Part shown: one piece after another, positions 1 through 64,000 of the stretch
Layout of the letters: every line of letters starts with the position of its first letter
Position numbering within the stretch: the stretch's first letter is position 1
From: Macrostomum lignano
Taxonomy: Eukaryota
Reading direction: 5' to 3'
DNA: 64,000 nucleotides
Assembly (NCBI GenBank): GCA_002269645.1
Contig: NIVC01001081.1
Span: forward strand, 124,001-188,000
Program-made: the position numbers and the translations under genes
The notes under the pieces: model-generated
Database searches by the model: none
Told to the model about the DNA's origin: nothing
The model's input: only the letters and a program-made list of their open reading frames with translations

Positions 1-2
1 CA

Positions 3-1187
3 ATGGCTGACCGCGACAAACTTATGCACCTGAGCAAGGTGGCTCTGCAAGCCTTGTGTGCCCACGCTAACATAAGCAGTCGGGGCAACAAGGCCGACCT
101 TGTCAGCGCCCTGCTCGCAGCCACAGACCAGTCGTGGACAGATTCGCTGTTGCAGAACATGGAGCAATCTGAGCAAGAAGCCGAAGCAGACGACAACATC
201 AGTACGGAGGCGGCTCGGGAGTCGGCGGCGGGCCTGGACGAGGACATCGCGAAGGCGGAGAAGGAGATCAGACTGTTGCAGCTACGCAAGGAAGCCGCTC
301 AACTCAAGAGGGAGATCGGAGATCTGCAGCGCGAGTGTCCATCCACGCGTCCTATGAATCGCGGTGAGTGTGCCAAGCCTGCTGGCCCCAGTTACTTTCC
401 TGATGGGTGTGATGATGCTGAATTAGACCAAAAAGATAATGGCAATGAGCTGCTTGACAGATTGTTGTCACAGAACAGGGCCAATGAACGGATGGAGTGT
501 TCTGGTAGACGTAAGGCTCTCCTGGTTCGTGATTTCCTCGACGGCTTTGAGCAGGAAGAGGTGCTGGCTAATGGTTCTGGTGGCCGAATCACTTACAAGA
601 GCAGAAAACCTAATCCAGATAGCATCACGGCAGCGCAGTATTTGGTAGGAAATTGCAGGCTGATGATGCAGATGATCAAGGATGGTGCCCTGGTGACTAG
701 TAGAAATGGAATTGCCGACACGACTGATTTGATGAATTACTTACGCTACTCAATACAGATTGGCGAGCTGTTTGACGCAGGCTTCGGCCTTGCGCAGGTG
801 AATCGTTTTGACGAGGACTACCGCACTAGGCAAGCTGAAACTGGCATGCGATGGAGCAAGGAGTCTATCCAACTCGTTGCTAAGCACTTAATCAGAACTG
901 GAACTCCAGCAAACCATGGAGTCAGCAAGTCATTGCCCCAGCCACGGCAGCAGCGTTTTCAAAAACCAATAGACCTCAAGAGCCTCAGAACGCCAGACGG
1001 AGAAGAGACCTGCTTGCACTTTAATCGCCGGGGGTGCTTCCGGTCGAGCTGCAAATTCCGGCACGTCTGCCGCATCTGTTTCGAGGCCCACCCTGAGGCC
1101 AACCTCTATGCTGAAAGCAATATGCTGAAAGCATTGAACGAATGTAGAGTACATAAGAAACAATTGCTGATTCTCAGTTGTGAGTAG
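3..1187 (+). mobile_element. DIRS/Ngaro-type (tyrosine-recombinase retrotransposon) Gag-like ORF1 with N-terminal SAP-like motif; truncated, no RT/RNaseH downstream
   Basis: N-terminal LSKVALQALCAHANISSRGNKADLVSALL resembles a SAP helix-loop-helix, followed by a coiled coil. Core YLRYSIQIGELF..LAQVNRFDEDYRTRQAETGMRW and terminal CLHFNRRGCFRSSCKFRHVCRICFEAHP are the gag core and zinc-finger patterns typical of DIRS/Ngaro ORF1. Sequence after HP looks unrelated. Confidence 0.65.
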
Positions 1188-1768
1188 CAGAGCAGAGTAG
1201 CTCTGTCTTATTCTTTGTCTTACTCTGTCTTACTCTGACTTGCTGATTCAAAAGTAACCAACTCCATCTCTAATTCTGTTGATAAGCAGATCATATGACT
1301 CAACTCGACCCATCAGCGAATATAAAACAGACTTGACCATAGACATTCCCTGCTCAAAACCCAGCCAATCCCGAACATACGTAGTCTCTGATTAAGTTAA
1401 TGACACTCTTATCACTATAGAATTTGGCTAAGTAATCAATGTTGAAATTTGAGGGCGCAAAAGCATAATACTATAATGTTATACTGTAGTCCTAAATATC
1501 AAATTTCAGCTCTGCTTCCACCTGTGCCCTTTATTGGCTAAGCGGAGTCCGGGTGAGCAGTTCTTGCTGCCCTTTCTGAGAGCTTTTGCCTATCCGTAAA
1601 CAAAAATGACAAAATCAGGAAATCCGGGAAAAAATCTGCTCGAATGCCGGCAATTCTGCGCCGATAATCATAAACATTTATTCCGGAGAAATAATTTCAT
1701 TTTCAGTTTGTGTTTTTCACTGCTTTTCGCTCATCACAGCGTTGCTTTGTCCTCAATTCAGCCTTGGG

Positions 1769-3714
1769 TCACACCAACTCCATGACCTCTTCGACGGACA
1801 GCATCTTAGTGAAGATGGCCAGATTCCTGATTCTGCCGTGCAGAAACCTGCTCGGGGGGTCGAAGTGCAGCATGCCCAGGAACATGCAGCCAATCTTAAC
1901 CGGGTCGGTGCCGTAGGTGCTGGGAGCCGTGTAGAAGTTCGTGTCCAGCTTCACTCCGTTCACCACGAAGTACCCGGATGTCGGGCCCAGAGCCATGGCC
2001 AGGTGAATCACTGAGCTGTTGTGATAGTCCATGGTTGAACCCGGGCTGAGGGACTTGGCGACTTGCCAATGGCCTGTGAGGGAGTTCAGGAACCAGCCCT
2101 CGTTCCTCGAGGACTGCTCGTTGATGGCGCCGTTGTATTGAGTGATGTCTGAGCAGCTAGAAAACAGGACCAGCTCGGAGCGGCTTTTTGGCAGGCCTCG
2201 ACTAAACGTGATCACGAAGGTGAACGAGGTGTTGGCCCTGAAATAAATTTAGCAATGGGTTCCCGACTTCTGCTGAAGACATATAAAATACTTGCGATTT
2301 GAACTTCCTCATTACTCAAGGTTAACGTTTGTCGAGACAAACTTTTAGAAAAGACAATTAGAAATAGGTGCGTACAAAAAGTCGTCTGTATCATCTGAAC
2401 AAATTTGCTGGGGTTTGCTGGGTTTGCTTGCTTTGAAATACGAAAGTCGAACTCAGAAATGGCAGCTCCAGTTCAAGCTCACCTGACGAGCGAGTCGAAG
2501 CCGATATGCGACAGGTTGAGCCGCACGAACTGCGCCGTGTTCAGCGGAATCAGGACGCCCTCAGGCCCGATGTCCACCGGCGAGTTGTTAAAGGCCGGCA
2601 TGATGGCAGGGCTGGCGAGGTTCAGCATGCTTGAGTTGAAGGCGTAGAAGGCGAGCATAGACGAGGCCCAGGTGCGTGTCTTGTGCCACATGCTGCAGCC
2701 GTGGATTCCCTGGAGACGGCTGCTCAGGTAGAGGCTGAGGGAGCCCTCAAAGCAGCCGGAGGCGTTGAAAACGAAGAACTCGCAGGTCGGACGCCAAGCG
2801 CAAGCCTGGGCGCAGATGTCCAGCCGATGAGGCTGAGACCAGGCCAGGTGGACCGCAGGCGGGACATTGCCGCTGGCCGCGGCGCTGCTGCACAAGGTCT
2901 CGTTGGTGAACTGGTCGCGCCAGCGGACCGACACGGAGAGCAGAGAGAAGTCAGCGGTCGAACTTGAGAAGTAATCGGAGGTCGTTAGCGGTGAGCAGCG
3001 GATCAGAGCTTTTCCGGGCTGCGTGGCGCTGACAGCGGCGCCGATTGGGGCGAACAGCGAGCCATCAGACGCGAGACGCCTGCACCAGCGAGAGCAGAGC
3101 AGTTCGATGAGCAGCACCGCATCTCCGGTCGAGTTCAAAGCCAGGAAGGGCGCCTCGAGCGTTTCGTTTGTGGCGCAGAGATCTGATCGTAGTGATCGCA
3201 GGCAATCATATGTTTTGATGGCTTAATCAAGACTTTCCTACCATTTTTTACGAAAACAATTGGTCAAGGCTGCAAGGCGCAAATGTGAGAATCACATTCT
3301 TGGTCATTGTACGAAAATTTGACTGCGGACTACAACTTTTCGAGTGATCAGACCGCCTGCTGAAAGTGGACAGGGGGGAGGACTTACACGATAGAGCCCA
3401 GGAGCTTCAGCTAAACTCTCACCATTTGGGATGCTGGACTTGGCCACGATCCGGCAGTTCCCGGAAGTCAGCCCGACTGAGGCGTTGCGCACCAGCCGCC
3501 AGCTGCTGCCGTTTCCGCTGCAGGCGAGACAGCCCGGAGTTCCGGCGCACTCTCCCGCGCACTCGACGCCGCTGTCCGCCGCCGAAAGCGTCGCGAGCGG
3601 ATCGTCAGTGGCGCTGCACAGCCCGCCGGTCACCGAGAACTGCTGGCCGACTGACTCGCTGACGGGCGGAGCCGAGGCCAATGCAGCCAGCAGCAGGGGC
3701 AGCCAACTCTCCAT
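1769..3714 (-). CDS. Putative secreted PAN/Apple-like + LamG (concanavalin-A-like) protein; exons ~3714-3388, ~3221-2483, 2237-1769
   Basis: Signal-peptide-like MESWLPLLLAALASA; Cys pairs VECAGECAGTPGCLAC and ICAQACAWRPTCEFFVFN (PAN-like); C-terminal FLHGRIRNLAIFTKMLSVEEV (LamG_3-like). Intron 2482-2238 (CAG|GTGAG..TTTCAG) joins in frame, phase 2. The exon1-exon2 junction is not cleanly resolved, so this could be two genes. Confidence 0.55.
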
Positions 3715-4659
3715 TGCTTTGGTTTTTGCTAACCAAAAGCAACGATTGAGAAAGAGAGCAAGCTCACTCGAGCTTGGGAAAGAATTATTTAAATGCTTGG
3801 AGTTTTAATTACCAAATGCATTTTTAATTAACGTAACTGCGCGTCAAAACCCCTATAATTTTTCTTGATTAATTTCTCTGATTAATCCGTTAATCCTGCA
3901 AAAAGCCCATGATTCAGACAATAAACTCCAGAAATACCACCTCTAGGAGTTTCGTTTCATGGGGTCGCCAGAAGCTGGAGCAGCCGTTTCTGTCGGCAAG
4001 CGGCTAACATTGTTTTAAAATTTTAATTGCCTGACTGCAACAAACAATCCCTTTCACGGCTGCAATCATTGAATTAGCATGATGAGGGATTAGCGGTGTG
4101 CCGCCCAATCCTTTGTTTGGCGAAAACTTCAGAGAATTTGCTGTTTAGGATGATGTTCGAGCCACTTTTAAAATTAATTTTCACGCCTTGTTTTTCAGTG
4201 CATTTTTTTGCGATAATTAAAATTTCCTATTTTGCTTATGCCGTCACGATGTTTGGGGAGGCAATCAGTGATGAGGAGTTACCAGGTGTGTCGCCACCGG
4301 GGGCAGGGGGGGCATGCCAATGCTTTGTTCCTCCGCCCCACCCCACCTTTGAGACCCGTTATGGAAATTTATAGTTTTGATCATGTTGCCAAAATTTAAC
4401 GCCTTTGGCACCAAAAGGAGTGCTAAGAAGACCCATTCCGAAAATAATTTAGTAATTTAGTCATCTAACGGCGAGGAATTCTTGGCCTTGTCCGCCCGCC
4501 TTAAATTCCAAGGCGAGGCACCTGGGAGTTGCTGTAAAATTGTCTGTCCGCTTCTCAACACCTGTTTCATTAGACAGGGCAAAATCATATGACTCACAAA
4601 ACAGTTTGACTGACCCGAAATGCTGGCTGGTATCTCCATCTCACAATGATTCCAGATAA

Positions 4660-6214
<1,555 letters not shown>

Positions 6215-6631
6215 TAGGCAGGTATACGGACTAACGCTTTGAAATAGTGAGAGGATTTCAGTTAGTGATTAAACGTATAGAACAAATGACCGATGAGATC
6301 GTGAGAATACGGCGAGTAAAGTGTCTAAGTTTTCCAGGAAATGATAGCTTATAATTTTTCAACAACAATTTACGTAAAATCTAAATTAGTTTCTCATAAA
6401 ATCTATCAGAAAGCTGATAGAAACAGCGACAACCATCCGTGTCAGTCCGTACTAGCAAGTGTTTTTCATGGGCAAGAGGGCAATGATGAAGCGCAAACAT
6501 GGCAAAACAATGTTTTTAATTGTCTGAATACGACACAACGTGGACATCCGTAGTAAAAGCTTGTGGCACTGGAGGCGTACACTGGCCACGTAACACGCCC
6601 CAGTGCGAAATGTCTAAAAATAGAATACGCA

Positions 6632-6747
6632 GGGAACTCCCGTAGACCGTATTTGGCAGTGTTCGTCAGATTATTAGTTTGGAGTGCCCGAGCGCGCCCG
6701 CGGAATTCCCGGGCAAAGCAGGGCAGTCTAGAAGAACTCTATATAAG
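6632..6747 (+). promoter_or_regulatory. Candidate promoter: kappaB-like 10-mers plus TATA box upstream of small ankyrin gene
   Basis: GGGAACTCCC at 6632-6641 (fits GGGRNNYYCC), CGGAATTCCC at 6701-6710, TATATAAG at 6740-6747, ATG at 6834. Confidence 0.4.
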
Positions 6748-6833
6748 CATTAGCGGCTCAGTCATGACTGGAATGCAACTAGCAACCCTCAGGAAGGCCT
6801 CACAGACGCATATATCAAAGAAACGATTTGAGC

Positions 6834-7508
6834 ATGGCACCAAGAAACTGCAAATCAGCTGACGACAGAAATAAACTGCGAGACGTCGCCGCAAGAGTCA
6901 TGAAACTGCGCCAGGTGTGCTCCAAGTCCCAGTGGCTGCAGTTCGTCAGGGAGCACCGCCAGTTATGCGCCATTCGCACCCTGATGTCGCAGCGCAGACT
7001 CTGTTATCCGATTGCTGACGCCATCGGGCGCGGCAGCGAGGACGAGGCCATCGAAGCGCTTCGACAAAGCGACCATCTGGGCGTCTGGACTTTGACGGAA
7101 CGCTGGCGAGGTCCTGGACTTGAGTCGCTGCTGATGCTGGCCGTGTCGGCGGGAATGTCGAGGTTGGTCGCCGAGCTGGTCAGCCGAAACCCCAACCAGG
7201 TGTTTCGGCTGTACGACAGCAGGGGCCGAAACGCTCTGCACTACTGCTTTGCGGCTCAAAGCGAGTCCTGCCTGGTAGCCGTGCTCAGAGAGTTCCGCGC
7301 GGCCCTCATGAAGAATACGACAGCTGGTGCGGTGCCGCTGCTCCGGGGCCTTCTGGCGGCGATCAGGATGCCGGACTGCGGCGGGGCAACGCCGGCCGCT
7401 GTGAATCCTCTGGAGCGAATGTCCAGAACTCTGGACGCAGCTGCTGCTGCTGCAGAATCCGCTTTGTCGGCTTCGATGACCGCCCTGTCCGCTGCTGCAG
7501 CGGCATAA
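6834..7508 (+). CDS. Small single-exon ankyrin-repeat-like protein (~224 aa)
   Basis: ESLLMLAVSAGMSRLVAELV, DSRGRNALHYC and DCGGATP resemble 2-3 degenerate ankyrin repeats; GC-rich codon usage; first ATG at 6834; AATAAA near 7749. Confidence 0.6.
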   Translation: MAPRNCKSADDRNKLRDVAARVMKLRQVCSKSQWLQFVREHRQLCAIRTLMSQRRLCYPIADAIGRGSEDEAIEALRQSDHLGVWTLTERWRGPGLESLLMLAVSAGMSRLVAELVSRNPNQVFRLYDSRGRNALHYCFAAQSESCLVAVLREFRAALMKNTTAGAVPLLRGLLAAIRMPDCGGATPAAVNPLERMSRTLDAAAAAAESALSASMTALSAAAAA

Positions 7509-7981
7509 GGGGGTGAGCTCGGCCACCACCGGATTCTGGACTGCCATGGCTGGCTGCAACTTACCTGTAGCTTTGACAATAATGGCGTATATCCGCATAC
7601 TGATTCTGAACGCAGTGAAACTCTTTCAAACCCGCATTAGCCTTTCAACTGCCCACTAGGCCTTTCTGATTACGCGTGTTAGTAAATTTATGCACCACAC
7701 TTCACTTTTACTGTTTTGTTTGCTGAAGAAAATTTTATTCGAGTGTTTAATAAATAACGTACAGTGTGCACTGCTAAACACTACAGCACCGTCAAGCAAT
7801 TTACTGCGAAATATATAAATGACAGGTGGCGTAAATTGCTGATTTTTATTTGCTTCTTGCCTCTTGTGATTAGATAAAATCGTTGCGCATCTGCGATTTT
7901 ATGGTTGTTAAGCGCAGCTGTTCGACACTGATCTGGATAGATGTACCTTGTGTAGGTCAATCGGTGCGTTTTTAGAGGTAC

Positions 7982-8345
7982 GTCAGTGAATGTGTCAGTG
8001 TGTGTTATGGGGCGTGTCAGTGTGTGTTATGTGGTGTGTCAGTGAATGTGTCAGTGTGTGTTATGTGGTGTGTCAGTGAATGTGTCAGTGTGTGTTATGT
8101 GGTGTGTCAGTGAATGTGTCAGTGTGTGTTATGGGGTGTGTCAGTGAATGTGTCAGTGTGTGTTATGGGGTGTGTCAGTGAATGTGTCAGTGTGTGTTAT
8201 GGGGTGTGTCAGTGAATGTGTCAGTGTGTGTTATGGGGTGTGTCAGTGACTTTTCAGTGAATGTGTCAGTGTGTGTTATGGGGTGTGTCAGTGAATGTGT
8301 CAGTGTGTGTTATGGGTGTGTCAGTGACTTGCCAGTGAATGTGCC
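7982..8345 (+). repeat. 34-bp minisatellite (gtcagtgaatgtgtcagtgtgtgttatggggtgt), ~10 copies
   Basis: Period 34 seen directly (agtgaa at 8041 and 8075). Confidence 0.95.
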
Positions 8346-8757
8346 TGTGTTTTGCTGGTTGATATGCTTGGTTAGTCAAAGAGGAAACAATAAAAGATAT
8401 GCAAAAAAACTCAAGAGAGTCCAAATGTTTGTTAGAACTCATTTTTAATTGTACTAAAACTTACTTAGCCACCAACGAGCACTTGAGCCCTTCCTGCTGA
8501 GCCTTTCCTGGTACAAAATTTGCCCTTTTTAGACTTTATTCGGTCTTCCAATCGACTCTCCCTTTTTGCCAGTTATAAATCCTCACGGGGTTGGAATCCA
8601 CACTAATTGAAAGTGAAATTAAAATTATTTTCTGTTGAATTTCGAATGTACGAGCTGCATGTACTTTACGCGTGCATTTTACGCGTACATATTTTCTGCG
8701 AAACGTAGTTGTCCACTCTTTCCCTTTCCCATCTATCCGGGCCTTGGGTTGAGGAGG

Positions 8758-9834
8758 TCATGGAGACGTCAGTCCCTCGTCACGCCGCTGCTCCACCTCC
8801 GTCTCCAGGTAGACGCAGCCGTTCCTCGCAAACAACGTCACGAGCCGGTCGGTCCCCACGAATCGCGACACAGCGGCGCAAAACTCCGTCCCGCTTTCGC
8901 CAATTGACGGCTGCTGAGCGATGAAACTTGCCCTGACAACCAAGTCCTCCGTGTGGCGCTGCCGATGCAGCAGGGGGAAGGTGACTCTGGCGACAAACGG
9001 CCAATCCCACATGTCGTCGAGTTCGGTCTGGACGAGCTCTAGCTGAGTAGTCACGTGACTACAGTCGGCGTCCGCCTGTCCGTTGAGAAACAACCTGACA
9101 CGGAACTTGTGGCCGTATCGCTGGGTCATGAAAGGCGGAGACAGCAGACAGGCTGACGGGTTGCTCGCCGCCTCCCGCAGTCTGTCGGCAATGCCAGTGA
9201 CTTTCCACAGCAGGCAACCGTCATAAGAGATCTGCTCCAGGGTCTCAACGCGTCGCGTGATTCTGAGCAGCAGCTCCTGCTGTTCAATCGCTTTTAGTTT
9301 GGCTTGCACGCAATGCAAAAGGGTCCCGAAACCGCTGGCTCCGCCAAACTCCTTCATCAGGTCCTCGATGGCAATGGTTGTCAGAGCCCAATTTGCTAAA
9401 TTAGGCTGAATTCTCTTCAACGCATCAAACAATCGCAATACGTTTTGCTCCCCAGACCGAATTTCTCGGGCTGTAGCATCCAACTGTAGGGGATCCAGAG
9501 CTGAGGCCTTGAACTCATCACAGATGAGCTCCAGATGCTTGTCTGCCCCAACAGCGTAGTGGCCATTCAAATTCTCTTGAATGTGTCAGTGTGTGTTATT
9601 CCTCTGGAAATTGCACCTGAGACGACAGAATCTGCAACTGACCAGCTTCTTGGGAAACTCGGCCTTGTGACACTGAAGACCATACCGATTGAATGAACCT
9701 TCGTGACAGAGCGCGCACTCAATGACTTCATCGCAAGCGATCCCCGATGATTGGCGCAGTTGACTGGCGACTTCCCCGGGAAGCTCCATGGATTCAGGAA
9801 GGTCAGCAGCTGCTCTGCTTTCCGGTCTTGTCAT
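8758..9834 (-). pseudogene. RING-less TRAF-family gene (degenerate zinc fingers, coiled coil, MATH) with in-frame TGA at 9588-9586
   Basis: ORFs 9586-9834 and 8758-9570 share one frame, separated by a single TGA. CALCHEGSFNRYGL..HKAEFPKKLVSCRF aligns with CPHCREGNFNRQAF..HLSQCPQKPTPCRF of the paralogs. MATH motifs SYDGCLLWKV, SPPFMTQRYGHKFRVRLFLNG, DWPF, FARNGCVYLETEV. Confidence 0.8.
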
Positions 9835-10772
9835 TTTTTTATTTAGCCTATTTTTGCGGTTTGGTAATTTGACGGTTGCATGCCAGTCTGCTTGTAAATG
9901 ATTACCGAAGGAATTTCAGAGTTTCTACTCTGCTCAAAAACTGTACATTAATCTCTACACCTTGTACGTGGGTCCCAGAGTGTACAAGCGTACAGCGTGG
10001 CAGAAGGCTTTTCCATGGGTTTGCCGGGGAATTACCTGCGAAGAACTTGCGCCCCAGAATTACCGCACGTTTTTTGGAAGGAATAAGGCTGCCAAATTGT
10101 CAAATCTAAATCAGATTGCTGCTCATTTTTCGGCGTACGAGCGTAATTTGAAGATATAAGCGAGCATTCTGAATATTATGTTTGCAAGCAGGAAATCTGG
10201 CAGTAAAAAACTGAATTCGTTATTACGACTATTATGTGAAAGAATGAATGTTACACAGAAAACAAAATCATGTCTTTAACAGTTCGGACAGTATAATAGA
10301 AGCGGGCAAAAATGTTAACTTTATTGAATATTAAAGGATGCGCTAGGCCTATAAGACGTCCCGATGATCGGTGAAAATTTTGATTGCTTTCTTTCTTACC
10401 CTTCCAATATTTCAACTCAAAATGCAGTTGGACGCTTTCCATCCAGGCGCCCCGCAGCTGACTGCCTTTTCTTAGGGAGGCATCTTAGGGAGGTTATTGC
10501 TGTGATTGTTTTTGTTTGTTTTGTTGCTATTGTTGTTGAATGCAGAGTGCGCCCCTCACAGGGCGCGTGGGCAGTCCAAGGTTTCAATTTCAAGGAGCCG
10601 TGACAACCAATTTTTGGCCATCGGCTAAAACATTCCAATAGGTTCAACCGATCTCCAGGCAAGGATACTTTAGCGTTAACCGACTACATGCCATGCAATT
10701 ACTGAACTATGCTATAGTACCTACACAGCTAAATATCGTTTATTAGTTTGTTAGCAAGTTACCGCCTGGCCT

Positions 10773-13700
10773 TCAAAGCTTCAGCTCAGAACCGATCATT
10801 TGTTGCCACATTGCTCCTGCTAGCTGCCACTTTCGCTGCAGTTCCTCCGTCAGCCATCGGGGAAGCGCCACATTCAAACTGAGCAGCTTCTCAAAAATGA
10901 GCAGATCCGTTTTGGGCTGGACAGAAAACAGGGCAGCAACCAGCAGCTCCTGAATATCCGCGTCCTCCCGCTCAGCCACAGATTGGATCCAGGCCTTGGC
11001 ATGGTGGACTTCGCTGTCGGGTAGCAGCTCAAGTCTCAAGGCCCACAGCAGTGCATCGAAGTTTAAGTAGAAATAATCTGCGCCACTATGAAATTTGAGC
11101 GGGAAGCACTTGATCAGAACTCCAGTTAAAAAAATTAATTTTGGGCGCCTTTCGAACTCGAAGCAGAACTTCCACGCGGAGTCCCGGCTCCTCAGATGCC
11201 GCCACACGAACTCTGTAGTCGCCTCGGTCGCCGACCTCTCAGCGGACCAAGCGATGCCTCTGCTCACCGAGAGGCCTCTGCACTGGCTCACGATTCTCTC
11301 TGCAGTTCCTCGGTAGCCGAACTTCAGGCAGGCCAGCGCTCTGAGAGCCTCCCGAGCTGAGCCGGCGCAGTCTGGCAGTCTGGCAATCAGCTCTGTGAGC
11401 GACTCCTGAGACAGCGGGCTGCAGTCACCATGGGAGAGACGCATCAGACACTCCCTCACCACGTCGTAGATCTCGTGGTACTCGACAGTGTTTGAGTTAG
11501 GCAAAGACCTCAAAACTAAAACTGGCAGGGTCTGGAACGGGTGGAAGTAAAATATCCCAGACTCATCCACAGGTCTCAGACTGCTCATGAACTGCTGCAG
11601 CAGCTGAGGCAGTCGATCAATTACTGTTCTCAGTGTGCTCGCGATGCTGCCCAGAGTCTGGTCCATGCTTCCGTCTTTCCCCACTGCACCCTTGAGGTAC
11701 ACAGCGACGTCGCTCAGGAAGAAGTGCTCCATGATCCGGCCGTGAGCATTGTCGGGCGAGCGACTGCTCTCCACACAGCCAAGCAGCATCTGCAGCGACC
11801 TCCTCACGAGACTCACGAGGTTTTCCGGCTTCCACTGCTCGACCGGCGTCTCCTCCACCATTCGGAACGTGATGGACTTCACATGGTACGGCTTCAGGCC
11901 TTGCTGGTTGAAGCCGTCCTTGCTGCAGATGACCTTCTTGATCAGGTACTTGAGAGTGACGAACAGCTGGCCTTGGAGAGTAGTGAGACTTCTGAGCATC
12001 CGCTTCTCCAGGAAGCTGGTGCTCACACGGAGCTCCTGGCCTCCTCGACCAGGAGAGGCTGCGTGCACCACGTGACAGGGCGTTAAGTCAGAGTCGACAA
12101 CCTTCTGGAGGGCCTGCAGCACCGGCTTCGGGATGTTCGATCGGGAGATTCGATGGGGCTGGAGAGGCGCGATGGGCGGGTAGCGGCAGAGGCGGCCAGC
12201 AGTAACCCTGTCCATGGCTGGCCTCAGTGCCGAACCGTCTGACGGCAGAGCAGGATTCGATGCTGCAATGGCAGTACGAGATGCATCGTAATTGACGCAT
12301 TGCATGAAAATGAATCTAATATAATTAATTCAATAATTTGATATAATTACTAAGAAAATCTGGCAGTTGTCGATTTTGTTAAGCTGCCAAACCAAAGCAA
12401 GGATTAATTCATCATCTTTCATTCAAATAGAATTGAAACTCACAGTATCCTTTACACTGAAGATGCCCATTGCTAAACTCATGCTGGACTGGATGTCCGC
12501 TGCACTTGCATATGCCTGTTGGGTGGTACAGCTTTCCAGGAATCAGCTCCATCACATCAATGTCTGAAGCGACGTCAGTTCTGCCGTCCAGTGTTTTCAG
12601 ATTGTTTCCCCAGCCTTCAGAGTAGCTGCCAACCACAAAGCGCTTGTCGTAATCCTGCCTCCTTCTCAGGATCTCCTGCAAGACGTCGGCAACTGCGCTC
12701 TGCAAAGCGGCTCTGGAGTCCACAAATCCTGCATGAGTAAGCGTCGAGTGCAGCTGCAGGCCAAGTGGATTGCTTGGATGGTCTCTGAAATCGCGTAATG
12801 GTTAATTTTTATGTGATTTTAGATACATTTCGATCCTATGCTTCAAGTTTGACTTATTTTTTTTAATCCAACTTTACCTGATCTCAGAAATCGATAAATC
12901 TGCTTCGTGCGAATTTTCATCCAGTGAGCAAACAGATTTACTCATGTCTGCCTGTGCCAGCATGAGCAATCTAACGACATGTCGGTGACCCTTCAGTGAT
13001 GCAATCTGTAGAGGCGAGCAGCCGTCGTTTCGCTGAAGATTTACGTCAGCCTGGGCTTTTATGAGTAAATCTACGATTTCTTGATGGCCTCTGCGTGCCG
13101 CAATGAACAGAGGCGTTTCGCCTGCGTTACTTTGAACATCGACGTTGGCTTGTGCTCTGATGAGCAAAACCACTACTTGCTGGTGGCCATTGTGGGATGC
13201 AATGTGGAGTGGCGAAGTTCCGTTTTGAAGTTGGAAATCAACGTTGGCACTCGTTCTGAGGAGTGACGTCACAACTTGCTGATGTCCATTTTGTGATGCC
13301 ACAAAGAGAGGCGACTCACCGGTTTTTCTTGAAAGATTAACATCGGCTTTGGCTTCTATGAGCAAATGGACAACTTGGAGATGACTCAGATGGCAGGCAA
13401 TGTATAGAGGCGACTCGCCCGAGTCTCGTTGGAGATTAACATCTGCTTGGGCTTTGATGAGCACTTCTACCACTAGCTGATGACCATTCTGTGAAGCAAT
13501 GTAAAGAGGTGACTCTCCAGTGTTGAGTTGAAGATTGACGTTGGCTTGTGATTTTACGAGCAATGTCACCACACGATGATGACCATTCTGTGAAGCAATA
13601 TAGATAGGTGACTCGCCAGTGTCTCTTTGAAAATTAACATCTGCTTTTGCAGTGATGAGTGACTCGGCAATTTCGCTATGACCCTCATGCGACGCTATAT

Positions 13701-15318
13701 AAAGCGGCGACTCGCCAGTGTCTCTTCGAGTATTGACGTCTGCTTGGGCTTTGATGAGCAAGTCTACGACTCTTTTTTTATTATTTTGCGACGCAACGTA
13801 TATGGGTGAGCATCTGTCGGTCTGTTGAAGATTGATATCAGCCTGGGCTTTGATGACGGAGCTAACTATTTGGTGATGTCCATTTTGCGAAGCAAGAAAG
13901 AGAGGCGAGCAGCCATAAATATCTTCTTGGAGATTGACATCTGCTTGAGCCTTTATCAGCGAGTCAACGATTTGACGGTGGCCTTTGTGAGACGCAATTA
14001 TCAGAGCTGTTTCACCCGTGTTTCGCTGATGATTAACGTCGGCTAGCGCTTGTATTAGTGAGTCCACGACTTTGCGATGACCGTTCTGCGATGCGATGTA
14101 GAGTGGTGACGAGCCATTAACGATCTCTTGACGATCGATGCGTGCCTGCGCCTTTATGAGGGATCCAGCAATTCGTTGATGACCGTTCTGCGATGCAATA
14201 TGAAGTGGGGAAATTCCGTCTCTATTTTGAAGATCGATATCGACTAAAGCAGTTATGAGTAAATCCAGCACTTCCTGATGACCTTGTTGGGACGCAATGT
14301 AGAGAGCTGATGAGCCATTTACTCGCTCCTGAAGATTGACGTCGGCTTGCGCTTTAATGAGCGAGGTCACTACCTGCCAATGCCCCTGTTGTGCTGCGAT
14401 GTACAGAGGCGAGCAGCCATGAATGTTTTTCAGATTGACGTCCGCTTTTCCTTTAACAAGCGATTCAACTATTTTCCGATGACCTTTGTGCGATGCGATG
14501 AAGAGTGCCGATTCACCGGTACTGATTTGAAGGTTGACTTCCGCTTGCGCTTTAATAAGCGAGTCGACAATTTGGTCATAGCCTCGAATCGATGCAATAT
14601 GGAGAGTTGATGGACTATTTGAATTCTTTCGAAGATTGGGATCGGCTTGCGCTTTGATAAGCAGATCGACTACTTGCTGATGACCGCTCTGGCACGCGAT
14701 GAAAAGCGGTGACACCCCGTTGTCTCTTTGGAGATTGACGTCAGCTTGTGCCTTGATGAGCGAGACCACAACTTTTGCGTGGCCACTCTGTGCAGCGATA
14801 TACAGCGGTGTGGTGCCATCGAAAAGTTGAAGGTTGACATCGGCGCGTGCTTTGATGAGCGATTCAACGACCTTCTGGTGACCACAATGAGATGCTATTG
14901 TGAGAGGTGTGTCGCCAGTGTTCTGTTGAATATCTACATCAGCTCCCGCTTTAATGAGTAGATCCACAATTTGCTGATAACCATTCTGGGATGCAATAAA
15001 AAGAGGTGAAAAGCCGTTGACTTGATCTTGAAGATTGACACCAGCTTTAGCTCTGACAAACATATCCACCACACGAACCTTGCCAAGAGCGCAGGCCAGA
15101 TGCAGTGGGTAGAACCTTTGCCCACTCAAGGAAAGTTTTCTTGTTCTGTTAGCTGGATTTTTCAGGTAAAGCGCGATGCGCTCGAGGTCTTCAGTGTTGA
15201 CCGCCTCGAGAACTTCTTCGTCGGTCATTTCTGATGCTCCATCCTGAGAGGCAGCCCTACCAAGGGACTGCATCAGCAGCACAGCAACAGTTCTGAGGGT
15301 CGTCCAGAGTGACTTCAT
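10773..15318 (-). CDS. Ankyrin-repeat (22x) - Mab-21/cGAS-like receptor (cGLR) nucleotidyltransferase fusion, ~1423 aa; exons 15318-12878, 12784-12444, 12262-10773
   Basis: Intron 12877-12785 (ATCAG|GTAAAG..TTTCAG|A, phase 2) and intron 12443-12263 (T|GTGAGT..TTGCAG|CA, phase 1) give a continuous 4272-nt frame. NTase motifs VGSYSEG..SDIDVM and AMDRVTA; Mab-21 C-lobe RVSTSFLEK..LKYLIKK..LKPYHVKSITFRMVE..MEHFF. 22 GxxPL/AL ankyrin units counted. Alternative start at ATG 15228. Confidence 0.85.
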
Positions 15319-16561
15319 GAAGTGAGCTTTTCGAATTGGAGTCGCACAACTTGTTTTTCGAGTGGAAAAAAAGAAAGGCGTGCCTTTTCTGTCACACTAT
15401 TATCTAAATAGTTAGAACTTCCAGTCTAGGAATGCTCGCTATACACACTCTCTACCCTCATGATTGTACAATGCAGTCGGGGGACGAGCGGACATGTAAA
15501 ATGTGGATGTGCAGTCATTTTCTTCACCTTACTACTTTTTACACCCGTTTCCATTGCCGTCCGTCCTGTTCTTTTATGTAGCTATATGGAAAGGGAATCT
15601 ACAAATTTAGCTACTCATCGATCGGTTACGGTTTTCTTGGACTGTACTGCTTCTTCGTGCGTTGCAGCGTTTTTTTATAGTAAGTACATTCCTAGTTATT
15701 TTTACTCTACTCTGAGCGAGAATGTTTTCCCCAGCTTGTAGGCTTGTACAGTAGGTAAAGTCTACCAAAGCACAATAAGCAGTTCTTGTACAATTAAATT
15801 TCTAACCAATTTTCTCCCTCTGTCGGCCTTATTGGCTGACTGACTTCTCTCTGCTGGGTCAGTCTATAAGAACGCCTACTTTCATGTAGAAGACGATTTA
15901 TTAATGTCTATGGCCTCCCACAGCCAAGGAAAGTTGATACTTTGGTTTCAGACAAGCGATTTGCATTATCCCTTCATCCATGCCAGACCAGACAAACGTT
16001 GTTTAGAGCCAGCTACACCACGGACAGATCAACAGACGCAATTGAAATCCGAAATGCAAGCAAGTTCGGAGCTCAAGGAATTGCAAATATTGTACTATCT
16101 CATGGTGTTCAGTGCGCAGGCCTTCTTCATCATGGTGGTCAGTGTGCTATTCTTCAGTGTTTCAGTAGTAGTACTCAGTCCGAACATTGAGTCCGATTAG
16201 AAACTGTGCAATCTACCGAGCCCCTGGCATAAGAAGCAGTCACAAGTTATTTGAAGCTTTTAAGCAAATTCGTTCTCATTAGTTGTTCTTGTTCTTGTCA
16301 TTTGTTCTTGTTTTTTAATGTCTCTAGTCTATTACGGATTAATCAGTAAAAAACTAACGTACATGTGAATTAAATGCACTCTGTATTTACTATTCATTAA
16401 AACGTAAAACAGGTTTCTCTTCGTTGTTTCAACTAATCAATTATCAGTTCGTTGTTTGGTCCTTACTTCAAGACTAGCAGATTTAGAATATTTTCACCCA
16501 TACATGCCAGGCTTTGGACACATATGTATTGTGTATACTAGCTACAACTTTTTACTTTTTT

Positions 16562-18424
16562 CATTCAATTTTGACAGTCTGTAGTGATCCCTTGTTGAAA
16601 TGTTCAACTTATTTTGACAAATCCAAATGCAATAATGACGATTATTTCAACCAAAAATGACAAACTCCAACCTTTATTAACAATTTGCAAGCAATTTTGA
16701 CAGTGTGCATTCAATTTTGACAGTGTGCATTCAATTTTGACAGTGTGCATTCAATTTTGACAGTGTGCATTCAATTTTGACAGTGTGCATTCAATTTTGA
16801 CAGTGTGCATTCAATTTTGACAGTGTGCATTCAATTTTGACAGTGTGCATTCAATTTTGACAGTGTGCATTCAATTTTGACAGTGTGCATTCAATTTTGA
16901 CAGTGTGCATTCAATTTTGACAATGTGCATTCAATTTTGACAGTGTGCATTCAATTTTGACAGTGTGCATTCAATTTTGACAGTGTGCATTCAATTTTGA
17001 CAGTGTGCATTCAATTTTGACAGTGTGCATTCAATTTTGACAATGTGCATTCAATTTTGACAATGTGCATTCAATTTTGACAGTGTGCATTCAATTTTGA
17101 CAGTGTGCATTCAATTTTGACAGTGTGCATTCAATTTTGACAGTGTGCATTCAATTTTGACAATGTGCATTCAATTTTGACAGTGTGCATTCAATTTTGA
17201 CAGTGTGCATTCAATTTTGACAGTGTGCATTCAATTTTGACAGTGTGCATTCAATTTTGACAATGTGCATTCAATTTTGACAATTTGCAAGCAATTTTGA
17301 CAGTGTGCATTCAATTTTGACAGTGTGCATTCAATTTTGACAGTGTGCATTCAATTTTGACAATGTGCATTCAATTTTGACAGTGTGCATTCAATTTTGA
17401 CAGTGTGCATTCAATTTTGACAGTGTGCATTCAATTTTGACAGTGTGCATTCAATTTTGACAGTGTGCATTCAATTTTGACAGTGTGCATTCAATTTTGA
17501 CAGTGTGCATTCAATTTTGACAGTGTGCATTCAATTTTGACAATGTGCATTCAATTTTGACAGTGTGCATTCAATTTTGACAGTGTGCATTCAATTTTGA
17601 CAGTGTGCATTCAATTTTGACAGTGTGCATTCAATTTTGACACTGGGTTACAAAATAGTGCCTTTTTCTCGCTGTCTATGAACAAAACTTGCATATGTGC
17701 ATCCATTTTTGACAAAGTGCATCCAAAAGTGACAGATTACATTACATTGTATTCAAGGGACTACTCAGGTGTTTGAGTAGTCCTTGATGGATTGCATTGC
17801 ACACATTGAATTTTTTAGTTAAACCGCGCGTAATACAGTGATAATCAGTTTGGCAAGTCGTATTATGTTCTGTATGGCATGTCCGCGAGTCAACGCCATA
17901 GTTAGCGACGACGACAGGAGGCGGTTAACCCAGTAATTAACCGGTTAGAAAAAGTCGTGCCCATGAGAATGGTGACGACTTTTTTACCTGACTCGTACCT
18001 TGGGGGATCAAAACAACCACAGCGTATGCCATTGTTAGAAGTGGACGAGTAGAAAAGCTGCTAAATGGAGATCAGCCGTTCAGATCACTCATGAGCGCAT
18101 TGAAACTGTTGAATTGGTTGGGATCTGATCGAGTGGGCTAGGGTTGATCTGAGCCATAATAGTCACTTTTGGATGCACTCTGTCAAAAATATGGATGCAC
18201 GTATGCAAGTTTTGTTCCATAGACGGCGACGGCGAGACAAAGGCACTGTTTTGTAACCCAGTGTCAAAATTGAATGCACACTGTCAAAATTGCTTGCAAA
18301 TTGTTAATAAAGGTTGCATGGAGTTTGTCATTTTCAGTTGAAATTCGTCACTATTGCATTTGGATTTGTCAAAAAAAGGTTAAACATTTCAACAAACGAT
18401 GTTAAGGATTGTCAAAATTGAATG
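16562..18424. mobile_element. Foldback/MITE-like element with long inverted arms; left arm expanded by a satellite
   Basis: 16562-16720 plus 17641-17733 is the reverse complement of 18162-18424 (e.g. ctgggttacaaaatagtgcc vs ggcactgttttgtaacccag; gcatccaaaagtgac vs gtcacttttggatgc); ~430-bp unique spacer. Confidence 0.75.
16701..17640 (+). repeat. 20-bp tandem repeat (cagtgtgcattcaattttga) x47
   Basis: Exact 20-bp period; caatgtgcat variants; one caatttgcaagcaattttga variant unit at 17281 identical to the flanking unit at 16681. Confidence 0.98.
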
Positions 18425-21400
18425 CAAGGGTCGTTCGCAAATTCTAGGAGGAGCAAAAATTTTAACAATTTTCCGAACATTTACTATTGTTACTGCCATA
18501 TTGAAAATAATAGGACACTTTTATCTGTGAATAAAGATAATTTTTGGGTTAAACTTTATCATGCAAAAGTGTTTTTTAATCATCTGGCGGTATTAAGCGA
18601 TAATTAGCGATGAAAAAATTCAAATTCAATCATTTCACCGATGTTAATTTTTGGTACTACAAGATGTCTGTAGCTAAAAAAAGTTGTTGTTGTGTTGAAA
18701 CCTTGCTATATTACATTTAAAATTAAAGCTTATATAAATTTAATTTAAGATTTTTTTAAAGCTCAATAAACTGCACTATAAATGATTTTATAGACGCTTA
18801 ACTGTACGCCTAGCATTTCCGGTGGGATAGCCTCTTTGCGTCTCACAAAATGTATTTTTTCAGCTGACGTCTAGAATGTGCGCTTAAAATGATACATTTT
18901 GATGCAGATAATTAGAAAAACATGTCTTTTTATCTTTTTGTAAAAAATTGTTATGAAATAGAGCACTATTGTTGATAAAAATAATTAAAAGCAACCATGC
19001 ATCGCAATAAACTCCTACTTTGAAGCACAAAATAAATATCCTGTAACCACACTAGCATTCTCCATGGAGCACCTTTTGAGCTGAAATTTTACACAGATAT
19101 CCAGTAAAGTAAACTGAGCAAATGATTTTTTTTGTTTTTGAAAATACTTCAATTTGGCTATGTATCAGTTAGTACATTGGACATATTTATTATATTTTTA
19201 TTAAAATCCTTGTAACCAAGCTACAGAGAAACATGTGCAAAACTGGACCTTGAAATTTGACCTGAATGATCAGCAAATGTGTATCTCGAAATGATTTTTT
19301 TTGTTTTCATCAAGTCATTCTATGCTAATTTTTTCTGAAGGTAAAGATACCATATATTTAGAGTCAATAGGGGAAGCATTTAGACTTATTCAATAGTCAT
19401 TAAAATTGCAACTATATTATTATAATATAGTAATAATATTATACATGTATTATATAGTAATATTAACTTCTAAGATGCCCTTATAAATTTAAGTAAAGAC
19501 AACAGGCCTTAATTAATTAATCAGCATTTTGAAGAAACTGACCTTATACAGATGGGCCCCAAGCTAAGAAATGAATGTAGAGCTTATTTCGTGTAAGGTA
19601 TAAAAATCAATTTATTAAAATATTAAATACTTCTAATAAATTGGTTAAATTAGTTATTTACCTTGAATTAATTTAATTTTAATAATTAAATATATAAATT
19701 TGTTTCACTTCTTACTGCATTTAAATAGAGTACCTCTACTATACTATAGAAGTATAGTAAAAGTACATGGTAAAAAAGTATAGTAAAAACTTTTCTTTGG
19801 TTTAATCCCAGCTTGCCTCAGTTTTTTAGTCTTAATACGAGCTAGATAGTAAGTGTTGATTAATTTGCTCCATCACCTTTTGCCACGGAAACAGCACATG
19901 TCGGACATGCAACACTCTTCCTGATCCCTGGATCCAAGATGACTGCTTCTGCTTCTTCAATGCTTGAAAACTGAGCTCATGGAGCTTTAGGTTATGCTGT
20001 CAGAGTGCTGCTGCCGGTGCTGTGTGTGTATGTGTGTGTCTTCTGCGGGTAGGTTCCCTGTCCCTCAGTTTAGCCACTGTTGTGGGCTAACTGGAGGAAT
20101 TGCCGTTGTCGGTGCTGCAGGTGGCACTGCATGGTAGTATTGACGCTGTCAGTGACGCTGGCAAAGGCTTGGACGAAGCTAGGTGCCGTCATTGTCAGAA
20201 GGACATGCGTGTGCTGCTTAGACCAGTGCGCACATTCGACTGGACTCGTATCTGGTGCAGTCTGGTGTATTCACTGAGATTGTGTGGATCTGCCTCCTCG
20301 CATCACCTCAACCAGGCTCAATTTCTTTTGTAGAATTTTCGTGCGCTGCTTAACTGCATCTTGTGCTTGCTGAGTGATGCCAAGAATTGTGCCACACAAT
20401 AATTTGGCCCATAAACTACTCGTATATTATACATATGTATGCACAGCACACACACACGCAGTTCATTCATATTAAATGTACTAGTTAATGGAATTCTCAT
20501 CTCATGAGCTCTAGTCTATGGACAAACCTGAAATTACTAGAATATCTAGATAGATCTAAACTTCTTTGAGCAGCGCGTTGCGCTGCGAGCAAAATACATG
20601 TAGATTCCTTAGCGCAACTAATTAATAGTGTAGTACAGTCTACAGCCTGAAGTAGCCTGTGTAAGATGCGGAGGGATGATTTTTGCATAGGAAGCCACTA
20701 CGGTAAGGTTGATGGAACTATGGGGAGGTGAGAGATTCAAAGCGAGGGACGGAAGCCATGCATAGTTCGATCATAAGTTTGATTATTCCATGAGTCTGGG
20801 GATGCATTAACGAGAGGCGGACGAGAGCATAGAAATAAAGCGGGCTAAATATATTAATACACAAAATTACATGTACTAGCTAGTAATTTCAGAATGGTCA
20901 GCGACTCCTCCGATTTGTATCCGCGACCGCGTGCCCACAAATCCCCCGGCAGACCCTGTCGCAGTTGGTGGTTGTGCACAGAATACAATGTTAATTTTCG
21001 AGCTTCTCTGCAAAAAATGCGTGATGCACTCAAGATGCGTGCTATAGTCTACTTCTTTGATTGATGGCTGGGTTTTGCCTTTTCGCTTGTGATCATCAAA
21101 AGCTTGGGCGTCATTGCTACTGGTGTTTCAGTGTGCGCATTATGTCTGGTTATCATATTATGTGCATGTGCAGTGTCTTTTACCTACATTTTTGTTTGTC
21201 TCTGTTTCCTGCATGCTCTTTCGCATTTTTACACCTCGCACACCCTCATTTTTCTCAATTAACAAGTGAAATCTTTTTTTAAAGACTAACTGCTATTTTA
21301 GTTAAGCTAGTAGGTTTTTGGTAATTAAATAATTCAATTTTGTCTATTTTCCAAAAAGTTTCAAAAAATGAATTGATTAAAATAAATTTGAATTATTTTA

Positions 21401-23314
21401 AGTTAATTGGAGTAAAATGTCTAATAAGTAACTATAATTTTTTATTTTAAGTACATGCAGCTTTGGTATAAGTATTAATGTAATAAGTACTTAAAGTAAA
21501 ATCAAGCAAGTTATAGTTTTCAGAAATTATGCTACAAATAATCAAATATATACTAGAATCCGAATTCCTTTATTAAGGAACATGCAGTTGATATTAAATC
21601 CACAATGTGCTTTTTGGTGTTCAAGGATAGTTCCCTGACTTTTTCTATTATTAGTTAGATTTTATTATATTTAATGTAAAAATGAACAATTCTATTCACC
21701 GTAAAAATGAACATTCTTTATTTGTCGAATCATCTTGACTTTGAAAAGATACATAGTGAAAACTTGATTTTTAATTCAACTTTTCAAGACTTATTTAGAC
21801 TTCTTAATTCAGTGATTAGTTAAACTGATCGAAGTCCTTTCGAGTGCATGCTATAATAATTTCGCACTTTTTCGCACACGATAATTTTAAATGTCTGGGA
21901 TTTAGAGCAGAGTAACAAAATGCTGTGCTCAAAAACATTTCCTTTGTCAATTTCTTGTTCTTTTATTTTTGCAAAAGAAATTTAACTGCATATTTAAAAT
22001 AAAAATAGAAGAAAATTTTATTTTCTCTTTAATATTTTTGTCGTTTATTTTCCGCAACAAAGAATAACAAATAGCCTTGATTTCTTCTCAATTTCAAGTT
22101 TTCTTGTGGTTTTAGTAGCAGCTTCTTACAGAAATTGTCGAAATAATTTTTTTTGTACGATTATTGGTCGATGTATAAACTTTTTTTGCAATAACAAAAA
22201 GTTGTGACCTAGCTTTGAGAACGACCCGCAAATATGTCGATATTGAGTGCAGATTTTTCAAAATTAAAGTAAAAAAGAAAGTAAAAAAGCGTAGTCATAG
22301 TCGACTTAAATGTTCGGAGACCTATTAACCCATTTTTCGAGTAAACAGACGGTGACTTATTATAGGGAGACAATTAGCCGACTTTGCGCTAGAGTTCAGG
22401 TGGGAAAATTAGCCCTTTATTATCAGAGTCTTTGTTTGAATTTGTCTTTCCAAGAAATGCCTTTCATAGAAAAGAAAGGCACCAAAAATGTTAACTCTGA
22501 GGTGGGGGTAGAGAAAGTTTTCTTGGAAGGTTGGCGGGTTTGCTGACACCAATGAGGTGGGGCGGATTCCACGTTTGAATTCCCGCCAGCGTTGCGTTCG
22601 CACGAATAAATACGGAAATCGCGCAGACGAATCACAACGGAATTCTTTCTCCTGTTTTACTCCGACTGCTGGGGTCCTCAAGTTCCGGGGGGAGGATAGT
22701 CGTAATCGTAGCGGAGCGGTCGTGCAGCGGCGCGGTCGTTCAAATGGTAGACACCGAGATTTTGACACCGTAGATTAATGTGTCGATTTGCTGAGCTGGT
22801 TACTTTCCGTAGGGTAGAGCTGCCACCACCGTAATTTACGTATTACGGAACGAATAAGTCTCAGAAACTTTCTTTGAGCTGAGAACTTTTTTACGCCCCT
22901 CGGGCAAATGACTCAAGATAGGCTATGGCTTAACGTCAACGAATAATTAATGAGCGTAGCGATTACGGATCGGTTATTTTTGTGGCTATTAATTTATTTG
23001 AGATGTTATTGTAGCAGGCTAATCGCTGAATAAAATAAAACAACAAAGATGACTTCGCGAGCGGCACTGGGGTGCTGAATTAGGAGAGCGATAAACTAGT
23101 CAATGAACTAAATAGATCGACTCGGTTATTAAACGAACAATTTGCTAAAGGAGGAAAGGTAAACGGAACGGCAAGGGAGAGAGAGAGAGCGAGCCGTATG
23201 AGGAAAGGCAGGGCTCGGGACAGCGGTTTAAAAAACATACAAACGATGGAGACACGCGTTGGGCAGAGCATTGGGCAGCAAATTCACGGGATGGACACGG
23301 CTCAAAAACACTAA

Positions 23315-23576
23315 GGGCCTTTTCATATTGCTTGTTCTGGTTTCAGAACCAGAACCAATTTGTGAAGTATAACTTTTTGTTTCCATAACTAGAGGGAGAT
23401 ACGTGCTATAAAGTTTTTATTATTGAATGACATTCGCCAAGAAGAAAGTGAAAAATTGTGCTAAGTGAGGTTGTTAAGGCAGTCAAACATTCAATAGAAT
23501 TAAATAGTTATACTGCTGTTTTTCTTGGAAGATCCGAACCGATTCTGATTCTGGAATTGGTAATATGAAAAGGCCC
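23315..23576. mobile_element. PIF/Harbinger (Tourist)-like MITE, 262 bp
   Basis: Perfect 15-bp TIRs GGGCCTTTTCATATT / AATATGAAAAGGCCC, subterminal agaacc/ggttct-like repeats; left flank TAA, right flank ATT (TSD imperfect). Confidence 0.6.
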
Positions 23577-23579
23577 ATT

Positions 23580-23965
23580 GAAAAGCCTCTAAGTCAACGC
23601 GCGGATAAACAAAAATTCAAACGAGGGACAGCGAAAAACAGGGAAGGGACAAAATCAGACCATGGAAAGGAAGGGGGATTGAACAGGCGATAGACGTGGG
23701 AAACGAACAATGACAGCAAATGGAAAAAAGTGGGGATTTGTATGCAATTATTTATGATGAGTTTATAAAAGTAATAAATATCAGAGTTTAATTGTGGCAT
23801 CCCGTCCCGCCTGCCACAACTCCTTAGCAGCGAGTTAGAGACCACAGACCCTGTGGAATTCCCATCTCAGTAACGACACAGATACTAACTTTCACCCCGT
23901 TACAATTGGTAGCAACGGTGAGACACATTATTTAATTTTACCCCTTCTACAATTGGTGCGGTGTG
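23580..23965 (+). mobile_element. Possible 3' end of an LTR followed by primer-binding-site-like sequence
   Basis: TTTATAAAA then AATAAA near 23762-23778, then ..CCGTTACA-AT-TGGTAGCA (8 nt matching an initiator-tRNA-type PBS); no partner LTR or pol ORF found. Confidence 0.3.
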
Positions 23966-26900
23966 GGTGGGTGGCATTAGGTAGGATTGGAAACAGTAGC
24001 CTATAATCCGCTGAAGTTGCAAAATTTGTTACGTTTGGTTAGCAGCAGTGAAATTTTATTGCTTATCTCGACCGACTAAGCGACTAGGACACCTACAACA
24101 AAGATATATTCATAAAACCAATTAGTCGACGAGTCGAGCTGTGACATGCATTTTTAATTTTATGATTTTTAGGTACAGCAGCAGGGAATCCAGTACATTA
24201 GGGGCCGCCTAGTACATTCTGTACATAGAATAAAATATTAACATAGAACTAGAAACTTGATAGAATCTTAATTTTCTCAACAAAAAGCTTTACAAAATAT
24301 CAATAGAACTAGGCCCTAAGAGCTGTAGTGTAAGAAAGGCACAGCATATCAAAATATCAACATTGGATCTGCCTTCTATTGAAGAAAGCAATATCAATTT
24401 TTATGCTAAAAATGATAAGAAGTGTTTATCTGTCACTTCTTTGGCAGCAATTGCAGTTCTACATCATCCAATTTTGACAATGTTTCTTCACTGGCTATGC
24501 CTATAGTACTAGCCTTAGGTATATCAACAGTGATAGTAACATTTTATTTATCTAGCAACTATAACGTTAGGCCTAGGCCTAGCATAAAATTGCTGTAATT
24601 AGTATATTTTTGGTAAAACCAGGCTCTTTAACATTTTCTAAGAAATATAGGGCCTAGTTTTCTATCCCTCTCTGCTTGGGTAGTCTTTGAATGTTATATG
24701 ATCTACACAAAATAAGTAGACCTAGAATTGTCATTTTTGTATGATAGGCCTATTGGCATAATTGTAGCCATTGCCATTAGTAAATGGCAATAGACAAGGC
24801 TAAGTATTAGGGGCCTACTTTATAATATTAATTATTTAATGAATAAATATTTGTATATATTGTATAGTCATCCCTTAAAAAAAAGGACTTAAAAAATAAA
24901 AATTAGGACCAAGTGCACTTTTATAAAAAATATAGGCTTGCTTTCTTTTTTTGGTTTTCATTTCCCAAATCTACATTTTCCCTTGATAATTTTCTAGTTA
25001 AACTAGGCTATGGCATTATAAGGCTAAGCCTTTTAGAATTTAGCTTGCTTGGCTGGAGTCTTATTTGAAATTGTCATAAAGCCTAGGCCTATATAGGTTA
25101 CAAAGAAAACACCTAAGTTATCAAAATTTTTATTGTCTTTGTATTGGATAAGGCTGCATTCATTAAATTTTCATATTGTGTTGCATTGGTTATGCAAGGA
25201 TCTTAGCTCATCTCATAGCAGAAATATCCTCTTAGAATTTTAGGAATATTCCTAGTTTGGTGAATAAATCAAATAGAATTGATTATATGTTTTATTGGTT
25301 GTCACTAAAACTACTTAAAAAATAATAACAAAATACAAGCTACAGACAAGAGAATTCTAACTAAGCTGAGATGCTGGGCAAGTAGGGCCTATGGTTAATA
25401 AATAAGAAGCAAGCTAACAAGGTCAAAAGTATATATTACCAAAACAAACAATAAACTAACTAAACACTGGACAATGAATAGCAAGAGAGAGAATATGGGA
25501 GAAAGGAAGAGAAATAAAAAATGGTGTGGTCTAAACCAGGCCATATAAATAGTATATACCAGCAAAAATACAACAGATAGGAGGGCAGAAGATGAGACAA
25601 AGGATGCGGCAACAGATGAGATAACAAAAAAACTGGACAAAACCCCAGGCAAACCAAAGGATAAAAAAGAGAGGGCCAATGGTTGGGCCAACAGAAGGGG
25701 CAAAGGATGGGCCAATAGGAAGGCAGGGAAGACTACCAAAAAGGCCATACATGCAAAAGAAAAGATATCATCAAAAAAAATAATGTCAACTGCCAATAGC
25801 TCAAGTGGTAGCTTGCCCTACCATAGGATCTGAAAATATTTTTTTGTTAAATTCAATTTCCTTTCCAAGAAACTAGGCTTAATTATTTAACATATTAATA
25901 AGTTGACTCGTATTTGACTAAATTATAGCATCTATATTTTGCTAATTAAAGTACATATTTGAAATGGAAGCACTATTTATAATAAATAATAAAATTATAG
26001 TCAGTTGCAATACATATACAATTGGTAAATAAATTACATGAATTAAATGAGAATGCCCTTAATTGCTTTTTGTCAAAGTTGTCATATTGAAATATTAAAG
26101 CCTTACAGATTTGGTCACATCGTCATTATTATAATGATTTTTAATTTTTGAATATGACAATTTCAATTGTACCTTCTAGTGCCTTTCTAGTTTTACCCTT
26201 TTAGTTTTGACATTTTGCTTTAGTTTTAGTTTTGTTAGTTAAAGGCTTTTGGCAAAAAGTTTTTTGACAAAATGTCAAGTCACTGTTTTCATTATATATA
26301 AAAATTTGAGGCCTATAATATGCTATATACAAAAAGTTGTTTGGCATACTTTTTTCTAATTCAAAATCTATAATAGTGTTGCAATTCTCTTCCTTTAGTT
26401 TAAGTCTCCCTTTAGGCTTTAGTCTATACTTTCTATCTTTCTAAATCTATAATGTCCCCTGGTTATTAGTGTGTTGTATTATATATAATATAAATAGGTA
26501 TACCTATTGGAATTTACTTTGTCTAGGAAAGTGCTTGATAGATCTTCCCATAGAATGAAACTTGTGGACTTAAACATAGCATTCTATTGGCTATTGAAAA
26601 CTTAGAACTAGGTAACAAGGTTTAGTTCCCACTTGATGGCATAATGAAAATAATGCTATAGGCCTACTTGGATATAAACCCAGCTCATTGCTAAGTGTAG
26701 CTCATTGTCTAGTTTCTTTAGACAAAAGTTATATCAATAGTTGCAGATACTCATTCAATTGTTCTACACTAGGCATAGCTAATGTATGATAGCTTAGACC
26801 AAGTGATTCTGATGTTGTTCATAAATTTTTTTGTGCTAAATAATTTGATCCCTGCTTGTCTTTGGCAGAAATTTCAGTTCTACATCATCCAATTCAGACA

Positions 26901-27320
26901 ATGCTCCTTTACTGGCTATGGTACTAGGGCCTAGTATCAATAGTGATAGCAACATATTTATTTAGCAATACATCTAAAAGATTGTCATCACTTCAGCTAG
27001 GATTGTTTATAAACTCAATAAAGTCCCTGAGTTCATTGTCTTTAGGAAGCTCATATTTGATAGAACCTATGGTTTAATTAAGAAAACTGTATCTAGAGAG
27101 TCCACAAGAAGATGCTTCCAATTTATCGTCATCAGAAGATCAGGATTAGAAAATAATTTTGGGTGTGGTTATACATAATTATAGTTGGCTAATCATCTGC
27201 TTTGTAAGAGTAACAGACTTTGATATTATAAAACAGTTATATGCAAATTATTTCAGGATAACATATAAATAATCTATAAAATGTTAGATAAACTTGTATA
27301 ATTGTTTGTATACATAGTAA

Positions 27321-29814
<2,494 letters not shown>

Positions 29815-30283
29815 TCCGCAGTCCTTGGCTTTTTTGAAGGGCTCCTTGAATGCTATTCTGCTTCGTCTCTTGTGCTGCATTTTTGTATTCGCCATTTTCA
29901 AATGATGTGTTCCTGGATTGGTTCAATTCTCTTAAAAAAAATTTCTCCTTGTTTCGTTTTTTGTGAAGAAATTCTTTACGTACTACTACTATCATTTGAA
30001 TTCTGAGTAGTGCAGCGCGCGCATGTACGAATAACTAATTTTTTGTTGTAAAATTGTCAATCTATTTTAACGCAGAGATTCTGATAAGAATAGCTAGCTT
30101 TGTTTGGTGAGGCGTGAGGCCAGACTGGTCCGGTTTTTATCAAATACTTCAAGACCCAAGACTTATCGCCATGTGCATTGTGCAAGTACCTGGCACTAAT
30201 CGCAAATACACTGCAATCTGTGGTGCTGCTGGCTTTGGAATTAAGTGGATTATTTACTAAACATTTTTTCTCATTCATTGTCT

Positions 30284-31127
30284 CTAGCTGCCCGTGCAAA
30301 TGAGTCTAATTGTCCGTGCAAATGAGTCTCTAATTGCCGTGCAAATGAGTCTAATTGTCCGTGCAAATGAGTCTCTAATAGCCGTGCAAATAAGTCTAGT
30401 TGCCCGTGCAAATGAGTCTAATAGCCGTGCGAATGAGTCTAACAGCCGTGCGAATGAGTCTAATAGCCGTGCGAATGAGTCTAATAGCCGTGCGAATGAG
30501 TCTAATAGCCGTGCGAATGAGTCTAATAGCCGTGCGAATGAGTCTAATAGCCGTGCGAATGAGTCTAGTTGCCCGTGCAAATTAGTCTCTAATTGCCCGT
30601 GCAAATGAGTCTATAATTGTCTGTGCAAATGATTCTAATTGCCGTGCAATTGAGTCTAATTTCCCGTGCAAATGAGTCTAATTGTCTGTGCAATTGAGTC
30701 TAATTTCCCGTGCAAATGAGTCTAATTGTCTGTGCAATTGAGCCTAATTTTCCGTGCAAATGAGTCTAATTGTCTGTGCAAATGAGTCTCTAATAGCCGT
30801 GCAAATGAGTCTAGTTGCCCGTGCAAATGAGTCTCTAATAGCCGTGCAAATGAGTCTAGTTGCCCGTGCAAATGAGTTGCTAATTGCCCATGCAAATGAG
30901 TCTCTAATTGCCGTGCAAATGAGTCGCTAATTGCCCGTGCAAATGAGTCTCTAATTGCTCGTGCAAATGAGTTTCTAATTGCCGTGCAAATGAGTCTAAT
31001 TGCCGTGCAAATGAGTCTAGTTGCCCGTGAAAATGAATCGCTAATTGCCCGTGCAAATGAGTCCAATTGCTCTCTAATTTCCCATGAAAATCAGTCTAAT
31101 CGTCGATATCTAATAGCCGTGCAAATC
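30284..31127 (+). repeat. 21-24-bp minisatellite (gccgtgcaaatgagtctaata) between DIMT1 and COG2
   Basis: Seen directly; ends ~18 nt before the COG2 ATG. Confidence 0.95.
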
Positions 31128-31144
31128 TGTCCCGTGTCTACTGC

Positions 31145-34100
31145 ATGGCCTCTTCAACAGCAGCAAGTTCGCCAAAGTCTCCCGCGGCCACCGCGGACTC
31201 CGCAGCGACGTCTCCGGGCGGCGGCGGCGGCAAGCAGCAGCAGCAGCGGCAGTTTCTGTTCGACACGGCCGGCGACTCGCTGGCTGCGGACCCCCAGTCG
31301 GCTGCGCGCGGCCAGAGCTTCGTGTTCGATCCGGCGGTTTTCTACCGGCCTGACTTCGACCTCGACGCCTTCATTCTCGAGCACAAGCGCCGGGCGCCGC
31401 TCGAGAAGCTGCGCGACGATCTGGTGGCTTACCATCGGGTGCTCACGAACTCGCTGATCGAGCTCATCAATCAGGACTATGCGGACTTTGTCAGCTTGTC
31501 CACCAACCTGGCTGGCCTGGACAAGGCGCTCAGCGCCATCCATGCGCCTGTCATGCAGCTGAGAGAGCAGGTCAGTGGGGGTCTCGGGTTCGATTCTGCA
31601 CGTTTTTGGAATTTTCTGAGTGAATAACTGACTGACTGACTGACTGACTGACTGACTGACTGACTGACTGACTGACTGACTGACTGACTGACTGACTGAC
31701 TGACTGACTGACTGATTTATAGACTACCTAACAAGCTTTACTCTGTGCACTGCGCCAAGTAGATTTACAAAGTGAAATAAGGCACTGAGACAGCAATAAG
31801 TGTAGCCAAGTACTCGGCTAGTTTTTCCATTTCAGTAGGTGCTTAAAATTGCGTATGAGATATTTTTAATAATATCGTTATTTTTTAGCATGCGCTTTAT
31901 CTATTGTCGTGTGGTACAGAAGGGCCTGTGTTTATTCATCAGCATCCAAGATTCTGGCTGCAGCTGCAGGCTCTGTGCTCTGTCGAGCAAGACTCAGAAT
32001 TTTTTAGGTCCAAGGGTCCTGAGCTTTTAATTCGCATGATAAACTATTCATGCCATTTTTCTGTTTAGTTAAACTTACTGCCTTATCACTGACTGCAGCT
32101 CTCATGATGCCAGCTCACTCACTGACTGCAGATCTCATGATGCCAGCTCACTCACTGACTGCAGATCTCATGATGCCAGCTCACTCACTGACTGCAGATC
32201 TCATGATGCCAGCTCACTCACTGACTGCAGATCTCATGATGCCAGCTCACTCACTGACTGCAGATCTCATGATACCAGCTCACTCACTGACTGCAGATCT
32301 CATGATACCAGCTCACTCACTGACTGCAGATCTCATGATGCCAGCTCACTCACTGACTGCAGATCTCATGATGCCAGCTCACTCACTGACTGCAGATCTC
32401 ATGATACCAGCTCACTCACTGACTGCAGATCTCATGATACCAGCTCACTCACTGACTGCAGATCTCATGATACCAGCTCACTCACTGCAGATCTCATGAT
32501 GCCAGCTCACTCACTGACTGCAGATCTCATGATACCAGCTCACTCAAAGGCTGTCGTGATACCAACTCAGACTCAACTAGTGCAGTAAAACTTTTGGCTC
32601 ATCTTTCTGTTCTCGCGCAAAGCTTCTCTTTCCATCTTCTGTTGTATTCAAATTCATTGAAGCACTACTCGTGGGGTCCAAAAGCACAGCGTTTTGAGCA
32701 GCTTTATGCCTGTCAGAGCAAACTTTTATTATTTGATTAATATGCATCCTAATGAGTCCGTGCGAATAGCCTGAGGACACGCCTAAGCGAGCTCACGCGC
32801 TTTTTCTAAGAATACTTTTAGTTCGCAAACTAATGCTGGAAAGCTTAATGCTCAAACCTTTTTGCACTTCTCAGGCACTTTACACTTGCAGTTCCAGTTC
32901 TCAGGCAGACACATCCAGTTCTCCAGGCAGACACATCCAGTTCTCCAGGCAGACACATCCAGTTCTCAGGCAGACACACCAGTTCTCCAGGCAGACACAT
33001 CCAGTTCTCAGGCAGACACATCCAGTTCTCAGGCAGACACATCCAGTTCTCAGGCAGACACATCCAGTTCTCAGGCAGACACATCCAGTTCTCAGGCAGA
33101 CACATCCAGTTCTCAGGCAGACACATCCAGTTCTCAGGCAGACACATCCAGTTCTCAGGCAGACACATCCAGTTCTCAGGCAGACACATCCAGTTCTCAG
33201 GCAGACACATCCAGTTCTCAGGCAGACACATCCAGTTCTCAGGCAGACACATCCAGTTCTCAGGCAGACACATCCAGTTCTCAGGCAGACACATCCGGTT
33301 CTCAACTCCCACCAATCCCACACTCCCATTCTCCCCAAGGTGACGGAAATCCTCGCCCAGATCGATGACGCGCTGGCTGACGCAGGCGAGCAGCTGAGGA
33401 GCCGCTCCCAGGCTGCCCAGAAAGAGGCGGCCCAGCGAGCGGTTGCCGCCTGCCTCGGCCTCGTGGCCAAGCTGGAGCTCTGGCTGGGCGAGGCGCCGTC
33501 CGCGGCCTCCAGCCCGCCCGGCCAGCAGCTGCCCGTCAGCCTGGAGCGCTGCGGCCGCGCCTACGCCCGCCTCAGCCATCTGTGCGCGCGATGGCGCGGT
33601 TCCAACCAGACCATCGACGGGCTCCGGCCGCGCGCCAGCCGCCTCGGCGAGCTGCTCGAACGTCGTCTGGCCGACGCGTTGACTAACGCGTTGCTAAGCA
33701 ACGATAAGCCGGCCATTCGGGTGGCGTTGACGGCCTTCGCCGGGCTGGGCCGGCCGGACCAGGCGCTGGAGATCTACAGGGAGCTGACCGTGCGGCGCTT
33801 CCTGCGCTCCGTGCTCGTGCAGGTTGGAGTTTTAGCTGACCCAGCATGACCCAAGCTGACCCAGCATGATCCAAGCTGGCCCAGCATGACCCAAGCTGAC
33901 CCGGCGTGTCCCAGAAATGCCCAAGCTAACCCAGCATGACCCAAGCTGACCCAGCATGACCCAAGCTGGCCCAGCAAGACCCAAGCTGACCCGGCGTGTC
34001 CCAGAAATGCCCAAGCTGCCCAGCATGACCCAAGCTGACCCGGCGTGTCCCAGAAATGCCCAAGCTGCCCAGCATGACCCAAGCTGACCCGGCGTGTCCC

Positions 34101-37100
34101 AGAAATGCCCAAGCTGGCCCAGCATGACCCAAGCTGACCCGGCGTGTCCCAGAAATGCCCAAGCTGGCCCAGCATGACCCAGCAATGCCTAAGTTGACCC
34201 AGCAAGACCCACGCTGACCCAGTGTGACTCCAGCATGACCCAAGCTGACCCACGTGACCCAAAACACCCTCGCCCTGCAGGACACGCTCCAGCAGCAGCA
34301 GCAGCTGTCGGCCGCCTTCGCCTCCGTGCTGGACTTCGCCCGCGAGCAGCGCGACGCCTGGGCCAGCCTGCTGGACCCCGCCGGTCTGACGCGCCACTTC
34401 GACTTCCTTGGCGGCGCCGTGTTCCCCGAGCTCGCCCGTCACCTGATCGACGAGCTGCCAATGCTGTTCAACCCGGGCAACCCGGACCGCTTTCACCAGC
34501 GCTACAGCCTTACCGTGCTGGAGTTCTTGCCGCAGTTCCAGGCCCTGCTGCCCCGCCTCAGCAGCCTGCCAGCCTACTGGGAGCTCAAGAGAAAGTTCAA
34601 CCTGGCCGTGTACTTCCAGATCCGCCTGCACGAGGTGAGACCCGTCTGCTAGTGGCGGGGCTTCCGGCTTGGTCCGCTCTCTACCTTGTCTGCCTCTGTG
34701 TGCTCTACCCTCTTCATCCACCCTCTACCCCCTTACCCGCCCTGTATCCTTCTCAATGTGCCCTCTAACCTCCTCCACCCGCCCTCTACTATGTATACCC
34801 TCTCTCTATCCGCCCTCTGCCCTCTACCCTCCTCCATCTGCTGAATACCCTCCATCTGCTGTCTACCCTCCTCCATTTGCTGTCTACCCTCCTCCATCTG
34901 CTGACTACCCTCCATCTGCTGACTACCCTCCATCTGCTGTCTACCCTCCTCCATCTGCTGTCTACCCTCCTCCGTCTGCTGTCTACCCTCCTCCATCTGC
35001 TGTCTACCCTCCTCCATCTGCTGACTACCCTCCTCCATCTGCTGTCTACCCTCCTCCATTTGCTGACTACCCTCCTCCATCTGCTGTCTACCCTCCTCCA
35101 TTTGCTGTCTACCCTCCTCCATCTGCTGTCTACCCTCCTCCATCTGCTGACTACTCTCCTCCATCTGCTGTCTACCCTCCTCCATCTGCTTTCTACCCTC
35201 CGCTATCCGCCCTGCACAGTTATATCCACCCTCTAACTTCCTTTCATCATGTTCCGAACAAGTCTCTCTATTGCAAAACCCTTCACCCGCCCCCACCTTT
35301 TAATTGCATTAGAATTCTACACTTGGCAGTAAAAACAGCTTAATCATGCTTACCTCTCCGTTTTGCTTAGTAATGCTTTTCATGAACCCCTATAGCTGTA
35401 CATTGCAAGCGTAGAACTTCGTCAAGATTATATTTACTTCACTTTATTGCTGTTTTTATTGCGCACATTTTTATCAGCCAAATCTGTTTTCTAAAAATAA
35501 CATTGAAGTTAGTTAAAACTTTTGCTGTCTTTCGCGGCCTTGCTCTTTATCTTTTCATGTCAGTAAACTTGATTTAGTCTATGTAAATCCAGATCATTTG
35601 CTTGTTCTTTATTGGACCCAAGCTTAATCTGTGAACTTTTAATATTAACAGGTAGATTACGGAGAATGAGCTGCAGTTAATTCAATTAATTTCTGCTTGC
35701 AAAATTCTCGACAATGACGATTGTGGGTCAAAAAGCTCTTATGATACTTATGAACTCATTTACATGTTAGCATTGGCAAACTGGAGTCTGAGATCTTGGG
35801 CCCAGCAACTGAAGATCTGGGAGGCTGGCCCAGCAACTGAGGATCCAGGAGGCTGGCCCAGAAACTGAGGATCCAGGATGCTGGCCCAGAAACTGAGGAT
35901 CCAGGATGCTGGCCCAGCAACTGAGGATCTCAGAGGCTGGCCCAGCAACTGAGGATCCAGGATGCTGGCCCAGAAACTGAGGATCTCAGAAGCTGGCCCA
36001 GAAACTGAGGATCTCAGAAGCTGGCCCAGAAACTGAGGATCTCAGAAGCTGGCCCAGAAACTGAGGATCCAGGATGCTGGCCCAGAAACTGAGGATCTCG
36101 GAGGCTGGCCCAGAAACTGAGGATCCAGGATGCTGGCCCAGCAACTGAGGATCTCGGAGGCTGGCCCAGCAACTGAGGATCTGGGAGGCTGGCCCAGCAA
36201 CTGAGGATCTGGGAGGCTGGCCCAGCAACTGAGGATCCAGGATGCTGGCCCAGCAACTGAGGATCTTGGAGGCTGGCCCAGCAACTGAGAATCTGGGATT
36301 GTTGGATAAAGGATAAATTGATATTAGGTGCAAACTCTGTGATGCAGCTTCATCAATAACAACCCTGACCTGGCCATCCCCGTCAATCTCCTTCGCCATC
36401 CCCCAGGTGACCAGCAGCCTGGACCAGGAGCTGTCCGCCTGCGGCCTGTCCCCGGCCCCTCCCGGCGGCTCCGCCTGCCGCCTCAAAGCGACCTCTGCCG
36501 CCCTCGCCGCCCTGTCGCGGGTCTGGTGCCCGGAGGTGCACCTGCCGGCGCTGACTGGCAGATTTTGGAAGCTGACGCTGCTCATCATCTGCCGGTGCGG
36601 CGCGCATTTTGAAGGCCTGGCGGCCGACATCGGCACAGGGGAGGAGGGCGTCAGGCGGGCGCTGCTGCTGGCCGCGGACCTGGCCGCCGCCAAGGCCGAA
36701 ATTCTGCGCCTGTTCAGCGACTCTGTGCAGCCAAAGTTTGCCGACCTGCCTCTGGCTGATGCCGACGATGCTGATGAGGCTGGGGATGCTGGAAGCAAAT
36801 CGGCTGAGCGTGACCAGCTGTTCCTGACTGCCCTGACTGACTGTCTGGCGCGGTGGGACGCCATCTGCGGCCTGCTGGACGAGCAGGTCTGCGCCTCGCT
36901 GGTGGCGCGTTCGCTGGAAGCCATCGGCCGGCTGAACGAAGTGCCGAGAGCGTACCGGAAGACCAACAGGGAGCTGCCGACGCAGCCGTCTCCCTACGCG
37001 CTGAATATGGTGGGTATGGATTGCTAATCTAGTCTTGGATTGCTAATCTAGTCTGTGGGTTGCTAATCTAGTCTGTAGATTGCTAATCTAGTCTGTGGGT

Positions 37101-39529
37101 TGCTAATCTAGTCTGTGGGTTGCTAATCTAGTCTGTGGGTTGCTCATATAGTCTGTGGATTGCTAATCTAGTCTGTGGGTTGCTAATCTAGTCTGTGGGT
37201 TGCTAATCTAGTCTGTGGGTTGCTAATCTAGTCTTGGATTGCTAATCTAGTCTGTGGATTGCTAATCTAGTCTGTGGATTGCTAATCTAGTCTGTGGGTT
37301 GCTAATCTAGTCTGTGGGTTGCTTATCTAGTCTGTGGATTGCTAATCTAGTCTGTGGGTTGCTAATCTAGTCTGTGGATTGCTAATCTAGTCTGTGGATT
37401 GCTAATCTTGTCTGTGTGTTGCTCATATAGTCTGGATTGCTAATCTAGTCTGTGGATTGCTAATCTAGCCTATGGATTGCTAATCTAGTCTGTGGATTGC
37501 AAATCTAGTCTGTGGATTGCTAATCTAGTCTGTGGGTTGCTAATCTAGTCTGTGGATTGCTAATCTAGTCTGTGGATTGCTAATCTTGTCTGTGTGTTGC
37601 TCATATAGTCTGGATTGCTAATCTAGTCTGTGGATTGCTAATCTAGCCTATGGATTGCTAATCTAGTCTGTGGATTGCTAATCTAGTCTGTGGATTGCTA
37701 ATCTAGTCTGTGGGTTGCTAATCTAGTCTGTGGGTTGCTAATCTTGTCTGTGTGTTGCTCATATAGTCTGGATTGCTAATCTAGTCTGTGGATTGCTAAT
37801 CTAGCCTATGGATTGCTAATCTAGTCTGTGGATTGCTAATCTAGTCTGTGGATTGCTAATTTAGTCTGTGGATTGCTAATCTAGCCTATGTGTTTCTAAT
37901 CGTTGGCTATGGGAATGCTAATTTGTATAGACCTCATAGGTTACTAATCCAATCAATGATTTATTTATCTAAGCCCTTTCGATTGACTGCAATGCAACAC
38001 TGAGCTTATATGCTGCAATGACGTCCGTGGTGGCTAAAAATAGATTGCCAATAGGTTCCATGGCTGTAAAATATCTATAAAATAGATTTACTAAGCAGTA
38101 CCTTCGGTTTTGCATTTCCTAGAAATGCAGGAGTTCCCCGTGCTGTCTGTTGGTACTCATTTTCAGTACTGAGCGCAATAGCGAGTATCTGGTACCTCGT
38201 AATATTTGCTTGCTTTCTGAATCACTAACTGATCGCTGGCAATGTACATTGCTTCACTGCTCGATAAAAATTATATTTTAAAAATGGTATTACGCTCGAA
38301 GTTAAATTTATTTATCTTTAACTGAAAGTAAACCGATTTTTCTTGTTTAAGTTGTTAGATTGGAGGTCACTTGACCCCTGTAACGAACACCTGTAGCCTT
38401 CATGGTCACCTGACCCCATCCCAAACAGCTCTGGAGGTCACCTGATTCCATCCCAAACACCAGTCCTGGAGGTCACCTGACCCCGTCGCAAACTCCAGCC
38501 CTAGAGGTCACCTGACCCCTGTTCGAAACACCAGTCCTGGAGGTCACCTGACCCCAGTCCCGAAAACGAGCCCTAGAGGTCACCTGACCCCTGGCCCAAA
38601 AACCAGCCCTAGAGAGGTCACCTGACCCCTGGCCCAAAAACCAGCCCTAGAGAGGTCACCTGACCTCTGGCTTAAAAACCTGCCCTAGAGGTCACCTGAC
38701 CCCTGGCCCAAACACCAGCCCTGGAGGTCACCTGACCCCTGGCCCAAACACCAGCCCTGGAGGTCACCTGACCCCTGGCCCAAACACCAGCCCTGGAGGT
38801 CACCTGACCCCTGGCCCAAACACCAGCCCTGGAGGTCACCTGACCCCTGGCCCAAACACCAGCCCTGGAGGTCACCTGACCCCTGGCCCAAACACCAGCC
38901 CTGGAGGTCACCTGACCCCTGGCCCAAACACCAGCCCTGGAGGTCACCTGACCCCTGGCCCAAACACCAGCCCTGGAGGTCACCTGACCCCTGGCCCAAA
39001 CACCAGCCCTGGAGGTCACCTGACCCCTGGCCCAAACACCAGCCCTGGAGGTCACCTGACCCCTGGCCCAAACACCAGCCCTGGAGGTCACCTGACCCCG
39101 TCGCAAACATCTTCCCCTCAGGTGCAGCCAGTGTCGGAATTCCTGTCTGCCAACGCGGAGTCTGTTGCCAAGGCGAAGTTGGCCGCCTGGGTGACCGCCT
39201 GGTCCCGTGAGGTGCTGCCCCGCTACCAGGCCGGCCTGGCCGACCTGCTGGACTCCGTCAGGCGGATGGAGGACAGCCTCCGCCAGCTGGCAAGAGCCAA
39301 AGGCGCTGGCGTCGCCGGCGGCAAGGCCTCGGCAGCCAGCGACGATGATAAAATTCGCGAGCAGCTGCACATTGACGCTCAGTTTGTTGCCGGGCAGTGC
39401 GGCCAGTGGCTGGCTGGAGTGGAAGCTGAACCCGAAGCAGAGCTGCGACAGTCCATGGAGGCGCTGACCCAACTGACTGGGGAGGCCCGGTCTGCGGCTT
39501 CCAGGTCTGCTTCCGCTGATGTGCGATGA
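31145..39529 (+). CDS. COG2: Conserved oligomeric Golgi complex subunit 2, 757 aa; exons 31145-31570, 33340-33822, 34281-34634, 36407-37009, 39122-39529
   Basis: FDLDAFILEHKRRAPLEKLRDDLVAYHRVLTNSLIELINQDYADFVSLSTNLAGLDKAL (COG2 N-terminus), LFNPGNPDRFHQRY, KFNLAVYFQIR, EVPRAYRKTNRELPTQPSPY, VRRMEDSLRQL, SDDDKIREQL. Four GT-AG phase-0 introns give 2274 nt. Confidence 0.92.
31627..31715 (+). repeat. (ACTG)n microsatellite, ~22 copies, COG2 intron 1
   Basis: Seen directly. Confidence 0.97.
32086..32545 (+). repeat. 33-bp minisatellite (ctgcagatctcatgatgccagctcactcactga), ~13 copies
   Basis: Seen directly; produces the AHSLTADLMMP pseudo-ORF. Confidence 0.95.
32890..33302 (+). repeat. 21-bp minisatellite (cacatccagttctcaggcaga), ~19 copies, 3' end of COG2 intron 1
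   Basis: Seen directly. Confidence 0.95.
33835..34262 (+). repeat. 10/20-bp-based minisatellite (gacccagcat gacccaagct) with ~50-bp higher-order unit, filling COG2 intron 2
   Basis: Seen directly; runs from ~12 nt after the donor to ~18 nt before the acceptor. Confidence 0.92.
34800..35200 (+). repeat. 21/18-bp minisatellite (ctaccctcctccatctgctgt), COG2 intron 3
   Basis: Seen directly. Confidence 0.93.
35788..36297 (+). repeat. 28-29-bp minisatellite (gctggcccagcaactgaggatccaggat), COG2 intron 3
   Basis: Seen directly. Confidence 0.93.
37018..37890 (+). repeat. 20-bp minisatellite (ggattgctaatctagtctgt) starting 8 nt after the exon-4 donor
   Basis: Seen directly; recurrent variant blocks (gtgttgctcatatagtctgg, ctagcctat). 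Confidence 0.95.
38362..39108 (+). repeat. 36-bp minisatellite (ggaggtcacctgacccctggcccaaacaccagccct) ending ~13 nt before the exon-5 acceptor
   Basis: Seen directly; homogeneous centre, diverged 5' edge. Confidence 0.95.
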
Positions 39530-39606
39530 TTGTGATCTGTGCGGCTTCAGAGAGCTGATTATATATTCAGCCTTACAAATAAATACTGCCTTTAAATAAC
39601 GCTAAA

Positions 39607-40826
39607 ATCGTCTGTAAACAGCCCCCAGATTCGTCTTTAAACAGCCCTGAGATTCGTCTGTAAACAGCCCTGAGATTCGTCTGTAAACAGCCCTGAGATT
39701 CGTCTTTAAACAGCCCTGAGATTTGTCTTTAAACAGCCCTGAAATTCGTCTGTAAACAGCCCTGAGATTCGTCTGTAAACAGCCCTGAGATTCGTCTTTA
39801 AACAGCCCTGAGATTCGTCTTTAAACAGCCCTGAGATTCGTCTGTAAACAGCCCTGAGATTCGTCTTTAAACAGCCCTGAGATTCGTCTGTAAACAGCCC
39901 TGAGATTCGTCTTTAAACAGCCCTGAGATTCGTCTTTAAACAGCCCTGAAATTCGTCTGTAAACAGCCCTGAGATTCGTCTGTAAACAGCCCTGAGATTC
40001 GTCTTTAAACAGCCCTGAGATTCGTCTTTAAACAGCCCTGAAATTCGTCTGCAAACAGCCCTGAGATTCGTCTTTAAACAGCCCTGAGATTCGTCTGCGA
40101 ACATCTCTTAAAATCTTCTGTAAACAGCCCTGAGATTCGTCTTTAAACAGCCCTGAGATTCGTCTGTGAACAGCTCTTAAAATCTTCTGTAAACAGCCCT
40201 GAGATTCGTCTGTAAACAGCCCTGAGATTCGTCTTTAAACAGCCCTGAGATTCGTCTTTAAACAGCCCTGAAATTCGTCTGCAAACAGCCCTGAGATTCG
40301 TCTTTAAACAGCCCTGAGATTCGTCTGTGAACATCTCTTAAAATCTTCTGTAAACAGCCCTGAGATTCGTCTTTAAACAGCCCTGAGATTCGTCTGTGAA
40401 CAGCTCTTAAAATCTTCTGTAAACAGCCCTGAGATTCGTCTTTAAACAGCCCTGAGATTCGTCTTTAAACCGCCCTGAGATTCGTCTTTAAACAGCCCTG
40501 AGATTCGTCTGTAAACAGCCCTGGGATTCGTCTTTAAACAGCCCTGAGATTCGTCTTTAAACAGCCCTGAGATTCGTCTTAAACAGCCCTGAGATTCGTC
40601 TGTAAACAGCCCTGAGATTCGTCTTTAAACAGCAATAAGATTCGTCTCTAAACAGCCCTGAGATTCGTCTTTAAACAGCCCTGAGATTCGTCTTAAACAG
40701 CCCTGAGATTCGTCTGTAAACAGCCCTGGGATTCGTCTTTAAACAGCAATAAGATTCGTCTCTAAACAGCCCTGAGATTCGTCTTTAAACAGCCCTGAGA
40801 TTCGTCTGTAAACAGCCCTGAGATTT
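39607..40826 (+). repeat. 23-bp minisatellite (aaacagccctgagattcgtctt/gt) immediately 3' of COG2
   Basis: Seen directly (taaacag at 39661 and 39684). Confidence 0.96.
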
Positions 40827-41836
40827 GCCTTGTTCCATATTGAATCAATGGTGTTGGTGAGTTTATTCCATAGCATTGTACGAGTATTCCTTAGTATTTC
40901 TTAGCTGGCTGCCAGTATGCATATGTCGCACATATGCAAAATAAAAGTTCCACGTGCTTAATTTTATAGTTCCTTATTCAACGGAACTGTTGGTTTCTGC
41001 CCGACAGAAAGGGTTACACGTCTGTGACTGTGCCTTCAACTTATGCATAAATTTTGTTTAAATGAATAATCTAGCTGTGTTGCTAAGCCTCCGTATGATT
41101 CATTGCAACTGCTAGTTGTTAAATTTGCTGTTCAAACACATTCTGTTAATATAAAGATATGTAACTAAGCAGCAGTGCATTGCGGAGAGTTCTTGTCAGA
41201 TAACCGTGGCTTTGGCAATTTTTAATAATTTTTTTCGAGTCCATTTTAAACCCTGTAGGCATAATAAAATCTTATTACTTCGTGATTTCCTATCAGGATT
41301 TCTATTAGTTTCCTTTCCGATATTAAATGGAGACAGTTTAACGCAAGGAGGCCCACTAGAGTTCTGTAGTTATAACTGGAGTTTCCTTGATAAATTTTGA
41401 GCTTATCGACTTATCTGTCATGAATTTTTTGTTCCTTGTTGAGTCTTTATGAGCTAGTGTGAAAAATATTGAGCGGGGAAGTACCTTCTCTGTTGCAGTG
41501 GTGTTTATTTTGACATTGTACAGTGAGGCAGAGGCTAGCATAGATAAAGGCACATCTATTTAACTCGTTTGTGTACGGCTTTCCCACGGCAATTCCGGTT
41601 GTTCTTACTGTACAGCTAAGCTCTTTCTTGCCGGACTCCTGCAATCTAAAAATAGATCCACTGGCAGCAGTATTGATTCCCTTAGCTTAGTTTTAATCCT
41701 GTTATACGAGTATGTAATTTCAATATCTGTTATTTTCTTTAAATACTTGAAGTATCAGAAGATGCTGTGCTGTGAACTCGCTGTATCTTACATGGCGTGT
41801 AAATTTCTTTTCAGTTAACAAAAGTACACTTCGAGC

Positions 41837-41844
41837 TATAAAAA
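41837..41844 (+). promoter_or_regulatory. TATA box of TRAF-A; same TATAAAAAGCCG 12-mer precedes copies B (48013) and C (54829)
   Basis: TATAAAAAGCCG conserved among otherwise dissimilar 5' flanks, 75-108 nt upstream of the ATG. Confidence 0.6.
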
Positions 41845-41944
41845 GCCGTTCATGGTCTGCCTGGAATATTACACGGTAGTACCTTGTATGGCGGAGTTAT
41901 AGAGAAGCGGTGGCCGTCTCGGTGCTGTTTCTCTCTTTAGAATT

Positions 41945-44250
41945 ATGTCTGCTGGAATTGTGCTCTCTACGCGTGCCCTCGCAGCCAGTCTGGTAGATGA
42001 GCGCAGTCTGCCGGGCCACCTGCGCTGCAGCAGCTGCTCCAGGCCGGTGACCAACTCCTTCCAGACACCGCACGGCTGCCGCCTGTGCCAGTCCTGTGTG
42101 GACAGCCTGCCAGCAACCGACAAGGTGCGGTGTCCGGGCAAGAGCGACGCATGCAAGGACCCTGATGAGGAGATCGACATCTGCCAGTCGTCCTGCTTTC
42201 CCGACATCGCATCTCGACGAGAGCTCACTAAGCTGAAGGTGTTCTGTCCGAATAAGTCTGAAGGTTGTCGGGCTGAGTTTCCATGGCGACAGGCCGACGC
42301 TCACCTGGCAGATTGCGAATTTGAGAAGGTGAAGTGCGAAATGTGCGGTGAGGCAACGCTTAAGAGAGAGTTGGATGAGCACAAGAGTAGCGCGTGCAGA
42401 CGGAGGCTGGTCAACTGCGATGACTGTAAAATCAAGGTAAAGCCCTAGACTAAGCTCAATTTTTGTGAATTTTAACTAAGGCGACTATTGAGGTTGGGTG
42501 ATAAATGTCTAAAGCTATGGTTGCACGGACTTAGACGCGATTGGTTGAACAAGCCGGATCTATTTTTAGCCTATCGTACATTAAACTGGATAAGAGAGTG
42601 GAAATGCCTGTCCTCTGCTCCTATTCATTATTTCCTTCCCTCCTTATGTAACCGAAAAGCTTGATGTGATGCATAGTTAGCTGCAAGGCATATTTAGCTT
42701 GAGATGCCTGTTCCATCAAAATCCAATGAAGATCCAATCCAGCGAAAGGCATTCGTACGAAAGTATGTCGCACCAAAGCGGGAGATCGAGACTTGGGTGG
42801 AATTTGTCGACTCGGTCAGGCCAATTTAATATTTTACTTCAGAATTTTACTGTTTTGAACGCGAACTTTCTTTTACGTCGTTAAATGGAACCACTTCTAA
42901 CTTTTCAATTCTCGCTCTTAACAAACAAATTTTGAAAGAAAAACGTTTTTGACGCAAAATATCCTTCCTTTACTACTGAGTAGAAAAAAGTTGATGGTTA
43001 TCAAGTAAAATTATTGCTTAGTTTATCTATTAAACAGAAAACTTGAACAACCTCCCCAGGTAGTTGCTGGCGCGATGGACTCCGAGCACAAGAACCTGCA
43101 ATCGATGTCCTGCTGTCGGGAGTTCAGAGATCCGTGTCCGCACTGCCGGGAGGGAAATTTCAACCGGCAGGCATTTCTCAGCCACCTGTCCCAGTGCCCT
43201 CAGAAGCCGACGCCGTGCAGATTTGCTCATCTTGGCTGCGACTTTGTCGCTCCGGCCGCAGAGATGGCGGCTCACTGCAGCGAAGCAGCCGACAGGCACC
43301 TTCAGCTTATCGATGCCAAACTGCGGGTCTCCAGCGCATCCGCTCAGCACAGCACTGCTAGTGGCTTTCCAGGTGCGGCTGCAGGTGGTGCAGGTGCCGC
43401 AGTTGATGGAGCGTCCGCGGTCACCGGGTCAGGAGAGGCGGTGTCCAAGGAGATGAAGGATTTGGAGCGCAGAGCCATGAATATTTTCAGCAAGTTCAAA
43501 GGGCTGCAGCCAAACATAGCGACTTGGGCACTGTCTACAATGAGTCTGGAAGACTTCATCAAATCTTTCGGAGGTCTTCAAGGATTCAAAACAATGCTGA
43601 AAAATATGGACGACAAGTTGAGACAGATGGAGGCTGCTGAGCGATCTGGAGCAGGAACCACTGGCGCCTCAGCGGCATCTGCAGCTGCAGCTTCGGCCTC
43701 ATCTGCTGAAGTCTCCCGGCTGATAGAGCAGATGCGGGCAATCGAGCTTCGCTTTGAAACCCTGGAACAAACCTCATTTGATGGCTGTTTAACGTGGAAG
43801 GTGCTTGGCTTCGCGGCCAGACGCAGGGAGGCAAAGAGCGGCTCCCCAGTCTCTTTGTTCTCGCCGCCGTTCATGTCTAAACGCTACGGCTACATGTTCC
43901 GCGTTCGCCTTTTTCTGAACGGACAGGAGGGTGCCGAGGGCAGTCACGTGACCATTCAGTTGGTGCTGATCCAGAGCGAGTACGAGGATGTGCAGGACTG
44001 GCCGCTTGTTGCCGACGTCACCTTTCGTCTGCTGCATCCTCGAACTCGATCGGACGATGTTGTTGCTAAGGCGACTCTGTCGGCACAGAAACCGCCAGCA
44101 GCAAGCGATCTGTCAATAAATGCGTCAGTTACAAGATTTGTTAGAATTGACATCCTTGAAGAGAAATTTGTGCGAAACGATTCGATCTACATTGAGACCG
44201 AAGTTGAGCCGAGGCCGAGTGAAGCAAATCGGCGCGGACGTCGAAGATAA
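41945..44250 (+). CDS. TRAF-family protein A (RING, zinc fingers, coiled coil, MATH), 560 aa; exons 41945-42436, 43060-44250
   Basis: RING CSSC..QTPHGCRLCQSC..CPGKSDAC; FPDIASRRELTKLKVFCPNKSEGC; several TRAF zinc fingers; MATH SFDGCLTWKV, FSPPFMSKRYGYMFRVRLFLNG, DWPL, FVRNDSIYIETEV. Phase-0 GT-AG intron. Confidence 0.92.
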
Positions 44251-45355
44251 AATTTAATTTTAGAATTTGTCTGGACTTTGTCTGCTACTTACAGTACTTT
44301 CTGTTGCTTGCTTACTCTTGATTAGCGACAGAAATACACTGATGATTATGTCTCCAGGCATCAAAGAGTACCGAGTTAGCATAGAGAGCCAATATTACTA
44401 TCAAATCTGAAGCCCAAATCCTAAATCCTCTGGCTCCTACTTTTCGGCCATAGACAATTCTGCAACTAAAATTACTAACTACCCTTGGTACCTTATTGTG
44501 TTAGTTGGCTGATACTACTGGCCATGGTTTCACAACAAAAGTAGTGTGTACAAATCTTAATTCAGCTTCATTGAGAACTGGTCGGCATTCTGTGTAAATT
44601 CGCTGGTTTCGAGTGTATTATGTTCAAATATATATGGTACTACGAGTATAATACCAATCTTAATGTAAGAGGACTGTCCCAAAAGTAGTGTTAATTTTCA
44701 TTGTATCTCTCGTTCTGATGATCCAAATCATTTCGCACAACTTTATATCGGCAACCTCTTTTTCATATAAACTTTTAACATTATTAAAAACAGACAATGG
44801 AAACAACGGTATAAACAAAAATCTTACAGGAACTCGACCATGGAGACTTCTTTGTTAGGCTGCTGTGACAAAGAGATCTATTTGGTATTTGGAGAAACAA
44901 AATTACTTTCAAAGCAGCAGAATATTTCCCACTGGGCTTCAGCTTCCTTGCTTTTTGTTCCATCCTTTTGCTACGCCAAAAGTCATGGATCTACATTAAA
45001 GTGTTACTCAGAGAAGTGTGATTCACATCCTTTGGAGAACGGATCCCAGTGCAGCCGAGATTCATGCGCAACTTTCATGCGGCTCATTGGTCAACACATT
45101 TACTGCAGCCAACAGTAACAGCTACCACTTTGAAATTTTGCTAACTTGTTGACTTACTGTAAGCTGTGGTTGGGCTCCTGCTAAATCTTTGTTTATAACT
45201 TTGGTTTCCATTGTCTGTTTTTAAAGATTTTAAAGTTAATATAAAGAAGAGAGTTGCCGTTATAATAAATTTGTGCAAAATGAGGACTGATGACAGTGAC
45301 GTAGCGCCTGGGGGTGGGGGTTGGGCGCGGCGGGTACCAAAACCATGAGGCAATT

Positions 45356-45501
45356 GAATGCCTGCGGCGCTAAAATGAGTGCCTGCGGCGCCAAAATGAG
45401 TGGCTCCGGCGCCAAAATGAGTGCCTCCGGCGCCAAAATGAATGCCTGCAGCGCCAAAATGAGTGCCTCCGGCGCCAAAATGAGTGCCTCCGGCGCCAAA
45501 A
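45356..45501 (+). repeat. 21-bp minisatellite (ggcgccaaaatgagtgcctcc), ~7 copies
   Basis: Seen directly. Confidence 0.9.
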
Positions 45502-47849
45502 GTGGCAATGGCATAAGGCATGGCCAGCCAGACCAACCCGCCCCCCCCCCCAATCGAAATTCCTATCTACGCCACTGACTGATAATCTGGATCATCAGAA
45601 CCAGAGATGCAATGAAAATTAACGCTACTTTTGGGACAGCACAGCTCTCGTATATGCTGCACAAATCGGCGTTTCATAGCTGTATTGGGTCTCTATTTTA
45701 GCTCGGTACTCATTGATTGGTATATGAGAAGCTGCATGCACTTTCTGAATGTTCATTCTGTCAATAATCGCATCGATTGTTTTCAAGCTTCTTAGCCGTT
45801 CAAGAAATTGTTTTATGGTTTTTCAATCGTGTAAAAGGCGGAGGCGCGTTGTGGATAATAAATGTCTTAAATTAAATTGATGCTGTAATTTTAAATCATG
45901 ATAGAACATATATGGTTAGAACCAAAGAGTACCGAGCATAAGATGGAATGCCAACTTCCCAGCTGCAGTTGAAGTAAAAAAATGCAGCACGCTCGATATT
46001 CTTTGATTCGGGCCTACCTAGTTTGTTAGCTGTGGTGAAGGAACAGTTTTGGCTGCAGGCAAATCCCTTATGGGTCAACCTTTGTAGGATCTCCTGCCCA
46101 TATTGACGACAATTTATTCTTGTCTAAGTACTGTCTTCATCAGCCAATGCCCGTAAGTCGCGTAGAGAAGGGGAACTCAGACTAGATGTTTCGGACTCAG
46201 ACGAGGGATCTATGTTATGTGTATTTTTCATAGAGCTGTCATACTGTTCTGTCGTGCACGACTCAGCACGAGCCACGAAGTCGTTTAACTCGCGTTGCGC
46301 ACCCGTACCGCACATCTCTGACACACGGACTCTGCTTGAGGTCTAACATGCGGTCTTGAAAACTCTTTACTTGCTACCCGCATGGTCCATCTGATTATAT
46401 TGAAACTTGTTTAATAGCTTAGTCAGTCGAAATTGCAGACCGGATGCTACAAAACATTATAACATTCATTATTTATTCACATACCTTTTTCAATAAACTA
46501 CTGCACCAAAACCCACCCATTAAAGTAGTAAGCTAACGGTCTTGGTCTATTAGTACACCTGTGCTATTCATGAATTCAAAAGTTGCACCCATCCGTACTT
46601 GTCATTTTTTGCAAGTCGGGCAATGGCTATTAAGTTTGCCTTAGTTGTCTTGCACTCCCATCACTAACCATATATGCATATAAACTATATACTCTTGAAA
46701 ATTATGCTGTCATGGTAATTAAAGAATAGCAAAACTTTTAAACAAATAAATACTCTGCTTTTTTCTATGCACGATTCACTATGACACAGCTTGAATACAG
46801 TTACAAGGCTATGTTCGAACTGTTTTTTGTGCATGCAGTGCATAACACTTGGAATATTTTTTATGTGTATTTATTGTTTATAGTAAATTTTGTAATTAGG
46901 GTACAAAATCTGGGGAGAGAAGACAACAACAACGACAACACGATTGCTTTGTTTCGATAATTACTGAAGTATTAACAGATCTTATCCGCGATCCGCGTTT
47001 CACCAGAACAAACTATTGTTTCGCTTGAGGTTCCGGATGAAAAGCCCGTTCCCAGCAACAACAAATCTCACTTTGTTACGGCTGTAGGACGGCGTGAACA
47101 AATTTTTAAAGCTTTTGAATTGATTGACTTTTAATCCAACATATATAAGCACAACTGACATTCAGCAAAAAAAGTCTAGATCCACAGATATTTCACCAAA
47201 CTTCAATTTTTCTGTCAGGTTTGTCATAGCCTACTGGGTAGCAAGCAAACTTGCTTTTTTACTATCAGTCCCCTGATACTATTATTTTACTAGCACAAAT
47301 CTATAAAATTGTCGTTAAACCAATCGATGCAAGAAAAGTCTTTTCGATTCGCTGACGGGTAGAGAGTTGAGACAGACTAAGTTAACAAGGTGAGAGAGCT
47401 ACTTGTTCGCTTCAATCTGGGAGGGACGATGCAGTGTTTTTACCACTCAGATCTGCATGATTACTACGCCCAAAGAATGTTGAATTTAAGCTTAAGCTCA
47501 AGCCTTTATAGATGCACTGTATCTTGATGTACTTGTCGTCTGTAGTGTCGGCTACGCCCAGTATTTGCAGGTTAAAACAGTCCAGGCCCCTGCAGAGCGT
47601 TAGGCGCTGATACCAATCTAATTTACTTATTCAAGGTTACCAGTTAGTTACAAGGTAGTTCCTTTTAGCGTCTATATTGGCGTCTGAAGTACATTCCTGC
47701 TGACCCATAAAATGCTGCTTGCTTTGCTACTGCATACTATACACCGTCCATGGTATGTAGCAGTGTACAGTGGTATGCCACATGCCAATGGTTAGGGTTA
47801 GGGTGTGTGTGCCCATGCGCATATAGTTTACATAGAGTTCCTTTATACC

Positions 47850-48533
47850 TTGTACGGTATGAGCTGGAAATAGAAAGAAAAAGTACGCGCTTGTAGTAAA
47901 ATTCTAGAGTTCCCACTAAATTTAGACACAGTTGGCCTGACAAGGTAGTACCTGCTATACTAGCTTGTTTTTTACCTACTATACATGTAGTACGATGGCT
48001 TTCGTGTTCAGGTATAAAAAGCCGGTCCAGCAGTACGAGCTATTTTTATAATTTTAATCGGCATACATTCCTAGAGACAACAGAATTATGTCTGCTAGCA
48101 TTGTGCTCTCTACGCGTGCCCTCGCAGCCAGCCTGGTAGATGAGCGCAGTCTGCCGGGCCACCTGCGCTGCAGCAGCTGCTCCAGGCCGGTGACCAACTT
48201 CCAGACACCGCATGGCTGCCGCCTGTGCCAGTCCTGTGTGGACAGCCTGCCAGCAACCGACAAGGTGCCGTGTCCGGGCAAGAGCGACGCGTGCAAGGAC
48301 CCTGATGAGGAGATCGACATCTGCCAGTCGTCCTGCTTTCCCGACATCGCATCTCGACGAGAGCTCACTAAGCTGAAGGTGTTCTGTCCGAATAAGTCTG
48401 AAGGTTGTCGGGCTGAGTTTCCATGGCGACAGGCCGACGCTCACCTGGCAGATTGCGAATTTGAGAAGGTGAAGTGCGATCTGTGCGGTGAGGCAACGCT
48501 TAAGAGAGAGTTGGATGAGCACATGAGTAGCGC
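47850..48533 (+). repeat. Segmental duplicate of 54667-~55351 (TRAF promoter + exon 1)
   Basis: Near-identical from ttgtacggtatgagctgg through gagtagcgc. Confidence 0.9.
48088..48533 (+). pseudogene. Truncated TRAF copy B (RING + first zinc fingers only)
   Basis: Nearly identical to exon 1 of A/C with a 3-nt deletion (VTNFQ vs VTNSFQ); breaks into CT-rich sequence at 48534 before the donor; no exon 2 follows. Confidence 0.85.
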
Positions 48534-49978
48534 CTCTCCTCTTCTCTTCTCCTCTTCACCTCTTTTGTCTCCTCACTTTCCTTTCTCCTTTCTTCTCTTC
48601 TCTTCCCTCTTCTATATACTCTCTCCCTCTCTTGTCTCGTCTCTTCTCTCTCCCCTCTCCTCCTTTATCTCTCATCTCTCATCTCATCTCTCCTTACACC
48701 TCTCTCATCTGTACAACCTTATCTCTTCTCTCTTCCAAGTTCCATTTACTCGTTTCCTCGTCTCTCCTCTTTACTAACTCCTCTCTGCTCTTCTCTCTTC
48801 TCTCCTCTCATCTGCAGCTCTCTGCTCTCTCTTCTCTACTCGCTCCTCTACTCTCTCCTCTCCACTTGCTACTCTACTCTCTACTCTCTCCTCTCTACTT
48901 GCTCCTCTACTCTCTCCTCTCTACTCGCTCTTCTACTCTCTCCTCTCCTCTCTCCTATGATTGTGCCAAAATAGTTAAAGATTATCTGTGTCAAATTTGA
49001 AGAGAATCGGTAGAAGTGGAGCGGCGCTATGGAGAATTTAGTGAAAAAATCGCGCATTTTGAGCAGTTTTTTGTACTTTTAGGTAGGAAGACTTGAGCCT
49101 AGGAAATTTAATGGTAGCCTAAGACATTCTCCGTAGTGAGTTTAGGGTGGGTGTAAAGTTTGGTGTAATTTGGTTGAGCGGTTTGGGAGTCCATAGCGAT
49201 CAAAATTGTACACACACAGACAGACACACAGACAGACAGACAGAGTTTTGATTTTAAATGTAAAGACAAGCTGTTGAAACCCGCGGATTTTGAACCCGGG
49301 GAATTCCAATACCCGGAACTACTTTTACATGTATTCTGAAATCTAAGGCCATACACAAACAAAAACTTGTTAATAGTTAGTAGGATAGAGGTAGACAAAA
49401 AATGGAGCACATTCGTGTAAAATTAGGGTTTGAGACATTGTTGGCTGGCATGGGGTACTGCGCAGAATGTCAGGCAATGTCTGCCTGACTCTAAAACATA
49501 TATTGCTAAACTCTGGTCTCTCCCTGACTCTCCCAAGGGACGTCCCTTGGATCCTTTAAAATTTCTATCGTCTCTTTGTTTCCTCTCATCTCTCTCGTCC
49601 CTCGTCTCTCCTCTCTCCTCTCTCCTCCCCCCTCTTCTCTCGTATCTTTCCTCATCTCTCTTCTCTTTCATCTCTCTTATCTCATCTCTTGTCTCTTCTT
49701 TTCTCTCTCCTCTCCTCTCTACTTTTTTGCTTTCTCTCTCCTCTCCTCTCTCCTCTCTCCCCCTCTCCTCTCTCCTCTCACCCCCTCTTCTCTCTTCTCT
49801 TCCTTCTCCTTTCTATTCTTTTCTCTCTTCTCTTAACTCTCTCCTCTACTCTCTCATCTCTCCCCTCTTCTCTCGTCTCTTCCCTCACCTCTTTTCTCTC
49901 GTCTTTGCTCTCTCATCTTTCCTTTCTCTTCTTTTATCTTTTCTCTCTTATCTCTTCTCATTTCTCTCTGCTCCCCCT

Positions 49979-50030
<52 letters not shown>

Positions 50031-50760
50031 GTCTTTCTCTCTTTTTTCTCCTCCTCTCTCTACTCTCTCCCCTCTCCATTCTCCTCTTTCCTCTCCTCTC
50101 TCCTGACTCACTTCTCTACCTTTGTCTCTCCTCTCTCCTCTCGTCTCTGTAACCTCTCCTCTGTTCTCTCTACTCTCCCATCTTTTATCTGTTCACTCTC
50201 GTCTCTGCTCTCTCATCCCCCCTCTTTAATCTGGCATCTCTGTTTTATATGTTCTCTCATCTCTCTCCTCTGTACTCTTTTCTTTCCCCTCTTTTGACTC
50301 CTCACTTTCCTTTCTCCTTTCTTCTTTTCTCTTCTCTTCCCTTTTCTATACTCTGTCTCCCTCTCTTCTCTCTCTCTCCACTCTCCTCTCTCCGTTATCT
50401 CTCATCTCTCATTTCTCATCTCTCCTTCCACCTCTCTCATCTCTACAACCTTAGAGATGTAGAGATGTATCTATATCTCTTTATCTCTTCCCTTTACTCT
50501 CTCATCTCTTCTTTCACCTGTTTCCTCTCTGCTCTCCTCTCTGCTGTCTCCTCTCTCCTCTCATCTGCAGCTCTCTGCTCTCTCATCTCTACTCTCTCCT
50601 CTCGCTTTTCTTCTCTCTCCTCTTCTCCCCCTCTCTATCATCGTCCTCACCCCCTCATCTCTCCTATTATCTTTTATCTTTTCTTTTATCCCCTCTGTCG
50701 CCTCTCCTCTCTTCGAATCGGCTATTCCTTCTTCTTTCCACTTTCATCTGCCCCTCAGCT
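48534..50760 (+). repeat. Polypyrimidine (CT-rich) low-complexity tracts 48534-48958 and 49562-50760 with an internal ~160-bp duplication; related AG-rich copy at 61265-61445
   Basis: 48570-48730 resembles 50295-50450 (ctcactttcctttctcctttcttc..tacaacctta); flank cctttaaaatttc near 49555 resembles the reverse complement of gaagtttcaaagg near 61475. Confidence 0.85.
48962..49320 (+). mobile_element. Non-autonomous Helitron-like (Lep1/HINE-type) fragment
   Basis: caaatttgaagagaatcgg, gtagcctaagacattc, ttggttgagcggtttgggagtccatagcg, short (gaca)n, then gagttttgattttaaatgtaaagac. This motif order resembles invertebrate Helitron-derived repeats as I recall them. Confidence 0.5.
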
Positions 50761-50786
50761 ATGAGCTGGATTCTTTGGGAGTACGA

Positions 50787-51530
50787 GATCTGCTAGCAGG
50801 AAATCTGCTAGCCGAAGTTTGCTAGCGAGAAATTTGCTTGCCGAAATCTGCTAGCCGAAGTTTGCTAGCCGAAATGTGCTAGCCGAAATGTGCTAGCCGA
50901 AGTTTGCTAGCCGAAATGTGCTAGCCGAAATGTGCTAGCCGAAATGTGCTAGCCGAAATCTGCTAGCCGAAATCTGCTAGCCGAAATCTGCTAGCCGAAA
51001 TGTGCTAGCCGAAATGTGCTAGCCGAAATGTGCTAGCCGAAATCTGCAAGCCGAAGTTTGCTAGCCGAAATGTGCTAGCCGAAATCTGCAAGCCGAAGTT
51101 TGCTAGCCGAAATGTGCTAGCCGAAATCTGCAAGCCGAAGTTTGCTAGCCGAAATGTGCTAGCCGAAATCTGCTAGCCGAAGTTTGCTAGCCGAAATGTG
51201 CTAGCCGAAATCTGCAAGCCGAAGTTTGCTAGCCGAAATGTGCTAGCCGAAATCTGCTAGCCGAAGTTTGCTAGCCGAAATGTGCTAGCCGAAATCTGCA
51301 AGCCGAAGTTTGCTAGCCGAAATGTGCTAGCCGAAATCTGCTAGCCGAAGTTTGCTAGCCGAAATGTGCTAGCCGAAATCTGCAAGCCGAAGTTTGCTAG
51401 CCGAAATGTGCTAGCCGAAATCTGCAAGCCGAAGTTTGCTAGCCGAAATGTGCTAGCCGAAGTTTTCTAGCAGGAATTTTGCTAGCGAGGATTTTGCTAG
51501 CCGAAATCTGCTAGCAGGAATTTTGCTAGC
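50787..51530 (+). repeat. 14-bp minisatellite (gctagccgaaatgt) with 42-bp three-unit higher-order repeat
   Basis: Recurrent gctagccgaaatgt-gctagccgaaatct-gcaagccgaagttt triplets. Confidence 0.95.
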
Positions 51531-52166
51531 TGCCTTGCTCTCGTATAGCTGTTGCATGTTATTTGCTGTGTTTTGATTCCGATTTGAGCTGCTTTGATTT
51601 GTACGAATAAATATATAACTTATATACCATATACTGCCACTACCAGCCATTAAGACTGAAAGTTGTGTGTATAGATAAGTTTAAATTTAACTACCTGAAC
51701 TACGGCCTTACAGCTGATAATGCTAAAACATTATCAAATGTCTACGAGTAAAAAAGGTCAAAAATTATAAATGATTTTGACGATTTCCAAGTGCAGTTTT
51801 AGCATATACAGTACTTTAGCATACGAGCGTACAGTAACACACATGTTGGTGTACAGTATCTATAGCTAGATACATGTATGTCCAAGGTACAATTTACTAT
51901 AGCTATATGTATTGTTAATGTATAGATATTTTCCATCGCTTACGGCACTGTGTACAAGCAAAAACTCTATGCTGGTGTGGCCCACAAGCTCTTACCTTGT
52001 GATCATGGATGTAATACATTTAGTTTATTCAATAGTGTTAGCTCGGAGTCGATTATTGAATCACTTTCACTTGACAATCAAGCTGCATGCTCTCGCGGCT
52101 TACTTTGCCTTCTTTCGTTCTTTTTTATTTATTCTTTAGCGCTGCCTTTGCTCATTACAACTCTAT

Positions 52167-53830
52167 CCCTATGAAAAATTGGCCCGAATTTTCGCCCGAA
52201 AACATATGAAATTGGGCCCGGAACTTTAAATTTGCGGGTGAAAACTAAAAAGCGGTCGATTCACCCGGAAAGCACGCCGACAAAACGGTTGAAACTAAAT
52301 CGGGCGAAAAAGCGGGGCTTTCGCCCGGAAAGTGGGGAAAGCAGAAACCCAGACGTGCGGGTCTCTAGCCCGTTTTTTTTAAAAGCGTGTCCTGAGGGAC
52401 TTTGACGTGACGATGCAGATTAAAAATGGGTTTAAATCAATATAGCTAAACGAGTAGGAAGCTAGGTGCCCAGGTTCCAAGATTCAATCGTACATGTATG
52501 TTTATTATTTTAAAAAGTACTATTATAGGAGTTTATATATCGATCACAAATGGTGGGAAATAATGTGTCGAAATCATTTACAATCGCTTACTATAAATAC
52601 CTGTTTCTGAATAAGCTATTCACAGGCTAAAATCTATTTTTATTAAGTATTTGCTGTGCTTTTCACTCTTTCATTGCGCTGACCAATGTGAAAAAAGCTA
52701 GGAAACTATTTTGTTTGTTTTTTGTTACTCGAAAATTATTTAAATTTCAGACGCCACGTTTTCAGAACTTCGATATTTTATGTGCTAGTGCTAGCTAGTG
52801 AAGCGTGTTTTGTTTCTTTTGTATTAATTTATCATAATCTAACAGACAAAGCTTATTAAACTTCAAAAATAGTCAATGTGAAGTATTTCACTAAATGAGT
52901 CAATAGCAAGGACTGACCCCCTGCCCCTGCCCTGGTTCAGGAATTGGCAGTCACATAGTAAATTATAATTTAATTAAGTCCAGTAATTAGCCTATTTATT
53001 TATTTCTTAAAGTTAGTAAAAATTGAAAATAATTTAGAAAACTTATCCTGATTAATATTTCACCTATAATAAAGATAGTATTGTATATGAGCACAGAGAG
53101 CTTGGTGAATGGTAAAAAAGTTTTAGAACATAAGTAACAAATCAATTTAAGAAATCATTTATAAAGTCCAAATATAGCTCGTAAAACTCTGAGTAGCATC
53201 AATATAATTTTTGCTTTTTCAAGTTTGTATAGTCTATATAGTACTTTTTAGAAAGCTATGTATTCACATTATTTTTTTATCTGTATGCTTTTGTATTTTA
53301 TTTAATATAATTTTGATAACTTATTATATTCTAAGGGAACCTAAAGCCTAGAACTGAGCATTTTTCAAGGAAGCTAATAACTTGAAAAAGTTTTGCAATT
53401 TAACATATTCCCAGAGATAAAGGCCCTTTATATCTTATAAATAAGCCTTCTTTTTGCTCTTATATGAATGTTTTAGATCTAATAATCTGAATATGTTTTG
53501 TAGAATAAACGTTTACCATCAGATTTAACATTCCAAGCACTGTACTTATACCATTATAATTAAAGAAAAATTATTCCCTATGAAAAATTGGCCCGAATTT
53601 TCACCCTACTCTTCACCCGAAATCGTCAGCACTTTGCGGATGTAAAAATTGCCGGGCTACTGGCCCGGAATCGTTACGAAAAGTTCGTTTTTCGGGCGAT
53701 GCACCCGTGCATGCACCCGCATTTATACCCGAATATTTACGAGCGATTCACCCAGAATTATTTTGCGCCGAAAAATCCGGGCCAGTTAACCGATATTTTG
53801 CTTGCAAATCCGGCCCGAAGAGCTGGTCAT
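52167..53830 (+). repeat. Two copies of a 27-nt sequence CCCTATGAAAAATTGGCCCGAATTTTC (~52167 and ~53577), each heading a CCCG-rich segment; probable DNA-transposon ends
   Basis: Exact direct match; both followed by sequence rich in gcccga/cccgg; no inverted partner found. Confidence 0.4.
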
Positions 53831-54548
53831 ATTTCCTGCTTTTGGTCTTAGTGATAGTGCACGATATTATAGTACGTTTTTAGAGGGCATAAACTTTACG
53901 GTGACTGCCACTTTTCATACTGCAATAAAGCTTGTATCTAGTTGAATAGGAAGATTTTGCATGTGCGAGCTAAATGACCCCCTCCAAGAGAGCTACATGT
54001 ATCGAGAAGAAAAATAAGGCAATTCTGGAGGGATTCAATAAGAAATTTAGATAGAAATGTATAAATACTTGGCCACATAATAAGAAAAAGTGTGCGTGAT
54101 AGTTTATTTAAATATTTAATGTATGCATTCAATACGTTCAGTAAGCAAAAGCATTATAGCATAAAAGTAATAAAAGCAAAGGAGGGTTAAGAAAAGAATC
54201 GAAACAGAAACAAAGTTGTAAAGAAGATAACATGAAGGGGCTAGACGTAGAGAAATTCTGAAGAAAACCATAAAAAGGAGAAATAACTAACTGTATTTAT
54301 AGGGCATTTGCAGCTAAGAAATAACCAAATATACTAGTACGTTTGCGACTGAAAAGAGGTAGATCTAAGGCACAGAGTGCAAGGAGAGGGGGTGCACACA
54401 GAATGCATATGTGAAATAGCTAAGATAGGGAAAGTATTAGCGCGACCACGGAGAAAGGAGAGAAACGATGTGAGGGGGAAATAGCAACATTCGGAAGGAT
54501 AGGAAGAACCGAGATCAGTACAAGGACTGATAAAGTAAACGATACTTA

Positions 54549-54666
54549 AGTAGTCCTTGGATCAGTAATGGGGTCTGGTGCAAATTAAGGTGACTTTGAT
54601 CGAGTCCATAGCGATCAAAAATGTCCACACACAGACACACAGAGTTTTGATTTTTATATGTAGAGT
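54549..54666 (+). mobile_element. 3' part of the same Helitron-like repeat, abutting the TRAF-C promoter
   Basis: gagtccatagcgatcaaaa..cacacagacacacagagttttgattttt..atgtaga matches 49228-49265. Confidence 0.5.
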
Positions 54667-54903
54667 TTGTACGGTATGAGCTGGAAATAGAAAGAAAAAG
54701 TACGCGCTTGTAGTAAAATTCTAGAGTTCCCACTAAATTTAGACACAGTTGGCCTGACAAGGTAGTACCTGCTATACTAGCTTGTTTTTTACCTACTATA
54801 CATGTAGTACGACGGCTTTCGTGTCAGGTATAAAAAGCCGGTCCAGCAGTACGAGCTATTTTTATAATTTTAATCGGCATACATTCCTAGAGACAACAGA
54901 ATT

Positions 54904-57062
54904 ATGTCTGCTAGCATTGTGCTCTCTACGCGTGCCCTCGCAGCCAGTCTGGTAGATGAGCGCAGTCTGCCGGGCCACCTGCGCTGCAGCAGCTGCTCCA
55001 GGCCGGTGACCAACTCCTTCCAGACACCGCACGGCTGCCGCCTGTGCCAGTCCTGTGTGGACAGCCTGCCAGCAACCGACAAGGTGCGGTGTCCGGGCAA
55101 GAGCGACGCATGCAAGGACCCTGATGAGGAGATCGACATCTGCCAGTCGTCCTGCTTTCCCGACATCGCATCTCGACGAGAGCTCACTAAGCTGAAGGTG
55201 TTCTGTCCGAATAAGTCTGAAGGTTGTCGGGCTGAGTTTCCATGGCGACAGGCCGACGCTCACCTGGCAGATTGCGAATTTGAGAAGGTGAAGTGCGAAA
55301 TGTGCGGTGAGGCAACGCTGAAGAGAGAGTTGGATGAGCACAAGAGTAGCGCGTGCAGACGGAGGCTGGTCAACTGCGATTACTGTCATACCAAGGTAAG
55401 TATAACGGTATAAACAGATATGCGTACCTTTGTTGGTGACAATTTTCTATCTACTGGTTTGAATTTCCCATATACTAAACTTTTAAACTGATTTTAGTAA
55501 TCGGCAGTTTTGCATATGTCTCACTTAGTTCAATGTAGGAAGCACAATATTAGAGACAGAAAAGCCGCGGAGGGTGTGTCACTCTCGGTCCACGCAAACA
55601 AGCACGCGCCCCCTGCGTGCACGAAGCTTTGGCCTTGGGGCATGAGATAGTCTAATTTCACGACTTGCGTACTGAAATTATAGAGAAATTAGTCATCAAT
55701 AACGCTTTATACTACTTACGCCTTCCGACAGTAGGCACTATAGTAGAAACTACCTTTGCTTGCTAAATTTATATATGTAGCTTGTATCACAGGCATTACA
55801 AAAATAAAGCCTAAATCAATGAAACAAACTTAATCATTGATAACCCACCACAGGTAGTTGCTGGCGCGATGGACTCCGAGCACAGGAACCTGCAATCGAT
55901 GTCCTGCTGTCGGGAGTTCAGAGATCCGTGTCCGCACTGCCGGGAGGGAAATTTCAACCGGCAGGCATTTCTCAGCCACCTGTCCCAGTGCCCTCAGAAG
56001 CCGACGCCGTGCAGATTTGCTCATCTTGGCTGCGACTTTGTCGCTTCGGCCGCAGAGATGGCGGCTCACTGCAGCGAAGCAGCCGACAGGCACCTTCAGC
56101 TCATCGATGCCAAACTGCGGGTCTCCAGCGCATCCGCTCAGCACAGCGCTGCCAGTGGCTTTCCAGGTGCGGCTGCAGGTGGTGCAGGTGACGCAGTTGA
56201 TGGAGCCTCCGCGGTCACCGGGTCAGGAGAGGCGGTGTCGAAGGAAATGAAGGATTTGGAGCGCAGAGCCATGAATATTTTCAGCAAATTCAAAGGCCTG
56301 CAGCCAAACATAGCGACTTGGGCACTGTCTACAATGAGTCTGGAAGACTTCATCAAATCTTTCGGAGGTCTTCAAGGATTCAAAACAATGCTGAAAAATA
56401 TGGACGACAAGTTGAGACAGATAGAGGCTGCTGAGCGATGTTCCGGGGTCCTAGCGCCCGCAGTTTCAACTACGTCTGCTGAAGTTTGGCGTCTGATGAA
56501 GCTGATGCAGACGGTTGCTCTTCAAGCATCCGGCGACTGTTCTGAGGATGGCTCTGTGTGGCCTTTTAATGCGCAGCATCAGACCTCCTTGGACGGTTGC
56601 ATCACGTGGAAGATTGACGACGTGGCCGCTAGACTTGAGAAGCTGAAGAACGACGCGTCCACCTGCTTGTTCTCGCCGCCGTTCATGTCCAAGCACTGCG
56701 GCTACTTTTTCTGCGCTCGGCTGCTTCTAAACGGGCAGGCCGAGCCCGGCGAGGGTTACGTGACGGCCCAGTTGGTGCTCAACCGAGGCGAATACGACGA
56801 CACGCTTGAATGGCCGCTTGTTGCCAAAGTCACTTTCCGTCTGTTTCATCGACAGTCCCGCTTGGAGGATGCTGTGGCTGAGACAGGCCTGACTGCCGAG
56901 CGCCCTGCCGCTGCGCCTGATCTTGCAAGCAATGCGACCGTCGTGCACTTTGTGAAAATCGACACTTTGATGGAGAAGTTTGTGAGAAACGACTGCGTCT
57001 ACTTGGACGTAGAGGTGGAGCCGCGGACCAAAGAGGCGGCTCGGCGGTCCCGTCGCAGGTGA
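54904..57062 (+). CDS. TRAF-family protein C (RING, zinc fingers, coiled coil, MATH), 566 aa; exons 54904-55395, 55854-57062
   Basis: Same architecture as A; donor AAG|GTAAGT, acceptor CACAG|GTA; MATH SLDGCITWKI, FSPPFMSK, EWPL, FVRNDCVYLDVEV. Confidence 0.92.
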
Positions 57063-57585
57063 TGAAGACAGACTTCTGCATGTTGTACGAACTAGCTCTT
57101 GGTTGTTGGGATTTTTTTATTTTGATTCCAAAACAGCTTTTTTAATTGTGATAAACTTCGGGACATGATTGACACGATTTCATGACATCAAATCGCAAAA
57201 CATTTTTTTAAAACTTTATTCACAGTCTGTCAGTCTGTAATACATTCGTCACACCAACCCAGACAATTCAGTTATAAAAGTTAAAATAAAATATTCATTT
57301 TAAGCGTTTATTTAACTGTGCGGACCTCTGTCTCGTCTCATCAAAATCATAAGATTTCGCCTCAACATGAACGTGAGCTCAAAAATTCATATTTGAGTCG
57401 GCTGGTGTAAGAGACTCAATAGAGATGTTATTTAAAGCAGTTTAGCAACTGACTCCGTACAAGTTGCAGCGGTAATCACTCGGAATAAGAAAACGATGTT
57501 TAGTAATAAGGCACACCAAAAGCCACTCCAAGAACCGAGAGCCAGTAGTAATTACTGTAGGTAAACGGCTTTAGATCGAAAATAG

Positions 57586-58480
57586 TTACTGCTGGACCTC
57601 GGTGACAATGGTGGCCTCCAGGTAGGCGCAGCTGTTCTTCACAAACTGCCAGTCGCCCTCATCATCCAGCTGGTCGCGAAGATGCCGCAGCTTTGCTGGC
57701 CAGTCGCGCAGGACGCAGCAGGTTCGCTCCGACGAGCTTTGGTCGTTGCTGAACGTCTCCGATTGGCCGGTCAGGCCTCCACAGGATGGATCTCGCAGAT
57801 CAATCAGGCGGGCTTGCAGGCGGGCTCTTAAGGGCCTCTGGACGGTGCTCTGCGTTATCGGTGAATGAACGCTTCATGGCTTCACCATGGTACACTAATG
57901 GTTTGCTTGTGGTTCCAGAGATTGTAACAAGCATCTCACATGCAATCGCATTATTTTAGTTTAAAGACGCTTAAGATGAAACTACAGCAGGACGCTATCT
58001 GCATGTACAAGAACTCGTAACTTTTGCCCCTGCTCGCGAGTTGGGTTAATCGGCTCGGCTTACCTGCAACAGAAGCAGTTCAACTTCCAAGGCAGCTTCA
58101 TCTTCACCACCAGCCTCTGTCGCCGGGGTCGCTCGCAGCTGCAGACGAAGTCGAGTCCCAGTGTCCGGCCACCTGAAGTCCGGCGAAGCCAGCGAGCTCT
58201 GCCGGGCACTGGCTCCGCTCTGCAGGCGCAGTCTCAGGTGGGGGTAGTTGATTTTCCACACGAATCGCCCCTCTTCAATGCAGCTCGGCGAGGCCAAAAG
58301 TTCGAGCAGGCGGCAGCAGGCGTCGAAGCGTTCGGGCTGGAGGTCTCCAGGCCAGACACCCTCTTGCGATCGGTAGTCCATCACACTGCTCAGCAGCTTC
58401 TCAATTTGCTCTTTCACGGCGTTTACTTGATTGGCCAGGGTCATCGGAGCAGTGCCTGCAGCTTCTTGCGTGTGCTCCAT
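57586..58480 (-). CDS. RING-less mini-TRAF (coiled coil + divergent MATH), 226 aa; exons 58480-58064, 57849-57586
   Basis: Exon 1 EEGRFVWKIN..LASPDFRWPDTGTRLRLQL; donor CAG|GTAAG; acceptor GCAG|; exon 2 (absent from the ORF track) STVQRPLRARLQARLID..WQFVKNSCAYLEATIVTEVQQ*; phase 0, 681 nt. Confidence 0.72.
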
Positions 58481-58589
58481 CGCTCGCTGAGATCCTTTGG
58501 AAAGCTGGGACTAAAGTTTCGCCTTTCTGTAATGCTTTGCTGCATTCTAATTCTTATAGAGAAAGCGGAGGCGTTATGGCGAGACTCGC

Positions 58590-58770
58590 GGGAATCCCCC
58601 GTAAACCCCTGCAGTTAAATATCAGGTACTGTACTAGGAAGTTTGTCGTCATTGCTGCACAGCTGTTCTATTTTTATCCCCGCCTGCTCTCTGCCCCAGG
58701 CAGTTTAGCTGTGAACGGCTACGCTATACTAGAGCTGGAGTACACTTGCTGCATTGGCGAGGGAATTCCA
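58590..58770. promoter_or_regulatory. kappaB-like motifs in the 435-bp divergent promoter between two mini-TRAF/MATH genes
   Basis: GGGAATCCCC at 58590-58599 (fits GGGRNNYYCC) and GGGAATTCCA at 58761-58770. Confidence 0.4.
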
Positions 58771-58915
58771 TGGCTTTTTTACAATCGAGGTTTTGCCCAT
58801 GGCACCGCCATTGTCTTGACTACAAAACAAAGGGAACTTTTACCTTGCCGAAAATTTCTCCCTTAGCTACTAAAACTGAGACATATTGAAGCTCTTCACT
58901 GGTTTACCAGCATCA

Positions 58916-59524
58916 ATGTCGCAAGGACTGGATGCTCAGCAGGAAGTGGCAGCCATCGATCTGTGCAAGCAGTCGATTTTGCTAGCCCTGACTGCTCAGG
59001 AGACTGCAACGGACGATGCCATGCTGCAAGAGGCAATACGTGAGAGCAACCGTCTCCAGCTTTTGCTCTGCGAACCTTCCGACGCTGGGAGGACTGTGCT
59101 CAAAATCGTTGAGCCTGAGCGTTGGGCCAGGCTGAGCTCAAGGCATCGCATCCGGCTGCTCTCCAACCATTTCTATTTTGACAGCCCAACTGACCCCCGC
59201 TATCGGTACACGTTTCAACTGAGGCTGCAGCTCGAGAATGGCTCGGCCACGGCTGCCGTGCTGGCTGCTGTCGGTGAGTTCGATGACCTGCTGACGTGGC
59301 CGATGGCCTGGCCAGTTGTGGCCGAGTTTTTCGGCACGGAGAGCCGCAGTTTCGGTAGAGCGCCGTTTCTCCGCAATGTCCACCGTCCGAATTCGACTAC
59401 CGGAGCAGCTGCCGATGAAGAGGAGCCAGTCTGCTGCCAGATGCAGCTGCCTGAGAACTGGCTGAGGGAGGCCACAGTTAACAATGCGGCCTACCTGACT
59501 GCCCACCTGACTGCATCATTCTAA
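58916..59524 (+). CDS. Small single-exon divergent MATH/TRAF-C protein (~202 aa)
   Basis: Helical N-terminus, then LLSNHFY..YTFQLRLQL..VGEFDDLLTWPM..HRP..VNNAAYL, matching TRAF GEYDxLLxWPF and NDxxY motifs; first ATG at 58916. Confidence 0.68.
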   Translation: MSQGLDAQQEVAAIDLCKQSILLALTAQETATDDAMLQEAIRESNRLQLLLCEPSDAGRTVLKIVEPERWARLSSRHRIRLLSNHFYFDSPTDPRYRYTFQLRLQLENGSATAAVLAAVGEFDDLLTWPMAWPVVAEFFGTESRSFGRAPFLRNVHRPNSTTGAAADEEEPVCCQMQLPENWLREATVNNAAYLTAHLTASF

Positions 59525-59999
59525 CTAAGGTGTGAGATGCTTTAAACAGCTTTGGTTTTATGTGTGACGAATGTGTTCTCAATAGGTTTGAAGTTGTGCA
59601 GAGCAGCTGTTTCTGAGCTCGGCCAAGAATATTTGATTGCTCTCTATCCAAAATTCTAATCACCTCTTTTCTTAATACTTTTGCTTTCAATGTACGAGTA
59701 GATATGGTGACATTTTTTCTACTTTCTTGTAAACGTTTCATTATGGCTTTAAATGCCAGTTTGTTTATCCTGGTATCTACTGTCAGCAGACAGCCATGTC
59801 CGGTGTTAGGTTAAAAAGAACTGAAATTTTACCAAAGAGTGCCTTTTCTTCTTTTCTTCTTTAAGTTTGTGCTCTATAAATAAATCAATATACAGCCCCA
59901 TTTTCAAGGTAAATTTGCTTCAGTAATGTTACCTGGATAGTACGCTCGTATTTTAACAGATTTTTTTATTACAAATAATTTCGGTTACTAACTGGTCTA

Positions 60000-60009
60000 G
60001 GGATTTTCC
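60000..60009 (+). promoter_or_regulatory. kappaB-like 10-mer GGGATTTTCC ~290 nt upstream of the third mini-MATH gene
   Basis: Fits GGGRNNYYCC; a weaker GGGAATCTCA at 60126. Confidence 0.3.
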
Positions 60010-60297
60010 ATGAAAACGGAGTGAATAAGTCTGCGTCTATTTTTAGCGCATTATTAATAAAGTAAGTACTTTCAACCGGGTACCAAACTGTGACACTCCT
60101 AGCAGGTCTATTATTATCTAGAACTGGGAATCTCATGGCGCTGCCGCCCAGCGCGTACATTGCCGCCAGTTGCTGGCGCCCAACTTCTGTTTTCGTGGGC
60201 TAACCGCGGATGCACCTCTGCCTGCATCTGGCTGGCTATACAAACCCGAGACGTTCCCGTGTCAGCAGAAATCAGCAACCCGCAATTCAGCAACACC

Positions 60298-60861
60298 ATG
60301 GCTCATAACCAGTCGAAGAAGCAGCTAAAGGAAACAGTAGACCTGCATCTGCGGGCCGCTCTGATGGCCACCAACAATCCCGCGCTCCAGATCGAGCACC
60401 AGAAGACCGCGGAGACGGCGCACCACACGCTCCAGAAAGTGCTGAATGCCCCCTGCGACACTGGAGACACCTGCCTGAAAATCTTCCAGCCCGATCAGTG
60501 GCGGCAGCTGAGCTACCAACAGACAGTCGCGCTGCTGTCGAACCAGTTTTACAGCCCAATTGAGGCTGGCAACCCGTACAGCTTCATCCTGAAGCTGAAG
60601 ATCGAGCACGGCGCGGCCGCAGCTGCAGTGCTGACTGTTCCCGGACAGCTCAACGACCTGCTGACGTGGCCGATTGTCCGGCAAGTGTCGGCCGAGTTTG
60701 TCGGTGGCAAATTCCGACCTTACGGGCGCGCCTTCGGCTTCGTGAATTTTCGACCCGATGTCGACCGGCCGAGTGAGCTGCAGCTGCCGGAGGACTGGCT
60801 GGACGCCGCAACCGTCGGGGAGGCCGCCTACCTGCACGTGCACACGAAGGCGATGCAGTGA
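60298..60861 (+). CDS. Small single-exon divergent MATH/TRAF-C protein (187 aa), paralog of 58916-59524
   Basis: LLSNQFY..YSFILKLKIEHG..PGQLNDLLTWPI..DRP..LQLPEDWLDAATVGEAAYL is colinear with the upstream paralog; first ATG at 60298. Confidence 0.68.
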   Translation: MAHNQSKKQLKETVDLHLRAALMATNNPALQIEHQKTAETAHHTLQKVLNAPCDTGDTCLKIFQPDQWRQLSYQQTVALLSNQFYSPIEAGNPYSFILKLKIEHGAAAAAVLTVPGQLNDLLTWPIVRQVSAEFVGGKFRPYGRAFGFVNFRPDVDRPSELQLPEDWLDAATVGEAAYLHVHTKAMQ

Positions 60862-61927
60862 GCGGTGCAGTTTTGTTAAAACTCGTGCTGACCTGACAGT
60901 GACCACAGCTGCAACTGTAGTTTTATGAGACCAACTCGCCATGCGCATGCAATGCAGAGGTTTGGGGCGCGTTTAAAAATTGAAAGCAACAACTTTTAGT
61001 AGAAATTTACCCTGGTAGCAGAAGGATTTTTATGGCACAGAACTCTCTGTGTGTGGCTTTGGCGCGCACTCTAGCAGTAGAAGCAGCTGTTTATTCAGTT
61101 TCATTTTCATGCTTTACTTATTCTGAAATATTTTTTATTTGAATTGCTGCTGCTCAGATTATTCCGAATATCGTTTCGAGTTGAGACCTCAAAGTTCCTC
61201 AATTTACCTGTCACTTTTTGTTTTTGAATCTTTGTTTTAATTTTTTAATAATTGTTAAAAATATGAAAATGAGAGGAGGGAGTTGGGAAAAGAGAGATGG
61301 GATAAGAGGAGAAGAAATGAGAGATGAGAGATGAGAGGAGAAAAAGAGAGGAGAGGAGAGAGATTAGAGTAGAGAGAAGAAGAGGAGAGTCGAGAGGAGA
61401 GAAAAGAGAGAAGAGGGGAGAGAGGAGAGTACTGAGAAGAGACACAAACCATGAGGGTGTCGGATTGCTATTGTGAAGTTTCAAAGGACCCGAGGGCTGG
61501 ATGGCCCACGTGCCGGAGTGACGCTAACCAGAGAAATGACGCTCCAATTGAAGGAGATAATCGAGGAAGGAAATTGCAATTATGACACCTCATAAAATAT
61601 ATCCAAGACAGATACGCACAACTATGACGCAGTAAAAATTCTTTCTAGGCTACTGCAAGTAGAAATGTTAATTTATCTTTTCACACATCCAATCGAAATA
61701 AGTAAAATAAAATTCCCAAAAATTGTTAAAGATTATTTACCAAGGGCGAGACTCCTATCAGGTAGGCCCAGACACAAAACCTCCTATAGGGCTGCAAGCC
61801 TCAAGGCTTGTTCACTCCCCAGCTCTAAACAATATTGGAGTACGTATTTGGTCCGAGAGAGGAATTATCCGTCTACGGAAAGGGGCCAGGCCAAGGGGTC
61901 AGAGAGGGGCACAAGGAGCAAGAGGAA

Positions 61928-62147
61928 CCCGGACTCAGCCGGTAATCCCCGATTCGGGACGAACATCAACCCCAGGACTCCAATCCACTGTCAGAGATGA
62001 GAGCCGAGACACAATAAGCAGGGAGACAACCAGAGGAGTCAGCAGATGGACCAAGGCAAAGCAAGATGGACCAGGCAGGGAGGGCAGAGCTCATAACTCC
62101 AGAATATTGGATGGCTACCCGGACTCAGCCGGTAATCCCCGATTCGG
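61928..62147 (+). repeat. 30-nt exact direct repeat (cccggactcagccggtaatccccgattcgg) 190 nt apart, in an unclassified repeat-like segment
   Basis: Copies at 61928-61957 and 62118-62147. Confidence 0.7.
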
Positions 62148-62595
62148 TCCGCCCCGGCTCGAGCGTATCATGCTGCAGACCCAGCACTTCACGTTCACAC
62201 TGAGTCCCTGTCAGCAGATGGTGAATTTTCTATGCTATGCAGCATGCGGTAAAGGTCGAAGTCTAATGCAGGAAAGATGGAAAGTAGCAAGTTTTTTTAA
62301 GCGAAGTCATTTAACGGGGATAAAAAATTAGAACTGACTGTCATTTTTATTGCGAAGCTAAATTTTTTTGGTCATTTCTGACAAAATTAATAAATTTGTT
62401 TATACTTATAGCGCTTTTTAATTGTACAGGTTAATCGCAAATTCTAATTTCCCTCAAATGTTAGCAATCATGCTGTACTCGCTGTCGCTATCGATGCCGC
62501 AGGTTTGATGGGGTCAGATCAGTAAAATGAATGCAAAAGAATAGGATAAAATATTCGTCATGGTATAAAATATGTTCGTACATTGATACAAGGGC

Positions 62596-63832
62596 TCAAA
62601 AGAATTGGCGCTGCACACCTTCGGTGTGATTCTGGTGGTCAGCCGTGAGCCGCTGTTCCTCCGCATAGCAGTTCGACAGGCCCATGACTTCCAGCCATTG
62701 CCGAAACTTTGAAACGGTAACGCTCTTGAGCAGTGGAGAATACGTTTGGAAACACGAGAGCCAGGTCGTCGTCCTTCGGGCGCTCGGCGAACGGCTGAGC
62801 CAGCGCTGCTGCATAAGCAGGTCGGCACAAGGTGTGACGCTGGCCCAAGCCGACCCGTGCTTGGCGTTGGACTTGAGACTTTGCACCTTCAGCGGCTCGT
62901 TGGCTGCTGGGCGTCAGAGATGAGGCAGGTCGAGACCACGCCTTGCCGGTTGGCATTGCCATCACCAAAACAGATAGTCATGCCAACGGCAAGGTATGTC
63001 ACCGTCCTGTGCGGATAGGAATTAGAGGTATTTATTTATTTAAAGGTAACTTTCTGAGCTGTCTCAAGAATTTTGTACTTTTTGAGCTAATAAAATTCGC
63101 AATACCATTTTGAATCCCAGTGCCCTTCTTAAGTCTATTAGCCCCAATGAACTTAACATGGCAGAAAATTCTCTAGTTTTATACCTCGACATAAAAAGCA
63201 TTGGGAAAAAATCAAAGTCACCTGTCCTTGGATGACTGCGCTTCTGCCAGCACAGCATCCTTCATCTCAAAGACGGCTTTAATTTGCTCGCTCGCTTGTT
63301 TCAGCATTGAATAGGACAAATTATCCTTGAAGTACGCGCTGATTTTGTCGCACAGATCCTCGCTGATCAGCTGCGTGAAACTCGGGATGTTGAGACGCTG
63401 CATCAGCCGTTTCAAATAGCAGCGGATCTCTCGGACCGTAGCCGGCTCCTTCCGTCCGCCGAGAGAGCTGGCCAGGAAGCCACAAAGTCTTCTACATCAA
63501 TTGTTGATGCATGCTCGGCCACCGCTGCTCTGGCCGGCACTGTGGCCGTGGCGTCGACCAGTTTTTGTTACTTTTCGGCTCGGACTGCGTCAGGGTGCTT
63601 CTCCACTCTCCGCAGACTTCACATTGTCGCGCCGTCTCCGGCATCGGGCCAGCAGTGATTTGGTGCGTATGCAGCTTTTCTTTGCAAGGCATCTGCCGGT
63701 AGCAGGGGGGGGGGGCCGTAGCCCAGCGGTAGCGCAGCTGCTCTGGTGTTCCAGCGACCCAGGCTCGATTCCAAGTGCAGTCACATTAATTTGGGGCTGA
63801 ATTGGAATCTCGGCTTGGCTCTGCTCGTGCAA
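62596..63832 (-). pseudogene. Frameshifted, intron-containing tyrosine-recombinase (Crypton-like) gene with upstream zinc-finger remnant; may extend beyond the window
   Basis: Intron 63221-63007 (AG|GTGACT..CACAG|G, phase 2) joins ..SSKDR to TVTYLAVGMTICFGDGNANRQGVVSTC (box-I Arg-like). In shifted frames: LKSNAKHGSA (Lys loop) and VSKFRQW..RLTADHQNHTEGVQRQFF (box-II H..Y-like, Tyr position reads F). Upstream RQCEVCGEWRSTL. Confidence 0.5.
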
Positions 63833-64000
63833 TTAACGGCCTTGAGAGCCAACCCCCCAAGGCGCAGTGAAGTGTACATGCCTAACGATAAAATAAAGTT
63901 AGGGCCGCTGTACACTCCTGTGTGAGTGTGTGCCTGCGTACGTATCCGCGCGCTTGTATGCTGCTCAGGGGAGTCGGCGGAATGGGCAGCAATGCCTCTC

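Follow-up and report, generated by a model that had tools for sequence, protein, structure and literature searches.

Our analysis indicates, with a probability of roughly 0.6, that two separately expanded immune-type gene families share a 64 kb stretch of DNA (the window) by happenstance, with no demonstrated unit linking its cGLR, an ankyrin-repeat protein with a cGAS-like nucleotidyltransferase (ANK-cGLR), to its TRAFs. The ANK-cGLR gene and seven TRAF-derived pieces lie within a common span of 52 kb, which at first sight is unusual. The genes are real, the cGLR-TRAF linkage is probably incidental, and any immune role of the locus is putative.

Gene content of the window

The window corresponds to the Macrostomum lignano contig NIVC01001081.1, about 124001-188000, and holds the following features (window coordinates):

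1769-3714, minus strand: putative secreted multi-exon LamG/PAN gene (signal-peptide-like start; ORFs)
6834-7508, plus strand: small ankyrin-repeat gene, 224 aa (Ank_2 E 4e-7, 30.9 bits, exceeding the Pfam cut-off)
8758-9834, minus strand: RING-less, stop-interrupted TRAF copy (tblastn, 38% identity to TRAF-A residues 21-384)
10773-15318, minus strand: ANK-cGLR, 1423 aa, three exons (splice sites, ORF, Pfam, paralogue model, motifs)
27321-28506, plus strand: first exons of a DIMT1-type rRNA adenine dimethylase, housekeeping (RrnaAD E 4e-34)
31145-39529, plus strand: COG2, Golgi complex subunit, housekeeping (COG2_N E 4e-24; COG2_C E 3e-26 and 2e-16)
41945-42436 and 43060-44250, plus strand: TRAF-A (BOX15_Mlig005413g2), 560 aa, identical to the annotated protein
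47850-48533, plus strand: truncated, RING-only copy of TRAF exon 1 (self-BLAST, 97-98% identity to the exon-1 copies)
54904-55395 and 55854-57062, plus strand: TRAF-B, 566 aa, intact, with splice sites homologous to those of TRAF-A
57589-58480, minus strand: third small ORF (mini) with MATH-like motifs, tentative two-exon model (exon 58480-58064 and an exon ending at 57589)
58886-59524, plus strand: mini with a probable divergent MATH domain (hhalign, profile search)
60160-60861, plus strand: mini paralogous to 58886-59524, likewise with a probable divergent MATH domain (hhalign, profile search)

An earlier note on this DNA had named an ANK-cGLR, two full TRAFs, a RING-only fragment, a RING-less stop-interrupted TRAF and a small ankyrin gene, all of which were recovered here. 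The PAN/LamG gene that it placed at 1769-3714 is likewise present, with domain matches that are weak and sub-threshold in Pfam (Laminin_G_3, E 1e-5, 26.2 bits vs a cut-off of 27.6; PAN_1, E 0.005). DIMT1 and COG2 were absent from its listing. The N-terminal exon of DIMT1 was identified, and the gene continues past 28.5 kb; COG2 is carried in the annotation as a 755-aa gene, and minisatellites (tandem repeats) fill its introns. The small ankyrin gene has an Ala-rich tail, and a search for an annotated product found none.

The TRAF array

The TRAF-A locus (41945-44250) corresponds to NIVC01001081.1:165945-168250, and its exon 2 matches M. lignano BOX15_Mlig005413g2 (P0041) at 100% identity; the protein comprises a putative variant RING, zf-TRAF, a putative coiled coil and MATH. 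For TRAF-B, a search of annotated proteins returned no match. Both proteins have zf-TRAF and MATH matches in Pfam: the zf-TRAF match in TRAF-B exon 1 (E 1.7e-6, 29.1 bits) exceeds the cut-off of 27, with weaker zf-TRAF matches elsewhere, and TRAF-mep_MATH is matched by TRAF-A (E 2e-19), TRAF-B (E 4e-19) and the stop-interrupted copy (E 2e-15). By these profiles, the array encodes two features of a TRAF, namely the TRAF-type zinc finger and the C-terminal MATH/TRAF-C domain. Compared with PDB entries, TRAF-A matches the TRAF3 TRAF-C domain (E 8e-23), its residues 23-170 align with TRAF6 RING-ZnF structures (E 6e-16), and the stretch between its zinc fingers and MATH aligns with the TRAF3 coiled-coil segment. 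No Pfam RING model matches the TRAFs at E <= 0.01; in their putative RING, the third and fourth zinc ligands have changed places (H-x-C in place of C-x-H), a variant also kept in P0043, a relative at 54% identity.

The RING/zinc-finger halves of TRAF-A and TRAF-B are almost identical (dS 0.014), a pattern consistent with gene conversion, and their MATH domains share 54% amino acid identity at a dS of about 1.3, under purifying selection. Such 5' identity combined with 3' MATH divergence suggests one E3/adaptor module directed at different partners. The divergent MATH domains, the homogenised 5' halves and the truncated and RING-less derivatives together support local diversification of the family, in line with the earlier description of these TRAFs as diversified. 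The array would stem from local duplication and would also have left behind a dead copy of exon 1, a stop-bearing copy that lacks the RING, and small MATH-only genes. The latter could plausibly serve as decoys or modulators, either competing for MATH-binding motifs or co-oligomerising.

A possible, if on balance doubtful, alternative is that the "seven TRAF genes" amount to two genes plus debris; i.e., that the fragment, the stop-interrupted copy and the three minis are mostly dead relics. The exon-1 fragment, which includes 230 bp of TRAF-B-type upstream sequence, fits this description, as it passes into a CT-rich repeat ahead of the splice donor, which is absent. So does the in-frame TGA (9586-9588) of the RING-less copy, in which a degenerate zf-TRAF, one zinc ligand lost, precedes a putative coiled-coil region and MATH; however, the MATH ORF downstream of the TGA is intact over 275 codons and has a dN/dS of 0.18 relative to the MATH of TRAF-A. 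Annotated proteomes lack TRAF-B as well as the minis, yet TRAF-B is intact and its splice sites are conserved.

The two plus-strand minis, 46% identical to each other at the amino acid level, also argue against wholesale decay, retaining ORFs of 212 and 233 codons (likely ATG of 60160-60861 at 60298) at a pairwise dS of about 0.9 and a dN/dS of 0.53. Their relation to the TRAF MATH domain is indicated by hhalign (probability 88%, E 3e-6, 73 columns) and by an exhaustive profile search, in which multi-MATH proteins were 3/5 of the matches; in Pfam they gave MATH at E 0.085 or nothing, neither significant. No orthologues of the minis were detectable among 1.84 billion representatives, and a search for an annotated homologue of 60160-60861 found none. 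The third mini has a splice donor (CAG/GTAAGC) after 58064 and MATH-like motifs only (hhalign probability 4.5%, not significant), a point for the relic reading; of the three mini MATH genes previously proposed, MATH homology has support for the pair at 58886 and 60160.

The ANK-cGLR gene and its family

The three ANK-cGLR exons (15318-12878, 12784-12444 and 12262-10773) have canonical GT-AG sites and an intact reading frame. Exon 1 (814 aa) encodes an N-terminal hydrophobic stretch and about 20 ankyrin repeats (Ank_2, E 2e-172 in Pfam), exon 2 the nucleotidyltransferase (NTase) core with GS and DID, and exon 3 the third Asp strand, the Mab21 helical lobe and a 245-aa C-terminal domain. Sequence-level matches of the NTase part are confined to the helical lobe, with Mab-21_C as the sole Pfam match, sub-threshold at E 8e-4, and cGAS found by profile search (E 1e-5). 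Fold was assessed on an AF2 model (pLDDT 87.6, pTM 0.89) of P0001, the closest paralogue (68% identity to the window protein). The top Foldseek matches of this model in the PDB were cGAS (E 3e-7), Sp-cGLR1, MB21D2 and bacterial CdnE, with MAB21L1 also matched, and 370-400 of its columns align with cGAS catalytic domains (345-360 residues). The 245-aa C-terminal domain is confidently modelled, and a search of the PDB for its fold gave no match.

Li et al. 2023 (PMC9980059) give the cGLR motif as h[QT]GS X8-20 [DE]h[DE]h X50-90 h[DE]h. In alignment numbering, the window protein has VVGS (52-53), 20 residues, D74-I-D76-V, 54 residues and M-D131-R, the third Asp (D131) being assigned by motif, spacing and predicted strand. 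It deviates from the strict motif once, at the Val in the Q/T position before GS, and agrees with the looser G[S/G] motif given in the methods of PMC9980059. Across 11 paralogues, G52, S53, D74 and D76 never vary and at least 90% keep D131, a conservation that reaches paralogues at about 39% identity. The window Mab21 gene thus combines the features by which Li et al. (2023) recognise a cGLR: the active-site motif in its sequence and, on the paralogue model, homology that spans the NTase core as well as the bundle of C-terminal helices, together with predicted structural likeness to known cGLR/CD-NTase enzymes. These findings support its classification as a cGLR of putative enzymatic activity. 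The M. lignano family comprises at least 40 protein clusters and was already catalogued before this analysis, with five members cloned and ANK-cGLR fusions described by Li et al. 2023 (PMC9980059).

The protein consists of an ankyrin array followed by the cGAS-like nucleotidyltransferase and a family-specific C-terminal domain. In the proposed mechanism, the array, the C-terminal domain or both would bind an activating ligand or partner, whereupon the NTase core (GS loop, DxD and third Asp) would make a nucleotide second messenger.

Alternatively, the ANK-Mab21 proteins could act as scaffolds or bind nucleotides in the manner of MAB21L1 or MiD51, in which case the locus would hold no second-messenger enzyme. 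We consider this rather unlikely, although the Foldseek scores of MAB21L1 and MiD51 are near those of cGAS, Pfam sees the C-terminal lobe alone and below threshold, and Val precedes GS. In addition, the main text of Li et al. 2023 (PMC9980059) leaves the five cloned M. lignano members unnamed, and flatworms fall outside the animal groups that it gives for 15 active enzymes; however, the majority of cGLRs in that screen showed no activity simply for want of a known ligand. Furthermore, the (near-)invariance of the GS and acidic residues down to about 39% identity would be unexpected after loss of catalysis, and the motif spacings of 20 and 54 residues agree with the published motif.

Is there a cGLR-TRAF module?

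The earlier note read the clustering of these genes as suggesting a co-regulated signalling module, a reading that our results do not support. In such a functional module, the ANK-cGLR product or surface would feed the TRAFs nearby, with the MATH-only genes tuning the response. Several observations would suit this idea: one cGLR lies physically near seven TRAF-derived sequences, the RING-less TRAF copy is about 1 kb downstream of the ANK-cGLR on the same strand, and selection has accompanied the diversification of the TRAF MATH domains. Vertebrate STING signalling, moreover, employs TRAF3/TRAF6. Three small genes (the small ankyrin gene and minis) also have kB-like motifs upstream, in weak excess (8 found vs 3.85 expected), a hint that some part of the locus, at least, is regulated jointly.

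Nevertheless, we regard the module as unlikely. The adjoining TRAF copy is the one with a stop codon and a lost zinc ligand, and the nearest intact TRAF is 26.6 kb from the ANK-cGLR, beyond DIMT1, COG2 and 12 kb of AT-rich DNA. No kB-like site was found upstream of the ANK-cGLR or TRAF-A/B. Around seven further ANK-cGLR loci of M. lignano (140 kb of flanking DNA; tblastn and HMM), no TRAF/MATH sequence occurs within 10 kb on each side, a screen to be read against the 26 kb that separate the intact TRAFs from the ANK-cGLR here. The linkage is thus not conserved at any of the seven loci within that distance, and the annotated genes beside them are unrelated ones (HLH, metallophosphatase, peptidase S10, VWA, ribosomal S30 and myosin). 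More generally, unrelated genes seldom cluster functionally in animal genomes. Because DIMT1 and COG2 stand between the two families, the seven sister loci are TRAF-free and both families were already described, a dedicated immune module is unproven.

Highly improbable is a bolder form of functional juxtaposition, in which the C-terminal domain or ankyrin array docks on TRAF MATH, possibly bypassing STING, with kB-driven MATH-only genes as inducible regulators, such that Macrostomum could have built a cGLR pathway in a mostly cGLR-less phylum.

Relation to known systems and significance

With the animal cGLRs of Li et al. 2023, the window protein shares the two-lobe cGAS/Mab21 fold (on the paralogue model) and GS...[DE]h[DE]h...h[DE]h at allowed spacing, and it belongs to the M. 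lignano family that gave their five clones. An N-terminal ankyrin array joined to an NTase also occurs in other ANK-cGLR fusions, e.g., that of the coral Stylophora pistillata. Relative to known cGLRs, the window protein differs in its extra C-terminal domain without a PDB fold match, in the great length of its ankyrin array and in coming from a phylum whose species reportedly mostly lack cGLRs. MAB21L1/2 and MiD49/51, proteins of the Mab21 fold that are not known to make second messengers, are alike in overall fold and have comparable Foldseek scores, whereas in the Macrostomum family the GS loop and the three acidic residues are all conserved.

TRAF-A/B resemble vertebrate TRAF3/TRAF5/TRAF2 and TRAF6 in having a RING-like region, zinc fingers, a linker and MATH/TRAF-C, but differ in the H-x-C at RING ligands 3-4, to which Pfam RING models are silent. 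TRAF/MATH expansion is a known flatworm feature, with 99-121 MATH-domain transcripts in Schmidtea mediterranea (PMC6109357), likewise a free-living flatworm in which TRAF-type MATH genes have multiplied and diversified locally. The M. lignano array differs in being seen at genome level, with a mosaic of 5' gene conversion and 3' divergence and with MATH-only derivatives. Similar to RING-less TRAFs (vertebrate TRAF1) and MATH-only modulators, the copy at 8758-9834 and, probably, the minis keep MATH without the E3 module; the minis are far more divergent, and a modulatory role for them is conjectural.

If true, a cGLR-TRAF genomic module would be a rare animal case of an immune sensor kept beside signalling adaptors, and would make cGLR signalling accessible in flatworms, a phylum where it is said to be mostly missing. 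On present evidence the yield is more modest. New to the M. lignano catalogue are an intact ANK-cGLR that the annotation lacks and whose C-terminal domain is uncharacterised, an unannotated TRAF paralogue (TRAF-B) and several MATH-only genes. The tandem TRAFs, finally, clearly illustrate 5' homogenisation alongside 3' divergence.

Two gene families side by side

The earlier note had proposed that a cGLR and a set of TRAF-derived genes form a co-regulated innate-immune module at this locus. Its observations are confirmed almost item by item, and the most likely reading of the locus is a pair of adjacent gene families that expanded independently, i.e., (i) an intact, unannotated member (ANK-cGLR) of a known Macrostomum family and (ii) a TRAF tandem array with conversion, divergence, truncation and MATH-only derivatives. 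The genes concerned are the following.

Genes and gene remnants of the locus (window coordinates)
1769-3714 (-): LamG/PAN-like gene
6834-7508 (+): small ankyrin gene
8758-9834 (-): RING-less TRAF copy, stop-interrupted
10773-15318 (-): ANK-cGLR, ankyrin plus cGAS-like/Mab21 gene
First exon at 27.3 kb: DIMT1-type rRNA dimethylase (RrnaAD E 4e-34)
Between cGLR and TRAFs: COG2 (COG2_N/C), annotated 755-aa gene
41945-42436 + 43060-44250 (+): TRAF-A, equal to the annotated 560-aa protein exactly
47850-48533 (+): TRAF exon-1 fragment
54904-55395 + 55854-57062 (+): TRAF-B, intact, 566 aa
57589-58480 (-): third mini, a small ORF
58886-59524 (+): mini
60160-60861 (+): mini

ANK-cGLR, an intact member of a Macrostomum family

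The ankyrin-bearing cGLR claimed earlier is borne out by an intact coding sequence, an ankyrin array and, on the model of a paralogue, a cGAS/Mab21 fold. An 814-codon ORF (15318-12877, minus strand) carries ankyrin repeats almost throughout (Pfam Ank_2 E 2e-172), with exon 1 closing at the consensus donor ATCAG|GTAAAG. Exon 2 (341 bp) begins after the acceptor TTTCAG|A, and intron 2 (donor TACT|GTGAGT, acceptor CATTGCAG|CA) leads to the 510-codon ORF that the earlier note had called the cGLR. The spliced CDS of 4272 nt encodes 1423 aa with no internal stops, and the same exon arrangement is present at paralogous M. lignano loci fetched for comparison. At the N-terminus (15318-15240, minus strand), the hydrophobic stretch MKSLWTTLRTVAVLLMQSLGRAAS is similar to MGFLQRLFSAVAACCLRVFGRRAS of the paralogue P0007 and may serve as a conserved segment for targeting or anchoring.

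Pfam matched the Mab-21 C-terminal lobe only, below cut-off (E 8e-4), and PDB searches with ANK-cGLR, both single-sequence and profile, confined the cGAS alignment to the C-terminal (helical) lobe; a PDB profile search with full-length homologues was dominated by ankyrin matches and uninformative, and was rerun with a trimmed alignment. Structure was modelled on the closest paralogue, P0001 (68% identical, covering the same region), from a 30-sequence alignment (pLDDT 87.6, pTM 0.89). Foldseek comparison of this model with the PDB returned cGAS (E 3e-7), MAB21L1, coral Sp-cGLR1, MB21D2, MiD51 and bacterial CD-NTases, matches that establish, at the level of a predicted structure, a cGAS/Mab21 fold for the ANK-cGLR family.

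The criteria for a cGLR (Li et al. 2023, PMC9980059) comprise the motif h[QT]GS X8-20 [DE]h[DE]h X50-90 h[DE]h, homology that spans the two lobes, and an AlphaFold prediction resembling known enzymes. When the window protein is aligned with ten paralogues (identity down to 39%), G52-S53, D74 and D76 are invariant in all 11 sequences, and D131 is kept in at least 90% of them within a predicted strand A-x-D-x-V-x-A; the placing of this third Asp used the motif, the spacing and secondary-structure prediction rather than a superposition. The motif spacings are 20 and 54 residues, the sole departure from the strict motif being a Val before GS, versus Q/T. A His replacing the third catalytic Asp (CHVVHAA) was considered and dropped, since this context (CHVVHAASPGxxGxxLRVSTSFLE) falls opposite a later strand of coral cGLR (VHVVMAL...FRLSFSLAE) in a weak hhalign alignment of the expected register; that hhalign comparison, of the family with a coral cGLR taken from the supplement of Li et al., falls short of significance (probability 1.2%). 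The published screen had itself cloned five M. lignano members of the family (entries 89-93; Li et al. 2023, PMC9980059). Because the main text leaves them unnamed and does not mention flatworms in its list of animal groups with the 15 active enzymes (PMC9980059), we only infer that ANK-cGLR would be a nucleotide synthase.

The Macrostomum ANK-cGLR family is large. A homologue search with the cGLR part yielded at least 40 clusters at E <= 0.001, all from M. lignano except three short unplaced fragments, and most with ankyrin repeats. The best match to the window cGLR is just 68% identical; the window's ANK-cGLR is thus missing from the annotated protein sets searched, in which neither it nor its ankyrin ORF has a product on record. 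The 347-aa protein P0031, from a 1-kb contig labelled as a Kangiellaceae bacterium MAG, is 42% identical to the flatworm family and nearly identical to the metagenome fragments P0030 and P0034; it is likely to be animal DNA that was binned with a bacterial MAG. At the fetched paralogue locus L002, a second, fragmented Mab21 copy (1574-2736, minus strand) lies ~7 kb upstream of the P0007 gene on the opposite strand, which shows local duplication and decay inside the cGLR family too.

All family members share ~245 residues after the Mab21 domain. A model of this segment from the window (10776-11510, minus strand) is confident (pLDDT 87.2, pTM 0.86) and mostly helical with a small sheet, and a fold search against the PDB gave no significant match (best E 1.2).

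A TRAF array with conversion, divergence and truncation

Both full TRAFs of the earlier note stand as intact genes with conserved splice sites (TRAF-B donor AAG|GTAAG and acceptor CAG|GTAGTT, homologous to TRAF-A). The TRAF-A exon 2 translation is 100% identical to BOX15_Mlig005413g2 of M. lignano, a free-living flatworm (P0041; NIVC01001081.1:165945-168250, GCA_002269645.1), which places the window at about 124001-188000 of this contig. Both proteins have zf-TRAF and MATH Pfam matches; in TRAF-A, the TRAF-C region matches TRAF3/5/1/2 in the PDB (E 8e-23 and weaker), and residues 23-170 align with RING-zinc-finger structures of TRAF6 (E 6e-16). No Pfam RING model fits the TRAF-A RING-like region, which has H-x-C where TRAFs carry C-x-H, a variant shared with P0043, a 54%-identical relative.

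Self-comparison of the window finds the exon-1 segment in three copies (41939-42440, 48082-48533 and 54898-55399) at 97-98.6% nucleotide identity, while exon 2 of TRAF-A and TRAF-B is just 80% identical. Between these two genes, dS rises from 0.014 in exon 1 through 0.156 in the zinc-finger/coiled-coil part to 1.26 in the MATH domain, with dN/dS of 0.28-0.35 in the latter two parts and 1.06 in exon 1, where differences are too few to judge. This 5'-to-3' mosaic is best explained by old duplicates that were gene-converted over the 5' half, their MATH domains diverging under constraint; the gradient points to divergent partner-binding domains. The middle exon-1 copy, which the earlier note had described as a RING-only fragment, is indeed truncated: it includes an upstream stretch of 230 bp of the TRAF-B type, and its homology breaks off at 48533 in a CT-rich repeat, 17 codons before the splice donor.

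The RING-less copy, likewise upheld as stop-interrupted, adjoins the cGLR on the same strand, ~1 kb downstream of its stop. Positions 9717-8773 align with TRAF-A residues 21-384 at 38% identity; an in-frame TGA (9586-9588) lies inside a degenerate TRAF zinc finger that has also lost one Cys ligand, and no RING exon was found upstream. The 275 codons past the TGA are open, including the MATH domain (Pfam E 2e-15), and their dN/dS relative to TRAF-A is 0.18 at saturated dS. The copy was inactivated recently, or else it still yields a MATH-only product.

Of the three claimed mini MATH genes, the two on the plus strand are probable MATH relatives. These are 46% identical across 168 aligned codons; Pfam scores one at E 0.085 and does not detect the other, and hhalign aligns them with the MATH domains of the locus TRAFs (88% probability, E 3e-6) across the MATH core with its D-x-L-x-WP motif. 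When 1.84 billion representatives were searched exhaustively with a profile, five proteins came up, of which three are multi-MATH with 6-12 MATH domains; no homologue was found among annotated proteins. With both ORFs above 200 codons, a mutual dN/dS of 0.53 and dS of ~0.9, we regard both as real coding genes whose MATH domains appear highly diverged. The third mini (ATG 58480, exon 1 to 58064) has a good donor, CAG|GTAAGC, and an ambiguous acceptor; its downstream ORF (to 57589) contains DWP...FVKNSCAYLE, its hhalign comparison with MATH was not significant, and its putative MATH identity comes from motifs only.

Neighbouring genes, repeats and annotation

The small ankyrin gene noted earlier passes the Ank_2 cut-off, and its protein has no annotated product on record. 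Of the lectin-like PAN/LamG gene, the gene and its signal-peptide-like start are present, and the Laminin_G_3 and PAN matches both fall below cut-off. At 3-1187 (plus strand), a SAP domain just below cut-off (E 7e-5) is at the N-terminus of a 394-aa ORF, whose C-terminus carries a CCCH-like Cys/His cluster. Tandem repeats are abundant (4662-6214, 16692-17642, 28490-40825 and 50784-51530), among them a 1.55-kb (AGAC)n array, and yield many long spurious ORFs; minisatellites with 20- to 56-bp units (0.3-1.2 kb) fill the DIMT1 and COG2 introns and the gaps between TRAF copies. By eye, no convincing gene beyond the DIMT1 exon was seen at 15.4-28 kb, 44-54 kb or 61-64 kb. TRAF-B and the minis (57589-60861), like ANK-cGLR and the small ankyrin gene, are absent from the annotated M. 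lignano proteins searched, and the assembly appears under-annotated along this stretch.

Does the clustering indicate a module?

As evidence for a module, the clustering did not hold up. The closest intact TRAF begins 26.6 kb from the cGLR start, past two housekeeping genes (DIMT1 and COG2) and a 12-kb AT-rich stretch with repeats, in which inspection by eye showed no convincing ORF, and the TRAF copy that adjoins the cGLR is the broken one. At seven other M. lignano ANK-cGLR loci, examined over 10 kb either side, tblastn with all window TRAF/MATH proteins found TRAF/MATH sequence at none (0/7), HMMs built from the MATH domains of the TRAFs and from the minis gave no match, and the annotated neighbours are unrelated genes; tblastn and the HMMs each recovered every TRAF/MATH copy in the window.

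The M. lignano genome measures several hundred megabases. Assuming MATH genes on the order of 100, as in the planarian (99-121 transcripts; PMC6109357), and some tens of cGLR loci, a number of chance cGLR-TRAF co-occurrences within 30 kb on the order of one would be expected, a rough guide that depends on these assumptions and no result in itself.

On co-regulation, the kB-like pattern GGGRNWYYCC occurs 8 times in the window versus 3.85 +/- 2 expected, a count of 8 being reached in 4 of 100 shuffles. Three of the sites are no more than 400 bp upstream of a small gene, i.e., a palindrome between two divergently oriented minis (58590-58600), one upstream of a mini (60000-60009) and one upstream of the small ankyrin gene (6632-6641); the motif scan of the window placed none upstream of the cGLR, TRAF-A or TRAF-B. 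The excess is a marginal, post hoc lead, not evidence.

The one comparative test argues against a functional cGLR-TRAF module, and the linkage is probably incidental. The locus adds new members to kinds already known, its two most interesting by-products being how the TRAF-A/TRAF-B pair evolved as a mosaic and the uncharacterised domain at the C-terminus of the cGLR family.
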